From Paracoccaceae bacterium (GTDB lineage: Bacteria; Pseudomonadota; Alphaproteobacteria; Rhodobacterales; Rhodobacteraceae), in assembly GCA_029247845.1 (NCBI GenBank), contig JAQWKM010000121.1, forward strand, positions 1 to 61,005: a stretch of 61,005 nucleotides of DNA, written 5' to 3'. The translations under genes and the position numbers were made by a program. This document shows, one piece after another, positions 1 through 61,005 of the stretch. Numbering within the stretch: position 1 is the stretch's first letter; each line of letters starts with the position of its first letter. Below the pieces are notes generated by a model, which worked only from the letters and a program-made list of their open reading frames with translations, did no database searches and was not told the origin of the DNA.

Positions 1-627
1 AGTTTTATGGCGGTCACGGGGAATTGGGCAGAGGCAATGTTATCAATTTATCTATTCGGTATCGCGGCGATAATCTCATTTACTTTCGGAACTAGTGTTA
101 GAATTTGGGAGGCACATAACGATCGTGTTTCAGCCTTTGTGCGGCCTATAAATGATACGATGCAAACTATGCCGCTTTTCGTCATCCTAATTCCTTTTGT
201 CATGGTTTTTAAAATTGGCGAGTTCACTGGGCTTCTGGCGATCATTGCCTATGCGTTTGTACCGGCTATCAGGTACGCGGAGCATGGCTTGCGCAATCTT
301 CCCGAGACTGTGATTGAGGTTGCCCATATGATGGGTGCAACGAAGTGGCAGTTGCTCTGGAGGGTGAAAATACCATTGGCACTGCCCGTAATGATGCTTG
401 GCTTCAATCAGACGATTATGTACGCGATTGCAATGCTGGTTATTGCTGCTTTGGTCGGGACAAATGGGTTGGAACAAATCGTTTATATTGGTTTAAGCGA
501 TGGTAATTTTGGGATTGGCATCGTTGCTGGTCTAGGGATGGCAATTATTGCAATCATTGCAGACCGCATGACGCAAGCTTGGAGCCGCACACGGCGCGAA
601 CAATTAGGGCTAGATAACACTGTATGA
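1..627 (+). CDS. ABC transporter permease, glycine betaine/proline-betaine type (ProW/OpuAB family); 5' end cut by window edge
   Basis: The reading frame is open from base 1 (the track ORF begins at 7). The protein is multi-TM. It carries 'MQTMPLFVILIP' and the EAA-type loop 'AIRYAEHGLRNLPETVIEVAHMMGATKWQLLWRVKIPLALPVMMLGFNQTIM', both typical of ProW/OpuAB permeases. Confidence 0.85.
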   Translation, partial: SFMAVTGNWAEAMLSIYLFGIAAIISFTFGTSVRIWEAHNDRVSAFVRPINDTMQTMPLFVILIPFVMVFKIGEFTGLLAIIAYAFVPAIRYAEHGLRNLPETVIEVAHMMGATKWQLLWRVKIPLALPVMMLGFNQTIMYAIAMLVIAALVGTNGLEQIVYIGLSDGNFGIGIVAGLGMAIIAIIADRMTQAWSRTRREQLGLDNTV

Positions 628-666
628 GACATAGCTGTCAGTACTTATGCATATTGGAGTTAGAAT

Positions 667-2979
667 ATGACCGCCTCTGATAAACTTCCTTTAACCAGTG
701 CTCATTGGGGTACTTATCGCGCACGGGTCGGCAATGGCCGCGTTCAAGAGCTATTAGCTTTTGAAGAGGATAAAGATCCCTCTCCAATAGGCCATGGTAT
801 TATTGATGTGCAGCATGGGCCGACACGCATCGATGCTCCAATGGTGCGCAAAAGCTGGCTGGGGGGTGGTCCTGGCCACCGCCCAGATTTGCGTGGCGTT
901 GATCCGTTTGTGGAAGTCAGTTGGGAAACAGCGAATAAGCTCGTGGCTGAAGAGCTCTTGCGCGTGCGCTCAGTTCATGGAAACTCATCTATATTTGGCG
1001 GCTCTTATGGCTGGGCGAGTGCGGGCCGTTTCCACCATGCTCAAAGTCAATTACACCGGTTTCTAAACTGCATTGGGGGATATACAAAATCAAAATTCAC
1101 TTATAGTTTTGCAGCGGCTGAAGCAGTGGTTCCACATATTCTTGGAAGTTATCGCGCCTACCTTGATACGTGTACAAGTTGGGGTTCGATCCGGGAAAAT
1201 ACAGAACTTTTTGTCTGCTTTGGTGGCGTTCCGTTAAAAAATGGACAGATATGCCAAGGCGGAACTGGGCATCATTATCAACGCGAAAACCTGATTGCCG
1301 CCGGCGAAGCAAATATAGATTTCGTAAATATTAGCCCCATTAAGTCCGATTTGCTTGATCAAGTAGGCGGCGCATGGCTGGCCGCGCGTCCGAATACGGA
1401 TGTAGCGATTTTATTAGGGATTGCACATACTTTGCAAAGTGAAGGGTTGAGCGATCAGTCGTTCCTTGATCAATATACACAAGGGTTTGAAGAGTTCTGC
1501 GCCTACCTGATGGGTGAGACAGACGGCGTTACCAAATCCGCTGAATGGGCAGCACAGATAAGCGAAATACCTGCTCAGACCATTCACGAACTGGCGATCC
1601 AAATGGCTAAAAAACGCACTATGATCTCTGCCAGTTGGTCATTGACCCGACAGGATCATGGGGAACAGGCTTTTTGGGCAGCAATAACAGTAGCAGCCAT
1701 GTTGGGTCAGATTGGTCTTCCAGGCGGGGGATTTGGGTTTGGATACAGTGCTGTAAACCACGTTGGTGGCCAGTTCACCATTTTGCCATTCTCGTCCTTT
1801 CCGCTGGGTCAAAATTCAGTCAGCGATTTCATTCCAGTCGCCCGTATCAGCGATCTCTTGCTGAAGCCTGGCGAGAGCTTTGACTTTGATGGCGAAGTGT
1901 ATGAATACCCCGATATCCGCCTGATGTACTGGGCTGGTGGAAACCCCTTTCATCATCATCAAGATATCAACCGCATGATGCAGGCATGGCAGAAACCAGA
2001 TACAATTATAGTGCATGAATGGTGTTGGAATTCTCTAGCTAAGCGGGCCGATATTGTGCTCCCATGTACGACGCCTCTGGAACGCCAAGATATAGCAATG
2101 ACCCCGCGTGATCCATACCTCGTATCAATGTCAAAACTTACTGAGCCTTATGGTAAAAGTAAAAATGATTACCATATTTTTTCTGGCATAGCGCGATTGA
2201 TGAACGCTGAAGTGGATTTTACCGAAAACCGCAGCGAGATAGACTGGCAGCGTAAGATATATAATGAAACACGCGATAAGACTGCCAAACTTGGGGTGGA
2301 AATTCCAGAATATGAACAGTTTTTAGAAGATGGCTGGTTTAAAGTAGATCCGCCCACAGAGCCAGTTGTGATGTTGTGCGATTTTCGTTCTGATCCGGTC
2401 AAAAATCCACTTTTGACACCCAGTGGAAAAATTGAAATATATTCACAAACCGTTGCTAGCTTTGATTATGATGATTGTCCCGGGCATCCCGTTTGGCTGG
2501 AGCCTTATGAATGGTTGGGAAGTGATAATAAGCGCTGGCCTTTGCATTTGATATCTAATCAGCCAAAGACCAAATTACATTCGCAAATTGACCACGGAAG
2601 CCATAGCAAAGCGTCCAAAGTGATGGGTCGCGAACCCGTCCATATTCATCCGGATGATGCCGCCCAACGGAGTTTAAACGATGGAGACATCATACGTATT
2701 TTTAATGATCGCGGGGCTTGCTTGGGCGGCGTTGTCATCGATACTGCCTTGCGTCCAGGCGTAATACAGATGAGTACTGGGGCATGGTATGACCCACTTG
2801 ACCCAGCCGAACCAAATAGTCTTTGCAAGCACGGAAATGCAAATGTTTTGACGCGGGACAAAGGGACCTCGAAATTGGGGCAGGGACCTTCTGCGCATTC
2901 CTGTCTTGTAGAGATTGAGCTTTACACAGAAGATCTACCGCCAGTGACGGCGCATGAACCACCACACATTGAACGCTAA
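667..2979 (+). CDS. Molybdopterin (bis-MGD) oxidoreductase of the cytoplasmic BisC/TorZ-like S-/N-oxide reductase family
   Basis: The 770-aa product is colinear with the biotin sulfoxide/TMAO/DMSO reductase family. Matching motifs are 'LTSAHWGTY', 'GSYGWASAGRFHHAQSQLHRFLN', 'YWAGGNPFHHHQDINRMMQAW', 'ADIVLPCTTPLERQD', 'SGKIEIYSQ..DCPGHPVWLEP' and 'HGNANVLTRDKGTSKLGQGP'. There is no twin-arginine signal peptide, so it is predicted to be cytoplasmic. Confidence 0.85.
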   Translation: MTASDKLPLTSAHWGTYRARVGNGRVQELLAFEEDKDPSPIGHGIIDVQHGPTRIDAPMVRKSWLGGGPGHRPDLRGVDPFVEVSWETANKLVAEELLRVRSVHGNSSIFGGSYGWASAGRFHHAQSQLHRFLNCIGGYTKSKFTYSFAAAEAVVPHILGSYRAYLDTCTSWGSIRENTELFVCFGGVPLKNGQICQGGTGHHYQRENLIAAGEANIDFVNISPIKSDLLDQVGGAWLAARPNTDVAILLGIAHTLQSEGLSDQSFLDQYTQGFEEFCAYLMGETDGVTKSAEWAAQISEIPAQTIHELAIQMAKKRTMISASWSLTRQDHGEQAFWAAITVAAMLGQIGLPGGGFGFGYSAVNHVGGQFTILPFSSFPLGQNSVSDFIPVARISDLLLKPGESFDFDGEVYEYPDIRLMYWAGGNPFHHHQDINRMMQAWQKPDTIIVHEWCWNSLAKRADIVLPCTTPLERQDIAMTPRDPYLVSMSKLTEPYGKSKNDYHIFSGIARLMNAEVDFTENRSEIDWQRKIYNETRDKTAKLGVEIPEYEQFLEDGWFKVDPPTEPVVMLCDFRSDPVKNPLLTPSGKIEIYSQTVASFDYDDCPGHPVWLEPYEWLGSDNKRWPLHLISNQPKTKLHSQIDHGSHSKASKVMGREPVHIHPDDAAQRSLNDGDIIRIFNDRGACLGGVVIDTALRPGVIQMSTGAWYDPLDPAEPNSLCKHGNANVLTRDKGTSKLGQGPSAHSCLVEIELYTEDLPPVTAHEPPHIER

Positions 2980-3020
2980 GATTTATCGCCAGATGATATA
3001 TAATTTAGAAGGATGACTAT

Positions 3021-4199
3021 ATGAAAAATCTGCAAGAAGACTCTGATTTGTCAAATACTGTTGCAGTGAGTGCCCGACGCTTTGAAGAGTCTCCTTATAT
3101 TGCGCGTACCGACAGCCCGGATATGGTCAGGGGTGTTTATGCGGGTCGTTACCTTGCTATTTACATGGGTGAAGATCCAGTGGAGAAATATTGGACGCTA
3201 CGCCAAAAGGCAGTGATCTTTGATGTTCCGGAAAAACCGGTCGAAATATCTGGGACTGATGCTGTCCCGTTTTTAGAAAAGGTTTTGGCGCGCAAAGTGT
3301 CCACCATGCAGGAAGGTCGTGGTTACTACGCTATTGCCTGTACACCCAAGGGTGGCATTTTTATGGATGGTGTTGTTTTTAAGCTTTCTGAAAACCGGTT
3401 TTGGTACGTCCAGGCGGATGGGCCGTTTGAAACTTGGTTGCTTGCGCACAGTGGCGGTTTTGACATTACAATTTCCGATCCTGGCTCACGCGTATTACAA
3501 ATTCAGGGCCCGGCCTCGATTGATATTTTGAAGGCGGCCTCCGGCGGTGGAATTGATGAAACCATGGCTTATTTTCGTTCTGGGTATTTCGATCTTGGAG
3601 GTCAGAACCTCTATGTGTCTCGTACCGGTTTTACCAATGAACTCGGCTTTGAAATTTATTCGGGTGGTGCCGCTACGGATCATATTGCCCTATGGGATCA
3701 TTTGATGGCCTGTGGCGCGCCCTACGGGTTGGAATTTTCCTCTACCCGTTCTTTGACTATTCGTAGAATTGAGGGGGGTATTCTAGGCAATACAACCGAT
3801 ATGGATATTACTATGACGCCTTATGAGGCAGGTTTGGCACCCTTTATAAATATGGCAAAAGGTGATTTTATCGGCCGTGATGCTTTGGTCGATTGTGACA
3901 GGCGATCTGTGCTTTATGGTTTGACGTGTGAAACTCATACACCCGTGGCTGGAAGTGTGGTTTTAGATGACGGGCGAAAGGTGGGTTATATCACGACGGG
4001 TGTGCCATCTCCGACACTCGGGCTGGGCATTGGCTACGTGCGATTTAAGACTCCAGGTGATTGGAGTGGTAGGACAGTAACTCTGAGCCTTCCGAATGGA
4101 AGTGAGCAGGAAAGCCACATCGTAGATTTGCCATTTTTTGATCGTCAAAAGAAAATTGTGCGCGGGATTGATCGTAGTATTCCTGAGAGAACATCATAA
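3021..4199 (+). CDS. GcvT-family aminomethyltransferase / THF-dependent demethylase (DmdA-like architecture; substrate unknown)
   Basis: The 392-aa product has an N-terminal 'SARRFEESPY' motif like the 'SRRxRxSPF' of DmdA-type enzymes. It also has 'VIFDVPEKPVEISGTDAVPFLEKV', 'YYAIACTPKGGIFMDGVVFKLSENRFWY', 'LQIQGPAS', 'SRTGFTNELGFEIY' and 'RRIEGGILG'. Confidence 0.8.
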   Translation: MKNLQEDSDLSNTVAVSARRFEESPYIARTDSPDMVRGVYAGRYLAIYMGEDPVEKYWTLRQKAVIFDVPEKPVEISGTDAVPFLEKVLARKVSTMQEGRGYYAIACTPKGGIFMDGVVFKLSENRFWYVQADGPFETWLLAHSGGFDITISDPGSRVLQIQGPASIDILKAASGGGIDETMAYFRSGYFDLGGQNLYVSRTGFTNELGFEIYSGGAATDHIALWDHLMACGAPYGLEFSSTRSLTIRRIEGGILGNTTDMDITMTPYEAGLAPFINMAKGDFIGRDALVDCDRRSVLYGLTCETHTPVAGSVVLDDGRKVGYITTGVPSPTLGLGIGYVRFKTPGDWSGRTVTLSLPNGSEQESHIVDLPFFDRQKKIVRGIDRSIPERTS

Positions 4200-4253
4200 T
4201 TTATTGCATTTTTCTGGATATTATCCATCACGCAATAAAAAGAAAGATACCTG

Positions 4254-5447
4254 ATGGCCAAAATGTTTGAGCTTACCGATGTTGAAATTCTAGAGGCCCA
4301 AGATTGGTCTTTTCCTGTTCCAATTTTTTATGGGCCCGGCCGATTAGCTGAGATTGGTCAGCAATGCTTGGTAATTGGAGTTGCCAAGCCCTTAATCGTG
4401 ACAGATCGCGGGAGCGCGGATCTGCCGTTTATTGCAAAACTTCAGGATTACCTAATTCAGGCGGGCCTACCTTCGGAGTTGTTTTTTGATGTCTCACCGA
4501 ACCCGCGAGATGATGAGATTGGGGCTGGCCGTGCAATGTTTCGCAATGGCGGCCATGATGCGATCATAGCCATTGGTGGGGGAAGTGCCATGGATGGGGG
4601 AAAGTCTATTTGCCTGACCGCAAATAATGATATCGATCTATGGGCGTTTGAATACCGCAAAGCTGTTCCTGAAATTGGTGCTGACCAAGCCTTTCCCATT
4701 CTGATAACAATTCCCACGACTGCTGGCACCGGAGCTGAGACCGAAAGTACAGCAATGGTGACCCATGTCGACAAGGGCATGAAATTCTGTATTTGGCATC
4801 CGGACCTTAAGCCGTCGCTTGCCCTTCTTGATCCTGAACTTACCGTTGGACTTCCATCCACTCTGACGGCGTGGACGGGTGCTGATGCGATGACCCATGC
4901 TATCGAGGCCTATCTTGTTCGCGGCTTTCACCCCCTTTGCGACGGAGCGGGTTTGGAGGGTCTTACTTTAGTGGCCAAATGGCTGCCGATCGCTGTGAAA
5001 GAGCCGGACAATATAATGGCGCGTGGCGCTATGCTGGTTGGGTCCTGCCTTGCGGGTATTGCGTTTTTAAAGGGCCTTGGCCTCGTACATGCGATCTCAC
5101 ATATGATTGGAGCGGAATATAATACGCAGCACGGACTGACAAATGCGATTGTGCTTCCTGTGGTTTTGCGGTTCAATCTGCTTGGCTTTGAGTACAAGGT
5201 GAAACGGATGGCACAAGCGATGGACTTATCTGATCATTCAGTAGATGCTTTTATTATCGAAGTTGAGCGTATTCTGGATGAAATCGATATTCCAAAGTCA
5301 CTTGGGAGTATTGGCATTCCTGCGGATTGCTCGCAGAGAATTGCAGAAAAGGCCATTTTAGACAGTGCAGCTGATACAAACCCCCGCGTGTCCAATGTGG
5401 AAGAAATCCGCGTCCTAATTGAAACGTCTATAGCGCAAGCGCGATAA
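4254..5447 (+). CDS. Iron-containing (group III) alcohol dehydrogenase
   Basis: It has the 'AIIAIGGGSAMDGGK' GGGS motif and metal-binding His motifs 'AMTHAIEAY' and 'HAISHMIGAEYNTQHG'. The length is 397 aa. Confidence 0.85.
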   Translation: MAKMFELTDVEILEAQDWSFPVPIFYGPGRLAEIGQQCLVIGVAKPLIVTDRGSADLPFIAKLQDYLIQAGLPSELFFDVSPNPRDDEIGAGRAMFRNGGHDAIIAIGGGSAMDGGKSICLTANNDIDLWAFEYRKAVPEIGADQAFPILITIPTTAGTGAETESTAMVTHVDKGMKFCIWHPDLKPSLALLDPELTVGLPSTLTAWTGADAMTHAIEAYLVRGFHPLCDGAGLEGLTLVAKWLPIAVKEPDNIMARGAMLVGSCLAGIAFLKGLGLVHAISHMIGAEYNTQHGLTNAIVLPVVLRFNLLGFEYKVKRMAQAMDLSDHSVDAFIIEVERILDEIDIPKSLGSIGIPADCSQRIAEKAILDSAADTNPRVSNVEEIRVLIETSIAQAR

Positions 5448-5465
5448 TTTAGAGAGTGAGTCATC

Positions 5466-6893
5466 ATGAAAAATTTGCAGAAATTTTATATTAATGGGTT
5501 GTGGGTTGCCCCTATATCGACAGCGACTTTACCAGTTCTAAATCCTGCGTTGAATGAACAGATTGGAACAGTTTCTATGGGCAATAGCGACGATGTGGAC
5601 AAAGCAGTTGCTGCTGCAAAAGCTGCATTTGTAGACTATTCACAAACCAGTAAAGCTGACCGTCTTGCCCTACTTACGCGGCTAAAAGAGGAAACGGAAA
5701 AACGGTTTGAGGATATGGCTCAGGCCATGCGCATGGAAATGGGGGCTCCTATCACGATGGCCCGCGATGCCCAAGCCGATGCGGCTGTTGGTCACCTTCA
5801 GGGCTTTATAGAGTCTTTGGAAGAGCTTCACGAACGGATGGACCTGCCAAATGGGGACGTCATGTTGCGCGAAGCCATTGGCGTTTGTGGGCTTATTACG
5901 CCATGGAATTGGCCGATAAATCAAATTGCACTTAAAGTAATCCCCGCCCTGGCAACGGGCTGTACATGTGTTTTGAAACCGTCTGAACACACGCCTATTT
6001 CGGCCATGGTATATGCTGAGATTATTCATTCTGCAGGATATCCTGCTGGGGTCTTTAACCTTGTTAACGGCGATGGACCGACTGTTGGGTCATGTCTGTC
6101 ACGTCATCGCGATATTCAGATGATGTCTTTTACTGGATCAACGCGCGCGGGCACAGCTGTGACCCATGACGCGGCTGAAACGGTCAAACGTGTCACGCTC
6201 GAACTTGGTGGAAAATCGCCAAACATTGTTTTTGCAGATTGTGATCTAAAGGCAATGGTCACAGCCTCGGTTCAGGAATGTATGTTTAACACTGGACAAT
6301 CATGTGACGCGCCAACCCGGCTTTTGGTTGAGCGTTCTTGTTATGATGAAGCGCTAAAAATTGTAAAAACAGCAGCGGAGGCGGTTGAAGTTGGTGATCC
6401 TGAAAAAGAGGGAGATCACCTTGGACCTCTGTTTGATGAAATCCAGTTTGAAAGAGTACAAAACATGATTTCTGTGGGCATTAATGAGGGGGCTAACCTG
6501 CTCGTTGGTGGTTTGGGTAAACCGGAAGGCTATGAAAAAGGGTGGTTTGTAAAACCAACAATTTTTGCGGATGTCTCAAATGACCTGCGCATCGCGCAGG
6601 AAGAGATTTTTGGCCCTGTTCTCGTCGTCATTCCATTTGAAGATGAAGCAGATGCCATATGTATTGCCAACGACACGCCTTATGGGCTTGCGGCTTATCT
6701 GCAAACTGGAAATTCTGAGCGGGCCGAACGGGTTGCAAAGCAGCTGCGCGCCGGAGCAGTACATATTAATGGCGGTGCCGTAAATTACGGAACGCCCTTT
6801 GGTGGCTATCTGCAATCTGGCAATGGTCGTGAAGGTGGGTTGATGGGCCTTGAGGATTATCTCGAGACCAAAACTCTGCACGGAGTTTTCTAA
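5466..6893 (+). CDS. NAD(P)-dependent aldehyde dehydrogenase
   Basis: It has 'ITPWNWP', 'FTGSTRAG', the 'LELGGKSP' catalytic Glu motif, the 'FNTGQSCDAPTR' catalytic Cys motif and 'EEIFGPV'. The length is 475 aa. Confidence 0.9.
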   Translation: MKNLQKFYINGLWVAPISTATLPVLNPALNEQIGTVSMGNSDDVDKAVAAAKAAFVDYSQTSKADRLALLTRLKEETEKRFEDMAQAMRMEMGAPITMARDAQADAAVGHLQGFIESLEELHERMDLPNGDVMLREAIGVCGLITPWNWPINQIALKVIPALATGCTCVLKPSEHTPISAMVYAEIIHSAGYPAGVFNLVNGDGPTVGSCLSRHRDIQMMSFTGSTRAGTAVTHDAAETVKRVTLELGGKSPNIVFADCDLKAMVTASVQECMFNTGQSCDAPTRLLVERSCYDEALKIVKTAAEAVEVGDPEKEGDHLGPLFDEIQFERVQNMISVGINEGANLLVGGLGKPEGYEKGWFVKPTIFADVSNDLRIAQEEIFGPVLVVIPFEDEADAICIANDTPYGLAAYLQTGNSERAERVAKQLRAGAVHINGGAVNYGTPFGGYLQSGNGREGGLMGLEDYLETKTLHGVF

Positions 6894-6939
6894 GAACGTT
6901 TATTTTTGAAGTTCGTGTTTATTTGTCCGTATCAAAAGG

Positions 6940-6966
6940 TAACCCACCTGGCATGAAAATGGGTTA
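6940..6966. terminator. Candidate bidirectional stem-loop between convergent genes
   Basis: A 7-bp stem, TAACCCA (6940-6946) pairing with TGGGTTA (6960-6966), encloses a 13-nt loop. A short T-run follows only on the minus-strand reading (CCTTTTGA). Confidence 0.3.
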
Positions 6967-6987
6967 GCCTAAACTGTAAGAATACAA

Positions 6988-8049
6988 TTAAGGTAGCCAA
7001 CCATCATAGAGAGGGTGGGTTGTAGAAATTGGCAAGGTAACCCGCATGCTGCTACGAGCAGAGGCATAAATCGCAGTTATCAGCTCAAGTGATTGCTTTG
7101 CGTCTTCAAGCCTAACAGCGCTGCTGTCATCACCTTGCAACGCCTTTGCGACAGCTTCGAAGAATCCTGAAAACGATGGATGTGCAAACGTAATTGAGTT
7201 CACGCATGCATCCACTTTGGATTGATCGTATGGCGCGCGCGCGGTAAATGTCCATTGTCCATCGGCCGGTTTGTACGGTAGATTTTCACTTTCAACAGTC
7301 AAGCCTTCGAAGCAAAATTTCAGGCGGCTGGTATCCTTTGCGGCGCCTAGAGTGGTGGAACTAGTAACCAGAGCGCCACTTCTCATGCGCATCGACAGCG
7401 CAGCGCAATCTTCTACTTCAATAGCATTGACCCGTGTTGCTACATCGGCAAATACGGATTGAATTGGGCCAAAAATAAAAGTTAACAAATCATGAATATG
7501 GATTGCGTGGCCCAAAATAGCTCCGCCTTGTTCCCCAGCCCAAGTACCGCGCCAGTCTACACTGTAATATACGGAGTCCCGGCTCCAATGGGTTTCTAGG
7601 GTTGCGATAAGTGGCTTTCCAGTCAGTCCCGCATCGATCAGAGCCCGCATATGACTTGTCGCCAATCCGTAGCGGTATTGAAAAATAGGGAATAGCCGTT
7701 TCCCAGTTTCTAAAGCCACCTTGATGAGCCGATCAGCATTAGCAATAGAAGTTGTCAAAGGCTTCTCGCAAATAACATGCTTTCCACTGCGCAAGGCTTT
7801 TTCAACAGCCTGATAATGTAACATCGGTGGCAGGCAAATATCGATGATATCGATTTTTGGATCATTGAGAACCTTATCAAAATCGATCTCAACTTTGGCA
7901 CCAGAACGTTCAGCAACCAAACGGGCACGGTCTGCGTTTAAATCACAAATGGTTTTTATACGGAAAAGATTTGGTAGCGCTGAGTAACCGTCGCTATGCT
8001 CGCCACCAATGCCTGCTCCAACAATGGCTACTTTATAGGGTGCAATCAT
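6988..8049 (-). CDS. Gfo/Idh/MocA family NAD(P)-dependent oxidoreductase (paralogue 1)
   Basis: It has an N-terminal Rossmann motif 'KVAIVGAGIGG', the 'CEKPL' motif and 'GGAILGHAIHIHDL'. The length is 353 aa. Confidence 0.85.
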   Translation of the reverse strand: MIAPYKVAIVGAGIGGEHSDGYSALPNLFRIKTICDLNADRARLVAERSGAKVEIDFDKVLNDPKIDIIDICLPPMLHYQAVEKALRSGKHVICEKPLTTSIANADRLIKVALETGKRLFPIFQYRYGLATSHMRALIDAGLTGKPLIATLETHWSRDSVYYSVDWRGTWAGEQGGAILGHAIHIHDLLTFIFGPIQSVFADVATRVNAIEVEDCAALSMRMRSGALVTSSTTLGAAKDTSRLKFCFEGLTVESENLPYKPADGQWTFTARAPYDQSKVDACVNSITFAHPSFSGFFEAVAKALQGDDSSAVRLEDAKQSLELITAIYASARSSMRVTLPISTTHPLYDGWLP

Positions 8050-8382
8050 CTCACTGCTTCCATTTTTTGTTTCCTTGTCACCAGTTTTATCGACCTAGAA
8101 TGTACATTTTGTGCTCTTATCTCCCACATTTACATTATTTGACCAGTCATAAAGGTGATTTGTAAGTAAAATCTCAGTAAGAGGCTTGTAACAGAAAAAA
8201 ACGAATGCATAATAAAGACTTACGTTAACGAAATGGCATGATGAGTCGCAGTTTTTTGAACATTGACAATTTCAAAGCCAATAAATTATCGAGTGAACTT
8301 GGCGTATAAGCTGAGATTATGATTAAAAACGTCTGCTAATATCACTCGGGCAGACATAGTTCTAATTGGGAGGGCATCTTTG

Positions 8383-9657
8383 ATGTTAAATTTTAAGAGA
8401 ATACTGGCTACGTCTTCTATGGTGGCCACGCTGGCTGCTACTTCGGCGCTCGCGGAAACTGAATTGCGTATGATGTGGTATAATGACGGCAATGAAAGCG
8501 AAGTCATCCAATCCATCATTGATCGTTTCGAGGCGAATAACCCAGATATTTCTGTTGTTATTGATGTTGTTCCATACAAATCTATCATGGAATCTTTACC
8601 GATTCAGTTGGCGGCTGGTGCTGGCCCTGATCTTGCCCGCGTCACAGATTTAGGTGGCCTTAGCAAATATTATATGGATCTGACGCCGCACATCTCAAAT
8701 AGCGATTACTGGGAAGCAAGCTTTGGACCGTTCCTCGATTGGCTAGCGCCGGACTCAGATAGAATTTCTGGCTTCATGACGCAGCTGACAGTAACAGGAC
8801 CGTATGTGAATAAAACCTTCTTTGAGCAAGCTGGCGTTGCTATGCCTGGAGATGGTGCAACTTGGGATGAATGGGCCGCAGCTGCCAATGATGTTGCTGG
8901 CAAATTGGATATCCCTATTCCTATGGCATGGGACCGCTCTGGCCACCGCGTTTCTGGCCCAGCTATCGCCATGGGTGCTAAAATGTTCAATGCCGAGGGT
9001 GAACCAGCCTTGGTTGATGATGGTTTAAAAGAAATGACACAGCGCCTTTATGACTGGCACCAAGATGGTACCATGACAAAAGAGCTATGGGGATCTGTTT
9101 CAGGTTCATCTTACCTTGGCGCCAATGAAGACTTCGCTAACGGCCAAGTTGTCATGTATATGTCTGGTTCTTGGCAAATTGGTCAATTCTCAGGGACAAT
9201 TGGCGATGCCTTTGACTGGTGGGCTGTGCCAGCTCCATGTGGTGCTGCAGCTTGTACTGGTATGCCAGGTGGTGCTGCACTCGTTGCGATGAAGGATACA
9301 AAACACCCAGCAGAGGTGGGCAAGTTGATGGACTTTCTTGCGCAAGAGGAAAACTTAGCTGAATTCTACGGTAAAAACCTATTCATTCCTGGTCACCTTA
9401 AGCTGGCAACTGGTGGTGTCGACTTTGCGACCGACGACGTACGTGCCAAGCATGCTTTGAGCACCTTTGCGGGTGCCGTTCCAAAAATTGCACCTACAGC
9501 TTTCGATCTTCAAGGTTATCCAAATAACCGCATCATGTTTAATGCGCTTATCTCGCGTTTGAATGAGGCGATTGTGGGTGAACTTACCCTTGAGCAAGCT
9601 TACGTGCGCATGGAAGAAGATATTGCAAAACAGCTTGCGGCAAAGGCCCTTGAGTAA
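8383..9657 (+). CDS. Sugar ABC transporter substrate-binding protein (CUT1, SBP family 1)
   Basis: The signal peptide is 'MLNFKRILATSSMVATLAATSALAETE'. GGGAGGG lies 8 nt upstream of the ATG at 8383. The track ORF begins at a TTG one codon earlier. The size (about 424 aa) and position at the head of the permease genes fit this role. Confidence 0.85.
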   Translation: MLNFKRILATSSMVATLAATSALAETELRMMWYNDGNESEVIQSIIDRFEANNPDISVVIDVVPYKSIMESLPIQLAAGAGPDLARVTDLGGLSKYYMDLTPHISNSDYWEASFGPFLDWLAPDSDRISGFMTQLTVTGPYVNKTFFEQAGVAMPGDGATWDEWAAAANDVAGKLDIPIPMAWDRSGHRVSGPAIAMGAKMFNAEGEPALVDDGLKEMTQRLYDWHQDGTMTKELWGSVSGSSYLGANEDFANGQVVMYMSGSWQIGQFSGTIGDAFDWWAVPAPCGAAACTGMPGGAALVAMKDTKHPAEVGKLMDFLAQEENLAEFYGKNLFIPGHLKLATGGVDFATDDVRAKHALSTFAGAVPKIAPTAFDLQGYPNNRIMFNALISRLNEAIVGELTLEQAYVRMEEDIAKQLAAKALE

Positions 9658-9669
9658 GTTTAATAGACT

Positions 9670-9695
9670 GAGGTTGGCCTTATGGGGCCAACCTC
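9670..9695 (+). promoter_or_regulatory. Intercistronic perfect stem-loop between the binding-protein and permease genes
   Basis: GAGGTTGGCC (9670-9679) pairs perfectly with GGCCAACCTC (9686-9695) around the 6-nt loop TTATGG. No T-run follows. Confidence 0.5.
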
Positions 9696-9718
9696 GACAA
9701 GAAAACGGACTTTAAGTA

Positions 9719-10741
9719 ATGACCAGAAATTCAGATCAGCCTGCTGCTGTGAAAAATACAGTGGTGTCTATTGCCGGTTGGCCTGTACAGCGGGTATTCC
9801 GCTTGCTTGAATACCCGTTTTCAAAAATTCAAAAAGGGGTTGGTATCCAAGGGATGCCGTGGATTTTTCTCCTCCCTAATCTTCTATTTTTTGGAATTTT
9901 TGTTGTTATCCCTTTGTTTATAAACTTTGCCTTTTCCTTTACTGGGGGAACGGAACTATTCTTGAGCAATCGCGTTTATACAGGCACCGAACAATATCGA
10001 TTTCTACTTGAGTGCGAGACGTTTGGTGACCCCATAACATGTCGGGAAGATCGATTTTGGAAAGGCCTGTACAACACTTTTGTTTTTGTATTTTTCCAAG
10101 TTTCATTTTTGGTCCTATTTTCACTGATAACTGCTCTTATATTAAATCGCGAAATCCGTGGCCGAGGATTTTTCCGTGCAGTTTTCTTCTTTCCTGTTCT
10201 GCTTTCTCCGGTGGTTGTCGCTCTGATTTGGAAATGGATTCTATTACGCGATGGTATTCTAAATGCTTTTTTAGTCTCAATTGGAATGGATAAAATCTTA
10301 TTTTTTGTCAGTCCAGAATGGGCGATGTTCTGGGCGGTATTTGTCTCAATCTGGGCCCATATGGGGTTTTACACTCTGATTTTATTGGCCGGTCTTCAGG
10401 CTATTCAACCAGATCTTTATGAGGCGGCAGAGATGGATGGCACTTCAAAAGAGCGGGTTTTTTGGCGTATTACATTGCCGCTTTTGTGGCCCAACCTGCT
10501 TGTGGTCGTGGTCTTGGCTTTAATTAAGGGTGTGCAGGTTTTTGATGAGGTGTTTGTTCTGACCGGTGGTGGTCCCGGCACAGCCACACAGTTTATCGTG
10601 CAATATATCTATAATACTGGCTTCACTGAGCAGGTACAAGATTTTGGGCTTGCCTCTGCAGCCTCGATCGTACTGGGGGTTATCTTGTTTGTTTTGACGA
10701 TGCTGCAACTGGCTGTTACGAGAGCACGTGACAATGGCTGA
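9719..10741 (+). CDS. Carbohydrate ABC transporter permease (MalF/UgpA-like)
   Basis: The protein has six or more TM segments. It has the EAA loop 'EAAEMDGTSKERVFWRITLPLLWP'. Confidence 0.9.
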   Translation: MTRNSDQPAAVKNTVVSIAGWPVQRVFRLLEYPFSKIQKGVGIQGMPWIFLLPNLLFFGIFVVIPLFINFAFSFTGGTELFLSNRVYTGTEQYRFLLECETFGDPITCREDRFWKGLYNTFVFVFFQVSFLVLFSLITALILNREIRGRGFFRAVFFFPVLLSPVVVALIWKWILLRDGILNAFLVSIGMDKILFFVSPEWAMFWAVFVSIWAHMGFYTLILLAGLQAIQPDLYEAAEMDGTSKERVFWRITLPLLWPNLLVVVVLALIKGVQVFDEVFVLTGGGPGTATQFIVQYIYNTGFTEQVQDFGLASAASIVLGVILFVLTMLQLAVTRARDNG

Positions 10742-11807
10742 CCCGGGCGCTGACACAAAAAACTTGGCTTCTGTTGTTTTTGCGCGGCGTGGGCGTAAAA
10801 AAATGCATTGGACCGATATTTTCAGCTATGTATATTTGGCGTTTGGAATTTTCTTGATGTTTGGGCCGGTACTTTGGCTAGGAATGTCATCCTTTAAAAC
10901 CCGTGCCGGTCTGTTAGAGTTTCCGCCCACGTTTTTTCCTCTGGGTCAGATTGAGGTACAAGTTGAAGGCTACAAAAAGCCGCTTTTGCTGTTTGATGTC
11001 CAAATGGACGATGGCAGTACCAAGCAATTAGCACAAATTCGTCGGATTGGCATCGTGAGCCAAATGGTTGACCCCAAAAATCCAAGCGAAAAATTTAAAA
11101 TTCCCATAGGTCAACGCACCAAGGTGCGAGAGTTTCGCATGGCATGGGAAAATTACCGAGACCCGTTGGAGCGTTTCAATTTTCTCGTATTTTTGAAGAA
11201 TTCAGTGGTGGTCACTGTGGTGGCAACTTTGGTGACACTTTTAATTAACTCCATGGCAGCCTACGGTCTTAGTATATATGAGTTTCGGGGCCGCAATGCG
11301 ATTATGCTCTTTGTAATTGGTACGTTGATGATCCCAATTACCGTGATCATGGTCCCTGTCTATTTGGTGATCACCAATCTGGGCATGGTAAATTCCCTGT
11401 GGGCCGTAATCCTACCGGGAGCAGCTACGCCGACAGGCGTGTTTTTGTTACGTCAATACATGTTGACCATACCCAAAGAACTGATTGAGGCTGCGCGCAT
11501 GGATAATGCGTCTGAATGGACAATTTTTTCAAAAGTTGTTCTGCCGCTGGCAATGCCGGCGATTGCCGTTCTTGCGATCTTTTCGGTAATGTGGCGATGG
11601 AATGAATTTTTATGGCCACTTATCGTACTCAACAGGACTGAAGTGTACACACTGCAAGTGGGTCTGAATGCGTTTCAGGGCGAGTTAGACGTGCAATGGC
11701 ATTATATTCTTGCAATGACTGTTGTCACGCTTATTCCCGTCGCTTTGGTCTTTGCCTTTTTACAAAAATTCATCACCACTGGAATAGCGAGTTCGGGAAT
11801 GAAATGA
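10728..11807 (+). CDS. Carbohydrate ABC transporter permease (MalG/UgpE-like) with a long periplasmic loop
   Basis: It has the EAA loop 'EAARMDNASEWTIFSKVVLPLAMP'. The start is either GTG at 10728 or ATG at 10734, and both overlap the upstream stop. Confidence 0.88.
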   Translation: MTMADPGADTKNLASVVFARRGRKKMHWTDIFSYVYLAFGIFLMFGPVLWLGMSSFKTRAGLLEFPPTFFPLGQIEVQVEGYKKPLLLFDVQMDDGSTKQLAQIRRIGIVSQMVDPKNPSEKFKIPIGQRTKVREFRMAWENYRDPLERFNFLVFLKNSVVVTVVATLVTLLINSMAAYGLSIYEFRGRNAIMLFVIGTLMIPITVIMVPVYLVITNLGMVNSLWAVILPGAATPTGVFLLRQYMLTIPKELIEAARMDNASEWTIFSKVVLPLAMPAIAVLAIFSVMWRWNEFLWPLIVLNRTEVYTLQVGLNAFQGELDVQWHYILAMTVVTLIPVALVFAFLQKFITTGIASSGMK

Positions 11808-12814
11808 AGAAACCGCTAATTTTTATGGATCCATTTCCGCGTAACCAGTCCATGGTATTTACTTCTGATTGCGCCGCCGCACTCGGTCAAATGGGTGATA
11901 TTGTTGCACATTGGGGATCACGTGCACCTGATGAATTGGTGGAACAGCATTTGGCAGATATTGCTATCATCATTGGTCAGACTGCAATGCCAAAAGAGCG
12001 TTTAAACCGCGCCCCCAACTTACGCGCGATACTCAATGTGAAAGCCAATTGGGAACCAAATATAGACTATGAGGAGTGTAATGCGCGAGGCATCCATGTT
12101 CTTAGTGCCGCTCCTGCTATGGCCCCGGCAGTTGCAGAATATTGCATTGGTCAGGCGATTATGCTGCTTCGTGGATTGCATAAAGCAGATAAATTGTTTC
12201 GGTCTGGCGAGGAGTCTTACGGAATTGCTGGCAATCAGGATGCAAAAAGCCTTTATGACGCAGATGTTGCCCTAGTAGGATATGGAAATCTGGGACGGTC
12301 CTTGGCGCCATTGCTTCAGCCCTTTGGCGTGCGTTTGATGGTGCATGATCCATGGTTATCAGATGGATATCTACGCGCGGAGGGCGTGGAGCCAGTAACA
12401 CTTGCGACAGCATTAAGTAATTCTGACGTTCTATTTCTGCTAGCAGGGGTAACTGCCGAAAACGAAGGGTTTTTGGATCGTTCACGATTGGGAACAATTC
12501 GACCAGATGCCAGCGTGATATTGGCCTCCAGAGCTGAAATCGTCGAATTTGATGATTTTCTAGAGCTTGCAGCGGATGGTAAGTTCCGAGCAGCCATCGA
12601 TATTTTTCCACAAGAACCAGTGCCAGCAAGCAGTCCCTATCGTAGGGTTCCAAATGTGCTTTTTTCCTCTCATCTTGCCGGTGGATTGAATGCCTCATAT
12701 GGCAGAATACGCGAGTCGATGTTGGATGATATAAGTCAAATTCTTAAGGGATTACCACCTTTGCGAATGCAAATGGCCAATCCAAAGCTAGCAGCGAAAA
12801 TGCGAAGCCGATGA
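11804..12814 (+). CDS. D-isomer-specific 2-hydroxyacid dehydrogenase family protein
   Basis: The ATG at 11804 overlaps the permease stop in an ATGA arrangement. The longer track ORF from 11696 would run inside the permease gene. Motifs are 'VALVGYGNLGRSLA' (GxGxxG), 'RAAIDIFPQEP' and 'SSHLAG'. Confidence 0.85.
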   Translation: MKKPLIFMDPFPRNQSMVFTSDCAAALGQMGDIVAHWGSRAPDELVEQHLADIAIIIGQTAMPKERLNRAPNLRAILNVKANWEPNIDYEECNARGIHVLSAAPAMAPAVAEYCIGQAIMLLRGLHKADKLFRSGEESYGIAGNQDAKSLYDADVALVGYGNLGRSLAPLLQPFGVRLMVHDPWLSDGYLRAEGVEPVTLATALSNSDVLFLLAGVTAENEGFLDRSRLGTIRPDASVILASRAEIVEFDDFLELAADGKFRAAIDIFPQEPVPASSPYRRVPNVLFSSHLAGGLNASYGRIRESMLDDISQILKGLPPLRMQMANPKLAAKMRSR

Positions 12815-12830
12815 AACAGGATTTTCTTTG

Positions 12831-13919
12831 ATGACCAAAATTCAGCTTAAAGACATCCGCAAATCTTATGGTGACGTAGAGGTTATTCACGGGATCAATC
12901 TGGATATAGCCTCAGGCGAATTTTGCGTATTTGTCGGTCCGTCGGGCTGCGGAAAATCAACACTTTTGCGCATCATTGCAGGGCTTGATGACGTAACCGA
13001 GGGCACGGTTGAGATAGATGGGGTGGTGGTGAATTCGGTAAGTGCGTCTGAACGTGGTCTGGCGATGGTGTTCCAATCATACGCACTCTATCCTCACATG
13101 AGCGTCTATAAAAATATGGCGTTTGGACTTGAAAATGCTAAAGTTCCCAAAGCTGAAATTGAGCGCCGCGTACGTGACGCGGCCGAGATGCTGCAGATGT
13201 CCGACTATCTACAGCGAAAACCGAAAGCCTTGTCAGGTGGACAGCGCCAGCGCGTTGCAATTGGGCGGGCTATAGTCCGTAATCCAAGAGCCTTTTTGTT
13301 TGATGAACCTCTGTCCAATCTTGATGCCGAATTGCGCGTAACGATGCGCAAAGAGCTCGCGGCACTACACGCCAAAATTGGCGATACTATGATCTATGTC
13401 ACCCATGATCAGGTTGAGGCGATGACTCTAGCCGATAAAATTGTTGTATTACAAAATGGATCGATTGAACAAATTGGGGCGCCTCTGGACCTATACAATA
13501 ACCCACAAAATGTTTTTGTAGCAGGGTTCATCGGGTCGCCTAAGATGAATTTAATTCGTGCAACTGTCATAGAGGGCGCTGATGGCTTGACCCTGACGGG
13601 TCCGAATTTGTCAGTATCCATTGGACAAGTTGAGGGTATTGTTGACGGTGATATTTGCACCTTGGGAATACGTCCTGAACATATAGAAATCGTCTTGGAG
13701 GGCACTGGTCATATCGCCACAGATGTGGCTTTTGCCGAACAATTGGGCGGGGAGGCATATCTTTATTGTGATGCTGCAGGACTTCCTCAGATAACCGTAC
13801 ATCAGCAGGGGCAATTACCAATTGTGAAATCTCAAAAAGTCGCTCTTAAGTTTGACACCGCGCGAATGCATTTGTTTGATGCAAATGGTCAAGTCATTTC
13901 TCAGAGACATACCTCATGA
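12831..13919 (+). CDS. Sugar ABC transporter ATP-binding protein (MalK/UgpC family)
   Basis: It has Walker A 'GPSGCGKST', the signature 'LSGGQRQRVAIGRA' and Walker B 'FLFDEPLSNLD'. A C-terminal regulatory/TOBE-like domain is present. Confidence 0.93.
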   Translation: MTKIQLKDIRKSYGDVEVIHGINLDIASGEFCVFVGPSGCGKSTLLRIIAGLDDVTEGTVEIDGVVVNSVSASERGLAMVFQSYALYPHMSVYKNMAFGLENAKVPKAEIERRVRDAAEMLQMSDYLQRKPKALSGGQRQRVAIGRAIVRNPRAFLFDEPLSNLDAELRVTMRKELAALHAKIGDTMIYVTHDQVEAMTLADKIVVLQNGSIEQIGAPLDLYNNPQNVFVAGFIGSPKMNLIRATVIEGADGLTLTGPNLSVSIGQVEGIVDGDICTLGIRPEHIEIVLEGTGHIATDVAFAEQLGGEAYLYCDAAGLPQITVHQQGQLPIVKSQKVALKFDTARMHLFDANGQVISQRHTS

Positions 13920-14947
13920 GCGGCAAAATTGGCATAGCGGTGGTTGGTGTTGGCATGGCTGCAAAACCGCATGCGCTGGCAATGAAAGATCTGGAAGATG
14001 TACTTGAGGTCAGGGGGGTCTATTCCCGCTCACAAGACGCGCGTTCTAAGTTTTGCCAGATGTATGATTTTCCCGAGTCAAGGGATCTGGACGCATTAGC
14101 ACAGGATCCTAGAGTTGATGCGCTATTACTGATTACGCCACCAGACGCGCGATCTCAGATAGTCTCTTTGTTTGCCTCACACGGTAAACATATCCTGAGC
14201 GAAAAACCTTTAGAACGGACTGTGGAGAATGCCGAAGACATTGTAAAAATCTGCGAAACGGCGGGTGTATCGCTTGGTGTGGTTTTTCAACATCGGTTTC
14301 GCGCAGCGTCTGAAATTTTGCTCGATAAGCTTTCTCAGGGAAGCTTTGGCGCCATCCATGTGATCCGTGCCGAGGTTCCTTGGTGGCGTGATCAGGACTA
14401 TTATGATGAAACTGGTCGTGGTTCTTATGATCGCGACGGTGGCGGTGTTCTGATCAGTCAGGCGATACATACGCTAGACTTGATGCTGCAAATGTCTGGT
14501 CCAGTGAAATCGGTACAAGCCATGTGCGCAAAAACGCCGTTCCATCAGATGGAAGCAGAGGATGTGGTGGCTGGTGCGTTCAAATTCGAAAATGGTGCAA
14601 TTGGATCTCTCTTTGCAAGCACGGCATGTTTTCCAGGGGGCGCTGAAAGCTTAACTTTTGAGTGTGAAAAAGCTTCTTTAAACCTAAAGGCTGGGATTTT
14701 AAAAGTAGATTGGCGTAATGGTCAAAGCCAAAGTTTTGGTGAAAAGGCCCAGACTGGTGGTGGTGCTGACCCGATGGCATTTCCTTATGAATGGCACAAA
14801 TCACTTATTGCAGACTTTGTCGATGCAATCAAAAAGGGTAGACAACCTCGTGTTACAGGCGTTCAAGCTCTCGCAGTCCAACGGTTAATCAGAGCGATCG
14901 AGATAAGTTCACGCGAAGGCAGACAGATCGTATTAAAAGAAGGGTAA
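13916..14947 (+). CDS. Gfo/Idh/MocA family oxidoreductase (paralogue 2)
   Basis: The start overlaps the ATPase stop (ATGA). Motifs are 'IGIAVVGVGMAAKPH', 'SEKPL' and 'GGGVLISQAIHTLDL'. It resembles the 6988-8049 product. Confidence 0.85.
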   Translation: MSGKIGIAVVGVGMAAKPHALAMKDLEDVLEVRGVYSRSQDARSKFCQMYDFPESRDLDALAQDPRVDALLLITPPDARSQIVSLFASHGKHILSEKPLERTVENAEDIVKICETAGVSLGVVFQHRFRAASEILLDKLSQGSFGAIHVIRAEVPWWRDQDYYDETGRGSYDRDGGGVLISQAIHTLDLMLQMSGPVKSVQAMCAKTPFHQMEAEDVVAGAFKFENGAIGSLFASTACFPGGAESLTFECEKASLNLKAGILKVDWRNGQSQSFGEKAQTGGGADPMAFPYEWHKSLIADFVDAIKKGRQPRVTGVQALAVQRLIRAIEISSREGRQIVLKEG

Positions 14948-14951
14948 GTTA

Positions 14952-15977
14952 ATGAGAAACCTCACACTGGGCGTCGTTGGTGTCGATCACAGACACATCT
15001 TTGGACAATTGGGCAAGATGCTGGAGCTTGGATGCACATGCAAGGGGTGGTGGACTGAAGGTAATCCTGAGCCAGTTGCAGGCTTTTTGCAGCGCTTTCC
15101 AGACGTGCCGCGGGTTGCAGACCGAGATAGTCTCCTACAGGACCCGGAAATAGATATGATACTCATCGCTGATGTTCCCGCCCGTCGGGCTGCACGTGCG
15201 ATTGAAGCAATGCAAGCAGGCAAAGATGTGATGACAGATAAGCCAGGTTGCACCACATTGGAACAGCTCGATAGTGTCAAAGCCTGCGCTGCTGAAAACG
15301 GGCGCATATGGTCCATAGACTTTTCTGAGCGGTTTGAAGTGCCTGCAGTGACCCGCGCCGCTGAATTGATTGCCGAGGGTCGTATTGGCAAAGTTGTGCA
15401 AACGGTTGGCCTTGGACCACACCGTCTTAATCGTCCCACGCGGCCGGACTGGTTTTTTAATGAGGCAGACTATGGAGGCATTCTCACTGATATAGCATCC
15501 CATCAGATTGATCAGTTTTTATTTTTTACCGAATCAAACGATGCAGAAATCGTCTCCTCGACTGTCGCAAATTTTGCAAATCCTTCTGATACTGGTTTGC
15601 AGGATTTTGGAGAGATCAACATACGATCTGACCAAGGCCTAGGTTATATTCGAGTTGATTGGTATACCCCTGACGGTCTCCCAACATGGGGAGATGGCCG
15701 CCTAACAATACTTGGAACTGAAGGCTATATCGAACTGCGTAAATATGTTGACGTGGCTGGCCGGGAAGGTACTGACCATGTGTTTGTTGTGAATGGGGAT
15801 GCCTGCGAGTATATCGATGCCTCCAATTCCGCTCTACCTTATTTTGAACAGCTTATTGGCGATGTGATACACCGAACCGAGACGGCTATGCCGCAGGCAC
15901 ATTGTTTTAAAGTCATGGAGATTGCTCTAAAGGCGCAAGCGCAAGCCGTCCGGTTAGGTGCTCTAAGCAAAGCTTGA
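14952..15977 (+). CDS. Gfo/Idh/MocA family oxidoreductase (paralogue 3, divergent dinucleotide motif)
   Basis: It has 'LGVVGVDHRHIF' in place of a canonical GxGxxG, plus 'TDKPG' and 'GGILTDIASHQIDQF'. It begins 4 nt after the upstream gene. Confidence 0.8.
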   Translation: MRNLTLGVVGVDHRHIFGQLGKMLELGCTCKGWWTEGNPEPVAGFLQRFPDVPRVADRDSLLQDPEIDMILIADVPARRAARAIEAMQAGKDVMTDKPGCTTLEQLDSVKACAAENGRIWSIDFSERFEVPAVTRAAELIAEGRIGKVVQTVGLGPHRLNRPTRPDWFFNEADYGGILTDIASHQIDQFLFFTESNDAEIVSSTVANFANPSDTGLQDFGEINIRSDQGLGYIRVDWYTPDGLPTWGDGRLTILGTEGYIELRKYVDVAGREGTDHVFVVNGDACEYIDASNSALPYFEQLIGDVIHRTETAMPQAHCFKVMEIALKAQAQAVRLGALSKA

Positions 15978-16049
15978 AATTGGTTATCCCATTTCACGAA
16001 GCATGAGTTTTACGAGTTACCTGATAAGTGCCTTGCTGTAGCATGGTTT

Positions 16050-17846
16050 TTATTTTGGCTGATCGTCTGTGAAATATGTTTGATAGGCTTCAGCCAATGC
16101 TGAGAAGCCTAACTTTTTAGTGTTTTTATCAGCGGCAATAACGCCTTTAAGATTCCAACCGCGCTGGTGTTGGGTCTGTCGCCTATCCGTTCGAAAGTCG
16201 TATAATATCCAAATTGATGTTCCAACAATATAGTCGGTTTGGGCCGCTAATTCGATTTGTCGTGTCAGGACTGTCGCTTGATATTCTTCGGTAAATAGCT
16301 GTGTTTCGGGACCGTGCAAACCGGCTAGAGCATCGGCACCAGTTTCGGAAATGATCACTGGCTTATCTGGCTTTGAACTTTTTAAAAGTTGCTCCAGCCC
16401 TTCAAACCCGGGTTCGTACCATCCAAAATACTGGTTTAACCCAATCACATCCAGATACGCGGTTAGCCTGTCTTCAATCTGGAACTTTTCACGGTTTATC
16501 AGGCAGGCAGCGGTAATGAGGCGTGAAGGATCCTTCTGTCGTGCTGTCTCTGCTAGGCGGCGCATAAACAACAAGCGCTCATCAGTATCGGCGTTTTCGT
16601 TGCCAATGCCCCATAGAATGACACTAGCGCGGTTGGCATCACGCCTGATCAATTCCAAGAGTTGATTTTTGGCATTTTCATAGGTAGCTTTCCGATCAAA
16701 CTGGATCGCCCAATAAACTGGGATCTCTTCCCATAATAAAACACCCATCTCATCTGCGATCTCAGCGACACGTTCGTGGTGGGGGTAGTGCGAAAGACGT
16801 GCAATATTAGCACCAAGTTCGCGCAAATGCTTAAACCGACGCCGTATGTCTACTTCATCGGAGCATTTGCCTTGTTCTCTATCTTCTTCATGAACTCCAA
16901 TCCCTCTTAACCAAAGCGGATTACCATTTAAATATAGGCTTGTTCCACGCCGTTCAATATGGCGAAAGCCCACTCGGTCAAAAACTATATCCTTATCAAA
17001 GCTGACTGATACGTCATAAAGCTTTGGGTCATGGGGCGACCACAATTTTGGTTTGGCCTTAATTGTTACGCTCGCGGTTCCGTCTCTAACTGCGATGTCC
17101 TCGCAATAAAGTCCTGCGATATCAATTTTGGCAACCCCACTTTGTGGCGCTGACAATGTCAGATCAACCCTAACCCCGTCTGTCGTAAGGTGGATAAGAA
17201 AATTGGTGATGTGTAGCTTTGGAATTTTTACCAATTCTACATCCCGATAAAGACCGCCATGATTAAACCAATCCGTGTGATGCATTGGCACTGCATCTGC
17301 GCGGCGAGAGTTATCGACCTCAATCATGATCAGATTTTCACCTTGCATGAGATGGTGCGTAATATCGGCAAAAAATGGTGTAGATCCTCCAATATGGAGG
17401 CCGCAAAAATGACCATTTAAGAAAATACGCGCGCGTTCGTTTGCCGCGCCCACCCGAAGAAATAGTTGCTCATCATCTTTAGGGGGCTCGGCCACAAATG
17501 TGCGAGAATACCATGCCGCTCCCTCAAAACGATGCCATTCGGCCTGCTGGGTTGTCCAGCAGCTTGGCACAGTTGCCATCTGCCACGCGCCGTCATCATA
17601 ATCACGCGGTATAGTCCAATTCTCAATTGGTTGAGAATCATTTTCAAGCCACCTTTGTCGCAATCCTTCGCGCATTGGGTCGATAGTGAACCTCCAATCT
17701 CCGTTAAGCGATTGGACATCGCGGCCACCCATGAAAATCAGGCTTTCAGCAGTCAGCAAAGGCTCCATGAAAGGGGCCTCAAACTCTTCTTCGTGCAGGT
17801 GCCAATAAGGATCTAATCCATCTTCGAATTGAGACTTTTCTTTCAT
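16050..17846 (-). CDS. Glycoside hydrolase family 2 (beta-glucuronidase/beta-galactosidase-like)
   Basis: The 598-aa size and layout match GH2 GUS-type enzymes. Motifs are 'FLNGHFCGLHIGGSTPFFADIT', 'SHYPHHERVAEIADEMGVLLWEEIP', 'WGIGNEN' (acid/base region) and 'ISETGAD' (nucleophile region). There is no signal peptide. Confidence 0.85.
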   Translation of the reverse strand: MKEKSQFEDGLDPYWHLHEEEFEAPFMEPLLTAESLIFMGGRDVQSLNGDWRFTIDPMREGLRQRWLENDSQPIENWTIPRDYDDGAWQMATVPSCWTTQQAEWHRFEGAAWYSRTFVAEPPKDDEQLFLRVGAANERARIFLNGHFCGLHIGGSTPFFADITHHLMQGENLIMIEVDNSRRADAVPMHHTDWFNHGGLYRDVELVKIPKLHITNFLIHLTTDGVRVDLTLSAPQSGVAKIDIAGLYCEDIAVRDGTASVTIKAKPKLWSPHDPKLYDVSVSFDKDIVFDRVGFRHIERRGTSLYLNGNPLWLRGIGVHEEDREQGKCSDEVDIRRRFKHLRELGANIARLSHYPHHERVAEIADEMGVLLWEEIPVYWAIQFDRKATYENAKNQLLELIRRDANRASVILWGIGNENADTDERLLFMRRLAETARQKDPSRLITAACLINREKFQIEDRLTAYLDVIGLNQYFGWYEPGFEGLEQLLKSSKPDKPVIISETGADALAGLHGPETQLFTEEYQATVLTRQIELAAQTDYIVGTSIWILYDFRTDRRQTQHQRGWNLKGVIAADKNTKKLGFSALAEAYQTYFTDDQPK

Positions 17847-18002
17847 TTAATTTATACTCTTTTACCAAGGTCAAATCATTGCCGAGAAGATTTCAGTTTG
17901 AATATGCTCACTAGGGGAATAGGTCCTTGCCCTTTTATCGTTGGATCACTGCTAAAGGCATTTTGCGTGAATGCTAAGAGAGGGTGTAGTGTTATGATGC
18001 AT

Positions 18003-18518
18003 TTATAAAGCACCTAACTCCCGAAAACGTCCGGCAAAAAATGTCAACGCATTGCCTTCCCGCATCTCCACATTCTCAACTTCTCCAACCATAATAATGT
18101 GATCTCCACCGGGGTAGATTGCACTTTTTTTGCATTCAAATCGGGCCAGACAGTTTTCGATCAGTGGAACACCGCGGATATTTTTTTTGGTCTCAGAATC
18201 TTCAAATGCGAAGGGTGATTTTACGAAATTATTACAGATGTTTTCCTGATTTGATGCAAGAATATGTATCGCAAAATACTCGGCTTTTTCAAAAAACTCA
18301 AAACGCCGTGATTCAATTGCAGGAGACCAAAGAACCAGAGGAGGATTAAGTGAAAGTGATGAAAAGCTATTTGCCGTTATCCCCACTGGACCTTGACCTG
18401 ACGCGGCGGTGACGATTGTGATACCGGACATAAAGCGGCTGAAAGCATCCCTCAACATTCCATTATTATCTTGGTCTGGTTTGAACTGAGTTACCATGCC
18501 TCGCCCACAATCTGCCAT
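18003..18518 (-). CDS. NAD(P)H:flavin reductase (HpaC/flavin_reduct domain); SmoA-like by context
   Basis: It has 'FMSGITIVTA...GITANSFSSLSLNPPLVLWS'. The length is 171 aa. Its ATG directly abuts the stop of the upstream AKR gene. Confidence 0.85.
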   Translation of the reverse strand: MADCGRGMVTQFKPDQDNNGMLRDAFSRFMSGITIVTAASGQGPVGITANSFSSLSLNPPLVLWSPAIESRRFEFFEKAEYFAIHILASNQENICNNFVKSPFAFEDSETKKNIRGVPLIENCLARFECKKSAIYPGGDHIIMVGEVENVEMREGNALTFFAGRFRELGAL

Positions 18519-19409
18519 CTAGGCGACCTCCTGACCCAGAGCAGTCTGATAAAGTTGAAACCAGCTTTGTCTATCTAATTCAACTTTCAGAGCATTGGAA
18601 ATACGCGCGATCCGGTCAAGATTATTAGTCCCCAACACTGGTAGAATTTTTGCAGGGTGCGCCAATAAAAAGGCAACGGCCACTGCTGCACGGTCAACGC
18701 TGTGCTGCGTGGCAATATCATCCATGACTATCCCTAAGTTTGACATATTGGTCATCAAGCTTCCGCCACCCAAGGGCGACCATGCCATCATGGAATGGCC
18801 TTGTCTCTGGTGAAACGCCAGATCGCCGTTTGTGAATGGGGATATTTCAGCAAGGCTAATCTCAATCTGATTGGTGACTAGCTGATTTTTTGTTGCTGAT
18901 TGAAGTAAGTCCCAATCCCATGGCTTAAAATTTGAAACACCAATTGCGCCAACTTTTCCAGTTGCAACCAATTCATCCAGTGCTGCACCAGTGACATGAT
19001 GATCCATCAACGGATCGGGCCGATGGATGAGCAATAAATCAATATGTTCAATACCCATTTCTAAAAGTGACGCATTAACACACGCGTGAATATGATCCCG
19101 CGAAGTGTCATAGTGTTTTACAAGCGCACCAGCATGGCGACCTGCATCGACAACAATATTACACTTGCTAACGATTTCCATTTTTGAGCGCAACGCAGGA
19201 TTGGCTTTGAGCGCCCCTCCCAGAACTGTTTCGGCCGTGTAGCCGCCGTAAATATCTGCCTGATCAAAAGTTGTGATACCCTGATCCAATGCAGTTTGAA
19301 TTTTAGCTTCGACATGATTTGGTGACGTATTGGGATCATCGGCCAGACGCCACATTCCATAGATCAGCTGACTGAAATCAAGCGAGTCTGTGATTGAAAT
19401 ACGTTTCAT
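18519..19409 (-). CDS. Aldo/keto reductase; SmoB-like (6-oxo-glucose reductase candidate) by context
   Basis: It has 'FDQADIYGGYTAE', 'LLLIHRPD' and 'IGVSNF'. The length is 296 aa. Its start overlaps the monooxygenase stop by 1 nt (TAATG). Confidence 0.85.
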   Translation of the reverse strand: MKRISITDSLDFSQLIYGMWRLADDPNTSPNHVEAKIQTALDQGITTFDQADIYGGYTAETVLGGALKANPALRSKMEIVSKCNIVVDAGRHAGALVKHYDTSRDHIHACVNASLLEMGIEHIDLLLIHRPDPLMDHHVTGAALDELVATGKVGAIGVSNFKPWDWDLLQSATKNQLVTNQIEISLAEISPFTNGDLAFHQRQGHSMMAWSPLGGGSLMTNMSNLGIVMDDIATQHSVDRAAVAVAFLLAHPAKILPVLGTNNLDRIARISNALKVELDRQSWFQLYQTALGQEVA

Positions 19410-20563
19410 TATTTACGTTCTCCTGCGCCGAGTGGCGTCATTGGTGTTTCGTTAGGTACACGTCCGTAGGCATGGGGAAGTGAGCATGTCTCAAGCTCTG
19501 GCAAGACGCTGCGACCAAAATGCTCCGCCTCTTCAATATGTGGATAACCAGAAAAAATAAAGGAGCGCATGCCGATTTTTTTGTAACTCTCTATTTTTGA
19601 AAGTACTTGATCTCTTGACCCCACAAGGGCCGCGCCACAGCCCGAACGCGCGCGCCCAACCCCTGTCCACAAACTTGGTTCGATATAACCAAATTTATCT
19701 GCAAGATCACGGTTCTTGGATTGATGTGACACGCCCAAAGATGTTGAATCCAGCGCACGATCTCTTATCATTCTGCCATATTCATCATCAAGTTTTGCGA
19801 CAATATGCTCTGCATATTCTTTTGCTTCGACTTCTGTATCGCGCACAATCATATGGACGCGCAGGCCGTAATCTAATGTGCGACTATACTTTCTTGCAAC
19901 CTCATTGACGGCTTTCATGCGACCTTCAATATCCTCGATCTTTTCAGGCCACATCAGATAGACGTCACAGTGTTGACCGCATAATTCGAGCGCATCGGGA
20001 GAATAGCCGCCAAAGTACAATAATGGTCCACCCGCTTGATAAGGCTTAGCCGGATCAGTGGTGAGGCTTCTAAAATTATAGATTTCACCTTCATAGTCAA
20101 TTTTGTCTTGTGTCCATGCCTGTTTAAGAATTTCTACGACTTCCCGTGAACGGCGATAGCGAAATGCGCTGTCTTCCTTTTGTCCGGGAAAATCCGAGCT
20201 GATGATATTGACGGTCAACCGTCCTTCAAGCATGTGATCCAAAGTTGCTAGAGTGCGTGCCAACATGATGGGTTGCATCTCGCCACAACGCACCGCAGCG
20301 AGCATATTAATCTTGCTAGTAATCGGTGCACAACCGGCCACAAACGACAGCGTATCTTGCCCAACTTGATATGAAGATGGGCACAAAATATTACGAAAGC
20401 CTAGGTCTTCGGAAGTCTTTACGATTTTGGAACAATGCGCCCAGCTCGATCTTAAGTCGCCGTCTGGAATACCAAGAAATTGATAGTCATCCGAGCACAG
20501 AGCCGAGAACCAAGAGACTTCGGCGGCTTTAAGGTCTCTAGAGGTTATCGGCACGACGGTCAT
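19409..20563 (-). CDS. SsuD-family FMNH2-dependent sulfonate monooxygenase (LLM class); SmoC-like by context
   Basis: The 384-aa product is colinear with E. coli SsuD. Matching motifs are 'WFSAL..DYQFLG', 'LATLDHMLEGRLTVNII', 'PLLYFGGYSPDALEL', 'DVYLMWPE', 'LRVHMIVRDTEVEA', 'PSLWTGVGRARSGCGAALVGS' and 'FSGYPHIEEA'. Confidence 0.88.
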   Translation of the reverse strand: MTVVPITSRDLKAAEVSWFSALCSDDYQFLGIPDGDLRSSWAHCSKIVKTSEDLGFRNILCPSSYQVGQDTLSFVAGCAPITSKINMLAAVRCGEMQPIMLARTLATLDHMLEGRLTVNIISSDFPGQKEDSAFRYRRSREVVEILKQAWTQDKIDYEGEIYNFRSLTTDPAKPYQAGGPLLYFGGYSPDALELCGQHCDVYLMWPEKIEDIEGRMKAVNEVARKYSRTLDYGLRVHMIVRDTEVEAKEYAEHIVAKLDDEYGRMIRDRALDSTSLGVSHQSKNRDLADKFGYIEPSLWTGVGRARSGCGAALVGSRDQVLSKIESYKKIGMRSFIFSGYPHIEEAEHFGRSVLPELETCSLPHAYGRVPNETPMTPLGAGERK

Positions 20564-20615
20564 AATTTTCTCCAGAAGAATAACGCTTTACCTATTGCCT
20601 AACACTGTAAATGAT

Positions 20616-20636
20616 GTAGATCAATGGTGTATCAAT
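20616..20636. promoter_or_regulatory. Candidate operator: imperfect direct repeat in the divergent monooxygenase/GntR promoter region
   Basis: GTAGATCAAT (20616-20625) and GTGTATCAAT (20627-20636) match at 8 of 10 positions. They are spaced 11 bp centre to centre, inside the 89-bp divergent intergenic region. Confidence 0.25.
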
Positions 20637-20652
20637 TCTTATCTGTCAAACT

Positions 20653-21384
20653 TTGGGAAACGATCTTTTGTCAATCGACTACAAGCAAAAAAGCGCGAGT
20701 GCGCTACCTCGATTTATCCAAATTAGTGAATTTCTGGTCCGTGAGATTGCGGCTGGTCGGTTAGTTGATGGAGAGCGTCTGGCGCCCGAGAGAGACATGG
20801 CCAAAAGCCTTAATGTTTCCGTTGGCACGCTCAGAAAATCGCTCAAAGAGTTAGAAAAAATGGGGCTTCTTGAAAGCATCCAGGGCTCTGGGAATTACGT
20901 CCGTCAGAACCAGATCGATGGAAGCGTATATGCAATGTTTCGTCTTGAATTAATCAATGGAGGAGGGCTTCCAAAGGCTGATGTTTTAGATGTTTCCCTA
21001 CATGAAAAACCTCTAGATCTACCGAAATTTGGGGCTTCAAAAAGCGCTTCGCGGATAAGGCGGCTTCGTTATTTGAATGACACAATCATCGCTATTGAGG
21101 AAATTTGGCTTGATCAAAGTGTGGGCGTAATAGATTCGGTCGGAATTTCTGATTCGCTTTACCAGTACTATAGCAAGCATTTAGGTCTCTGGATCTCTCG
21201 GGCCGAGGACTATGTCGGCATAGGCAAAGTACCCGCTTGGGCGCCAGCAGCCTTTATCCTGTTACCGGGTACAATAACTGGCTTCATTGAAAGGTTTAGC
21301 TGGGGTTCCCAGGTGGCTCCAGTCGAATATTCGCGGACTTGGTTTGATACAAATCAGACACATTATGTACAAAGGCTTAAATAG
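20653..21384 (+). CDS. GntR-family transcriptional regulator (HutC subfamily, UTRA effector domain)
   Basis: It has the wHTH motif 'ERDMAKSLNVSVGTLRKSLKELEKMGLLESIQGSGNYV' and a C-terminal UTRA-like domain. It has a TTG start and is divergent from the monooxygenase operon. Confidence 0.85.
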   Translation: MGNDLLSIDYKQKSASALPRFIQISEFLVREIAAGRLVDGERLAPERDMAKSLNVSVGTLRKSLKELEKMGLLESIQGSGNYVRQNQIDGSVYAMFRLELINGGGLPKADVLDVSLHEKPLDLPKFGASKSASRIRRLRYLNDTIIAIEEIWLDQSVGVIDSVGISDSLYQYYSKHLGLWISRAEDYVGIGKVPAWAPAAFILLPGTITGFIERFSWGSQVAPVEYSRTWFDTNQTHYVQRLK

Positions 21385-21392
21385 AAAGGCCA

Positions 21393-22487
21393 ATGAGTAT
21401 GATAAATTATGGAATGATCGGTTGTGGGATGATGGGCCACGAGCATTTGCAGAATATAGCATTGCTTGAAGGCACCAATATATCAGTCATCTTTGAACCT
21501 GATTCAGGCATGGCAAGATCAGCTGTTGTGCTTGCACCTAACGCGATGTTAGTTCGTAGCTTGGATGAACTGTTAGAATTTTCCAATCTGGATTGTCTGG
21601 TCATTTGTAGCCCAAACTACTGTCACCTTGAACAAATGCAGCGTATTGCACAAAAAAATCCTCTTCCTTTGTTAGTTGAGAAGCCTCTTTTTACATCGTC
21701 TGATGATCAAATTGCGATTTTGGAATTTTCAAAGACCTATCCGGCACTGGTTTGGGTTGCGATGGAATATCGTTATATGCCCCCGATCGCGGCCTTTGTA
21801 GATAAAGTCGATAGTGTTACGGGCGGTGTTAAAATGCTCACAATCCGCGAGCATCGGTTTCCATTTCTCAAGAAAATTGGGAATTGGAATCGTTTTAACA
21901 ATAAAACAGGTGGTACATTTGTTGAGAAATGCTGTCATTTCTTTGATCTTATGCGCTTGATTATAAAATCCGAGCCGGTGCGCATCATGGCAAGTGCAGG
22001 ACAAGACGTTAATCACCTTGAGGAAAGATACGAAGGTCAGGTTCCGGATATCTTGGATAATGGTTATGTGCTTGTTGATTTTGAAAATGGTGCAAGAGCA
22101 ATGCTAGAGCTTTGTATGTTTGCCGAAGGTTCCCAGTATCAGGAAGAAATCTCTGCTGTTGGTACAAGGGGAAAACTAGAAGCAAAAGTGCCTGGCCCTG
22201 GCCGGTTCTGGCCCAAGGAATTGTGTGCGCCTCCGGTTCCACTACTTCTAGAAAGCCCGCGCTTTCCAAAAAGACCAGTGACAAGTGAGGTGGCTGTTGA
22301 TCCGACTATTTTGAACGCAGGTGATCACAATGGCGCGACATTCTACCAACACAAGCTATTCCTAGATATGGTCAAAGGGCAAAAAAGCGCTCCGGATGTC
22401 AGTTTAGGAGATGGGTATAAGGCTGTTATTATGGGGATGGCTGCTCAGGAAAGTGCTGCCACGGGTAGGACCGTAGAGTTTGATTAG
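21393..22487 (+). CDS. Gfo/Idh/MocA family oxidoreductase (paralogue 4), co-transcribed with the GntR gene
   Basis: It has 'INYGMIGCGMMGHEH', 'VEKPL' and 'GGTFVEKCCHFFDLM'. It begins 8 nt after the regulator stop. Confidence 0.85.
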   Translation: MSMINYGMIGCGMMGHEHLQNIALLEGTNISVIFEPDSGMARSAVVLAPNAMLVRSLDELLEFSNLDCLVICSPNYCHLEQMQRIAQKNPLPLLVEKPLFTSSDDQIAILEFSKTYPALVWVAMEYRYMPPIAAFVDKVDSVTGGVKMLTIREHRFPFLKKIGNWNRFNNKTGGTFVEKCCHFFDLMRLIIKSEPVRIMASAGQDVNHLEERYEGQVPDILDNGYVLVDFENGARAMLELCMFAEGSQYQEEISAVGTRGKLEAKVPGPGRFWPKELCAPPVPLLLESPRFPKRPVTSEVAVDPTILNAGDHNGATFYQHKLFLDMVKGQKSAPDVSLGDGYKAVIMGMAAQESAATGRTVEFD

Positions 22488-22579
22488 TGATGGTCAGTGT
22501 TGAAATATAAATCAGTGCTTTTTCATGTGACAACTTGGGGCTATCGTTGTTTTGATTACAAGAATATGGACACATCATA

Positions 22580-23533
22580 ATGATTGATCTTAACAAAACT
22601 GAAATTGTTGGGAACTTTGACTTTGACACTGCTGTCGACGCGATAAAGGACAGTTATATCGCCGCTTCGAACAAGGCTGTCACTTTGCCACCAGTGGGCC
22701 ACATTGAGTTTCCCCAATCGAATGGCGATTGTCATATTAAAGCTGGCCACATTCATGGCCAGTCGGCTTTTGTCATCAAAATTGCAACTGGATTTTACGA
22801 TAATCCAAAAAAGGGCCTTCCTTCTTCAAACGGAATGATGGTCGCCTTTAGCGCAAAGACTGGCGAACCTCTTGCTGTTTTGAAAGATGAAGGCTGGCTG
22901 ACCGATATGCGGACCGGAATTGGAGGAGCGCTGGCAACACGTGCGCTTGCACGGCCAGATGCCCGGCGCGTCTTAATTCTTGGAGCAGGGCTGCAATGCT
23001 TATTTCAAGCAGAGTGTCTTGAAAAGCTTTCACCTGAACCTTTGGACTATGTTGTCTGGGGCCGGTCTGTGCAGAAGGCTGAGATTGCAGTGAAACGGTT
23101 AGCGGACATTGGCCTAAAGGCACGAAGCGTGGAAAATCTTCAAGATGCAGTTGCCAATGCCGAGATCATAATAACGACGACACCCTCAACCAAGCCACTT
23201 ATTGTTTTAGATTGGGTGCGTCCGGGAACGCATATTACGGCCATTGGAGCTGATTGCCCGGGAAAGCAGGAGCTTGAGACGGATCTTGTTTTAAGCGCCG
23301 AACTGGCGGTGTGCGATTTAACTGGACAAAGTTTGGATCATGGTGAATTCCAACATGCGCACTCAAGTGGTAGATTATCTAATGTGGTCGAACTGGGTCA
23401 GGTCCTTAGCAAGGATCACTCTGGTCGACCATCCAAAGACGCAATTACAATCGCAGATCTGACAGGAATTGCGCCTCAGGATATTGCGATTACTGGCGCA
23501 GTGCTTGATGCGTTCACGGCAAGGTCTGAATAG
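22580..23533 (+). CDS. Ornithine cyclodeaminase / mu-crystallin family protein
   Basis: It has 'WLTDMRTGIGGALATRALA', 'VLILGAGLQCLFQAE', 'IIITTTPS' and 'GTHITAIGADCPGKQEL'. The length is 317 aa. Confidence 0.85.
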   Translation: MIDLNKTEIVGNFDFDTAVDAIKDSYIAASNKAVTLPPVGHIEFPQSNGDCHIKAGHIHGQSAFVIKIATGFYDNPKKGLPSSNGMMVAFSAKTGEPLAVLKDEGWLTDMRTGIGGALATRALARPDARRVLILGAGLQCLFQAECLEKLSPEPLDYVVWGRSVQKAEIAVKRLADIGLKARSVENLQDAVANAEIIITTTPSTKPLIVLDWVRPGTHITAIGADCPGKQELETDLVLSAELAVCDLTGQSLDHGEFQHAHSSGRLSNVVELGQVLSKDHSGRPSKDAITIADLTGIAPQDIAITGAVLDAFTARSE

Positions 23534-23553
23534 TAAGATACATTTTTTGAGGC

Positions 23554-24402
23554 TTAGTCCTCTAGCATTGCTTCCAACCCGGCTTTATAATCGGGATATA
23601 AAAGTGTGACCCCCAATTCCAATTTTATTCGGGTATTGTCCACTTTTTTATTTTCGGCATAAAAACTTCTGGCCATTGGGCTGAGATCGGCGTCGTCAAA
23701 GTTTACAATTGGTGGAAGTGGTAGCCCAAGTAGCTCTGCGGCGTAACCGATCACATCTTGGGGAGGCGCAGGGTCGTTGTCACAGACGTTATAAACTTGT
23801 CTCGGATTAGGTGCATTCAGTGAGGCAAGCAAAACTTGTGCAATATCATCCACATGGATGCGGCTGAAAACCTGTCCTTTTTTGATAATCCGCTTCGCTG
23901 TTCCACTTCGTACCTTGGAAAAGGGGCCGCGGCCCGGCCCGTAAATGCCTGCTAGCCGAAAAATATGCATTGGAAGGTCTGATATAGATTGCCAGCCTTG
24001 CTCTGCACTTAGTCGGAGTTGACCGCGTTTTGTCTGTGGGTTTAGCGGTGTTTCTTCATCAACCCATTGACCGTTAAAATCTCCGTAAACCCCTGTTGTG
24101 GACAAATACCCCACCCAATCTAGGTTAGCGGCATATTTTTCAAACAACTTGTTATACCGCAGAAAAACGGGATCGCCTTCCTCATTAGGACCAACTGATA
24201 TCAAAACTGCAGTTGCCTTAGAGAATGCCTCCTCGATCCCGCTATCTCCCCAAAGATAGGGTTCAATGCCCGTTTCGCCTAATTCGGGCAATTTATTTTT
24301 ATCGCGAGTCGTGCCACTAATCTTCCAACCTACTGGCAGTAGTCTATTAGCCAGAGCTTGTGCCGAATAGCCATGACCAAAAGAAAGTAAGTGCTTATAC
24401 AT
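23554..24402 (-). CDS. SDR/NAD-dependent epimerase-dehydratase family protein (atypical)
   Basis: The 282-aa product has an N-terminal 'LLSFGHGYSAQALA' motif (a degenerate Rossmann fold). It also has 'YLSTTGVYGD' and 'RLAGIYGPGRGPF', typical of this conserved alphaproteobacterial SDR group. Confidence 0.7.
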   Translation of the reverse strand: MYKHLLSFGHGYSAQALANRLLPVGWKISGTTRDKNKLPELGETGIEPYLWGDSGIEEAFSKATAVLISVGPNEEGDPVFLRYNKLFEKYAANLDWVGYLSTTGVYGDFNGQWVDEETPLNPQTKRGQLRLSAEQGWQSISDLPMHIFRLAGIYGPGRGPFSKVRSGTAKRIIKKGQVFSRIHVDDIAQVLLASLNAPNPRQVYNVCDNDPAPPQDVIGYAAELLGLPLPPIVNFDDADLSPMARSFYAENKKVDNTRIKLELGVTLLYPDYKAGLEAMLED

Positions 24403-24491
24403 AGAGGTAATTGGCCATGTAATTGAAAGAGTTTCAACCCAGAGCCAACATTTCTCTTGAATTTTGATAAAAAGATTGTTCGACTTTATCT

Positions 24492-25121
24492 ATGAGCGAT
24501 AAAAAACCAAGCCTTGAGTTAGCCTATTCTCTTAAATCGGTACAAGATAACCGCGAGCTTTATGCGGCTTGGGCAGAGGATTATGACCAAGAATTTGCAT
24601 CTGAAATGGATTATATTCTGCCCGGTCGCGTGGCCCAGATATTTCTGGATGTGGCTGGCAAAGGGCCTGTTCTTGATGTGGGAGCTGGTACAGGGTTAGT
24701 GGGTCATGCCCTTGCAAAACTGGGCTTACAGCCAATTGATGCGATGGATCTGTCACGCGCTATGCTGGATGTGGCGTCAAAAAAAGGGATTTACCGCAAT
24801 CTTTTTGCTGCTGATATTACTAAGCCGATAGAGATGGTTGGGGAAACTTATCAGGGGATCATATCGTCAGGGACGTTTACGCGTGGGCATGTTGGGCCGG
24901 GGGGCATTGACTACTTGCTGCCACTTGCTCAAAAGGGAGCATATTTTGTTTTGGCGATTAATAAAATCCATTGGGCTGAAAAAGGTTTTTCTGAAAAATT
25001 TGAGGCTCTAGTGGGGAGCATTTCAAAGCCTGTGATGTGCGATATTGAGATATATGGCAAAAATTCAAAAGGGGGCCACAGCAGAGATATAGGGATCGTT
25101 GTGATTTTTCAAAAGCTATAG
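24492..25121 (+). CDS. Class I SAM-dependent methyltransferase
   Basis: It has motif I 'VLDVGAGTGLVG' and post-I 'DAMDLSRAML'. The length is 209 aa. Confidence 0.8.
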   Translation: MSDKKPSLELAYSLKSVQDNRELYAAWAEDYDQEFASEMDYILPGRVAQIFLDVAGKGPVLDVGAGTGLVGHALAKLGLQPIDAMDLSRAMLDVASKKGIYRNLFAADITKPIEMVGETYQGIISSGTFTRGHVGPGGIDYLLPLAQKGAYFVLAINKIHWAEKGFSEKFEALVGSISKPVMCDIEIYGKNSKGGHSRDIGIVVIFQKL

Positions 25122-25348
25122 ATCCTCTTTAACGTATCTTTGCGACTAAATTATATTGGCCATTGGCACCCTAATAAATACTATAGAAAAAATCAAACCT
25201 TTTGGATGGGATTGGAGGCTCAGCGAATCGATCATTAGTTCTTTGCTGGAATGGTAGCTTTTTCTCTTTGATTAAACTCTATTCGATATTGGTGCATAAT
25301 TTGGGCTCGACATCTTACTCTCATCGTTAAAGAATACTGAACAATTTC

Positions 25349-27049
25349 CTAAGTATAACTAATGATAAGCGAAAAGGCTAATAAAACAGCAATCCAAAGC
25401 GCCATAGCGCCCGTTGGTCGGACGCTAGATATCCCTGCTTCGGGACCGTATACTTTATGCAGTAAATTCAAAATTTCCGCAAAACCTGTTTTGACAAGGT
25501 TCGCGGCATCGTCCCATACAGAAGTAAATCCCTTGTAAAGTATAGCAGTAACATTTGGCAGAAATTTGCGATAAATCCAATCTGTGTCCAGATTAATAGC
25601 GCGCACTTCAGGTGGATGAATTCCTGTCTTCATCAAGAATGCAAAGGCTAAGAGGGCAAAACACAGCAGTTGTAGCTGTCCCACGACATGACCCATTGTA
25701 TATGGATGGAATTCGACCTCATAGGGCAAAAGCGCATAAAGTGGTTCCGGATATACTCCAATAAAGATGCATAAGAATGCAGTAAAACCCATTGCCAGTT
25801 GCATATTGATAGGTGCTTCTTTCGGGCGCAATCCGCTATCATGGCCAAAAAAAGTAAAATAGGGGATTTTAATGCCCGAATGGGACAGAACGCCTGCAGA
25901 GGCAAAAACGAGAATCGCCCAAATAATGGTGTAATGTTTTTCCGCTGAGGCATCGATAATCAGAGATTTGGTAACAAAACCCGAAAAGAGTGGGAAGGCG
26001 GAAATTGATGCGGCCCCGATCAAGCAGAAGATGGCTGTTCTGGGCATGGTCCGACATAAGCCTCCCAGTTCAGATGCTTTGCTCGTCCCCGTTCGGAAAA
26101 GAACTGCGCCAACACTCATAAAGAGCAGAGCTTTGTACAGAATATGGGCAAAGGCATGAGAGGCTGTTCCGTTCAATGCCATCTCGGTTCCAATACCGAT
26201 GCCGACGACCATAAATCCTAATTGATTATTAAGGCTATAGGCCAAAACCCGTCGTAAGTCGTTTTCTATTTCGGCAAAGAAAATTGGGAAAAGTGTCATT
26301 ATGGCACCGATATAAATGAGAATCTCAGTGCCAGCAAAGCCACGCGCCAAAGCATAAACCGCTAGTTTGGTTGTAAATGCCGAAAGGATCACTGTGCCCG
26401 TGACTGTCGCGGCAGGATAACTGTCTTGGAGCCAGTTGTGCAGGAAGGGAAAGGCACACTTCATACCGAACGACAAGAAGATTAGCCAAGTCCCAATCGA
26501 GCCAAGCGTCATTTGTTCAAATGCGATTGATCCTGTTTCGCGCCATATTAAAGCGGTCCCTGCCAGCAAGATGACGCCGGAGGTGATCTGGATTATTAGA
26601 TAGCGCAGGCCCGTTTGATAAGAGGCCTCTGTGCCTCTTGCCCAAATGAGAAAAACCGATGCAATAGCCGTTCCTTCCCAGTAGAAAAATAGCGTGACAA
26701 GGTCTCCAGCAAAAACGGCCCCAAGTGCCGAACCTGCATAAAATAGTGCTGCAAGTTGCTGAACTGTGTCTCGAACATGCCAAGCATAGAGGTTGCCCAA
26801 AAACGCTGCAAGGCAAAAGATCAAAGCAAACACACGAGAAAGCTTATCGACCCGCATCATATCCAGGGTTTGACCAAAAAGTTCGATCTGAGCAAACACA
26901 CCAACGGGTAAGTTATAGACCTGCCATCCAGCGAGGATCGGAATGAGAAGAGATATCGCAGACCGAATGCGCCCACTGGGCAGGAGAGCTACGATAATTG
27001 CGCCTGCAAAAAAGATAAAGGCCGTTGGAAGAATATCAAACATCGCCAT
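25349..27049 (-). CDS. mnhD: Proton-conducting antiporter-like membrane subunit (MrpD/NuoL-like, D3) with C-terminal amphipathic extension plus terminal TM
   Basis: It has the Proton_antipo_M core ('FLHNWLQDSYPAATVTGTVILSAFTTKLAVYAL', 'GTASHAFAHILYKALLFM'). The start is probably 'MAMFDIL' (27049), with GGAG upstream. The track ORF extends to 27088. Confidence 0.85.
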   Translation of the reverse strand: MAMFDILPTAFIFFAGAIIVALLPSGRIRSAISLLIPILAGWQVYNLPVGVFAQIELFGQTLDMMRVDKLSRVFALIFCLAAFLGNLYAWHVRDTVQQLAALFYAGSALGAVFAGDLVTLFFYWEGTAIASVFLIWARGTEASYQTGLRYLIIQITSGVILLAGTALIWRETGSIAFEQMTLGSIGTWLIFLSFGMKCAFPFLHNWLQDSYPAATVTGTVILSAFTTKLAVYALARGFAGTEILIYIGAIMTLFPIFFAEIENDLRRVLAYSLNNQLGFMVVGIGIGTEMALNGTASHAFAHILYKALLFMSVGAVLFRTGTSKASELGGLCRTMPRTAIFCLIGAASISAFPLFSGFVTKSLIIDASAEKHYTIIWAILVFASAGVLSHSGIKIPYFTFFGHDSGLRPKEAPINMQLAMGFTAFLCIFIGVYPEPLYALLPYEVEFHPYTMGHVVGQLQLLCFALLAFAFLMKTGIHPPEVRAINLDTDWIYRKFLPNVTAILYKGFTSVWDDAANLVKTGFAEILNLLHKVYGPEAGISSVRPTGAMALWIAVLLAFSLIISYT

Positions 27050-27386
27050 GTTCCATCTTCTCCAGCTGCTCTGGCGGATAATCTTCATGATCTATCGCGC
27101 TATCACCATAATAGTCCTCGGGACGCTGGATAAAAAACCGTAGCGATTTTGCGGCCAATATAAGCGCGGTAAACATTACAAACCCATAAAACCCATAAAA
27201 GCCTTTGTATTCTTCTACGGCAAAGTGCCCGTGTTTATGATAGGCAAAATCCGCTAGGAATAAAAGAATGCAGATCGCGATAAGGACCCCTACAATCGTC
27301 TTGGAATTCTTGGGATTTATAAACCATACCAGTAGCCGACCCAGCGCGGGGTTGTCTTCTGATTTATCTGAGGGGATATGATCCAT
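27036..27386 (-). CDS. Small two-TM membrane protein of unknown function embedded in the Mrp-like operon
   Basis: The ATG at 27386 is preceded by GAGGAG. The track ORF starts at 27413, inside the upstream gene. There are two hydrophobic helices ('IVGVLIAICILLFLADFAY', 'FYGFVMFTALILAAKSL'). Both termini are acidic. Confidence 0.65.
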   Translation of the reverse strand: MDHIPSDKSEDNPALGRLLVWFINPKNSKTIVGVLIAICILLFLADFAYHKHGHFAVEEYKGFYGFYGFVMFTALILAAKSLRFFIQRPEDYYGDSAIDHEDYPPEQLEKMEHGDV

Positions 27387-27396
27387 CAACTTCTCC

Positions 27397-28875
27397 TCAC
27401 GGTACGCTGACAACTGGCATCAGGAATTCCTGAATATAGCCGGCGTAGAAAAATAAAATGATACAACCAAGTGCAGTCAGGGCGGGGGGCATCCAGACCA
27501 GCACTGGTCCTTCCGCAAATTCTGATTTAGCTGGCTCTTGATCTGTTGACAAGAAGAAGCCTCGGCCAATAAGTGGCATGAGATAGGCGACGTTCAGAAG
27601 TGAACTGACTAATAAAACGCCAATCATGATAAACTCATTGGCATCGGCGGCCCCTACGATCAAAAGCCACTTGCTCCAAGACCCGCCCAAGGGAGGTAGG
27701 CCGATGATTGATAAGGCCCCAATCAAAAACGCAATAAAGGTTATTGGCATTCGTCGGCCCAAACCGGTCATTTGGCTTATATTAGTTTTATGTGTGGCAA
27801 CATATATTGAGCCAGCACACATAAAGAGGGTGATCTTGCCCATAGCATGTGTAACCACATGCATGGCTCCGCCCAAAGCCCCCATAGAGCTTGCCAATGC
27901 AATCCCCAAAGTGATGTAGGACAATTGGCTAATCGTCGAATACGCAAGCCGCGCTTTTAAGTTATCTTTCGTCATTGCGACAACCGAGGCGGCAACAATT
28001 GAGAAGGCTGCGAGCCACATGAGCCAGACAGAAGCACCGCTGCTGGCCAGAAAATCAATGCCAAAAATATAGATACCCACTTTGAGCATCGTAAAGACGC
28101 CCGCCTTGACAACTGCAACGGCGTGCAAAAGCGCGCTAACGGGGGTCGGCGCGACCATCGCTGCCGGCAGCCACCGATGAAACGGCATCAAGGCTGCCTT
28201 ACCAATACCAAAGGCATAAAGTGCAAGCAGGATAGCGGCCATAGCATGTGAGACATGGCCCTCTAGAATACCGCCTTTTGTAAAGTCGAGCGTACCGGTA
28301 AGTGTGTAGGTCCAGATAACTGCAACCATTTGAAGGCAGATCGACGTACCCATCAATATGCCAAGATAGGTCCGCGCGCCTTTGATTGCGTCTGCTGTCC
28401 CTTTATGAGCTACCAGTGGATAGGTTGAGATTGTCAGTGCTTCATAAAATAAAAACAGCGTGAACATATTTGCCGCAAACGCTATTCCCATAACTGAGAA
28501 GATAGCAAAGCAGAAGCACGCAAAAAACCTTGCATGATCTTTCTCTTTATTGCCGCGCATATAGCCAATACCGTAAATATGCGTCACCATCCAGAGCCCT
28601 GAGCCCAGTATCGCAAAGAGCAGCCCAAGAGGTTCTACGTTAAACGCGATCGTCAATCCAGATAGGACCTCAATCAGGACAAATGTTTCGCTGACACCAT
28701 TGCCTTCGTTGGACAAAATGCACAAGACGGTTAGAAATGTTCCCAAAGCCGCAGCAAAGGTCAGGCTATCTCGCAAGTCTGGTCGGTTGCGCAAAACCAT
28801 ATTGATAATAACACCCAAAGCTGGGAGCAGCATGCTTAGATAAATGGCTGTCGAAGTTTCCATTAAACCGACCAT
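27397..28875 (-). CDS. mnhD: Monovalent cation/H+ antiporter subunit D family protein (D2; NuoM/N-like)
   Basis: It has 'FHRWLPAAMVAPTPVSALLHAVAVVKAGVF' and 'AYSTISQLSYI'. The length is 492 aa, with about 14 TM segments. Confidence 0.9.
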   Translation of the reverse strand: MVGLMETSTAIYLSMLLPALGVIINMVLRNRPDLRDSLTFAAALGTFLTVLCILSNEGNGVSETFVLIEVLSGLTIAFNVEPLGLLFAILGSGLWMVTHIYGIGYMRGNKEKDHARFFACFCFAIFSVMGIAFAANMFTLFLFYEALTISTYPLVAHKGTADAIKGARTYLGILMGTSICLQMVAVIWTYTLTGTLDFTKGGILEGHVSHAMAAILLALYAFGIGKAALMPFHRWLPAAMVAPTPVSALLHAVAVVKAGVFTMLKVGIYIFGIDFLASSGASVWLMWLAAFSIVAASVVAMTKDNLKARLAYSTISQLSYITLGIALASSMGALGGAMHVVTHAMGKITLFMCAGSIYVATHKTNISQMTGLGRRMPITFIAFLIGALSIIGLPPLGGSWSKWLLIVGAADANEFIMIGVLLVSSLLNVAYLMPLIGRGFFLSTDQEPAKSEFAEGPVLVWMPPALTALGCIILFFYAGYIQEFLMPVVSVP

Positions 28876-28876
28876 C

Positions 28877-30415
28877 TTAATGTAACCCGCTTGAGCCGGA
28901 CAGCAGGCCCGATGCCGCAGCTTTTGAGGCGCTCAGAGTGATATCCGTCGCAAACCCAAAATAGATTGTCGAAAGTGCCATTAAGCATAGAGGAATGAGC
29001 ATCGAAAGAGGAGCTTCTTTTGCTGTCACACCTTCTGTTGGCGCAGACAAATAGAGCGTTTCGATCATGCGCCACACATAGGCAACAGCAATGATTGAAG
29101 ATAGGACAATCAAAAATGCAAAACCCCACCAGCCGTTTTCAAATGCCGCCTGAACAAGTACCCATTTGCTCACAAACCCGGCCGTTCCGGGAATGCCGAC
29201 AAGAGACATACCACCAATCACCATGGCTGCGCTGGTCCAAGGCATGGTTTTGCCAAGGCCTTTGAGCTTTTCGTATGAGGTTGCTCCAACGGCAAAAACA
29301 AAGCAGCCCGCCCCCATGAAAAGAGCGGCTTTGGTAATGCCATGATTGAACAAATGAATAATTGTTGCGGTCAGCCCCGTGTGAGAAAAGAATCCAATCC
29401 CCAACAGCATATATCCAAGCTGAGCGACGCTGGAATGTGCCAACATCCGTTTGATGTCGCGCTGGTAAAAAGCTGAAATAGATGCGGCAAACATGGCAAT
29501 TAATGCAAACGGAATGATGACGGCTTCGAGTATTTTGATATCTGCCAAAAACTCTGGTTGAAACACGGTGAACATAAATCTTAGCAGCACATAGATCGCC
29601 ATTTTCGTCGCAGTTCCCGCAAGAAAGGCAGACACTGGCGAGGGGGCGTAAGTGTATGCATTTGGGAGCCATAGATGCAAAGGATAAATTGCTGCTTTCA
29701 GCCCGATTCCGACCACGATAAAGGCAAATGCGGCTCGAATTGTCCTACTGTCGCGTTGTTCGGAAATTCGCTCGGCAAGATCGGCCATATTAAGAGTGCC
29801 CGTCGCCATATAAAGAAAGCCAATACCGATCACAAAAAATGTTGCGCCGATCGTCCCCATGATCAAGTAGTTATAAGAAGCTGTGAGGGCACGTTTATCC
29901 CGATATGAACCTTGCGCAATAAGAACGTATGTCGACAGTGAGGAAATTTCAAGAAATACAAAAACATTGAACGCATCGCCAGTGATCACAACGCCCAAGA
30001 GCCCTGTGAGGCACAAAAGATACAGAGCGTAAAAGAGGGTGTGGTTCTTCTCAGGCACTTCTGCCTTCAAGCTGCCACGCGCATATGCAAGAACGACGCT
30101 GCTTATGGCTGATATCAGAAGTAGGACAAATGCATTGGCTGCATCCACTCTGTATTCAATGCCAAGGGGGGGTGCCCACCCGCCCATGTGATAAGAAATC
30201 TCGCTGCCGCCGATAACACGTTGCAGCAATAAAACTGAAATGACCAAGGATGCGAGGCTTGCTAGGAAAGCAATCGGCCACGCGAGCGAACGCACTCCGA
30301 TGAATACCATCAAAGGAGCTGCGACAAACGGAATGAGCACCTGCAAGGCCGGTAGCTGATCAGACAGAGTCAAAGCAATGTGATGAACCGGTTCAGAGCT
30401 TGTTGCAGAAGCCAT
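28877..30415 (-). CDS. mnhD: Monovalent cation/H+ antiporter subunit D family protein (D1; NuoM/N-like)
   Basis: It has 'PLHLWLPNAYTYAPSPVSAFLAGTATKMAIYVL' and 'LAHSSVAQLGYM'. The length is 512 aa. Confidence 0.9.
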   Translation of the reverse strand: MASATSSEPVHHIALTLSDQLPALQVLIPFVAAPLMVFIGVRSLAWPIAFLASLASLVISVLLLQRVIGGSEISYHMGGWAPPLGIEYRVDAANAFVLLLISAISSVVLAYARGSLKAEVPEKNHTLFYALYLLCLTGLLGVVITGDAFNVFVFLEISSLSTYVLIAQGSYRDKRALTASYNYLIMGTIGATFFVIGIGFLYMATGTLNMADLAERISEQRDSRTIRAAFAFIVVGIGLKAAIYPLHLWLPNAYTYAPSPVSAFLAGTATKMAIYVLLRFMFTVFQPEFLADIKILEAVIIPFALIAMFAASISAFYQRDIKRMLAHSSVAQLGYMLLGIGFFSHTGLTATIIHLFNHGITKAALFMGAGCFVFAVGATSYEKLKGLGKTMPWTSAAMVIGGMSLVGIPGTAGFVSKWVLVQAAFENGWWGFAFLIVLSSIIAVAYVWRMIETLYLSAPTEGVTAKEAPLSMLIPLCLMALSTIYFGFATDITLSASKAAASGLLSGSSGLH

Positions 30416-30858
30416 TAACTGTTGCCTCCTGATATCAGTTGATCACCATTGAGTTCAGCAAGAGAAATCTTAGTCTCTTGCTCGGCTATCTCGTGCTCTT
30501 CGATGGTATGATACTCTTCGCGGATCCTAATGATTAAGGCCAATCCAAGCGACGTCGTTGCAATGCCGACAACAATTGCTGTCAGAATCAGAACATGCGG
30601 TAGCGGATTTGAGTAGATCATTTCTGGATCAATTTTCATATCCATCGGAAAAATAGGCGCAGTACCGCCCTCAACTTTGCCAGTTGAAATATACAGCATG
30701 AACACAGATGTCTGAAATATATTCAGTCCAACAATTTTCTTCACCAGATTACCCTTTGCGATAACCACATAAAGCCCTGTCATCATTAATAAAATAAAGA
30801 ACCAGTAGTTCAAATGTCCAAGAATAAACTCAACTGTCATTTCTTCAAACATCACCAA
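30415..30858 (-). CDS. mnhC: Cation:proton antiporter subunit C (NuoK-like)
   Basis: It has three TM segments ('LNYWFFILLMMTGLYVVIA', 'GLNIFQTSVFMLYIS'). A hydrophilic C-terminal tail is present. Its stop overlaps the D1 start by 1 nt. Confidence 0.85.
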   Translation of the reverse strand: MVMFEEMTVEFILGHLNYWFFILLMMTGLYVVIAKGNLVKKIVGLNIFQTSVFMLYISTGKVEGGTAPIFPMDMKIDPEMIYSNPLPHVLILTAIVVGIATTSLGLALIIRIREEYHTIEEHEIAEQETKISLAELNGDQLISGGNS

Positions 30859-31292
30859 TCCTCGTCACTTAGGCTTGGGGCGCGTGCGGCAAATGCATAA
30901 TAAACGGCAACCATTACGCCGGTTACGGTTACGCCGACGCCAAGTTCGACGATCAGTATGCCAAGATGTTGGCCGTGAACGGGATGGTGCGGATCAATGG
31001 CTGCATAATCAAGGTAGCCATATCCGTAAAACAAGCTGTAAATGCCTGTTCCAGCATAAATCAAAACGCCCAGAGCCACCACTTTATGGACCAACCAAGG
31101 AGGAAACACTGCTTTTACTTTTTCAAGAGTGAAGACTATTCCGTAAATGATAAACCCAACGGCCATTATAACGCCGGCCTGAAAGCCACCGCCTGGAGAA
31201 TAGTCGCCGTGAAATTGCACATAGAGGGCAAACAAGAATATCGTTCCCACCAGAAGCTTAGTGATCACGCGCAGGATAAGGTGATGTCTCAT
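30852..31292 (-). CDS. mnhB: Na+/H+ antiporter subunit B (MnhB domain)
   Basis: It has the 'QFHGDYSPGGGFQAGVIMA' motif characteristic of MnhB. The length is 146 aa, with 4 TM segments. Confidence 0.88.
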   Translation of the reverse strand: MRHHLILRVITKLLVGTIFLFALYVQFHGDYSPGGGFQAGVIMAVGFIIYGIVFTLEKVKAVFPPWLVHKVVALGVLIYAGTGIYSLFYGYGYLDYAAIDPHHPVHGQHLGILIVELGVGVTVTGVMVAVYYAFAARAPSLSDEDW

Positions 31293-31828
31293 GTAGAGCC
31301 CCCTTCTTGATCCGGATCGTCTTCGTCTTCCTTGCGACGTCGACCAAGACCGCTCATGAGCATCAGCACTCCGATCCCAGCGGTAAAGACAACGGCCGTT
31401 TCACCTAAAGTGTCAAAACCCCGGTAGCTGGCCAAAATAGCGGTAACGGCATTTGGCACATCAATCTCTTTTGGAATACGCTCAAAATACTCTGGACCCA
31501 CATGAGTTTGCGCCGGTGCGTCTGGTGAGCCAAAATTGGGCATATCCAAAGTTCCATAGACCATTGCAGCACCCGCCACGACGACAGTCAACAGGGGAAC
31601 TATCTGGGTTTTTTTCTCACTGCGCTCAGATCTTGAGGTTAGGGCCAAAGTTCCTAGCATTAAAACCGTTGATATTCCAGCGCCAACAGCGGCTTCGGTA
31701 AACGCCACATCGACTGCGTCAAGAGTAACAAACAGCAAAGCCGAAAGGAGGCTGAAAACACCTGAAAGTGTCACAACGGCAAATAAGCTTCTAGTGCGAA
31801 CAACGGCAAGGGCCGTGATCACAAGCAT
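31289..31828 (-). CDS. DUF4040 / MbhD-like membrane protein (equivalent to the MrpA C-terminal or MrpB N-terminal module)
   Basis: It has 'DAVDVAFTEAAVGAGISTVLMLG' and 'TAILASYRGFDTLGE'. The tail 'RRRKEDEDDPDQEGG' is acidic. Confidence 0.8.
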   Translation of the reverse strand: MLVITALAVVRTRSLFAVVTLSGVFSLLSALLFVTLDAVDVAFTEAAVGAGISTVLMLGTLALTSRSERSEKKTQIVPLLTVVVAGAAMVYGTLDMPNFGSPDAPAQTHVGPEYFERIPKEIDVPNAVTAILASYRGFDTLGETAVVFTAGIGVLMLMSGLGRRRKEDEDDPDQEGGST

Positions 31829-31885
31829 AGCAAACAGACTTATTTCAGTTAAATTTGCGATTTCAGGCCTACCTTTTTACTATCA

Positions 31886-32248
31886 TTATGCATCAATCTC
31901 TTTTTCGCTTTCAATTTCAGCAGAATTTGGATGTGTTGCCAATGATTTAGGCCTAAGCCCGGATACTAGAGCTGCATTCGCCACCGCGTGTGTTGATGTT
32001 GGACCAGTAATGAACAAAAACAGTCCGATAATCATCAATTTGACGGTGATCAAGGTCAAACCTGCCTGAATGCACATGCCAGCAAGCAATAATATGACAC
32101 CACCGGACTCTGTCACCGAGGCTGCGTGCAGGCGCGCCCAAAAGTCTGGAAACCGTAGCATACCAATCGCACCAACTACGACAAAGAATGAACCAGATAT
32201 GATCAAAGTCCAACTTAGGATTTGCAAAAGAGTGTCCAAATTACTCAT
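31886..32248 (-). CDS. mnhG: Monovalent cation/H+ antiporter subunit G
   Basis: It has 'GAIGMLRFPDFWARLHAASVTESGG', the canonical MnhG motif. The length is 120 aa. Confidence 0.88.
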   Translation of the reverse strand: MSNLDTLLQILSWTLIISGSFFVVVGAIGMLRFPDFWARLHAASVTESGGVILLLAGMCIQAGLTLITVKLMIIGLFLFITGPTSTHAVANAALVSGLRPKSLATHPNSAEIESEKEIDA

Positions 32249-32541
32249 CTCTCTTCATCTTGTTGGGGTGGGCTCCACATTACGTCTCCGATGGCGCGAT
32301 AGCGAAAGAATTTCAAAATTGCTATTGTTCCAACAAAGTTAATAAGGGCGTAGAGCAACGCAATATCAAGAAAATCCGGGCGTCCATTCCAAAACCCGAC
32401 AACGCCTATCAGCAAAACAGTATGCGTCCCAAAAGAATTCACCGCAAGAACCCTGTCATATAGAGTGGGACCTTTGATCAGCCTGATTAAAACAAGGGCC
32501 ATAGCAATAAGTATGGCCAAAATTGCGATGGTATAAATCAT
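32245..32541 (-). CDS. mnhF: Monovalent cation/H+ antiporter subunit F
   Basis: The 98-aa product has 3 TM segments and 'LIKGPTLYDRVLAVNSFGT..LL'. It has 4-nt overlaps with both neighbouring genes. Confidence 0.85.
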   Translation of the reverse strand: MIYTIAILAILIAMALVLIRLIKGPTLYDRVLAVNSFGTHTVLLIGVVGFWNGRPDFLDIALLYALINFVGTIAILKFFRYRAIGDVMWSPPQQDEER

Positions 32542-33137
32542 GATGGCACTGCCAATTCGGTTGCGCTTATCCGAGTGTCCATATCAGCCAATGCATCCAT
32601 ATCATCTGCCGTATAGGAAACCGCATGAACCAAAAAATGGCCTGTTTCTGTCTCAACCGAAACAGTGCCTGGTGTCAGAGTTATCGAATTGGCAAATATC
32701 ACCTGCCCTAGATCCGTACGCTGGGTATAGGGCACTTCGAATAGGTTTTGACGGATGGGCATAGACGTCGAAAGTATCGTTTTTGTAACTGCTATGTTGG
32801 ACTTTGCAATCTCAACAAGAAGCCAAAAAAAGTAACCTAAGAATTTAATAGGGTTTAGTTCGATGGGTACTCTGTCCTCATCAACACTGTTCATACGATG
32901 CGTTATAAGAAGCACAAGGCAGATAGATGTCGCACCAAAGCCAATAATCATCGGTTTATAGATGCCTGACCAAAGCAGCCAAAGAGCACCTAAAAACAGG
33001 GCGTAAGCAATAAACCTCAATTTTGCCACCTTTGCATCAGCTTCTGTTTCCCAGTTCAAGGCTCTCAAAATTCGTTTAAATCCAGCCGACTTATATGAAC
33101 ATTTAACTAATCTGTACATATGAATTCTTAAACCCAT
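32538..33137 (-). CDS. mnhE: Na+/H+ antiporter subunit E (start uncertain; may begin at an internal GTG near 33028)
   Basis: It has 'IAKSNIAVTKTIL', 'ANSITLTPGTVSVE' and 'LVHAV', typical of MnhE. The N-terminal 35 or so aa of the track ORF look non-native. Confidence 0.8.
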   Translation of the reverse strand: MGLRIHMYRLVKCSYKSAGFKRILRALNWETEADAKVAKLRFIAYALFLGALWLLWSGIYKPMIIGFGATSICLVLLITHRMNSVDEDRVPIELNPIKFLGYFFWLLVEIAKSNIAVTKTILSTSMPIRQNLFEVPYTQRTDLGQVIFANSITLTPGTVSVETETGHFLVHAVSYTADDMDALADMDTRISATELAVPS

Positions 33138-33261
33138 AAAATATTGTTTTATACATTCACCTTTATTTGTATGAATGCGATTGAAGTGGCGTTATTTGAT
33201 GTTCTCAAATTTATACCAAATTAAGTTATTTCATTGATATAGATGCCCTGTCCTAATCAGA

Positions 33262-33699
33262 TTACAACTCAAGTTGCTGGCGTAAATCGCGCAAAGCTGG
33301 CAAGATGGCTTTCACCTTTTGAGTGCTAAGATCTTCAATTAACGTGGAAATAACTGGTGAAACTGATGCCAGAGCTTCATTGCGTGCCTCTTGTCCAGCT
33401 GAGCTAAGAGCGACTAACTTACGCCGAGCGTCTTCCCAATCTGGGCGGATATGTATGTAACCAGCTATTTCTAGTTTTGCCAGTGTATTGGTCATAGCGC
33501 CCCGCGTGACATGAAAACTTTTGGCAAGTTGGGCGGGTGTTCGTTCTGCATTTATATTGGCGAGCTGATTGAGAACGGCAAAATGCGATAGTTCCATTCC
33601 CTTTGGCAAAATTTTTGCCATCCTGTTCCTAAACAATTGATCTACAGTCAAAATTTCGCTGAATAGGGAAATTGCCAGATTACTGTTGTTGTCAGTCAT
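33262..33699 (-). CDS. MarR-family transcriptional regulator
   Basis: It has the wHTH motif 'TPAQLAKSFHVTRGAMTNTLAKLEIAGYIHIRPDWEDARRKLVALSSAG'. It lies directly upstream of, and co-directional with, the Mrp-like operon. Confidence 0.88.
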   Translation of the reverse strand: MTDNNSNLAISLFSEILTVDQLFRNRMAKILPKGMELSHFAVLNQLANINAERTPAQLAKSFHVTRGAMTNTLAKLEIAGYIHIRPDWEDARRKLVALSSAGQEARNEALASVSPVISTLIEDLSTQKVKAILPALRDLRQQLEL

Positions 33700-33724
33700 G
33701 CACTATCCGCTGTTTCTATGCTAC

Positions 33725-33759
33725 TAAAAAAGCGATGGCACAGGCATATGGCTTGTGTC
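33725..33759 (-). terminator. Candidate rho-independent terminator after the glutaredoxin gene
   Basis: On the minus strand, CACAAGC pairs with GCCTGTG (7 bp, 1 mismatch) around a 5-nt loop. It is followed by CCATCGCTTTTTT. Confidence 0.35.
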
Positions 33760-33827
33760 AACTTGTGCAAAAAGTAATTTGAAGGGCTATTTTGGCTAGA
33801 TATCCCCCTTTATCCAAGCCTTCAGAA

Positions 33828-34088
33828 TTATATTTTGCCTAATAAACCATCCAATTTGCCACAGTGCTCAAGATTGTAAAGCTCATTGCAGCCTCCAATA
33901 TGGGATCCAGCGATAAAGATTTGTGGGACAGTCCGCTTCCCATTCGCGCGCGATAGCATTTCGCTGCGTTTTTCGGGATGTGCGTTTATGTCGAACTCAG
34001 TGAAGTTAGCTCCCTTGGATTTTAAAAGGCGTTTGGCTGCGTAGCAAAAACCACATATCTGGGTGCTGTAAATCTCTATTTTAGCCAT
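33828..34088 (-). CDS. grxC: Glutaredoxin 3
   Basis: The 86-aa product has the active site 'CGFC'. It also has 'RTVPQIFI' and 'HIGGCNEL'. Confidence 0.9.
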   Translation of the reverse strand: MAKIEIYSTQICGFCYAAKRLLKSKGANFTEFDINAHPEKRSEMLSRANGKRTVPQIFIAGSHIGGCNELYNLEHCGKLDGLLGKI

Positions 34089-34120
34089 AATTTACCTCAG
34101 CAGGCTTAAAAATGATTACT

Positions 34121-34550
34121 CTAATGTTCGTGTATAGATCGAGCTAATACAGTTACATTCACACTCTTGCAACCTGTACTGATCAAAGTCTGAGTTGCGA
34201 AGCTAAGCATCCCGTCGATCAAATTGAGACTGGCCTTACATGCAAGAATATGTGCCACGAGAGCCGCTTGGTTGTAGTGTCTTGTCATACGGCGCTGCCA
34301 ATGCAGCGGAACGCAAGTGACCATGGGACCGTTTTCTATGAAATTTTTAGGTGCCGCGGCAAGCCATTGCCCAGTCGGTCTGGCGATGTTGGTTCGATCT
34401 CCATGATTGAGGGCAAGCACAAATTTGCGCTCTGATCGTTTGTAAAGAAGTGCTGAATGGCATTTCGCCCTGGAAAGGTCTGCAAATAGCAAAGTCACTT
34501 TCAACAATATTACCGCATAAACGACATCGTGTTAGATAGGTCATGTGCAA
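34121..34550 (-). pseudogene. comF: comF-family (phosphoribosyltransferase-type competence protein F) remnant: frameshifted and internally deleted
   Basis: The N-terminal 'CRLCG...FAIC' zinc-finger piece is in one frame (34347-34550). The 'LNHGDRTNIA...CVPLHWQRRMTRHYNQAALVAHILA' piece is in another frame (34121-34507). The PRTase 'DDVxTTGAT' region is absent, and the sequence jumps from 'ATQTL' straight to the C-terminal '...VNVTVLARS'. Confidence 0.75.
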
Positions 34551-34590
34551 AGCGTTTTGAAAGATGGTAGTTTTCGTCTATCTCTTGGTT

Positions 34591-35397
34591 ATGTCTGTTA
34601 CAAACGAACTTATTGATCGCTTCGCGGTGCTGCGAAACCGCGCCCGCTTTGACGTTGATCGCGGTCGGTTTTTGCATGATGAAGCAATTGTTGAAGCCAA
34701 GGATCGCCTCGCAATGGTTAATAAAAGCTTTACGAGTGTAGCTCTCATTACGGGTCACCCAGATCTTTGGTACTCAGCCTTTCCTCAAGCTACATTAATC
34801 AATGACACTGAAACCCTTAATTTGGTCCCGAGCACATTTGATTTGGTGATACATGCGATGGTTCTGCATTGGTCCAACGATCCACTTGGTCAAATGATAC
34901 AATGCAACCGCGCCCTCAGTCCGGACGGGCTTTTCCTTGGTGTTATGATGGGTGGGAAAACGCTGATTGAATTGCGCAGCGCCTTTGCTCAGGCTGAAGC
35001 GAAAATTACTGATGGCTTATCGCCCCGCGTATTACCTATGGCAGATATTCGTGATATTGGTGGCCTCCTACAGCGCGCCGGCTTTGCAATGCCAGTTGTG
35101 GACAGTGTGATTTTGCCTGTCAGTTATCAGACCCCCTTAAGTTTAATGCGTGACCTTCGTGATATGGGTGAGGCCAACGCTCAAACAGCGCGGTGCAAAC
35201 ACTTTACGGCTCGGTCCTTAATCGAGGAAACTATAAAAGAATATTCTCGAAATTATTCTAAAAATGACGACCGGGTAGGGGCGACCTTTGAGCAGTTCTG
35301 GCTGGCAGGTTGGGCCCCAAGCGAGTCTCAACCCAAACCCTTGAGCCCAGGCTCGGCAAAAATGCATCTTTCTGACGCGCTAAACGTCATGGAATAG
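34591..35397 (+). CDS. SAM-dependent methyltransferase (conserved alphaproteobacterial partner divergent from comF-grxC)
   Basis: It has 'LVIHAMVLHWSNDPLGQMIQCNRALSPDGLFLGVMMGGKTLIELR'. The likely start is 'MSVTNELIDRFAVLRNRAR' at 34591. The track ORF starts at 34564. Confidence 0.75.
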   Translation: MSVTNELIDRFAVLRNRARFDVDRGRFLHDEAIVEAKDRLAMVNKSFTSVALITGHPDLWYSAFPQATLINDTETLNLVPSTFDLVIHAMVLHWSNDPLGQMIQCNRALSPDGLFLGVMMGGKTLIELRSAFAQAEAKITDGLSPRVLPMADIRDIGGLLQRAGFAMPVVDSVILPVSYQTPLSLMRDLRDMGEANAQTARCKHFTARSLIEETIKEYSRNYSKNDDRVGATFEQFWLAGWAPSESQPKPLSPGSAKMHLSDALNVME

Positions 35398-35423
35398 CCA
35401 ACAAAATATTGACGAATTCGCAA

Positions 35424-36533
35424 ATGGCCTTACATACATCCAAATTACTGTTTATGATGGACTTTATGATGTTAGACGCCACAAGCCTCGCTAGTAGGCC
35501 TACACATGCAGCTACTGACCATCCAATCGTGCCCGGCGCCAAAGTCGGGGTTTTGATTGCAAACCTTGGTACGCCTGACAATTATGACTATTGGTCGATG
35601 CGGCGTTACCTTGGAGAATTCCTATCGGATCGACGCGTCATTGATTATTCGCCCTGGCTCTGGCAACCACTCTTGCAGCTGGTGATCTTGACCTCACGGC
35701 CATTTCGCTCAGGCGCGGCGTATAAGTCTATCTGGAATAACGAAGATGGCGAAAGCCCTCTGATGACGATTACAAAACAGCAACATGCTGAAATTAAGAA
35801 GACAATGCAGGATCGTTATGGAAATCGAGTAATGGTTCATTACTGCATGCGCTATGGAAATCCATCCACAGAGTCAAAAGTTAAAGCAATGGTCGAAGCG
35901 GGATGTAGAAAGATTTTATTCTTTCCGCTCTACCCTCAGTATTCTGGGGCAACAACTGCGACGGCCAATGACGAGTTTTTTCGCTCATTAATGAATGCTA
36001 AATGGCAACCCTCTTCTCGGACTGTACCAGCTTACTTTGACCAAAAAATCTACATAGATGCCTTGGCACAATCTGTCGAGCGCGCTTATGTAGGATCGGT
36101 AAAAAAGCCTGATATTTTGGTTTGCTCGTATCATGGCGTGCCGCAACGCTATCTGATGGAGGGTGACCCCTATCACTGCCAATGTCAGAAAACGACACGC
36201 CTTTTAAAAGAGCGATTAGGGTGGCAGGATTCAGAGATTGTCACGACCTTCCAATCAAAATTTGGCCCGGAAGAATGGTTAAAGCCTTACACAGTCGAAG
36301 AAGTTGCAAGGCTTGCAGAGGAAGATGGCAAAAAGCATATCGCTGTAATTGCACCAGCCTTTTCATCGGATTGCATAGAAACACTCGAAGAAATTAATGA
36401 AGAAATCAAAGAGAGTTTTGAAGAGGGTGGCGGCGAAATCTTCACCTACATTCCATGTTTAAATGCCGATAAAGCACATATCAATGCTTTGAGTTCTATC
36501 ATTGAAGACAACTTGAAAGGTTGGCTTGATTAA
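35424..36533 (+). CDS. hemH: Ferrochelatase
   Basis: It has 'VGVLIANLGTPD', 'FFPLYPQYSGATT', 'VCSYHGVPQRY' and 'FQSKFGPEEWLKPYT'. The start is ambiguous (TTG 35409, ATG 35424, or ATG 35454-35469). Confidence 0.92.
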   Translation: MALHTSKLLFMMDFMMLDATSLASRPTHAATDHPIVPGAKVGVLIANLGTPDNYDYWSMRRYLGEFLSDRRVIDYSPWLWQPLLQLVILTSRPFRSGAAYKSIWNNEDGESPLMTITKQQHAEIKKTMQDRYGNRVMVHYCMRYGNPSTESKVKAMVEAGCRKILFFPLYPQYSGATTATANDEFFRSLMNAKWQPSSRTVPAYFDQKIYIDALAQSVERAYVGSVKKPDILVCSYHGVPQRYLMEGDPYHCQCQKTTRLLKERLGWQDSEIVTTFQSKFGPEEWLKPYTVEEVARLAEEDGKKHIAVIAPAFSSDCIETLEEINEEIKESFEEGGGEIFTYIPCLNADKAHINALSSIIEDNLKGWLD

Positions 36534-36536
36534 GCT

Positions 36537-37397
36537 CTAGTTCTTCAAATTGACGAGGTATTGAGCGATCAATACCCGGTCTTTTTGGCTAAGTTGTGAT
36601 GTGTTTTCCACGACGGCTGCCATATGACCTCCTGCAACATCAAAGTCAGGCGTGAAACCGCTCGTTAAATACTCGGTAATGTCTTCCAAAGACCACTGTA
36701 GGCGCTCCGATGATATGGCTGGAATACGACCTCTGCCGCTGGGGTTCTTGCCGCCCTGCATCCATCTTGTTGTGTCCAAAGCCCCAAGAGAATTGCGCGG
36801 TGTGTGGCATTCGGCGCAATGACCAAGAGCTTCTACCAAGTAAGTGCCCCGCGTTCCATCATCTGCGACCCAGTTTTGATCTTGAAATAGGGCTTTCCAT
36901 ATTCCAATGTTGCGCCGGATAGAAAGTGGCCACATTATTTCGTGCGGTGTGCTGCCATTCTCAACTTCTGGCAAAGTCTGCCAAAAAGACCAAAGATCAA
37001 CCACGTCTTGATCTGTCATTTTTGCATAAGAACTGTATGGAAAGGCAGGAAAATAATGTTGTCCCTCGGGACTAAGTCCAGAACGCACTGCAGTTACAAA
37101 CTGTGACTGGGTCCAACTGCCAATACCATGTATTTTGCTCATGGATACATTGGGCGCATAGAATGTTCCAAACGGAGATACAAACGCCTGTCCACCAGCC
37201 AGAATAAACTTGTTTTGAGAACCTTTTTCGATATGACAACTCGCACATCCCGAAGCGGTGTAAACGTATTCTCCGTTTGCCAAGTCTGGTGCCATATCGG
37301 CTAAAGCAATATCAAAACTTGGGTTTTGATAAGATACGCCAAAGTAGGTCGCTGTCCCCAAAGCCGCACAAGCAAGGATATATTTCCTAGCGTTCAT
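36537..37397 (-). CDS. Dihaem c-type cytochrome (periplasmic)
   Basis: It has two CxxCH motifs ('CASCH' and 'CAECH'). The signal peptide is 'MNARKYILACAALGTATYFGVS'. The track ORF start at 37502 would overlap the upstream gene. Confidence 0.85.
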   Translation of the reverse strand: MNARKYILACAALGTATYFGVSYQNPSFDIALADMAPDLANGEYVYTASGCASCHIEKGSQNKFILAGGQAFVSPFGTFYAPNVSMSKIHGIGSWTQSQFVTAVRSGLSPEGQHYFPAFPYSSYAKMTDQDVVDLWSFWQTLPEVENGSTPHEIMWPLSIRRNIGIWKALFQDQNWVADDGTRGTYLVEALGHCAECHTPRNSLGALDTTRWMQGGKNPSGRGRIPAISSERLQWSLEDITEYLTSGFTPDFDVAGGHMAAVVENTSQLSQKDRVLIAQYLVNLKN

Positions 37398-37458
37398 GAG
37401 TGAACATTTCTGTGTGAATACCATATTTCCTAGCGCTCTCAGTATTTTGGAGCTTTTT

Positions 37459-37896
37459 TTAGTTTCTGTACAGGCTATGACATGCTTTGCATGTTGCCCC
37501 AAGCGACATCATGGCATTGCGCAAGCCCTCTTCGCCCGTCAATGAACTTCCAATATCCAGCGCAACATTTTCAAGTGTTAGGGCTTTCTCAACAAAATCG
37601 TCAAAGTTAGTCCAAATTTCAGGCTTGGCTTCGGCATGTGGATCTACAGCTTCAATTTTAAACATTTCAGGGGTTTGTGCCGCGAGAACTGCAATATTTC
37701 CAATCGCTGACTGTGCTGCCTCTAGGTCAAAATCCTCTATGCCTTTCATCATCTTTCCCAGCACGCGCATGTTATCTGAGATTTCACTCATAGCTTTCAT
37801 CCGCACTTTGACTATCTCATTCTCTACGTTTGCATGAGAGTGGACTGCCGTGGCAAAAACAAGGCTAAGACCCATTATCAAATACTTCACTGACAT
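37459..37896 (-). CDS. Class II cytochrome c (cytochrome c-556 / c'-type four-helix bundle)
   Basis: It has a single C-terminal haem site, 'CKACH', about 6 residues from the end. The signal peptide is 'MSVKYLIMGLSLVFATAVHSHA'. The length is about 145 aa. Confidence 0.8.
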   Translation of the reverse strand: MSVKYLIMGLSLVFATAVHSHANVENEIVKVRMKAMSEISDNMRVLGKMMKGIEDFDLEAAQSAIGNIAVLAAQTPEMFKIEAVDPHAEAKPEIWTNFDDFVEKALTLENVALDIGSSLTGEEGLRNAMMSLGATCKACHSLYRN

Positions 37897-38255
37897 TATT
37901 TTACTCCAATAGTAGTTATCTGTGCTTGCTACGTCTGAGCCCAAATTCAGGCCTAATGCTGTTTTAAGATAGTGGTCGGCTCTAATGAGACAAGTATTTT
38001 ATGGTTTAGGATCTATACAATCGCTGTGGCGCTTTACCTACCTATGGGCCAATTTTTTGCCCCAAATAGGTCAAGATTATTGCAAGTAGTGATTAATAAG
38101 TGGAATTTTTTTTTTGCGTTCTAGATTGACATATAACCAAAATTGGGCGGAAGAATATTCCAACAAGCCATGTTCGCACATCAGAAGAGTGAATAAATTA
38201 ACGTGCAGAACTGGTTTTATGCTAATCTGTCTTTCTCATCTGGAACCGTCTTATA

Positions 38256-39782
38256 ATGAATTCGTTGCGTATCGTTCTTGGAGATCAACTCTCCCCGTCA
38301 ATCTCGTGCCTTGACGATTGTGATAAATCCACCGATGTCATTTTGATGTGCGAAGTCTGGGATGAAGCGACCTATGTCCGCCATCATAAAAAGAAGATTG
38401 CGTTCCTGTTTTCAGCGATGCGTCATTTCTGCCAAGAGCTTTTGGAGGCAGGGTATCAGGTTCGATATTCAAAATTGGATGATGATGATAATGCGGGATC
38501 TTTTGCTGGTGAAGTCGAGCGGTGTTTAGCGGGCCAAAAATTTAACAGAGTCGTAATAACTCAGCCCGGGGAATACCGTGTTCTTGAAGATGTTCAAAGC
38601 TGGAGCAAGCGTTTTACGATCCCGGTAGACATACGACCCGATACAAGGTTCCTTTGCACCCCAGAAGAATTTGCGTCTTGGGCTGAGGGCAGAAAAAAGC
38701 TTCGGATGGAGTATTTTTATCGCGAAATGCGGGAGCGCTACAATATCCTGATGGATGGTCGTGATCCTGTTGGCGGACAATGGAACTACGATGCTGAAAA
38801 TCGCAAACCGCCGACGAACGGGTTAGATATTCCAGCAACTTATAAATCCACGCCTGACAGCATAACCGCCATAGTGAGCGATCTGGTTGCACGCAAATTT
38901 GATGACCATTTCGGTGATATCCACCCTTTTCATTTTGCGGTGACACGCGCGCAGGCCTTGATTGCCCTTCGTCAGTTTATTGAACAGCGGCTTATGCATT
39001 TTGGCGACTATCAGGATGCGATGCTGATGGGCGAACCGTGGATGTATCACGCCCACATCGGATTTTACTTAAACTGTGGTCTCTTATTGCCGCTTGAATG
39101 CGTGCAAGCGGCGGAACAGGCCTATCATGATGGTTGCGCACCCTTGAACGCGGTCGAAGGATTTATTCGCCAGATCATTGGATGGCGCGAGTATATTCGG
39201 AGTATCTATTGGTTGAAAATGCCAGATTATGCTCAACAGAACTTTTTTGAAGCAGATCGCGCTTTGCCCTCTTTTTACTGGACGGGCGAAACTAAAATGA
39301 ATTGCCTCAAACACTGCGTCACGGAAACCCGCCAGAATGCATATGCCCACCATATTCAGCGTTTGATGGTGCTGGGGAATTTTGCGCTTATTGCGGGGCT
39401 TTCTCCTAAGGATGTGAATGAGTGGTTCTTGATCGTTTATGCAGACGCATATGAATGGGTCGAATTGCCCAATGTCTCGGGAATGGTACTGTTTGCGGAT
39501 GGCGGCTATTTGGCCAGTAAACCTTACGCGGCAGGTGGCGGTTATATCAATAAAATGTCCAATTACTGTAAATCTTGCGCGTATAAAGTTACTCAGAAAA
39601 ATGGCTCCGATGCCTGTCCGTTTAATTATCTATACTGGGATTTTTTGGCCCGAAATCGGGGAAAGCTTGCCTCAAATCATCGCATTGGCATGATGTACAG
39701 AACGTACGATCGTATGGACGAGGAAAAAAAACAGGCGATTGCTGAGGACAGTCAACGCTTTCTTGCAAGCTTAGCCCCTTGA
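38256..39782 (+). CDS. Cryptochrome/photolyase family protein of the FeS-BCP type (CryB / PhrB-like (6-4) photolyase)
   Basis: The product is 508 aa. Its Cys spacing is C-x87-C-x2-C-x12-C ('MNC...' then '[18 protein letters not shown]'). From memory, this is the same spacing as the [4Fe-4S] ligands of PhrB/CryB. It also has 'GWREYIR' and '[12 protein letters not shown]'. Confidence 0.85.
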
Positions 39783-39922
39783 AAAAAAAGTTCCTTCCAA
39801 TCAAAACTTGCGTCACTTGTAACCGCCCGTTTGTATGGCGAAAGAAGTGGGAGAAGACTTGGGAGCGAGTAAAGTACTGCTCTAAACGCTGTGCAGGCGC
39901 GCGCCGGATAGACCAAAATTAA
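39779..39922 (+). CDS. DUF2256 zinc-ribbon small protein (47 aa)
   Basis: This ORF is not in the ORF track because it is under 60 aa. The TTG start overlaps the cryB-like stop (TTGA). The translation is '[46 protein letters not shown]', which has the CxxC...CxxRC pattern of DUF2256. Confidence 0.75.
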
Positions 39923-40068
39923 ACAAGACCTTTAGCCCTAAAGGAACTTTCAATTTGCAAACCTAGATTTTACGTTGTGTTATAATCGGTCATTTTATGC
40001 CTTATTGGATTGTTTGGTTTAAGTGCATATGCTAATTGGCAGTCTAGCGCTTAGGAGAGCATATCGTT

Positions 40069-41457
40069 ATGACGGATTATATCGTAAAAGACATTAATTT
40101 AGCCGAATTTGGTCGCCGAGAATTGGATATTGCAGAAACTGAGATGCCGGGTCTGATGGCTTTGCGTGCTGAATATGGCGACAGAAAGCCGCTGAAAGGT
40201 GCGCGGATCGTTGGATCGCTTCATATGACAATTCAAACGGCGGTTCTAATCGAAACGCTCGTGGAATTGGGTGCCGATGTGCGCTGGGCGTCGTGCAATA
40301 TTTTCTCAACACAAGATCATGCGGCTGCGGCTATCGCTGCTGGTGGTACGCCTGTATTTGCCATTAAAGGTCAGACGTTGAAAGAACATTGGGATTACTT
40401 GGACCGTTCTTTCATGTTCCCAGAAGGTGCAAACATGATCCTTGATGACGGCGGCGATGCGACCCTTTATGTCCTTCTGGGCGCACGGGTCGAGGCTGGT
40501 GATACTGATCTGATCGATGTGCCCACCTCAGAAGAGGAAGAAGCCGTTTTCGCACAAATCAAAAAACGTATGGCAGAATTTCCTGGCTGGTTCACCAAAA
40601 CACGCGCGGCGATCCAAGGTGTGTCAGAAGAAACGACAACTGGTGTGCATCGTTTGTATGAACTGGTCAAGCAAGGGCAACTTCCTTTCCCTGCGATCAA
40701 TGTGAATGACTCTGTCACCAAATCCAAATTTGACAATAAATACGGTTGTAAAGAATCACTCGTGGACGGTATTCGCCGCGCCACAGACACGATGATGGCC
40801 GGTAAAGTTGCAGTTGTGTGCGGGTACGGCGATGTAGGCAAAGGATCAGCAGCTTCTCTGCGAGGAGCTGGTGCACGGGTTAAAGTGACCGAAGTTGACC
40901 CGATTTGCGCCCTGCAGGCTGCTATGGACGGCTTCGAAGTTGTTGTTTTGGAAGATGTCGTTGATGCGGCAGATATCTTTATCACGACCACCGGCAATAA
41001 AGACGTCATTCGTATCGAGCATATGCGCGAAATGAAAGATATGGCGATTGTTGGTAATATTGGCCACTTTGATAACGAAATCCAAGTTGCTAATTTGAAA
41101 AATCATAAGTGGACAAACATCAAGGAACAGGTCGATATGATCGAGATGCCGTCTGGCAGTCGCTTGATCCTATTATCCGAGGGGCGTTTGCTGAACCTTG
41201 GGAACGCGACGGGGCATCCATCTTTTGTAATGTCAGCCTCGTTTACAAACCAAGTTCTTGCCCAGATTGAACTTTGGACCAAGGCTGAGGATTATAAAAA
41301 CGAAGTATACATCCTTCCCAAACATTTGGATGAAAAGGTCGCCCGTCTTCATCTAGACCGCATTGGGGTAAAGCTTACCAAGCTCGATAAGCAGCAGGCA
41401 GATTATATCGGTGTGACAACTGAAGGTCCGTTTAAGCCTGAGCACTATCGCTATTAG
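40069..41457 (+). CDS. ahcY: Adenosylhomocysteinase (S-adenosyl-L-homocysteine hydrolase)
   Basis: The product is 462 aa. It has '[24 protein letters not shown]', '[13 protein letters not shown]', 'GHFDNEI', '[13 protein letters not shown]' and a C-terminal 'PFKPEHYRY'. Confidence 0.97.
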
Positions 41458-41482
41458 ACTAAATTATCATTCTTTTTCATGC

Positions 41483-41521
41483 GCTTAACCCAAATTAGGG
41501 GGGGTAAGCCGCAGATTTTTT
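41483..41521 (+). terminator. Candidate rho-independent terminator after ahcY
   Basis: GCTTAACCC (41483-41491) pairs with GGGGTAAGC (41501-41509), giving 9 bp with 1 mismatch. TTTTTT follows at 41516-41521. Confidence 0.4.
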
Positions 41522-41653
41522 CCACTTTTGCTGTAAAACAACAAAGTAAATTCTGACCGAAAATTCTCCTTTCTCTAAGAGAATATCCTGTATTAATTTT
41601 TTAGGTCTTCGAGCCACTCAATAAAACGAATTTATAATTAGGGATATTTAAAC

Positions 41654-41995
41654 ATGGGTAAACGTGACGAATTGATAGCCAAGTATGCGGATGAATTGCA
41701 AAATAAGTGTAATATGAGGCCGGATGTTGATCTGTTAAAAAAAGTAACGATTGGATGAGGTCCAGCCATTTACAACGCTGATGCACCGACAGTCGCTGCC
41801 AGTCAGCCCAGCAAACTGGAGACGATAAAATATAACTTTCTGATAAAAAAGCTTGGATTATGCGAAGGTCCTGAACTCATGGACTATATTAACTCAGTTA
41901 TCGAAACCTATGGGCGATCTGAACGCAATAAATATGGCGCTGTTATATGTTATATGCTGACTAAGAAATTCGGTAAAGAAGCAGTCTACGTCTAA
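41654..41995 (+). pseudogene. DUF2853-family small protein gene interrupted by one in-frame TGA (codon 35)
   Basis: The translation is 'MGKRDELIAKYADELQNKCNMRPDVDLLKKVTIG*GPAIYNADAPTVAASQPSKLETIKYNFLIKKLGLCEGPELMDYINSVIETYGRSERNKYGAVICYMLTKKFGKEAVYV'. The TGA is at 41756-41758, and the frame stays open for 78 more family-like codons. The antisense track ORF at 41601-41786 is spurious. Confidence 0.65.
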
Positions 41996-42252
41996 TGTTT
42001 CCAATCCCTATTCTAGGCTGTTTCAAAAGCCCAAGAACATGGGATTTTCACTAAATCTCTCACACTTGGCTCTTGGCAAAACCTGTTGGTTTGGAGCACC
42101 GTTATCTTACCGATTCAGGATGGTTGGCCCGTTTCGCTATCTTGGGAGCGCAAGTGGGAGCGTTTGGGGTGAGAGAAGATTTCTGGGTATTCTGGGACCT
42201 TTTACATTTTACGAGGCAGGGTTGTATTGGATTGTAAAAAATTATTGGTTTT

Positions 42253-42485
42253 TTAAATTTTCACCCGAGCCATTGCACAAACTGTTTCCCACTGTGCCTT
42301 CGTAACTGGCTGAACGGATAAACGAGAATTATTAACCAACACCATATCCCCAATTTCCATCATTGCATGAAATTTCGTGTCTGATAATTTCTGACACCGT
42401 CCCACTCCTCCCCAATATTTCCCCGAGCCACTTGGTACTGCCAACTCCAAGTATTGGGTTTGGATTTAAATAACCAACACTGCAT
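42253..42485 (-). pseudogene. EVE-domain protein remnant (frameshift plus internal deletion)
   Basis: From the ATG at 42485, one frame reads 'MQCWLFKSKPNTWSWQYQVARGNIGEEWDGVRNYQTRNFMQ*', which is an EVE N-terminus. A second frame continues as 'MMEIGDMVLVNNSRLSVQPVTKAQWETVCAMARVKI*', which joins the 'GD' motif directly to the EVE C-terminus. About 60 central residues are missing. Confidence 0.7.
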
Positions 42486-42486
42486 C

Positions 42487-42756
42487 TTATATCACTTTAT
42501 TCCATGCGATAAGGTCGACACTTTGAAATAAACCAGCTTTTGCATAAGGATCATGCGTGGTCCAGTCTTTGGCATCCTCCATATTGGCCACTTTTAGAAT
42601 GATAAGCGACCCGATCATTTGGCCGTTTTGTGACAAGAGAGGTCCCGCATGCGAGATTTGATCGCTTGATTTAAGATAGTCGACATGAGCCAGGCCGTTG
42701 GTTGTGCGGACTTCTAAATGGTTGGGTTTATCTTTGGTAATTAAAGCAACGATTAT
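42487..42756 (-). CDS. YciI-family protein lacking a canonical start codon
   Basis: This ORF is not in the ORF track. The translation is 'IIVALITKDKPNHLEVRTTNGLAHVDYLKSSDQISHAGPLLSQNGQMIGSLIILKVANMEDAKDWTTHDPYAKAGLFQSVDLIAWNKVI*', which fits the YCII pattern. It begins at ATA-ATC immediately after, and in frame with, the gpsA TAA. GGAAG lies 5 nt upstream of the ATA. Confidence 0.7.
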   Translation of the reverse strand: MIVALITKDKPNHLEVRTTNGLAHVDYLKSSDQISHAGPLLSQNGQMIGSLIILKVANMEDAKDWTTHDPYAKAGLFQSVDLIAWNKVI

Positions 42757-43722
42757 TTATTCTTCCTTTTGTGGACGGTTCATCAGTTTTTGCATTGCGC
42801 TGGAGGCATCCGTAGTTCCGTTTGAAATCTCATGCACAATTTTAGTAACTGGCATGTCAATTTTGGAAAACCGAGGATGTTCCAAGGCGGCATGGGCGGT
42901 TGAAATACCTTCGACTGTGACGCTTGGATCAAACGCTTGGCCACGGCCCAAGGCCAGTCCATAGCGAAAATTTCGTGAATTTTCGGACATACAAGTGAGG
43001 CTTAAATCTCCCAGACCCGAAAGGCCCGAAAGGGTCTCGGCTTTGGCTCCCATAGCCAAAGCTAGGCGCAGTATTTCTGCATACCCTCGGGTCATAAGGG
43101 CGGCTCTTGCGCTGACACCAAATCCGGCCCCGATACAGATTCCACAGGCGATAGCCATAACATTCTTGAACGCGCCACCAAGCTCTGCTCCAATAACATC
43201 AGTGGTTGTGTAAATACGCAAAACTGGCGTGGCCAAAGCAGACTGGAGGTCTTTGCCTGCATCCATTTGTTTACAGGCAAGGGTTAGTGCGGTCGGCATG
43301 TTTGCCGCAAGGTCGGTTGCAAAGCTTGGCCCGGTTAGGATAGCTGCATCACATTCAGGCGCATATTTTGACAAAATAGCAGTTGGTCCCTGACCCGTGC
43401 TAAGGTCAATTCCTTTACAGCAGGCAACGAGCAATTTCTCATCGAGGGTTTGTCCCACCCCCTCAAGCAGGCCAGAAAGTTTTTGTGTTGGGACGGCAAA
43501 TAGAATGATGTCAGCATCAAGAGCACTCTCAAGGTCTTGGCTTACGCTCATAGACTTTGGGAATGATGCATTGGGAAGATATTTCTTGTTAGACTGCTCG
43601 GCTGTGAGCTTTTGCATGAATTTCTCATCGCGCCCCCAGAGGCGGACCTTAGATCCCGTTCGCGCAAAGGTAACGGCTAAAGCTGTGCCAAAAGCACCTG
43701 CACCCAATACACTGATACTCAT
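42757..43722 (-). CDS. gpsA: NAD(P)H-dependent glycerol-3-phosphate dehydrogenase
   Basis: It has '[14 protein letters not shown]', 'GPSFATDLA', '[15 protein letters not shown]' and 'GLGDLSLTC'. Its start overlaps the tsaD stop (ATGA). Confidence 0.93.
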
Positions 43723-44837
43723 GCCTTTGTACCTTTTTTGCCACTGCCAAGCAAAGCGGGTTGTGAATTATCCAAGGGCCATCGAGGCCTGCCCGATAAA
43801 CTTAGATCATGGCACACGCCCTCTTGGTGTAGCTCAGATGCTGCATAAGCGATCATTGCCGCATTATCGGTGCAAAGCGATAAAGGTGGCGCTATAAATG
43901 TTGCACCTGTGGCTTGCGTGATTTCCTTCAGCCTGTGACGAATGGTTCGATTTGCCGCGACGCCTCCTGCAACGGCAAAGACTGGTTCTTTGGGATTAAG
44001 CGCCATATACTGGCTGAGGGCACGACGAGATTTTTCCCCTAACACATCGCAAATGGCCGCTTGGAAGCTGGCGCAAAAATCTGAACGATCGGCTTCATAA
44101 AGACCGCCCTGCGCCACTAAGATTGTATCTCTCGCCCGAAGCAAAGCAGTCTTTAATCCTGAAAAGGACAAATCACATCCTTCACGGTCCAAAAGAGGCC
44201 TTGGAAATTTATACCGCTTTTCGTCACCGTTAAGCGCGGCTTTCTCAACTGCCGGGCCGCCGGGTTGGTCAAGACCGAGCAACCTTGCAGTTTTGTCGAA
44301 TGCCTCACCCGGTGCGTCATCTATTGTACCGCCGAGCCTTCGAAAATCTTGGGAGGACTTCACCAGCAAAAACTGACAATGACCACCTGAAACCAAGAGC
44401 ATTAGATAGGGAAAAGCGATGGAATCTGTCAGACGAGGCGTGAGGGCGTGCCCGGCCAGATGGTTAACACCGATAAGTGGTTTGCCTGATCCAAGTGATA
44501 GGCCTTTGGCGCACATTACACCGGACAGGACCCCTCCGATTAAACCTGGTCCGGCCGTTACGCCAATACCAGTGACATCACATAGATCTAAACTGGCTTC
44601 TTTGAGCGCTCTGGCAACACAAATATCCATCCGTTCGGCATGCGCCCTAGCTGCAATTTCTGGGACAACCCCACCAAAACTTTGGTGTAGATCCGATTGA
44701 TCATATATCACAGAAGATATAATACGCGGATTTTCGCCAGAACCTACCGCCACAATTGCTGCGGCCGTTTCATCGCAGCTGCTTTCTAGCCCGAGATATA
44801 GATTTTGCTGAGCGATTTTATTTTCGTCCGTTGTCAC
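43719..44837 (-). CDS. tsaD: tRNA N6-adenosine threonylcarbamoyltransferase
   Basis: It has '[15 protein letters not shown]', '[10 protein letters not shown]', 'LLVSGGHCQ' and '[13 protein letters not shown]'. The start is either GTG at 44837 (preferred, because it leaves room for the divergent hemD) or ATG at 44891 (track ORF). Confidence 0.9.
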
Positions 44838-44867
44838 CTGATTAGCTTGGGGGTAGCATTGTCTACG

Positions 44868-45587
44868 ATGACAGACAATCCTCACGATCATGCGGCTATG
44901 ATATTATTGACCAGACCACAGAGTGGATCTGAGCGTTTTTGCGCCATATTGCGCAAGCATATTCCTGAGGCTGAAATTCTAATCAGTCCTTTGATTGACA
45001 TAGAATACATCTGCCCGCCGCCTCATTTGTCCTACTATGGAGGGGTTGTTTTTACATCGGTTCATGGCGTTGGGTTATTTAAAAATTATGATGTCCCAAA
45101 AAATATGCCATGTTTCGCAGTGGGACCAAGAACGGCTCAAGCGGCGTCAGATGCCGGCTTTCTCGTGAGGACATCTGATGGCGACGCGGCAGCTCTGGTG
45201 AAAATGATCCTGTCATATCCCAATTTGGGAAAATTGATTCATATCAGTGGAGAGCATTCTCGGGGTGAAGTGGCCAAATACTTATCACAAAATGGCCGCC
45301 AGTGTGAGGGCATGGTCGTATACACGCAAACAGCTAAACTCCTTAGTTCGCATGTTATTGATGCTGTTCAGGAGGGGGGACCATTGATACTTCCCCTATT
45401 TTCGCCCCGCACAGCTATTCTATTACTTGAGCAGATCACGCCGGTGCCTGGCAGTCATATTGTCGCAATGAGCAAATCTGTTGCTGAACCGTTTTACAAA
45501 TTTGATCAGCTAGGGGTAACGGTGGTGGATTATCCAAGGTCAGACGAGATGCTGAAGGCTGTTTGTAATGCATACAAAGCGACATAG
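44868..45587 (+). CDS. hemD: Uroporphyrinogen-III synthase (HEM4 family)
   Basis: It has '[13 protein letters not shown]' and 'VVFTSVHGV'. Its size and its position upstream of the mitofilin-like and hemY-like genes fit. The start is ATG 44868 or 44898. The track ORF TTG at 44805 overlaps tsaD. Confidence 0.7.
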
Positions 45588-45658
45588 AGGCTTGAGCAGA
45601 GGGCTGGTGATGATTAGATTGATGTCCATAATCTCGCATGTGGAAATAAGAGTTTATA

Positions 45659-46993
45659 ATGACCAATAACGCAGACAAAGAAAAAGATGATCGCATAAAA
45701 GCGACTGATGCCCAGCCTGATCAGGATCAGCAGTCCTTAGACACAGAGCAAGGCATTCAGGTGTTAGAGGCAGCCATCGAAGGTGCAGAGATGGTTTCTG
45801 ATGTCATCGAAGAAACTCTGCCGGATGATCCGACCGACGAAAACGTTGGACAAGACAATGTAGCGGCGGATCGAAAGGAGGACCAAACCTCTTCACCGTC
45901 CGATCAGAGCATGAAAGATAGTGAAATTCCCAACGCTGATATACACCAAACTGCAAAACTGACGTCTCGCCTGGGTCTTTTGCCTCTTATCTTTTTCAGC
46001 ATACTGTCCGGCGGTGTTGGTTTTATCGCGGCATATTTAGTATTTTTCCTAGGTATCTTTTCACTTGGCTCCAGTTCCGAAGATATACGGGCCAGTTTGA
46101 GTAAAGTTATTGCAAGTAATACGAACGACGTCGAACGCGTCACCACAACTGTGCAGCGTCAAGAAATGGATATTGTGCAAGCAATTAAAAAGATTGACGC
46201 TCTGGATGCGCAGGTAATTTTCAATCGTGAGATGGCAGAGGCGCAAGCGCCTTTCGGCATACGGATGCAGACATTGGAGGATCAGTTAAATAGTATTGAG
46301 CTACATGCCGATAGTATTACGAAGCGCATCTGGGCTCTGGAGAATAAGCCGATCGGTGAAATAGTCTCCGAGAGTGTTATTGGCGCATACAACAATGAGG
46401 TCACAGCGCTTCAATCCAGCATCCAAGCGCAAAGAGATCAAGTTGACAAGCTGATTGCACAAGCAAGCGCAAAAGAAACGCAAGCTTTAGAGATTTCGCA
46501 GACTACTATGGCGCGCATCGCGCTGGCCGAAGTTCAAACTGCGCTGGAAAAGGGCATGCCTTTTGTCACCGAGTTAAACGAGTTCGCCAAATTAACGGGT
46601 CGGAGGGTGCCGCCTAAATTGAGTGAATTGGCAGATACTGGAGCAGTAACAATCGCTGAATTGAATGCCCAGTTCCCACCTTTTGCGCGTAAAGCATTGA
46701 CGGCACAAAGGGCTGGTTCATCTGAAAATAGGCTAAGTGCAGGATGGGCTGATTTTCTGAAATCGCAATTTCAAGCGCGCTCTGTTTCGCCAAAAGAGGG
46801 TAATGATGCAGATGCTGTCTTATCGCGGGCCGAGGACGCGGTACGACAAGGCAATCTGGCCAAAGCTTTGGAAGAATTGAGCAACCTGACGTCTCCGGCC
46901 AAAGATAAAATGGCACAATGGAGCAATCAAGCTGTGGCGCGTCTTGCAGCAGCGGATGCTGTGAAATTGCTTTTGGTATCGATAGAGGAATAG
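45659..46993 (+). CDS. Mitofilin-like (COG4223-type) inner-membrane protein
   Basis: It has an acidic low-complexity N-terminus and a single TM segment, 'LLPLIFFSILSGGVGFIAAYLVFFLGIF'. A long coiled-coil-like C-terminal part follows. It sits in the conserved position between hemD and the hemY-like gene. Confidence 0.6.
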   Translation: MTNNADKEKDDRIKATDAQPDQDQQSLDTEQGIQVLEAAIEGAEMVSDVIEETLPDDPTDENVGQDNVAADRKEDQTSSPSDQSMKDSEIPNADIHQTAKLTSRLGLLPLIFFSILSGGVGFIAAYLVFFLGIFSLGSSSEDIRASLSKVIASNTNDVERVTTTVQRQEMDIVQAIKKIDALDAQVIFNREMAEAQAPFGIRMQTLEDQLNSIELHADSITKRIWALENKPIGEIVSESVIGAYNNEVTALQSSIQAQRDQVDKLIAQASAKETQALEISQTTMARIALAEVQTALEKGMPFVTELNEFAKLTGRRVPPKLSELADTGAVTIAELNAQFPPFARKALTAQRAGSSENRLSAGWADFLKSQFQARSVSPKEGNDADAVLSRAEDAVRQGNLAKALEELSNLTSPAKDKMAQWSNQAVARLAAADAVKLLLVSIEE

Positions 46994-47002
46994 AATCACA
47001 CA

Positions 47003-48532
47003 ATGTTATTTTCACTGACCAAGATTCTTTTGTTTCTTTTGATTGTCGTGATTGTTGCTGTAGGTCTAGCTTACCTACTCGATTCCAAGGATATTTTACT
47101 TGGCAATGTACAAGCAACAATTTCTGGTACTGAATACACTTTGACGCCGATTCAGGTGGTTTTATTTTTGGTCGCCCTGTCATTTGCGATTTGGCTGATC
47201 TTAACGATCCTTTCTTTCTTGATGTCTGTTATAAAGTTCATCAATGGGGATGATACGGCGATATCGCGTTATTTTAATCGCAACCGAGAAAGAAAGGGCT
47301 TTCAAGCGCTGTCAGATGGTATGCTTGCCCTTGCTTCGGGCGAAGGTCAGCTTGCGATGGATAAGGCAAGCAGAGCTGCGAAATTTCTAAACCAGCCGTC
47401 TTTAACAAATGTCCTTGCGGCGCAAGCGGCTGAATTATCGGGGAACCGGCAAAAAGCGACAGATATATATAAAACCCTCGTCCAATTACCGGAAACCCGG
47501 TTTGTCGGTGTCCGGGGTTTGCTCAAGCAAAAGCTTGAAGACGGAAATATCGAAGTTGCTCTCAAGCTGGCAGAAACGGCGTTTGCTATAAAACCCAAGC
47601 ATGAAGAAATGCAGGATACACTGCTTCAATTACAAGCGAAGACCCAAAATTGGGAGGGTGCTCGCAAAACCCTAAAGACCAAGCTTAAACATGGTAGTCT
47701 GCCTCGGGGCGTGCATAAAAGGCGCGATGCGGTCCTTGCACTATCTCAAGCCAAAGGCGTGCTTGAGGAAGGTCAAACAGTTGAGGCGCGTGAAAATGCA
47801 ATTGAAGCAAATCGTCTGTCTCCTGATCTTGTACCAGCCGCAGCAATGGCTGCGCGTAGCTACATAGAAAATGCCAAACCAAAATATGCGATCCGCGTTA
47901 TTCAGAGAGCTTGGCAAGCCCAGCCACATCCAGATTTGGCAGCTGTATTTTTGGAAATTGCGCCAGATGAAACTGCGACCGAACGGCTCAAGAGATTTGA
48001 AACGTTGCGAAAACTGGCCCCTGATCACCGGGAAACCAAACTGGCGATGGCAGAGCTTTATTTGAGCGCTGAAGACTTTAAGAATGCCCGTAAAGAGGTG
48101 GAAAGCCTTTTAGAAAAAGATCCTGATGCCCGAGTGTTCACCATCATGGCTGCAATCGAACGGGGTGAGGGCGGCGCTGACGAGCTTGTCCGGGGGTGGC
48201 TTGCAAAAGCGCTTGGCGCGCGCCGTGGTCCGCAGTGGACTTGCGAGAATTGTCAGTCCGCTCATTCTACATGGACACCTGTATGCGAAAGCTGTGAGGC
48301 CTTTGACACACTCGCATGGAAGGCGCCTCTATTGAGTGGTATTTCCTCGTCTACCGGACTTGAAATGTTGCCGCTCTTATTGGGTCAGGAAAATAAATCC
48401 AACGTAGAGGATATCGTCTTGCCGCTTACTGATATCAGTTTGCCTGTCAAAGACTTTTCCGATCAGGATTTTGAAATGCAACAACCGGATGTGGAACCAA
48501 AAGTTGGTCCAGTTTTGCCAATTGAAAAATAG
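47003..48532 (+). CDS. HemY-like N-terminal domain / TPR membrane protein
   Basis: It has two N-terminal TM helices and TPR-like repeats. A C-terminal zinc ribbon is present ('CENCQSAHSTWTPVCESCEAFDTLAW'). Confidence 0.75.
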   Translation: MLFSLTKILLFLLIVVIVAVGLAYLLDSKDILLGNVQATISGTEYTLTPIQVVLFLVALSFAIWLILTILSFLMSVIKFINGDDTAISRYFNRNRERKGFQALSDGMLALASGEGQLAMDKASRAAKFLNQPSLTNVLAAQAAELSGNRQKATDIYKTLVQLPETRFVGVRGLLKQKLEDGNIEVALKLAETAFAIKPKHEEMQDTLLQLQAKTQNWEGARKTLKTKLKHGSLPRGVHKRRDAVLALSQAKGVLEEGQTVEARENAIEANRLSPDLVPAAAMAARSYIENAKPKYAIRVIQRAWQAQPHPDLAAVFLEIAPDETATERLKRFETLRKLAPDHRETKLAMAELYLSAEDFKNARKEVESLLEKDPDARVFTIMAAIERGEGGADELVRGWLAKALGARRGPQWTCENCQSAHSTWTPVCESCEAFDTLAWKAPLLSGISSSTGLEMLPLLLGQENKSNVEDIVLPLTDISLPVKDFSDQDFEMQQPDVEPKVGPVLPIEK

Positions 48533-48551
48533 TAAATTTTCAAATTCAGAA

Positions 48552-48806
48552 TTATTTGTAAAATTCTCTGCGGCTTGAAAATTGGACAACACGTTTACGC
48601 CAGGCCCGGTAGCTGCCTGATTTGAGGTTGCTTCGCATAAGTTTTTTGACTTCAGCCTCTGATAGATCGTACTGGTGCCTGATGTCGGCAAAGGTCACAT
48701 GATCACTTAGGGCCATCTGGATTACATCGCTTATTTCTTCGGGCTTTAAATTATTCATCGTAGACAGATAGTCTTGCATGCCTTTTTGTCGAACGGCTTT
48801 GGCCAA
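48552..48806 (-). CDS. TIGR03643/DUF2805-family small protein
   Basis: It has 'ISDVIQMALSDHVTFADIRHQYDLSEAEVKKLMRSNLKSGSYRAWRKRV'. The true start may be an internal Met (48779 or later). Confidence 0.65.
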   Translation of the reverse strand: MAKAVRQKGMQDYLSTMNNLKPEEISDVIQMALSDHVTFADIRHQYDLSEAEVKKLMRSNLKSGSYRAWRKRVVQFSSRREFYK

Positions 48807-49054
48807 AATGTGCTACTTTACTTACCTTTAGGACCAATCCAAAGGTAATGAACAATATACAATAAACTCTTTTATCAGGCTTTGGTGCACGATGATCCCA
48901 GTTTTTCCTAAATCAGAATATAACTTTTGTTGGCCTTATCCGCAATAAATTCATTATTGAACTTCATATCTATAATTTTCCAAAACGTTTCACTATACCA
49001 ACTAAAGCGTTGCTTGATATCTGCAGGTGCGCACTCAAACTGAAAGGTTTTGAA

Positions 49055-49675
49055 ATGATACGGCAATTTGATTCATCTACGGCTCTGCTGCTCATTGATG
49101 TACAAAAAGGGGTAAACGATACAGCCTATTATGGCGGACCTACAGGTCGGCGTAACAATCTAGGTGCCGAGGATAATATGTGTTCTATCCTGATCGAGTG
49201 GCGCAAGGCTGGCCGTCAGGTTGCCTTTACCAAACATGACTCGCGTGAAGAAAATTCACCACTTAAACTAGGGTTGGAGTCTGGCCAGCAACTGGAGGGT
49301 CTTGAAACGACTGATGATGACATTGTGATTGAAAAAGATGTCAACAGTGGCTTTATTGGAACTTCCCTTGAATTAGATCTACGGCGTGCTGGTATCCAGC
49401 GTCTTGTGGCTGTTGGTTTTTTTACGAACGTTTGCGTTGAAACAACGGTCCGTATGGCAGGCAATATGGGTTTTGATACCTATCTTGTGCACGACGCTTG
49501 CGCTACAATGAATAGCATGGGTCACGATGGCACTGATTACGATCCTGATCTTGTCCACAATATGGCTATTGCAAGTTTGCATGGCGAATTTTGCACCGCC
49601 ATTACAACAAAAGATGCCTTGGGCCTTTGCGCTAGTGATGCACATGACTTGGATCGTGTACAAGGTAACGAATAA
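49055..49675 (+). CDS. Isochorismatase-family cysteine hydrolase (amidohydrolase)
   Basis: It has 'TALLLIDVQKG' and 'LVAVGFFTNVCVETTVR', which contains the catalytic Cys. The ATG at 49055 is preceded by GAAAGG. The track ORF starts at 49010. Confidence 0.82.
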   Translation: MIRQFDSSTALLLIDVQKGVNDTAYYGGPTGRRNNLGAEDNMCSILIEWRKAGRQVAFTKHDSREENSPLKLGLESGQQLEGLETTDDDIVIEKDVNSGFIGTSLELDLRRAGIQRLVAVGFFTNVCVETTVRMAGNMGFDTYLVHDACATMNSMGHDGTDYDPDLVHNMAIASLHGEFCTAITTKDALGLCASDAHDLDRVQGNE

Positions 49676-50547
49676 TGTTTGGTGTCTCATCCATGACGAC
49701 AGAGCTGCGCAAGGTTGCTGTCAAAAAGCCCGGTCCGTCATTGAAAGAAGCAGATGGCGCTCTCTGGCATTATGGGGATGGGTTTGATCCTAATAAAGTC
49801 GAGGCAGTTCATGCAAATTTTGTTCTAGCCTTGGAAAATTCAGGAGCTGAAATCTATTGGATGGGTGAAGATGATCAGGGTAACGCTGATGCAGTATTCA
49901 CCTATGATGCATCCTTGATGACGCCTGCTGGTGCTATTTTGATGTCACCTGGGAAAACGCTTCGAGCGGGCGAACAGAACTTACACCGCATATTTTATAC
50001 GATACATCACATTCCAATCATCGGCGAGATCAAAAATGATGCGCGCGCTGAGGCGGGCGATACGCTTTGGTTGGATGATAAGACCTTAATTATTGGCCGC
50101 GGTTTTCGCACAAATCAAGCAGGTGTAGATCAAATCGTCAAGATCCTAAGGCCTCTTGGAATAGAGTGCCATACATTTGATCTACCTTATTACCATGGTC
50201 AAAAAGCCTGCCTACATTTGATGTCCCTTATTAGCCTTGTTGATACATTTAAGGCCTTGGTTTTTATGCCACTTTTGCCAGTGGGTTTGTTCAAGCTACT
50301 TCTGAGAAAAGGATTTGATCTTATAAACGCGCCCTCTTCAGAGTTTGAGGGTAGCAATACGTTAAGCACCAACGTACTCGCACTTGCGCCGGGAAAATGT
50401 ATTATGATTGATGGTTTACCCCAAACTCGAAAGGCTTTGCAGGATGTTGGGATCGATATTCAGGTATTCGATGGAGCGGCTTTATGCATTGGTTGTGAAG
50501 GTGGCCCAACCTGTTTGACCCGTCCATTGCTTCGCGCACCCATATGA
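49675..50547 (+). CDS. Guanidino-group-modifying enzyme, dimethylarginine dimethylaminohydrolase / arginine deiminase-like family
   Basis: The product is 290 aa. It has 'DAVFTYDASLM', 'IGRGFRTNQAG', 'LHLMSLISLV' and the C-terminal catalytic 'GGPTCLTRPL'. Its start overlaps the upstream stop (TAATG). Confidence 0.78.
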   Translation: MFGVSSMTTELRKVAVKKPGPSLKEADGALWHYGDGFDPNKVEAVHANFVLALENSGAEIYWMGEDDQGNADAVFTYDASLMTPAGAILMSPGKTLRAGEQNLHRIFYTIHHIPIIGEIKNDARAEAGDTLWLDDKTLIIGRGFRTNQAGVDQIVKILRPLGIECHTFDLPYYHGQKACLHLMSLISLVDTFKALVFMPLLPVGLFKLLLRKGFDLINAPSSEFEGSNTLSTNVLALAPGKCIMIDGLPQTRKALQDVGIDIQVFDGAALCIGCEGGPTCLTRPLLRAPI

Positions 50548-50565
50548 GACAACAGTGGATTAATT

Positions 50566-50994
50566 ATGAGGTATGAAATGAAGTTAGAATTCCATCATAT
50601 AAATTTTGTTTCAAAAGATGTGGACAAGCTCCATGATTTTTATACCAGTGTTCTCCAGTTGGATAATATCCCAATGGAGAATTTTCCGCGCAGCGATGAG
50701 ACGGATGATACTGGGTTTAGCGGCAAAATCAGATTTGCCACTGAGGGCAGTATGCAAATGCATCTGGCTGAACAAGACTTCAATGTTGCCTTTAAAAATA
50801 GCCAAACAATCAATCCTGTGGAAAAGGGACATATTGCCTTCCGTACAGACGATATAAACGCTTTTCTTTTAATTCTAGATGAAAAGGGGATACCCTATTC
50901 CGATTACGGAACGGCCTTTGCAAAAGAATGGCATCAAGTCTTTTTTCAGGATCCAGCTGTAAATATTATCGAAGTCCACCAACAGATAATCTGA
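50566..50994 (+). CDS. VOC (glyoxalase/bleomycin-resistance/dioxygenase) family protein
   Basis: It has 'FHHINFVSKDVDKLHDFY', 'GHIAFRTDDI' and 'NIIEVHQ', which are the metal-ligand positions of the VOC fold. Confidence 0.8.
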   Translation: MRYEMKLEFHHINFVSKDVDKLHDFYTSVLQLDNIPMENFPRSDETDDTGFSGKIRFATEGSMQMHLAEQDFNVAFKNSQTINPVEKGHIAFRTDDINAFLLILDEKGIPYSDYGTAFAKEWHQVFFQDPAVNIIEVHQQII

Positions 50995-51009
50995 TCTCGT
51001 ATTGCCGTT

Positions 51010-52320
51010 TCATGCAAGTCTTTCTTTGAATGCGTCTTTCATCTGGCTTGCCTGATAATATATTTCGGCGGCCATCTTGCCAATTGTACCAAAGGTTGCT
51101 TGGCGTGGAATGGACCCAAAGGCTTCTAAGCGATCACTGGTTCCCGATAGTGCCTCTGCAATGACTTTTCCGGCGATAGGGGCCGTGTTCATTCCGTGTC
51201 CGCCAAAACCAGTCACGCAAAACATATTTTTGGAAATTTGGCCAACATATGGCATGAAATGGCGAGCATAGCCCATAGTTCCAGACCAAGCGTATGCTAG
51301 CTTTATATTTGCACAGCGCATATCCTTAGCCAGTTCAGGTAAATGCGCCGCAATATCTTTGGTCGCCATTGTATTGATTTTCTGATGGTTTGGAGCTGAT
51401 AGTGCAGAGATACCCATGCCCCACAACAAACGGCCATCGGGCAATTTACGGAAATAGTTACCCGCCCGTCGCGTATCAGAAATTGCATAGTCTGTTGGAA
51501 TGTGATGGGCCAGAATTTCAGGCATTGGATCGCTTACGGTAATAAACGTCTGGATTGGTAAAATGAGCCTCGCCAGTTTTGAAAAACGCGTCCCACCTGT
51601 CCCACCCGTTGTAATGATAATTTGCGCAGCAGTCACTTTTATTGCCTGATTATCTCCAAAGCTTAAGTCCGTTTTGCCATCAACTACGGACCGTATTTTG
51701 GTGACTTCGCAATTTTCCTGAATACTAACCCCTGCGGCAAGACAGTCCAATGTCAGGCATCTCAGGAAGTTCAGCGGATGAAAGTGAAAGGCAGTTAAGT
51801 CCAAAGTTCCACTTTTATAGCGCGGGCCACGGATGAATTTTGTAAGTTTTTGTTTGGAAATATCAAGTTCTTCGCTGGCGAAAAGCGATAGTGTCAAGCA
51901 ACCGTTGATCGGTTGACAGGAGGCATAATTTTTAGAAAAAGCCCGTTCTCGCATCCATCTAAGGCCTTCTTCTGACAGCTCATTAAGCACCTGAGCTTGA
52001 TCTGGGCCAACCATTTTTAAAATATCCTCGTCGCCACAGGCCCAGCCAGTTGTGCAAAATCCGCCGTTTCGCCCCGATGCTGCCTGACCGATCGTGAATT
52101 TTTCAATCAACACAACTTTTGAGCCTGCTTTTGCAAGATGGAGTGCGGCGCTTAATCCCGCAAGGCCTGCGCCAATTATAGCAACATCGTACGTGTCGTT
52201 TAATGAGCCAGAATCAAGACAGACAGGAGCTTGGATGGCAGTCTTCTCATACCAAGTTGGCGCAAACTCAGATGTTTTTGAGGGATTTCTATGGCTCATG
52301 GTCCCGCGATTTATTAACAA
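51010..52320 (-). CDS. FAD-dependent oxidoreductase (DAO family; gamma-glutamylputrescine/opine/sarcosine oxidase-like)
   Basis: It has the dinucleotide fold 'YDVAIIGAGLAGLSAALHLAKAGSKVVLIEK' and 'GRNGGF'. The C-terminal 'GFGGHGMNTAPIAG' motif is present. The start may instead be the Met at 52299. Confidence 0.85.
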   Translation of the reverse strand: MLINRGTMSHRNPSKTSEFAPTWYEKTAIQAPVCLDSGSLNDTYDVAIIGAGLAGLSAALHLAKAGSKVVLIEKFTIGQAASGRNGGFCTTGWACGDEDILKMVGPDQAQVLNELSEEGLRWMRERAFSKNYASCQPINGCLTLSLFASEELDISKQKLTKFIRGPRYKSGTLDLTAFHFHPLNFLRCLTLDCLAAGVSIQENCEVTKIRSVVDGKTDLSFGDNQAIKVTAAQIIITTGGTGGTRFSKLARLILPIQTFITVSDPMPEILAHHIPTDYAISDTRRAGNYFRKLPDGRLLWGMGISALSAPNHQKINTMATKDIAAHLPELAKDMRCANIKLAYAWSGTMGYARHFMPYVGQISKNMFCVTGFGGHGMNTAPIAGKVIAEALSGTSDRLEAFGSIPRQATFGTIGKMAAEIYYQASQMKDAFKERLA

Positions 52321-53983
52321 TATTATCTAATGCTTTAATTCCTGATGCAGCGATGATGGTCAGAAACACATAGATCAAAGCAGCCGAATTAAACGGCTCG
52401 AAAGCCAGAAAGCTCTGCGCCTGAAATTCACGCATGCGCTGGGTTAGATCTCGAACTGACAGAATTGAAACGAGTGATGTGTCTTTAAGCATTGCGATAA
52501 ATTCATTGCCAAGTGCGGGCAAAACTATCGCGATAGCTTGTGGGATCACGATCAAACGCGCTACCTGCCAGTCTCTTAGGCCAAGGGTTCGTGCCGCTTC
52601 GATTTGACCTTTTGGGACTGCCTCAATTCCGGCTCTAAAAATTTCCGCCATATAGGCAGAGTAGCCGATCGCAATGGCGAGTATGCCACGGGTCATCATG
52701 GCCATATCAAGATAACCACTGGTGGCGGATTTGACCGCTCCTGCCAATGGCAGGCCAACATAAAGAATGATGACGAGCATCGGAATACCACGGATCGTAT
52801 CAACAAAGAAATCTGAAAAAACTGCTAAAGGATGGGCCGCCGTCATCTTTCCAACCAAAACAAGTAAAAGACTTAGAACGCCAATCACAATACTTGCTGT
52901 TGACATGCTTCGATCACCTGGTGGGAGGTAAGAGGTTTGCCAGAGGACAGGTCGTCCATTGATTTGATCCACTGGCAGTACAGCCGCCTTAATTGTGCCT
53001 TGCTCAAGCATTTTTATGGCTCGCTCTTGCGACTTCAGCGATCTTACTTTGAACGGTTTATCTGGAGGTGTTTTGAGAAAATCACCGTAACGAATAGTGT
53101 CGGTAATCCCTTGAGGGGTGCCAGTAATAATTCCAATACGACCTGAGAGGTCGCCAACTAATGCAACTTTATTAACTGGTTTTAGAGCAAAGAAAAGTCC
53201 TACAAAAACTGCCACTACACCTATGCTTGTCATGACTTTGCTCGCTATGACCGACGGTTTTAAACGACCCCAGAAGGCCCAAACTAGGCCTAATACCGAA
53301 GCGCCAAGATAAGCAAAAAATGCAGCTCGTAAAGTGACCATGAGGCCAACTGAAAATCCGGCATGTGCCATCATTAAAAAGTAAAAAGTGAATGAGAAGT
53401 TGACGATTAAAATGGAAAAACAAATACCAAGGCCTGAAGGCTTTTTTAGATAATGAGTCGGAATTATATTAAATAAGGCGCAAGCTGCCGAAAATATTGA
53501 CGCTAACCCAAGATAAAAAAATGAATTACTGATAAGCGTTGCTTCAAAGCTGGGGTTGAGTGTAAAAATATTATTTACCACGACAATCCACTCAACTGAC
53601 CGTGGGTCGCCGGAATTTACGGCTATAGATACAATATACGGGCTTAGCCAAATTGCTTTTGACATTATAGCGAAAGTAATAGCCTGAGCGACAAAGCCTA
53701 TAGTCGCCTTTCGTCGTTCTTTTTGCGTTATCTCTTCTGTTTGATCTGGTCTGGTTGAACGAAGCAATGCCAAGCTTGACCAAAAGCCAGATGCTCCAAC
53801 GAGAGTAAATATCAAGAAGCTGGCTAACAATAGCCATGGATCATCTTCGATACCTAAAACGGCTTTAATCGCAGGTCCATAGTTTCGTGAGGTGGCAATC
53901 AAATAAATAATGACAGGTGTTGCAAATAAAAACATTAAATTGCTGGCACGCATATTACGCAGCCAAGTCAAAGCATATAGCAT
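52289..53983 (-). CDS. Amino-acid ABC transporter permease (His/Glu/Gln/Arg/opine type) with a roughly 340-aa N-terminal extension
   Basis: The C-terminal 220 or so aa form a canonical permease ('EAARTLGLRDWQVARLIVIPQAIAIVLPALGNEFIAMLKDTSLVS'). The N-terminal part adds about 7 TM helices and a hydrophilic loop of about 100 aa ('VALVGDLSGRIGIITGT...KAAVLPVDQ'). Confidence 0.85.
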   Translation of the reverse strand: MLYALTWLRNMRASNLMFLFATPVIIYLIATSRNYGPAIKAVLGIEDDPWLLLASFLIFTLVGASGFWSSLALLRSTRPDQTEEITQKERRKATIGFVAQAITFAIMSKAIWLSPYIVSIAVNSGDPRSVEWIVVVNNIFTLNPSFEATLISNSFFYLGLASIFSAACALFNIIPTHYLKKPSGLGICFSILIVNFSFTFYFLMMAHAGFSVGLMVTLRAAFFAYLGASVLGLVWAFWGRLKPSVIASKVMTSIGVVAVFVGLFFALKPVNKVALVGDLSGRIGIITGTPQGITDTIRYGDFLKTPPDKPFKVRSLKSQERAIKMLEQGTIKAAVLPVDQINGRPVLWQTSYLPPGDRSMSTASIVIGVLSLLLVLVGKMTAAHPLAVFSDFFVDTIRGIPMLVIILYVGLPLAGAVKSATSGYLDMAMMTRGILAIAIGYSAYMAEIFRAGIEAVPKGQIEAARTLGLRDWQVARLIVIPQAIAIVLPALGNEFIAMLKDTSLVSILSVRDLTQRMREFQAQSFLAFEPFNSAALIYVFLTIIAASGIKALDNIVNKSRDHEP

Positions 53984-54048
53984 ATGAGGACTTTCAGGGT
54001 CTCAAAGGTGTCCAAAGGGCTGTGTACCCTTTGGACAGGACTTATTTG

Positions 54049-54786
54049 TTATTTAGGCCACCACTTGAGTACAAGTTTGTCTAAAGTTCCATCCGCCTTT
54101 ATAGCTGCTAGCCCAACGTTGAAAGCGTCTTGAAGTTCGTCACCTTCCTGAAAAACCAGACCAAGAGGATCAGAAGATAGGCCTGTGATTCCAACACTGA
54201 GCTCTCCGGCAAATTCCTGTTCGTAGGCTGCAGCTGACGTGGAATCTATAATGACGCCATCGACATCACCATTGAGAACGGCAACTACTGCATTTGAGAA
54301 AGAATCAAAAAGCTTTAGGTTATCGCGGCCAACCAGCTCTTCACCAAGTGCTGCATTAGTAGTGCCATTTTGTGACGCTAAGCTCATCTGACCACTTTTG
54401 AAATCATCAATAGTGGCACCGTTATCCGCAACCCGCATTAGTACGCCCTGTTGTACAATGATATAGGGATCAGAAAAATCCACGATTTTATCCCGCTCAT
54501 CGGTTATGGTGACGCCGGAAACCACCATATCAAATTGCCCGTCAGCCAATGCTGCAAAAATACCATCCCAAGCTGTTGTGACCCAGTTTGGTGCACAATT
54601 CACTCGCTCGCAAATAGCTGCGACGACATCAACGTCAAAGCCTTTGACGACGCCGTCTTCGATGAATTCATGTGGAGGGTATGTTGTGTCAGAGCCAACC
54701 GCTAATACGCGGCCGCCAAGATCGGCAGCAAACGCAGGTATTGCAGTCATGGCTACAACCATTGCACCCAATATAATTCTTTTCAT
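54049..54786 (-). CDS. Amino-acid ABC transporter substrate-binding protein (SBP family 3)
   Basis: The signal peptide is 'MKRIILGAMVVAMTAIPAFA'. It has 'VGSDTTYPPHEF', 'GFDVDV' and 'DMVVSGVTIT'. The length is 245 aa. Confidence 0.88.
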   Translation of the reverse strand: MKRIILGAMVVAMTAIPAFAADLGGRVLAVGSDTTYPPHEFIEDGVVKGFDVDVVAAICERVNCAPNWVTTAWDGIFAALADGQFDMVVSGVTITDERDKIVDFSDPYIIVQQGVLMRVADNGATIDDFKSGQMSLASQNGTTNAALGEELVGRDNLKLFDSFSNAVVAVLNGDVDGVIIDSTSAAAYEQEFAGELSVGITGLSSDPLGLVFQEGDELQDAFNVGLAAIKADGTLDKLVLKWWPK

Positions 54787-55275
54787 TTTGTTCTCCTGTT
54801 GACGGTCAATTTAAAACTTATCTTAGTGTAAAACTCTCTGATCAGGTTACATTTCCTGATTGAGGCGCAACAATATTTCTAAGGATATAAGAAAGATGCA
54901 TAAAGATGTTGTTGTCAATGCTCTCTGCAAAAAGTGATGCCTAATTATCTATCCTTTAAACACTTTAAGAGCATAAGTCATAATTGGATCTATCTTTAGA
55001 TTGGGGCGGTATACTTATTATATTGTAAAATAATATAATTATTACAGTAGGTTGTTGTATTTTTCCCTTTTTTGTCTTTGTTACTGGGTCTTTATAGCAC
55101 TATATTTTGGCTGGAACTACGGTTTGCAGTATGACCCTTGCGTGAAATTGGGCCTGAAAACTTAAAACAGTCAAAGCTTCTATATGGGCAGGTGTAATTC
55201 AGCCGAGCCTATGATTGTAAAGCCAGTCATGAAAGTCTAGATAAACTTGAAATTGAGGGGCTAGGATTAAAAAAA

Positions 55276-57033
55276 ATGGCAGCTAAGTTCTTCTCTGATA
55301 AAGATCGGAGCAACATCCGCTGGTTTTGGACCCACTATATGAAAGATAAGCTGCCTTGGCTTATTTTTGTCATGGTGTTGATAATCATTCAGGGCTTCGT
55401 TTATCAGCAGTTCTTAGCATTTACTGAAAAAGGCCTTCGTGTGATCTTTGAGGATGGTGCGTTCTGGGATTTGCTCAAGATTTGTGGCTTTGTAATCTTA
55501 GCGTTCAGTATGAGAGCGGCCATATCTTATATTACGCCCGTTCTTTCGGTTTGGTTAGCCAGCGATGCTGTATTCAAGCTAAGGTCTCATCTAATAAGCA
55601 AAGTTATCCATTTACGGCAAAGCTTCTTTGACACTACCAATCCGGGTGAGCTTATTTTGCGTTTGGTAAATCAAGTGGACGGAGTGAGCGCTTTTGTTGG
55701 CCAAACCACTCTAAATGCACTTAGAGACGTGGTTACGATAATTATTATTTCTGGGTACCTGATTTACAAGTCAGCAATTCTATTTGTTGCTGCTGTTGTA
55801 ATTCTTCCAATTATCTTCTTTATCCTGAAATCTGTATCAGAGAAAATCAAAAAAATTCAAACTGCATCGGAAAAAGTCTTTGGTGCTTATATGACAAGCA
55901 TCAATGAAATGTCTGGTGGCATCCGAACGATCAAAATGTCCAATCAGGAAGACACTGAAATATCGCGCATGGTGGAGGCATCAGCAGGTATTAAAGACCT
56001 TTCAATCAAACTTCAAAAGGCACAGGCTCTTGTGCTGCCCGGTATTGATCTTTCTTCAGCGTTTGTCTTTGTACTCGTGATTGGTGGTGGTGGGTATATG
56101 GTGCTATCCGACGATTTCCAAATGGATGGAGCCTCTATCATTACTTTCATTCTTGGTATGGTCATTATTTTTGATCCTGCGCGAGGCTTATCACAGTTTT
56201 TCGCCAAGCTTCAAGCAAGCCTGATTTTGCTCGATAGTATTCGGGTCTTAATGGACACCAAAGGCGAAAAAAGTAATGAAGATGGTAAAATAGCCTTTGC
56301 AGAAGATACTGTAGATATATCAATTAACAAGATTTCATTCTCCTATTTTGACGGTACAGATGTATTTGAAGATATGTCCCTCCAATTCAAAAGTGGTGCA
56401 AAGACGGCCATTGTTGGCTCTACGGGATCGGGGAAAACCACTATACTCAGCCTGATAACTAGGCTGTACGAAATTTCAGATGGCCAAATAATGTTTAATG
56501 GCAAAGATACTCGCGAGTTTACATTGGGATCGATCAGAAACTGTTTTTCTGTAGTCGCCCAAGATATTGTTATATTCAACAAAAGCATCAGAGATAATAT
56601 TCATTATGCAAAACCCTCTGCTTCGGTTGAAGATGTCGATCAAGCTGCACGTCTTGCCCGGGTTGACGGTCTGATGCATGAACGCGGGGATATCCCTGTT
56701 GGGCCAGAAGGTAGTCAATTGTCTGGCGGTCAAAAGCAACGTATTGCAATAGCCAGAGCGTTCCTAAGCCCTGCTCCGGTTTTGATATTGGACGAAGCCA
56801 CGTCCGCTTTGGATGCATTGACTGAAAAACAGGTAAATGACTCATTTGCGGAACTACAAAAAGGTAAGACGACGATCGTTGTTACGCACAAATTCGCAAG
56901 CGTTATTGATGCAGATAAAATCTATGTAATTGAGTCAGGAAAACTTGTCGAAGAGGGAACACATTTGAAATTTATGGCACGCGATAGTCTTTACAAATCT
57001 CTGTTTAATGCACAGCTCCGGGATGCGAAGTAG
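55276..57033 (+). CDS. ABC exporter, fused permease/ATPase (MsbA-like type I exporter)
   Basis: It has a six-TM N-terminal domain. The ATPase motifs are Walker A 'GSTGSGKTT', signature 'LSGGQKQRIAIARA' and Walker B 'LILDEATSALD'. Confidence 0.9.
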   Translation: MAAKFFSDKDRSNIRWFWTHYMKDKLPWLIFVMVLIIIQGFVYQQFLAFTEKGLRVIFEDGAFWDLLKICGFVILAFSMRAAISYITPVLSVWLASDAVFKLRSHLISKVIHLRQSFFDTTNPGELILRLVNQVDGVSAFVGQTTLNALRDVVTIIIISGYLIYKSAILFVAAVVILPIIFFILKSVSEKIKKIQTASEKVFGAYMTSINEMSGGIRTIKMSNQEDTEISRMVEASAGIKDLSIKLQKAQALVLPGIDLSSAFVFVLVIGGGGYMVLSDDFQMDGASIITFILGMVIIFDPARGLSQFFAKLQASLILLDSIRVLMDTKGEKSNEDGKIAFAEDTVDISINKISFSYFDGTDVFEDMSLQFKSGAKTAIVGSTGSGKTTILSLITRLYEISDGQIMFNGKDTREFTLGSIRNCFSVVAQDIVIFNKSIRDNIHYAKPSASVEDVDQAARLARVDGLMHERGDIPVGPEGSQLSGGQKQRIAIARAFLSPAPVLILDEATSALDALTEKQVNDSFAELQKGKTTIVVTHKFASVIDADKIYVIESGKLVEEGTHLKFMARDSLYKSLFNAQLRDAK

Positions 57034-57056
57034 GCGGTGCTGATAGATACCTCCAA

Positions 57057-57647
57057 ATGAACAAGAACCGAGCATGGCAAAGGATGCTTTCGGGGCGCAG
57101 GCTCGACCTGCTGGACCCTACTCCAGTTGATATCGAGATCGAAGATATTGCGCATGGGTTAGCATTTGTCGCTCGCTGGAACGGCCAAACGCAAGGCGAG
57201 TTCGCATATTCTGTTGCCGAGCATTCCCTACTCGTTGAGGCAATTTTTGCGCGCCTTTGTCCAAATGTGCCTACCAAGTGGTTGTTGGCTGCACTACTAC
57301 ATGACGCACCGGAATATGTCATTGGCGATATGATTTCGCCTGTTAAAGCCGCCGTTGGACCAGGATATGAACTGTTAGACGACAGATTGAGCCGCGCCAT
57401 TCACATTCGTTTTGGACTGCCTGCCAAAATCCCAGATTCTACCAAAAAGCAGATTAAAAAAGCAGATAAAATAAGTGCTTGGATGGAAGCCACGCAAATC
57501 GCAGGATTTAGTCTAGCTGAGGCTGATAAGTTATTTGGCAAATTTGACAGCGTATTGATTGCAGATTTGAAAATTGAACTTCGTCCGCCACTCACGGTTC
57601 GCAAAGCCTATGTTGAGCGCCACTATGAACTCTTGGAACTCTTATGA
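57057..57647 (+). CDS. HD-domain phosphohydrolase (YfbR-like)
   Basis: It has 'VAEHSLLV' and 'LLHDAPEYVIGDMISPVK' (the H...HD...D pattern). The length is 196 aa. Confidence 0.78.
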   Translation: MNKNRAWQRMLSGRRLDLLDPTPVDIEIEDIAHGLAFVARWNGQTQGEFAYSVAEHSLLVEAIFARLCPNVPTKWLLAALLHDAPEYVIGDMISPVKAAVGPGYELLDDRLSRAIHIRFGLPAKIPDSTKKQIKKADKISAWMEATQIAGFSLAEADKLFGKFDSVLIADLKIELRPPLTVRKAYVERHYELLELL

Positions 57648-58159
57648 CCGTTTGTTTTATTCGGGATGCAACACTTGAGGATGCTGCTGCGCTAACGCTC
57701 CTTATTAATCGTATTATCTTGATTGGTGGGACAACTGCCCATTTGTCCCACTTTGATGCTGAGCGGATGCAGGATATTTATATCAAGCCAACACTGGGCA
57801 TATCTTGCGTGATTGCTGAGATCAAAGGTCATATTGTTGGGTTTCAATCTCTTGAATGGTCCGATCCTGAATGGGCTGGGGCGGATCGCATTGGTACAGA
57901 CTGGGCTTTTATCGCGAGCTTTGTTGCCCCTGACAATCTTGGCAAAGGAATCGGAAAACGTCTGTTTGAGCACACCAAACAAAGAGCCCTTTCCGCAAGC
58001 GTGAATACAATTGATGCGACTATAAGAGCCGATAATGAGTCTGGACTTCGATATTACACGAGATTGGGATTTATAGAGTATGATCGAATTAGTGCCAGTC
58101 CGCTGTCAGATGGAACACTTATTGACAGAATTCGAAAAAAAATGCACCTGCTTCCCTAA
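57644..58159 (+). CDS. GNAT-family N-acetyltransferase
   Basis: It has 'VGFQSLEW' and the 'GKGIGKRLFEH' acetyl-CoA motif. It overlaps the HD gene by 4 nt. Confidence 0.8.
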   Translation: MTVCFIRDATLEDAAALTLLINRIILIGGTTAHLSHFDAERMQDIYIKPTLGISCVIAEIKGHIVGFQSLEWSDPEWAGADRIGTDWAFIASFVAPDNLGKGIGKRLFEHTKQRALSASVNTIDATIRADNESGLRYYTRLGFIEYDRISASPLSDGTLIDRIRKKMHLLP

Positions 58160-58220
58160 CAATTGCTGAAATATTTGGAATGCTACCCTCCAGAAACAGT
58201 ACGGTGCAAAAAGATGGGTT

Positions 58221-59273
58221 TTACGCGAATGCTCTGCCTGTAATAAGATAGCTCAATCCAAGTTTTGCCCCACATATAATCGATATAAGTGCAATAGGGG
58301 CGTTGAAAGACAATAATGCCATCGCAGAGAGTCCCTGACCTAATGAACAGCCATAAGCCAGAATTGCGCCAACGCCCATCAGCATGGCCCCGACGATTTG
58401 CCTTTGCAGTTCACGCGGATCCTCACAGGCCTCAAGCTTGAAATGGCCCTTCATCAAACTGCCAACCAAAGCTCCAGACCACACGCCACAGACAGAACCC
58501 ACGCCAAAGCTTGGACTGGTTCCCGAAGATGTCATTAAAAAGAGGATTGTAGAACCGATTGGCGCAGTGAAGCTATATGATACAGGGATCAATCCCGAAA
58601 AGCCAGTTTGTGCAATTAAATGTGTGCTAATCCATCCACCTGAAATTGCTATGCCGACAGCAATCGCCCAAAATATGCGTTTTTTGTCTGACCAAAACGA
58701 TTTTCTCCAAATAGATATCACTAAGATGGCTGACCCTATGAAGCCCCCGATTGCTGGAATGGGAAGTCCAGAAAGAAGGGAAAGGTGTGAAGAAATGCTT
58801 CCAGTTCGTACTTGATAGGCAGTTTCTTGCTTCATCCATGATACCGCTTCTGAAAAGGGGCCGGATGCAACTGCATATGCCGTCACTCCCATAACCAGAA
58901 CGATTACAAACGAGCGTAGATCTCCTCCGCCGAGTCGCGCCAGAGCGCCAAAACCGCAAGTCCCTGCAAATGCCATCCCGACCCCAAACAACAGCCCACC
59001 GATAAGGGTGAATAGTGGATTAAACGGAACTCTGAGATAATAACTTTCCTGCAGGATGACCCAATTCAGGGAAATCGCGATATGGACCAATAAAATGGAT
59101 GTTCCAATAGCCAAGCCCCACATTCTTGCCCTATCGAAGTTCTGCCCATAGATAGCGTCTTCAATCGTTCCTAATGTGCAGAACTGGCTCAGCCTTGCCG
59201 ATAGCCCAAGCACCAAACCTCCCAGCAGCCCCATAAGTGTCGCAAGAAGTGTCTCCGACATTAGATCAAACAA
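58221..59273 (-). CDS. YeeE/YedE-family sulfur-compound transporter (SoxT-like by context)
   Basis: The 350-aa polytopic membrane protein has two internally repeated halves. Each half carries a conserved Cys-containing motif ('RLSQFCTLG', 'FAGTCGFGA', 'LAYGCSLGQG'). Confidence 0.8.
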   Translation of the reverse strand: MFDLMSETLLATLMGLLGGLVLGLSARLSQFCTLGTIEDAIYGQNFDRARMWGLAIGTSILLVHIAISLNWVILQESYYLRVPFNPLFTLIGGLLFGVGMAFAGTCGFGALARLGGGDLRSFVIVLVMGVTAYAVASGPFSEAVSWMKQETAYQVRTGSISSHLSLLSGLPIPAIGGFIGSAILVISIWRKSFWSDKKRIFWAIAVGIAISGGWISTHLIAQTGFSGLIPVSYSFTAPIGSTILFLMTSSGTSPSFGVGSVCGVWSGALVGSLMKGHFKLEACEDPRELQRQIVGAMLMGVGAILAYGCSLGQGLSAMALLSFNAPIALISIICGAKLGLSYLITGRAFA

Positions 59274-59306
59274 AGTACTGTATACTTAAATATGCTGGGA
59301 CATTTA

Positions 59307-59639
59307 TCAGCCCTTGCAGAAAATATCATAAACCACGTCCAATATGCGCGTCGCGCGTTTGTCTGTTAAAGTGTAATAGATCGCCTTGCCCTCGCGCCTG
59401 GCTTCAACCAGCCCTTCAAGCCTTAGACGCGATAGTTGCTGGGAAACGGCTGCTTGTCGTGACGACAACAATCGCTCCAGATCGGTGACTGATTTTTCGC
59501 CGGATGCCAAGTAACATAATATCATGAGCCGACCCTCATGGCTTATAGCCTTGAGGAATTGCGACGCGGTCATCGCATTATCCATCATGCTATCGATTTC
59601 GGACTGAGAAATACTCTCAGATATTACGGGGAGCGCCAA
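59307..59639 (-). CDS. ArsR/SmtB-family transcriptional regulator (SoxR-like by context)
   Basis: It has 'LKAISHEGRLMILCYLASGEKSVTDLERLLSSRQAAVSQQLSRLRLEGLVEARREGKAIYYTL'. Confidence 0.88.
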   Translation of the reverse strand: MALPVISESISQSEIDSMMDNAMTASQFLKAISHEGRLMILCYLASGEKSVTDLERLLSSRQAAVSQQLSRLRLEGLVEARREGKAIYYTLTDKRATRILDVVYDIFCKG

Positions 59640-59648
59640 TGTTCACCT

Positions 59649-60140
59649 CTAAAAAGCTATATCGTCCTGGACGGCCTCAATTCCTGCTACCGCGCAGTCT
59701 TCGTCTAAAGTGCCACCAGGTGCTCCCGAGACTGCAATTCCTGCTACTAAACTGCCATCTCCATCAAGGACTGGCAAGCCCCCACCGACTGGCATAGCCT
59801 TTTCAAGACCACGTATTGCGGAAAGCTCTTTTCCTGCTTGCGTTAAAAGTTCAAGCTCTGAGGTCGCAGTGCGGAAAGTTACCGCTGTCCACGCCTTACG
59901 TTCAGTCATTTCAAAGACGTGAACTCCCGCGTATCTATCGCGCAGAAATACTTGTGGAATGCCAAAACGGTCCGTTACCATTACGCCTATCTGAAAGCCT
60001 TCATTTCGGCAATACTCCATTGCAACTTGTGCCATTCGTAGAGAATACTCGGGCTTTAAGGCTTTGAATTTAACAAATGGATTTTCTTCTGCATTTGCCG
60101 TTGTCGTAGCTAAGAGAGCTAGGATAAAAAATCGTATCAT
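59649..60140 (-). CDS. GlcG/HbpS-like (DUF336) haem-binding/unknown-function protein, secreted
   Basis: The signal peptide is 'MIRFFILALLATTTANA'. It has 'GGGLPVLDGDGSLVAGIAVSGAPGGTLDEDCA', typical of DUF336. Confidence 0.75.
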   Translation of the reverse strand: MIRFFILALLATTTANAEENPFVKFKALKPEYSLRMAQVAMEYCRNEGFQIGVMVTDRFGIPQVFLRDRYAGVHVFEMTERKAWTAVTFRTATSELELLTQAGKELSAIRGLEKAMPVGGGLPVLDGDGSLVAGIAVSGAPGGTLDEDCAVAGIEAVQDDIAF

Positions 60141-60496
60141 TTTTCGGTTTCCTTATACTTTGGATGTTTCAAAAGTGCTTGGTTTAAAAGCTGCCAAAAA
60201 AAGTCTTCGCTTGGATAACCTTCGATCCGTGCAACTTCAACGCCGTCCTCTAATATGATAAAAGTTGGTGTGAAAACGATAGAAGGTTGGAACCGCTTAT
60301 CGTCCAGTACTTTGTGGATATCTATGCGATGTAGAGGTGCAAATTTCCCTTCTTTGGTTTTTGCATAGATATCACCGATGTCGTCGTCCCATCGTTCGCA
60401 CCAAACACAGCCTTCTTCAGTGACCATGAGCAATTCTGTTGCTGAGGTGGTCAAAGGAGCAAATAAACCAAATATAAATATAAATTGCTTTAACAT
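60137..60496 (-). CDS. Periplasmic thioredoxin-like protein (SoxS-like)
   Basis: It has a signal peptide and the redox motif 'CVWC'. It also has 'FTPTFIILEDGVEVARIEGYPSEDFFW'. It is divergent from the ccdA-like gene. Confidence 0.72.
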   Translation of the reverse strand: MLKQFIFIFGLFAPLTTSATELLMVTEEGCVWCERWDDDIGDIYAKTKEGKFAPLHRIDIHKVLDDKRFQPSIVFTPTFIILEDGVEVARIEGYPSEDFFWQLLNQALLKHPKYKETEK

Positions 60497-60567
60497 AGGA
60501 ATTTATCCATTGCGGGCTTGAAACATATTAAATAATATGAATGTGTTTGATTGGCAAGGCCGCAGGC

Positions 60568-61005
60568 ATGTTTGAAGTCACACTATTTGGAGCCGCATTT
60601 GCAGGGATTTTATCTTTTGTTTCACCTTGCGTGCTACCTATCGTCCCTTTTTATATAAGTTATCTGGCTGGCGTTGGATTGGGTGATTTCAAAGAAGGCA
60701 CAGAAATAAGCAAAAACGTTCAGCGTCGAGCGATTCTCTCCTCACTCTTTTTTGCCAGCGGCATGGTCACGATTTTCGTGGGGATGGGAGCGACAGCAAG
60801 CGCATTTGGCCATTTAGTTCGCGAATGGTTTGGAGTTCTACGCTGGTTTGCGGCAGTGTTGATTATTTTGATGGGCCTACATTTTCTTGGATTTTTGAAA
60901 ATCAGGGCCCTTAATAGACAATTAAAATGGAAGTTGGATCCACCAAGAACTGTCCGTCGTCAGAGTTTTTGGCACCAAAGGTGGCTTAAACTAAGAGAGA
61001 TTTTG
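60568..61005 (+). CDS. Cytochrome c biogenesis / thiol:disulfide transfer membrane protein CcdA (DsbD family; SoxV-like by context); 3' end cut by window edge
   Basis: This ORF is not in the ORF track because it runs open to the window end. The translation begins 'MFEVTLFGAAFAGILSFVSPCVLPIVPFYISYLAG...'. It carries the conserved 'SPCVLP' motif. Confidence 0.8.
   Translation, partial: MFEVTLFGAAFAGILSFVSPCVLPIVPFYISYLAGVGLGDFKEGTEISKNVQRRAILSSLFFASGMVTIFVGMGATASAFGHLVREWFGVLRWFAAVLIILMGLHFLGFLKIRALNRQLKWKLDPPRTVRRQSFWHQRWLKLREIL

Follow-up and report, generated by a model that had tools for sequence, protein, structure and literature searches.

Of four Gfo/Idh/MocA proteins around a sulfo-SMO core, one is a predicted GH188 sulfoquinovosidase and three probably belong to a neighbouring uronate-type operon

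Which enzyme opens sulfosugar breakdown at a sulfo-SMO locus that has no GH31 sulfoquinovosidase (SQase), and what do the four Gfo/Idh/MocA oxidoreductases encoded around it do? The question arises from a 15.5-kb stretch (6988-22487) of a 61,005-nucleotide contig from a Paracoccaceae bacterium, the whole of which we call the window, and for which a sequence-only reading had proposed that one of the four is an NAD+-dependent gateway glycosidase. Much of the inventory behind that proposal was confirmed. All four ORFs lie where they had been placed and carry N- and C-terminal Pfam domains of the family (E = 8e-11 to 2e-26), the stop codon of the ATPase gene overlaps the Gfo2 start in an ATGA at 13916-13919, gntR and gfo4 follow one another on the same strand with an 8 bp gap, in keeping with the proposed co-transcription, the N-terminus of Gfo3 (MRNLTLGVVGVDHRHIF) bears the degenerate GVVGVDHRHIF motif, and the SMO triad is genuine (Table 1). 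The absence of GH31 was likewise borne out, as a Pfam scan of all ORFs of at least 560 aa in the 61-kb window gave no match, and nor did tblastn with a GH31 protein probe, whether run against the window or against the remaining fetched loci. The locus had nevertheless been wrongly framed as lacking any glycosidase, since a classical GH2 gene (598 aa) follows smoA on the same strand after a gap of 156 bp; also missed was a D-2-hydroxyacid dehydrogenase (HADH) gene embedded in the ABC operon. The four proteins had been called paralogues, and all are indeed Gfo/Idh/MocA proteins, but with pairwise identities of 21-32% over partial alignments their sequences place them in four old subfamilies and not among recent duplicates. 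The 15.5 kb are best read as two catabolic modules lying side by side: module A (18003-22487), arranged as smoA-smoB-smoC divergent from gntR-gfo4, and module B (6988-17846), which holds Gfo1, an ABC importer, HADH, Gfo2, Gfo3 and GH2.

Table 1 Features of the two modules, with positions in the window and the evidence or context for each assignment
Feature	Position	Strand	Evidence or context
Gfo1, NAD-type Gfo/Idh/MocA dehydrogenase	6988..8049	-	Pfam; divergent from importer operon
CUT1-type solute-binding protein (SBP)	8380..9657	+	Pfam SBP_bac_1/8
Two ABC permeases	9719-10741 and 10728-11807	+	Pfam BPD_transp_1
D-isomer 2-hydroxyacid dehydrogenase (HADH)	11804..12814	+	Pfam 2-Hacid_dh_C; 4hy3 at 1e-64
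MalK-type ABC ATPase	12828..13919	+	Pfam ABC_tran, OB_MalK, TOBE_2
Gfo2, NAD-type Gfo/Idh/MocA dehydrogenase	13916..14947	+	Pfam
Gfo3, Gfo-fold protein	14952..15977	+	G-x-D-H-R-H in place of GxGxxG
GH2 beta-glucuronidase/galacturonidase-like hydrolase	16050..17846	-	6ncy E = 4e-169; module-B accessory gene
SmoA, flavin reductase	18003..18518	-	Pfam Flavin_Reduct 1.8e-36
SmoB, aldo-keto reductase (6-oxo-glucose reductase)	18519..19409	-	7bby/7bbz E = 1e-119
SmoC, FMNH2-dependent sulfoquinovose monooxygenase	19409..20563	-	7oh2/7olf E = 1e-207
Putative operator-like element TGTAGATCAATGGTGTATCAAT	20615..20636		smoC-gntR intergenic region, conserved
GntR/UTRA (HutC-type) regulator	20653..21384	+	Pfam GntR + UTRA; 8 bp upstream of sqgA
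Gfo4, predicted SqgA-type NAD+-dependent sulfoquinovosidase (GH188)	21393..22487	+	module A; PDB phmmer, BLASTP, AF2 model, contact residues

The gateway role falls to the gntR-linked protein, Gfo4. A PDB phmmer search matched it over its full length to 8zn9 (6e-159) and 8qc2/8qc3 (about 1e-100), and full-length BLASTP gave 46.4% identity to FlSqgA (8qc2) and 62.7% to SqgA of Roseobacter denitrificans OCh 114 (RdSqgA, 8zn9), the latter above the 54% cut-off of Ma et al. for prokaryotic SqgA (PMC12780224). Its AF2 model (pLDDT 87.7) superposes at TM 0.95 on 8zn9 and 0.93 on ArSqgA/FlSqgA, all entries titled as sulfoquinovosidases, with other Gfo proteins at 0.79 or below, and the published substrate-contact residues of SqgA are kept in eight of eight cases (K97, Y126, R155, L159, K161, E178, H182 and H312). 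Identity, fold and contact residues thus agree, and the comparison with RdSqgA, ArSqgA and FlSqgA upholds the proposal that one of the four is an NAD+-dependent SQase. Judged by its sequence and model, Gfo4 is a textbook member of this already published family, CAZy GH188 (8zn9; ArSqgA/FlSqgA, 8qc2-8qc8; PMC10755693; PMC12780224), sharing the fold and all catalytic and sulfonate-binding residues, with no substantial difference between the proteins. A GH31 SQase would be absent from the locus because Gfo4 is a GH188 SqgA. GH4 and GH109, which had also been suggested for comparison, do not appear among the listed PDB sequence or fold matches of the four Gfo proteins; both families have the oxidise-eliminate-hydrate-reduce logic of SqgA, and GH109 also resembles SqgA in having a Gfo-like fold and in two of its catalytic residues, both His (Kaur et al. 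2023, PMC10755693), but Gfo4 belongs to GH188.

The surroundings of Gfo4 are likewise those of SqgA loci: its gene adjoins that of a GntR regulator, smoCBA runs in the opposite direction, and the cluster has no GH31. SmoC is found in 79 of 80 related loci (72-84% identity), SmoB in 77, SmoA at the same position in 73 and the GntR/UTRA regulator, its position kept, in 79; in the comparison of gene neighbourhoods that had been called for, the five-gene arrangement of smoABC divergent from gntR-sqgA recurs in 73-79 of the 80 related genomes. Module A is the standard roseobacter sulfo-SMO core. Of 79 orthologous intergenic regions, one from the window and 78 from other loci, 60-72 share the core 8-mers of the operator-like element TGTAGATCAATGGTGTATCAAT, although the regions differ greatly in GC content; the element has a single copy in the window, against a chance expectation of 0, and none was found in the module-B promoter regions there. 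The SmoC/SmoB/SmoA triad resembles that of the Agrobacterium tumefaciens sulfo-SMO cluster (SmoA-I; 1e-207 to SmoC, 7oh2, and 1e-119 to SmoB, 7bby). Unlike that cluster, the window has a GH188 SqgA as its predicted gateway enzyme in place of GH31 SmoI, a regulator of the UTRA-GntR type and no SmoF-type binding protein, the module-B SBP giving no SmoF match in the PDB at E below 1e-5. Unlike the R. denitrificans SqgA locus, its SMO core also lacks a TRAP importer, which 58 of the 80 SqgA-centred loci possess.

Gfo1, Gfo2 and Gfo3 had been put forward as SQase candidates alongside Gfo4. Their similarity to SqgA is generic for the family (20-28% identity over partial alignments), the sulfonate-binding Lys and C4-OH Glu of SqgA are missing from all three, and their genes lie in a separately conserved and regulated, hexuronate-linked operon; on these points they are not SQase candidates. 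The three probably belong to a separate glucuronide/uronate uptake operon that recurrently adjoins the SMO core. Ruegeria hyattellae carries this operon on contig 7 (FCD-GntR-SBP-permease-permease-HADH-ATPase-Gfo2-Gfo3-Gfo1-hydrolase, with GH2 in addition; 66-87% identical to the copy in the window, Gfo1 50%) and its SMO core, dctPMQ-smoABC/gntR-sqgA, apart from it on contig 14. When module-B partners were counted in 39 Gfo3-centred metagenome loci, Gfo2 was present in 32, Gfo1 in 26, ABC importer genes in 19-25, HADH in 18, FCD-GntR in 17, UxuA in 15, and UxaC and a mannitol-DH family protein (UxuB type) in nine each. Gfo3 always stands directly after Gfo2, and Gfo1 follows Gfo3 in 26 of the loci. 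On annotated plasmids the Gfo2-Gfo3 pair accompanies uxaC/uxuA/KDG-kinase-like genes and TRAP/TTT carboxylate transporters, and the Gfo trio occurs in just two of the 80 SqgA loci. In the close relatives L087, L088 and L095 module B is still whole, at 87-96% identity, while smoA, smoB or gntR are deleted or fragmented: smoC is truncated in L087, smoA and smoB are fragments in L095, and L088 keeps smoC, followed by GH2, and is missing smoB. Orthologous module-B copies contain genes comparable to those of hexuronate (Ashwell) loci, which have UxaC, UxuB, UxuA and FCD-type ExuR/UxuR regulators. Unlike such loci, module B of the window is without uxuA, uxaC, a mannitol-DH-family gene and FCD-GntR, and the Gfo2-Gfo3-Gfo1/HADH/alpha-beta-hydrolase set is extra to the classical pathway.

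The best PDB matches of Gfo1 and Gfo2 are 3q2k (8e-39 and 1e-35, respectively) and 3q2i (2e-35 and 1e-30), which we take to be WlbA-type UDP-GlcNAcA 3-dehydrogenases; the similarity is at the subfamily level, neither gene lies in a nucleotide-sugar or LPS context, and glycoside 3-dehydrogenases are only weakly similar to them (8tdi, 1e-11 to 1e-15). Gfo3 resembles the structural-genomics proteins 3u3x (Sinorhizobium meliloti, 2e-107) and 2p2s (Pectobacterium, 1e-88), and its G-x-D-H-R-H is a family-wide signature, kept in 10 of 10 orthologues inspected. HADH has its true start at about 11804, in an ATGA overlap with the permease stop. The permeases share 84-87% identity with the R. hyattellae module versus 43-62% with SMO-embedded importers, the ATPase shares 78% with that module, and the SBP is 86% identical to that of R. 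hyattellae locus L089. The GH2 protein has N-terminal, sandwich and TIM-barrel domains and resembles 6ncy (hybrid GUS/GalAse) and E. coli GUS (3k46) in its catalytic-Glu motifs, GNEN (415) and SETG (500), and in an N-x-K motif (N565-L-K567), which in glucuronidases such as E. coli GUS recognises the C6 anion. Unlike described GUS enzymes, it is flanked by an SQ operon on one side and by an importer operon rich in Gfo genes on the other. GH2 occurs in none of the 80 SqgA-centred loci and in just 5-7 of about 40 module-B loci; the SMO-free L089 has it (72% identity, convergent with the module-B operon), and more distant homologues neighbour other sugar or TRAP systems.

We consider it likely that Gfo4 is the SqgA of the SMO core and that Gfo1-3 belong to an independent uronate-type operon, and that Gfo1-3 are therefore neither sulfoquinovosidases nor steps of the SMO pathway. 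Several observations were counted against this two-module reading. An SQ cluster adjoins module B in 7-8 of the 39 Gfo3-centred loci, far above chance and in at least five different arrangements, two of these clusters being SmoC-less and sulfoglycolytic-type (L160 and L129). SMO cores adjoining module B lack the TRAP importer present in 58 of 80 others, so that the module-B ABC system is the window's only importer near SQ genes. In Nioella, translation of a module-B alpha/beta-hydrolase gene is coupled to that of smoA, and in the window the gap between smoA and GH2 yielded no terminator. The window SBP is about equally close (44-50% identity) to SMO-embedded and to other trio-linked SBPs. None of uxaC, uxuA and uxuB occurs in the window, and the functions of module B are predictions.

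Such neighbourhoods might mean that the modules are functionally coupled, which we regard as unlikely. Module B would then break down the head-group of another anionic glyceroglycolipid, alpha-glucuronosyl-glycerol from glucuronosyl-diacylglycerol (GlcADG), an alpha-glucuronosylglycerol lipid of bacteria and algae produced by the SQDG synthase SQD2; the ABC importer would also serve SQ-glycerol where TRAP is missing, and Gfo2 as C3 dehydrogenase, Gfo3 as a lyase or hydratase built on a Gfo fold without NAD, and Gfo1 as reductase would form an SqgA-like multi-protein oxidoreductive glucuronidase delivering glucuronate to UxaC/UxuB/UxuA. This would suit the recurrence of TRAP-less SQ clusters of two pathway types beside module B, the SBP identity to SMO-operon SBPs, the 3q2k/3q2i structures as nearest to Gfo1 and Gfo2, the conserved DHRH motif that replaces the NAD loop of Gfo3, and the fact that most module-B loci lack a classical glycosidase yet have a CUT1 importer typical of glycosides. 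This reading is drawn from context, and several points stand against it: Gfo1 and Gfo2 are only weakly similar to glycoside 3-dehydrogenases, module B has no sugar-phosphate-isomerase-type lyases as in known multi-enzyme oxidative deglycosylation systems, SQ genes adjoin in only one of the 12 loci with full 10-kb flanks, the modules are unlinked in R. hyattellae, whose SMO core comes with a TRAP of its own, no operator is common to both, and the window GH2 is a beta-type enzyme.

The sequence-only reading had also entertained oxidation of 6-oxo-glucose, the SMO product. It is very improbable that Gfo1-3 carry out such a step, whether by way of glucurono-6,3-lactone or otherwise, and so supply glucuronate to the hexuronate route. 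The link to uxaC/uxuA/uxuB, the alpha/beta-hydrolase, a putative lactonase/esterase, directly after smoA in Nioella-type loci, and L088, with smoC and without smoB beside module B, would be consistent with it, but an internal shunt would need neither the importer nor the regulator that module B has, 78 of 80 SMO loci do without module B, both the window and Nioella still have SmoB, and module B also adjoins the SmoC-less clusters and stays intact in L087 and L095, where the SMO genes have decayed. Slighter still is the chance that one of Gfo1-3, or GH2, is a second sulfoquinovosidase, for instance with the GH2 N-x-K motif acting on the 6-sulfonate of beta-sulfoquinovosides. The anion recognition by this motif, the closeness of GH2 to smoA with no terminator detected between them and its place after smoC in L088 point that way; against this, SQ glycosides in nature have the alpha linkage and SqgA already handles either anomer, GH2 is absent from the SqgA-centred loci, sits with module B and no SMO genes nearby in R. 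hyattellae, and has distant homologues beside other sugar or TRAP systems, and Gfo1-3 lack the SqgA sulfonate residues.

Under the two-module reading, the conserved operator that separates smoCBA from the divergent gntR-sqgA unit is the probable binding site of the UTRA-type GntR repressor. Imported sulfoquinovosyl-glycerol would be cleaved by SqgA (Gfo4), which, by analogy with its homologues, may use tightly bound NAD+ for C3 oxidation, aglycone elimination, re-hydration and re-reduction; SmoC with the flavin reductase SmoA would then remove sulfite from SQ to yield 6-oxo-glucose, which SmoB would convert to glucose. For module B, context suggests that an anionic (uronate-type) glycoside is taken up by the CUT1 ABC importer and converted by GH2, which has the carboxylate-recognition motif of glucuronidases, and/or by Gfo2-Gfo3-Gfo1 and HADH into an intermediate of the hexuronate route (UxaC/UxuB/UxuA). 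The above-chance adjacency and the missing TRAP importer are the point that the two-module reading leaves to explain. That GH188 is near-universal in roseobacter sulfo-SMO clusters without GH31 had been reported before (Kaur et al. 2023, PMC10755693); in marine roseobacters, sulfosugar breakdown starts with an enzyme of this SqgA family.

The sequence-only reading had proposed that a gateway glycosidase for sulfoquinovose (SQ) might be found among four Gfo/Idh/MocA genes (here Gfo1 to Gfo4, in coordinate order) around an SMO-like triad, pointing to an NAD+-dependent sulfoquinovosidase family from SQ clusters without a classical SQase. That family exists and is in print as GH188, and the proposal is correct for one Gfo gene, Gfo4, a predicted GH188 enzyme of the SqgA type, and incorrect for the three others, which are without the sulfonate Lys and the C4-OH Glu of SqgA. 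ORF listing and Pfam scans agree on the positions of all four genes. The ATPase stop overlaps the Gfo2 start (ATGA), Gfo3 has a non-canonical N-terminus opening with MRNLTLGVVGVDHRHIF, and a gap of 8 bp separates gntR from gfo4. The sulfo-SMO triad is likewise genuine, with SmoC matching 7oh2/7olf at 1e-207, SmoB matching 7bby at 1e-119 and SmoA matching Flavin_Reduct at 2e-36. The GH31 gene reported missing from the locus was found nowhere in the 61-kb window, ruling out a copy concealed elsewhere in it, and a mutual identity of only 21-32% rules out recent paralogy among the four Gfo genes. Two genes had been overlooked, a GH2 gene and a D-2-hydroxyacid dehydrogenase gene (HADH) inside the ABC operon. 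The mechanical ORF start of the latter is 11696; an ATG at 11804 overlaps the permease stop (ATGA) and is likely the true start, giving 336 aa as called in the related loci L087 and L089 (Ruegeria hyattellae).

Gfo/Idh/MocA, HADH and GH2 genes of the locus
Gene	Position	Strand	Evidence or context
Gfo1	6988-8049	-	ORF listing and Pfam
HADH (D-2-hydroxyacid dehydrogenase)	11804-12814		within ABC operon
Gfo2	13916-14947	+	ORF listing and Pfam
Gfo3	14952-15977	+	ORF listing and Pfam
GH2, 598 aa	16050-17846	-	directly downstream of smoA
Gfo4 (SqgA)	21393-22487	+	ORF listing and Pfam

Comparison with known SqgA proteins, as the sequence-only reading had suggested, placed Gfo4 within GH188. It matches RdSqgA of Roseobacter denitrificans (8zn9) end to end (62.7% identity over 359 aa in BLASTP; phmmer E = 6e-159) and 8qc2, from the ArSqgA/FlSqgA structures, at 46.4% identity over 364 aa (phmmer 5e-100; about 1e-100 for 8qc2/8qc3). 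The published threshold for prokaryotic SqgA is at least 54% identity to RdSqgA (Ma et al., PMC12780224), and the sequence similarity network clusters of Kaur et al. (PMC10755693) equate to more than 53% identity. Gfo4 also has the two-domain fold of the family, an N-terminal Rossmann NAD-binding domain followed by a C-terminal alpha/beta dimerisation domain (GFO_IDH_MocA and GFO_IDH_MocA_C in Pfam), with the glycine-rich loop GCGMMG. Its AlphaFold (AF2) model (pLDDT 87.7) superposes with a TM-score of 0.95 on 8zn9 and 0.93 on 8qc3/8qc6, against at most 0.79 for the best unrelated Gfo proteins. Titles among the Foldseek matches include 'oxidoreductive sulfoquinovosidase from Arthrobacter sp. 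U41 (ArSqgA)', one ending '...in complex with NAD+ and sulfoquinovo…' and 'A vast marine sulfonate-based carbon cycle fueled by novel sulfoquinovosidases'. NCBIfam gives none of the four Gfo proteins a name, every match being far under cut-off, and the database names of Gfo4 homologues are generic.

SqgA requires NAD+, takes up deuterium at C2 and acts on SQ-glycerol (SQGro) and on alpha- and beta-PNP-SQ, leaving PNP-beta-glucuronide uncleaved (Kaur et al. 2023, PMC10755693). In ArSqgA, Lys107 and His193 contact the C3-OH, Tyr136 the C2-OH, Glu189 the C4-OH and His321 the C1-OH, and the sulfonate is contacted by Arg166, Lys172 and the Leu170 backbone NH (Kaur et al., PMC10755693); Ma et al. 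(PMC12780224) list K98, Y127, R156, L160, K162, E179 and H183 as conserved. By alignment, Gfo4 keeps all published contacts: K97, Y126, E178, H182 and H312 stand at Ar107, Ar136, Ar189, Ar193 and Ar321, and the sulfonate triad R155, K161 and L159 at Ar166, Ar172 and Ar170, with the conserved block EHRFPFLKK. The gene diverges from smoCBA, in an SQ cluster without GH31. From its sequence and modelled fold, Gfo4 is an ordinary GH188 member in its published context and a predicted NAD+-dependent sulfoquinovosidase.

A scan of species-representative genomes returned at least 593 relatives of Gfo4, of which the best 80 (60-71% identity), nearly all from Rhodobacterales, Roseibium or Rhizobium, were analysed. 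In tblastn these 80 loci contain SqgA (80/80), GntR (79), SmoC (79), SmoB (77) and SmoA (73), always in the order smoA-smoB-smoC (-) divergent from gntR-sqgA (+); we refer to this unit as module A. The smoC-gntR intergenic region carries an element of about 25 nt, GATGTAGATCAATGGTGTATCAATT, at 20615-20636, with two TGTAnATCAAT-like half-sites. It is kept in most of 79 orthologous intergenic regions (78 loci and the window) despite wide variation in GC content, and probably serves the UTRA-GntR regulator as operator for the SMO/SqgA genes. In many loci it is immediately preceded by a CTTGCGTAGCA-like box. The element is single-copy in the window, where a search found none near other genes, including the promoters of the operon that contains Gfo1-3 (module B: Gfo1, ABC importer, HADH, Gfo2, Gfo3 and GH2). 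The promoter search thus gave no operator common to both modules.

Several neighbouring genes were recorded. Directly 3' of sqgA, an ornithine cyclodeaminase/mu-crystallin-family gene (22580-23533, +) is matched in 0/80 related loci of the tblastn panel. The window further encodes a multi-subunit Mrp/NADH-quinone-type antiporter cluster (25349-30415, -) and a YeeE/YedE-like membrane protein of PF04143 'Sulphur transport' (58221-59273, -), some 36 kb away from the SMO genes. This protein might take part in sulfite or thiosulfate handling. Elsewhere, about 41 of the 80 genomes have di-haem cytochrome c peroxidase/MauG-like and Sel1-repeat genes, possibly for sulfite handling, beside their TRAP-type SMO clusters (for example L025 1404-3230 and L002 2921-3586; also L090 1615-3369), and a PF03601 protein (Cons_hypoth698, YeiH-like membrane protein) that could be a sulfite or sulfate exporter is encoded at L018 723-1760 and some 19 other ABC-type SMO loci.

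Gfo1, Gfo2 and Gfo3 have neither GH188-level similarity nor the sulfonate Lys and C4-OH Glu contacts of SqgA. Their alignments to SqgA are partial (20-28% identity, E = 1e-10 to 0.06), the position of K161 is occupied by S, D or R and that of E178 by G, S or D, and in the alignment the SqgA-specific blocks and insertions are absent, the common residues being generic to the family. In a comparison with multi-enzyme oxidative (3-keto) deglycosylation systems and with GH109/GH4, the matches were weak and confined to the glucuronide-3-dehydrogenase 8tdi and DgpA (1e-11 to 1e-17), all three proteins score far beneath the cut-off of the NCBIfam glycoside and disaccharide 3-dehydrogenase models, and module B holds no xylose-isomerase-like lyase. 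In the Gfo3 family, G-(I/L/V/M)-D-H-(R/G)-H-(I/V/T)-(F/Y) replaces the GxGxxG dinucleotide loop. This motif is kept in all orthologues inspected (the window and the related loci L073, L076, L081-L087 and L089); being family-wide, it is not a product of local decay. Gfo3 always lies directly 3' of a canonical Gfo2. The altered loop suggests that Gfo3 may have a non-NAD-binding role, possibly non-redox, or a heteromeric one. Its solved homologues, 3u3x and 2p2s, are both without assigned function, and the one PDB match of HADH, 4hy3, is an uncharacterised structural-genomics protein.

The GH2 protein has the full domain architecture (Glyco_hydro_2_N, Glyco_hydro_2 and Glyco_hydro_2_C in Pfam), with 6ncy as best structure (4e-169), and carries GNEN at 415, SETG at 500 and N565-L-K567, which we take, from E413/E504/N566/K568 of E. 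coli GUS, to be the catalytic Glu pair and the N-x-K carboxylate-recognition motif. These catalytic motifs identify it as a predicted glucuronidase-type hydrolase. It is not an equivalog of the NCBIfam beta-glucuronidase, because its score of 280 bits falls short of the cut-off (544), and its more distant homologues lie in unrelated sugar loci.

Relatives of the window GH2 led to Ruegeria hyattellae GCA_041537925.1, whose contig 7 carries module B with an FCD-GntR regulator, an alpha/beta-hydrolase and a convergent GH2. Identities to the window are 86% for the solute-binding protein (SBP), 87% and 84% for the permeases, 73% for HADH, 78% for the ATPase, 66% for Gfo2, 81% for Gfo3, 50% for Gfo1 and 72% for GH2. 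This copy has no SMO genes within 10 kb; the assembly has dctPMQ-smoA-smoB-smoC beside gntR-sqgA on another contig, contig 14. On an annotated Phyllobacterium plasmid, Gfo2-Gfo3(-Gfo1) is accompanied by a GntR and an ABC importer of its own, and on plasmids of Thalassococcus, Sulfitobacter and Paracoccus it lies among uxaC, uxuA and a mannitol-dehydrogenase-family gene, beside altronate dehydratase, sugar kinase and TRAP/TTT carboxylate transporter genes. A metagenome scan with Gfo3 yielded 39 loci spanning 8 kb or more, in which its neighbours are Gfo2 (32), Gfo1 (26), the ATPase (25), permeases (22-24), SBP (19), HADH (18), FCD-GntR (17), UxuA (15), UxaC (9), the mannitol-dehydrogenase family (9) and GH2 (5). 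Given these neighbour counts, the plasmids and the Ruegeria operon, the canonical module B is uxuA / FCD-gntR-SBP-perm-perm-HADH-ATPase-Gfo2-Gfo3-Gfo1-hydrolase-(uxaC-uxuB or GH2), a hexuronate-linked system. As uxaC, uxuB, uxuA and the FCD-type regulator, present at orthologous modules elsewhere, are all missing from the window, its module B is hexuronate-associated and lies outside a classical locus. The alpha/beta-hydrolase (DLH/S9-like), found in 18 of 43 loci and last in the Ruegeria operon (L089 11788-12672), is also absent from the window; it occurs at L073, L140, L162 and L043 as well and is a candidate esterase or lactonase.

SMO genes, intact in the window, are eroded to differing degrees at three closely related loci whose module B is 87-96% identical to the window copy: L087 (3890-6116) has lost gntR and retains sqgA and smoC in 5'-truncated form, in L088 (1-2767) smoA and smoB are absent and smoC abuts GH2, and in L095 (10667-11320) smoA and smoB are cut to remnants of 110 and 87 aa. 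Module B is independent of the SMO pathway. Tblastn across the 80 SqgA loci found GH2 in 0, HADH in 0-1 and Gfo1/2/3 in 2 (both Nioella). Gfo1-3, the ABC importer, HADH and GH2 form an independent, uncharacterised uronate-associated operon. Upstream of Gfo1, a same-strand run at 667-6893, preceded by an ABC permease, encodes a molybdopterin oxidoreductase (770 aa), a GCV_T-type aminomethyltransferase, an Fe-dependent alcohol dehydrogenase and an aldehyde dehydrogenase; it is not kept beside either module at other loci and is likely a separate catabolic unit, perhaps for methylated amines or alcohols.

Known SQ/SQGro importers are the SmoEFGH ABC system of Agrobacterium and the TRAP system DctPQM of R. 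denitrificans. In the SqgA loci, a TRAP transporter (DctP/Q/M) follows smoA in about 58 of 80, and about 11 of 80 have an ABC importer. The window contains no TRAP genes and no dedicated SQ/SQGro importer for module A, the only importer near its SQ genes being the ABC system of module B, whose SBP is not SmoF-like in a sequence search of the structure database. This importer is 78-87% identical to the SMO-unlinked Ruegeria hyattellae copy and just 43-62% identical to SMO-embedded importers; in an SBP tree, SMO-embedded SBPs and those linked to Gfo1-3 are interleaved, at 44-50% identity to the window SBP. At the level of sequence orthology, the 78-87% match to the Ruegeria operon settles the assignment of the importer to module B.

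Among the genes that flank module B without belonging to it, SQ genes are nevertheless the most frequent (7-8 of 39 loci; 1 of the 12 with full flanks), in at least five arrangements including that of the window. In L112, Gfo1 and GH2 run towards smoB and smoC on the opposite strand. In Nioella, L140 and L162, an ATGA overlap couples translation of the alpha/beta-hydrolase to that of smoA; in Nioella sediminis (L076 5713-6633) the hydrolase ATG overlaps the smoA stop, making it co-operonic with smoCBA. In L125 and L129 (L129 9810-11736), Gfo1 converges on an sqgA-like and a fucose-isomerase-like gene, and in L160 (1-3196) sqgA-like, isomerase-like and DeoC/LacD aldolase genes diverge from the SBP gene. 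The SqgA-like proteins of L160 and L129 are 50-58% identical to Gfo4 and are encoded beside a fucose-isomerase-C-domain protein; these clusters look sulfoglycolytic, not SMO-type. Because the L125/L129 and L160 types are without smoC, the pairing concerns SqgA/SQ clusters generally and not 6-oxo-glucose, whose oxidation the sequence-only reading had offered as a role for the remaining paralogues. A terminator/promoter scan and RNA folding of the smoA-GH2 gap revealed no terminator and no other signal. Glucuronidase, glucuronate and GH2 all go unmentioned in a 2026 review on SQ cycling in aquatic systems, so the association seems undescribed.

A TRAP importer was never seen at SMO cores adjoining module B. 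The repeated nesting of module B against SqgA clusters without TRAP would be accounted for if module B, with or without the alpha/beta-hydrolase and GH2, were an undescribed pathway for the GlcADG head-group, alpha-glucuronosyl-glycerol, with Gfo1-3 as a split oxidoreductive glucuronidase and an importer shared with SQ-glycerol. SQD2, the SQDG synthase, also produces GlcADG, a lipid reported from bacteria and algae. We regard this explanation as improbable, and retain the reading of module B as an independent uronate-associated operon.

What replaces the GH31 sulfoquinovosidase is already answered in print: SqgA was described in 2023 and is near-universal in roseobacter sulfo-SMO clusters (Kaur et al., PMC10755693), and a roseobacter SqgA was crystallised and assayed in 2025 (Ma et al., PMC12780224). 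The SqgA result is therefore confirmatory, the window adding one orthologue from an uncultured low-GC (~46%) marine lineage. Apparently new are the placement of Gfo1-3 in a uronate-linked operon that is widespread, uncharacterised and marked by a member lacking the NAD loop, and the recurrent position of that operon beside SQ clusters from which the usual importer is missing. Were the link functional, it would suggest a common uptake or catabolic logic for the anionic head-groups of algal glycolipids; otherwise it cautions against assigning every sulfosugar-adjacent dehydrogenase to the sulfosugar pathway.

Follow-up and report, generated by a model that had tools for sequence, protein, structure and literature searches.

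A predicted sulfo-SMO gene core with a GH188 sulfoquinovosidase on a Paracoccaceae contig

The five genes and their products

The window analysed here is the whole stretch of 61,005 nucleotides from contig JAQWKM010000121.1. Within it, five intact open reading frames (sqgA, smoD, smoC, smoB and smoA) form two divergent units: smoC-smoB-smoA, whose genes are translationally coupled, and smoD-sqgA (Table 1). The G+C content is only about 46%, and among genomes an unclassified alphaproteobacterial MAG comes nearest. The exact SmoC sequence is present on a Tara Oceans scaffold.

A first-pass annotation, made from the letters of the sequence, had described three coupled minus-strand genes opposite a GntR/UTRA regulator, and both the list of open reading frames and the junction sequences agree with it at 18003-20563. 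At 19409, smoC and smoB meet in AAA TAATG AAA, a 1-nt overlap in which the last A of the TAA stop doubles as the A of the ATG; at 18519/18518 the stop of smoB abuts the start of smoA (GCC TAG ATG GCA). Both junctions are as that annotation had given them. Boxes of the form GGAG or AGGAGG lie 8-12 nt 5' of each start. The module had been taken to end at 21384, which is incorrect, as a fifth gene, sqgA, belongs to it as well, in the orientation of smoD and after a gap of 8 nt; a sulfoquinovosidase gene directly after the regulator was absent from the earlier account. For smoD, the gene call publicly available for an identical Tara scaffold uses an alternative TTG start at 20668, five codons later, which gives 238 aa.

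Table 1. Positions of the genes and sequence features discussed in the text (window coordinates).
Feature	Position	Strand	Length	Description
CUT1/Gfo/GH2 block	6988-17846			CUT1 ABC, 2-hydroxyacid dehydrogenase, three Gfo/Idh/MocA, GH2 beta-glucuronidase-like
CUT1 SBP	8380-9657
CUT1 permeases	9719-11807
CUT1 MalK-type ATPase	12828-13919
smoA	18003-18518	-	171 aa	NAD(P)H-dependent flavin (FMN) reductase, predicted FMNH2 supplier for SmoC
smoB	18519-19409	-	296 aa	NADPH-dependent 6-oxo-glucose reductase (aldo-keto reductase), by homology
smoC	19409-20563	-	384 aa	FMNH2- and O2-dependent sulfoquinovose monooxygenase, by homology
Second conserved box	20594-20604	-		Between operator and smoC start
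Putative SmoD operator	20611-20636	-	26 nt	Conserved repeats
smoD	20653-21384	+	243 aa	GntR/HutC-family regulator with UTRA effector domain; TTG start
sqgA	21393-22487	+		GH188 NAD+-dependent sulfoquinovosidase (SQ-glycerol to SQ and glycerol), by homology

The four protein families named in the first-pass annotation are recovered by Pfam far beyond chance: Bac_luciferase for SmoC (4.7e-50), Aldo_ket_red for SmoB (2.1e-48), Flavin_Reduct for SmoA (1.8e-36), and GntR (PF00392, 1.1e-11) together with UTRA (PF07702, 6.4e-16) for SmoD. In SmoD the winged helix is N-terminal and the UTRA domain C-terminal, as in the GntR/HutC subfamily.

Over residues 1-383, SmoC matches the crystallised sulfoquinovose (SQ) monooxygenases AtSmoC (7OLF; E 1.6e-207, 75.5% identity) and RoSmoC (7OH2; E 2.6e-207, 76.5% identity) (PMC8795539). 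Its score against these structures is 692 bits, compared with only 176-183 bits against SsuD and MsuD; that is, the monooxygenase does not fall inside generic SsuD. Seven named residues of the FMN and sulfonate sites (Y136, S188, W205, R235, H237, Y340 and H342) are all kept. Among NCBIfam models, the protein lies below the cut-off of the SsuD equivalog TIGR03565 (230 bits against 518.2) and also below the MsuD-like and SfnG cut-offs. The comparison with SmoC, SsuD, MsuD and SfnG, by sequence and by HMM, thus identifies an SmoC orthologue. Its identity exceeds the 60% cut-off of Ma et al., a cut-off that refers to the R. denitrificans protein.

The aldo-keto reductase is SmoB-like, as had been suggested: it matches A. 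tumefaciens SmoB (7BBY/7BBZ, PMC8795539) with E 1.2e-119 and 61.5% identity, and it keeps the catalytic tetrad D49, Y54, K82 and H129. Residues R130, K98, W210, T261, N262 and R266 are kept as well; that is, the contacts to glucose (R152/K120) and to NADPH are retained. The sole change among the named residues replaces F241, in the paper's numbering, by M219. Because no SmoA structure exists, we identify the flavin reductase as the probable SmoA from its family and its position or synteny only, and its partnership with SmoC is likewise predicted. By tblastn, about 70 of the best 80 smoC loci have a homologue directly after smoB, and 49 of these group with the query under stricter ORF clustering. 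The protein shares 54.5% identity with its counterpart in the Ruegeria sp. TM1040 cluster.

The product of sqgA aligns with 8ZN9, the sole structure that accompanies the study of R. denitrificans SqgA by Ma et al. (2025), at E 6e-159 and 62.5% identity, and with the FlSqgA and ArSqgA structures 8QC2 (E 5e-100) and 8QC3 (E 1e-98). It has the features expected of GH188: a Gfo/Idh/MocA fold; the catalytic residues K97, Y126, E178 and H182 (K98, Y127, E179 and H183 in RdSqgA); and an Arg-Leu(backbone)-Lys sulfonate triad, R155/L159/K161, which corresponds to R156, L160 and K162 in RdSqgA and to R166/L170/K172 in ArSqgA. By alignment, the window's other three Gfo/Idh/MocA proteins lack this triad, and a domain search found no GH31 domain in any window ORF of at least 150 aa. 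We assign the glycosidase role of the cluster, by homology, to GH188 SqgA, rather than to a GH31 enzyme such as SmoI of Agrobacterium.

Conservation, regulatory region and proposed pathway

We sampled synteny in the best 80 of at least 574 genome hits for smoC. The order sqgA<-smoD|smoC->smoB->smoA recurs in nearly all of these best 80 marine genomes, with smoD divergent from smoC in 67 clustered loci and sqgA adjoining smoD in 63, and the five genes have the same order on the RefSeq-annotated megaplasmid of Ruegeria sp. TM1040. Among the 64 smoC loci with enough flanking sequence, TRAP DctQMP genes follow smoA in 45; the CUT1/Gfo/GH2 block of Table 1 occurs in five, never together with TRAP. 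The region is in flux among closely related metagenomic contigs: L001, the nearest relative, has lost the block and kept smoCBA intact, whereas L083 has lost smoB-smoA and retained the block. Between the window and L001, SmoC, SmoB and SqgA are 90-92% identical, which indicates purifying selection.

The smoD-smoC intergenic region contains a conserved operator-like site, ATTGAT-ACACC-ATTGAT-CTAC-ATCATT, with two direct ATTGAT repeats and an inverted copy. It overlaps the smoC promoter at a -35-like hexamer, TTGATC. The site is visible in this intergenic region in all 78 of the 78 loci that have both genes, and a scan that tolerates up to 6 substitutions recovers it in 71 of the 80 smoC loci. 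The window has a single copy, perfectly conserved, where 0 would be expected by chance. Of 17 other loci scanned for its 17-nt core, 14 likewise have one copy, located between smoD and smoC; an extra weak match with three mismatches lies inside smoB in L028, and a weak three-mismatch match is the only one in L128, a locus without smoC. A second box, TGTTAGGCAAT here and TGcTAcGCAAG in the consensus, is conserved at 80-99% per column across 71 distinct intergenic sequences and is possibly the -10 region. It is probably SmoD that binds the ATTGAT site.

Published descriptions of sulfo-SMO clusters call for SmoB and SmoC within 10 ORFs (PMC13372026), or for an SQ monooxygenase together with an SQase (Sharma et al. 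2022, PMC8795539). Here smoB and smoC are adjacent and overlap by 1 nt, and SmoC is accompanied by GH188 SqgA. Several computed lines of evidence (the orthology of SmoC, SmoB and SqgA to characterised enzymes, the named active-site residues, synteny, and the conserved operator-like site) support the earlier suggestion of a sulfo-SMO-like desulfonation module. We put at roughly 90% the probability that the enzymatic core of the sulfolytic sulfo-SMO pathway is complete in this locus, which has the gene arrangement typically seen in marine Rhodobacterales and Roseibium. This pathway removes the sulfur from sulfoquinovose, a sulfosugar of plants and algae, and yields glucose; the cluster has a form that is widespread among marine alphaproteobacteria.

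For these particular SmoC, SmoB, SqgA and SmoA proteins, activity is predicted from their sequences, and the scheme would run as follows. After SQ-glycerol or free SQ has entered the cell, SqgA, with tightly bound NAD+ and by transient oxidation at C3, would cleave the glycosidic bond and release SQ. SmoA would reduce FMN with NADH, and SmoC, using FMNH2 and O2, would then cleave the C6-S bond of SQ to give sulfite and 6-oxo-glucose. Finally, SmoB with NADPH would reduce 6-oxo-glucose to glucose, which would enter central metabolism. The uptake route and the fate of the sulfite are parts of the scheme that we infer. SmoD would act as a HutC-type GntR repressor, most likely on the ATTGAT repeats over the smoC promoter, and would let go of them once a sugar of the pathway, its presumed inducer, occupies the UTRA domain.

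The neighbouring block and competing explanations

The 61-kb window holds no dedicated importer for SQ or SQ-glycerol, in that it has neither TRAP genes nor a SmoF-like binding protein. Since importers differ between accepted sulfo-SMO clusters (PMC8795539), the absence does not exclude membership among them. A cytochrome-c-peroxidase-like gene and a putative sulfate/sulfite exporter, common in such clusters, are also absent from the window. The first-pass annotation had reported a CUT1 importer a few kb away. Such a system exists, but it is not a SmoEFGH orthologue: its binding protein has no match to SmoF at E <= 1e-3, and the weak structural relatives of that protein are generic sugar ABC binding proteins, none described as sulfosugar-binding. 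Because the binding protein is not SmoF-like, and because the closest relative has lost the block, which in other genomes travels with hexuronate genes, the CUT1 system is weak support at best for the sulfo-SMO reading.

Elsewhere, the block behaves as a hexuronate module. It is mostly headed or flanked by UxuA, UxaC and UxuB and an FCD-type GntR, and of the 35 block-centred contigs that reach 10 kb, 31 show no SQ genes. Its GH2 protein scores 567 bits to a beta-glucuronidase structure, and the alignment shows the acid/base glutamate (NE), the nucleophile (SETG) and an N-x-K motif, which in the GUS literature have a role in carboxylate recognition. The block also adjoins SQ genes unusually often: 8 of the 80 contigs in a block-centred metagenome scan carry them, in at least five different arrangements. 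For example, a GH188 sqgA with intact sulfonate triad lies beside an SftI-like SQ isomerase and a LacD-type aldolase in L147 and L116, and beside a sulfopyruvate decarboxylase in L128. The block occurs next to sulfo-SMO, sulfo-EMP2-like/SftI-type and sulfopyruvate-decarboxylase genes in unrelated marine lineages.

These associations, together with the position of the block directly 3' of smoA, exactly where TRAP genes normally sit, and its mutual exclusion with TRAP, would suit a block that is part of the SQ locus, its ABC system replacing TRAP as the importer of SQ or SQ-glycerol, or handling a co-occurring anionic glycoside (for example glucuronosyl-glycerol) alongside SQ-glycerol. We consider this unlikely, given the binding protein, the usual hexuronate neighbours, the beta-glucuronidase-like GH2, the majority of contigs without SQ genes, and the reciprocal deletions in L001 and L083; moreover, scans of the window and of the loci found no copy of the SmoD operator in front of the block. 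A broader idea, that the block is an unrecognised companion of SQ catabolism, serving as an alternative importer of SQ glycosides for TRAP-less clusters, as a joint system for two anionic glycolipid head groups (SQ-glycerol and glucuronosyl-glycerol), or as a 6-oxo-glucose shunt, strikes us as quite improbable; if the shunt were true, 6-oxo-glucose would be oxidised to glucuronate and feed UxaC, UxuB and UxuA.

The lack of TRAP, SmoEFGH-like, cytochrome-c-peroxidase-like and exporter genes in the window, and the deletions on both sides of smoA in related contigs, might instead point to an orphaned or decaying remnant that encodes the enzymes but, without a dedicated importer or genes for handling sulfite, supports no growth on SQ. 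Against this very improbable reading stand five intact and tightly coupled ORFs, the retention of every catalytic residue checked, the perfectly conserved operator, and the purifying selection evident in comparison with L001; the importer could, in addition, be encoded elsewhere in the genome. Generic scavenging of aliphatic sulfonates by an SsuD/SsuE-type pair, beside an unrelated aldo-keto reductase, deserves almost no credence. It is true that the closest named NCBIfam model for SmoC is alkanesulfonate monooxygenase and that RefSeq names such genes only generically. However, we rejected the SsuD assignment on the 230 bits, far under the equivalog cut-off, and on the domain searches, which found no SsuABC/TauABC- or NitT/TauT-type aliphatic-sulfonate transporter in the window. 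The protein scores 3.8 times as high against SmoC as against SsuD and MsuD, about 70 genomes keep the aldo-keto reductase and the sulfoquinovosidase as its constant partners, and the SmoC enzymes that have been characterised act specifically on SQ. The contrast with ssuEADCB drawn in the first-pass annotation, namely an aldo-keto reductase and no aliphatic-sulfonate transporter, therefore stands, and we retain the sulfo-SMO reading.

Comparison with known systems

Like the predicted SmoC/SmoA pair, E. coli ssuEADCB and Pseudomonas msuEDC combine an FMNH2-dependent luciferase-like monooxygenase with a flavin reductase in a two-component system. Unlike them, the present locus has an aldo-keto reductase and a sulfoquinovosidase and no sulfonate ABC transporter. 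SsuE is flavodoxin-like, whereas the flavin reductase here is of the HpaC/Flavin_Reduct type. SsuD and MsuD share sulfonate-binding residues with SmoC, and the source paper puts their identity to it at only about 30%.

The sulfo-SDO pathway (SqoD; Marinomonas, Alteromonas) has the same course, from SQ to 6-oxo-glucose and sulfite and on to glucose, and marine bacteria often combine it with SQases of GH188 or GH31. There, however, the C-S bond is cleaved by an Fe/alpha-ketoglutarate dioxygenase, while here a flavin-dependent SmoC/SmoA pair would do so; domain searches found no dioxygenase domain in the window.

The founding sulfo-SMO cluster is smoABCDEFGHI of Agrobacterium tumefaciens C58 (Atu3277-Atu3285; Sharma et al. 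2022, PMC8795539). SmoC and SmoB are 75.5% and 61.5% identical to its proteins, with the active sites kept, and its flavin reductase and GntR regulator complete the same A-B-C-D order, as the first-pass annotation had proposed. The chemistry, from SQ to sulfite and 6-oxo-glucose and then to glucose, would by homology be alike. The differences lie in the glycosidase, a GH31 SmoI there and an unrelated NAD+-dependent GH188 enzyme here, and in the SmoEFGH ABC importer, which has no counterpart in the window, whose CUT1 binding protein is unlike SmoF.

Roseobacter-type clusters likewise have a marine planktonic source, and the comparison loci carry the same operator-like site between smoD and smoC. 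They have TRAP DctQMP, proposed as the SQ or SQ-glycerol importer (Ma et al.), after smoA, where the window has the hexuronate-type ABC/Gfo/GH2 block, and they include the cytochrome-c-peroxidase-like and putative sulfate-exporter-family genes that are missing here. The layout is shared with the megaplasmid of Ruegeria sp. TM1040 (NC_008043.1, 371.7-376.2 kb), where it is annotated generically, and the core order and orientation with the sulfo-SMO cluster of Roseobacter denitrificans OCh 114, the source of the 62.5% identical SqgA structure 8ZN9. As the Roseobacter-type cluster has already been published (Kaur 2023; Ma 2025), the pathway is not new, and the copy described here is a genuine further instance of it.

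A predicted sulfoquinovose desulfonation module

The four genes described in the first-pass annotation were reproduced in our list of open reading frames, and both the TAATG overlap at 19409 and the TAG/ATG abutment at 18519/18518 can be read directly in the sequence. A GGAG or AGGAGG box lies upstream of every start. Pfam likewise returns the families that had been named (Flavin_Reduct, Aldo_ket_red, Bac_luciferase, and GntR with UTRA; E-values from 1e-11 to 1e-50). A fifth gene, which we call sqgA, had been overlooked; it belongs to the Gfo/Idh/MocA family and begins 8 bases past the regulator. The features discussed in this section and below are collected in the table.

Features of the sulfoquinovose locus and its surroundings (positions in the window)
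Feature	Position	Strand	Remarks
smoA	18003-18518	-	flavin reductase
smoB	18519-19409	-	aldo-keto reductase
smoC	19409-20563	-	monooxygenase
smoD	20653-21384	+	GntR/UTRA regulator
sqgA	21393-22487	+	Gfo/Idh/MocA family
Operator-like element (26-mer)	20611-20636		intergenic, conserved across loci
Second conserved element	20594-20604		intergenic, conserved across loci
GH2	16050-17846		156 bp past smoA; 567 bits to beta-glucuronidase 6NCY
Convergent operon past GH2			binding protein, two permeases, 2-hydroxyacid dehydrogenase, MalK-type ATPase, two Gfo/Idh/MocA
Third Gfo/Idh/MocA gene	6988-8049
Flanking gene set	667-6893		DMSO-reductase-family molybdopterin oxidoreductase, GcvT-family aminomethyltransferase, iron alcohol dehydrogenase, aldehyde dehydrogenase
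Genes past sqgA	22580-25121		ornithine-cyclodeaminase/mu-crystallin family, NAD-epimerase-like, SAM methyltransferase
Antiporter operon	25349-33137	-	multi-subunit Mrp/Mnh-type cation:proton antiporter
YeeE/YedE-type 'Sulf_transp' gene	58221-59273

It had been proposed that these genes form not a generic ssu operon but a sulfo-SMO module, in which SmoC and SmoA convert sulfoquinovose (SQ) to sulfite and 6-oxo-glucose, the latter becoming glucose via SmoB. Comparison with PDB sequences upholds this proposal. The monooxygenase matches 7OLF and 7OH2, the SmoC proteins of A. tumefaciens and Rhizobium oryzae (PMC8795539), with E-values of 1.6e-207 and 2.6e-207 over residues 1-383, whereas MsuD and SsuD come next with no more than 176-183 bits; against the NCBI SsuD equivalog model it scores 230 bits, far below the cut-off of 518. 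It is 75.5% and 76.5% identical to the two solved SmoC proteins, and in alignment it keeps all seven residues named for the FMN-phosphate gate and sulfonate site of RoSmoC (Y136, S189, W206, R236, H238, Y341 and H343; PMC8795539). The aldo-keto reductase is 61.5% identical to SmoB (E = 1.2e-119; SmoB structures 7BBY, 7BBZ, 7BC0 and 7BC1, PMC8795539), and it retains the catalytic tetrad, the glucose contacts R152 and K120, the nicotinamide-stacking Trp and the 2'-phosphate contacts, with one adenine-stacking Phe replaced by Met. SmoA has no solved-structure counterpart and is assigned by family and position: the flavin reductase is of the right family, and a homologue holds the same position in about 70 of the 80 clusters compared (the best 80 of at least 574).

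The product of sqgA matches 8ZN9 with an E-value of 6e-159, and 8QC2 and 8QC3 with values near 1e-99. The latter two are the NAD+-dependent sulfoquinovosidases of Flavobacterium and Arthrobacter that founded family GH188 (Kaur et al.), while 8ZN9 is the sole structure deposited with the 2025 paper characterising RdSqgA of R. denitrificans (Ma et al.). All of the residues listed for RdSqgA are present, as is the sulfonate triad of ArSqgA (Arg, Leu backbone and Lys), which our alignment finds missing from the window's three other Gfo/Idh/MocA proteins. Since the GH188 match is accompanied by conservation of these residues, the cluster has a predicted sulfoquinovosidase of its own, which belongs to GH188 and not to GH31. 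Genes for GH31, sulfite dehydrogenase or TauE-type proteins were not found elsewhere in the window, the distant 'Sulf_transp' gene being the only such find. Judged by its protein sequences, the locus is very probably a sulfo-SMO desulfonation module, and its content agrees with the published operational definitions of such a cluster (PMC8795539; PMC13372026).

A conserved site between smoD and smoC

In an alignment of the smoD-smoC intergenic regions from 78 loci, AAAATTGATACACYATTGATCTACATCAA is almost invariant, and TGCTACGCAAG lies about six bases beyond it. The 21-nt core of the operator-like element occurs once in 61 kb, with no occurrence expected by chance, and in most of the other scanned loci it occupies the same intergenic site. 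No further copy was detected before the ABC block or GH2, even at three mismatches. A TTGATC hexamer falls inside the second ATTGAT repeat, with a TA..CA box 17 nt downstream; from this spacing we infer a putative smoC promoter and, overlapping it, a HutC-type repressor site. A full-text literature search found no paper joining SmoD with sulfoquinovose and GntR. The sharply conserved operator-like sequence, AATTGATACACYATTGATCTACATCA, could serve to mark the regulon and to probe SmoD binding by EMSA.

Transport and the neighbouring ABC/Gfo/GH2 block

A dctQMP TRAP transporter, the proposed importer of SQ or SQ-glycerol (Ma et al.), comes after smoA in 45 of 64 comparable loci, often with di-haem cytochrome-c-peroxidase-like and putative sulfate-exporter-family genes behind it. 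None of these is found in the 61-kb window. The di-haem gene (CCP_MauG) lies downstream of TRAP in 39 smoC loci (L003, L004, L010 and others), about 6 kb past smoC; L162 (12787-15048) is a further example, and the CCP_MauG gene of Ruegeria TM1040 is followed by one annotated as 'putative sulfate exporter family transporter'. The two may be a sulfite-handling pair. A second transporter type, found 3' of smoA in L028, L042 and about seven other loci, combines a HIMB11-like CUT1 ABC system and a gene of the GH13 alpha-amylase family; in Tateyamaria it occurs together with TRAP. We rejected it as SmoF-type, its binding protein being unlike SmoF.

The CUT1 importer that had been cited in favour of an SQ locus is indeed present, within a block (6988-17846) of ABC, 2-hydroxyacid dehydrogenase, Gfo/Idh/MocA and GH2 genes, but it says little for that reading, given that its binding protein is not SmoF-like and the block is separable from the smo genes. 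A PDB sequence search with the binding protein returned only generic ABC sugar-binding proteins, and neither of the SmoF structures 7OFY and 7NBZ. When metagenomes were scanned with the Gfo gene at 14952 as anchor (80 contigs, 35 of them at least 10 kb), the block emerged as a widespread marine operon whose usual companions are UxuA, UxaC, UxuB, an FCD-type GntR regulator and an alpha/beta-hydrolase, sometimes with GH2. These companions point to a hexuronate or glucuronide module, and only 4 of the 35 longer contigs carry SQ genes.

Two related loci show that the smo module and the block are separable. L001 (CAJWEI010000004.1) runs collinear with the window on either flank and retains smoCBA, yet its interval 12562-13456, corresponding to window 6985-17500, has lost the whole ABC/Gfo block and keeps two GH2 fragments; the fragments imply that the block was ancestral there and later deleted. 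Conversely, L083 (TARA_B110000090_G_scaffold44547_1; 80-86% DNA identity) keeps the block, with GH2 directly after smoC (4780-4994, against window 17913-19389), and in place of smoB-smoA has about 125 bp, including a 17-codon stub of the smoB N terminus. It reflects either a natural loss of smoBA or an error of assembly. Given this separability and the hexuronate companions, we place the block outside the sulfo-SMO module. We also rejected, as a default, the assignment of GH2 as a beta-sulfoquinovosidase: it bears beta-hexuronidase hallmarks, it is part of the hexuronate block on contigs that lack SQ genes, and it is missing from the other 80 smoC loci (the best 80 of at least 574). A scan for terminators between smoA and GH2 detected none, and performed no better than on shuffled sequence.

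Nevertheless, the block adjoins SQ genes, which come from several different pathways, more commonly than expected of independent modules. It is present in 5 of 64 smoC loci, all five without TRAP, and SQ genes occur on 8 of the 80 block-centred contigs, in at least five arrangements. In three AT-rich marine contigs (L147, 1-3196; L116, 9810-11847; L128, 3722-6827), a GH188 sqgA with intact sulfonate triad and its associated SQ genes adjoin members of the same block: in L147 and L116 sqgA neighbours an SftI-like SQ isomerase, which scores 299 bits to NF048012 (under the cut-off), and L147 has a LacD-type aldolase as well; in L128 the neighbours of sqgA encode the alpha and beta subunits of sulfopyruvate decarboxylase. 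Part of this association may stem from shared ancestry and from the tendency of algal-sugar genes to cluster. A functional link, whether as an alternative SQ-glycoside importer, as a system that processes SQ-glycerol and glucuronosyl-glycerol together, or through oxidation of 6-oxo-glucose to glucuronate, we consider unlikely. Literature searches found no paper on a glucuronide 3-dehydrogenase and nothing on bacterial breakdown of glucuronosyl diacylglycerol. Since the uptake of SQ substrates by aquatic bacteria is largely unknown (2026 review), and since TRAP-less clusters repeatedly adjoin the block, it is a concrete uptake candidate. The association is the sole aspect of the locus that may be novel; the main interest of the locus lies in the conserved operator and in this recurrent neighbour.

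Relation to known sulfo-SMO clusters

Our scan, at one genome per species, gave at least 574 relatives. The best 80, which we examined, have SmoC identities of 79-92% and come from marine Rhodobacterales, Roseibium/Labrenzia and unclassified alphaproteobacterial MAGs. By tblastn and ORF clustering, nearly all of them share the core in which sqgA and smoD diverge from smoC, smoB and smoA. The same layout occurs on the Ruegeria sp. TM1040 megaplasmid under generic RefSeq names. The exact SmoC protein is also found on a Tara Oceans scaffold, and among the matches listed the closest genome is the Tara alphaproteobacterial MAG containing L001 (SmoC 92% identical). In L001 at least the last three genes of the 667-6893 set directly adjoin smoA, the first probably being present in truncated form; the best NCBIfam matches of the aminomethyltransferase, TMAO demethylase and DMSP demethylase, are both under cut-off. 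L001 also contains the antiporter operon and, alone among the smo loci, the 22580-25121 genes (85-88% identity), which are probably unrelated to SQ. The G+C content of the window is about 46%; the cluster shows no local anomaly, so that nothing points to a recent foreign origin.

The sulfo-SMO route allows complete mineralisation of SQ inside one cell, and the window offers an example of it from a low-G+C alphaproteobacterium of the open ocean (Tara). This example is useful for annotation because RefSeq labels for such genes remain generic ('LLM class flavin-dependent oxidoreductase / aldo-keto reductase / Gfo-Idh-MocA' only). The layout seen here has been published before: GH188 genes are near-universal in Roseobacter sulfo-SMO clusters (Kaur et al.), and RdSqgA, encoded upstream of its cluster, is active (Ma et al.). 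The locus belongs to the known and already well surveyed marine GH188-type sulfo-SMO cluster, from whose usual form it is distinguished by the missing TRAP importer and by its hexuronate-type neighbour.
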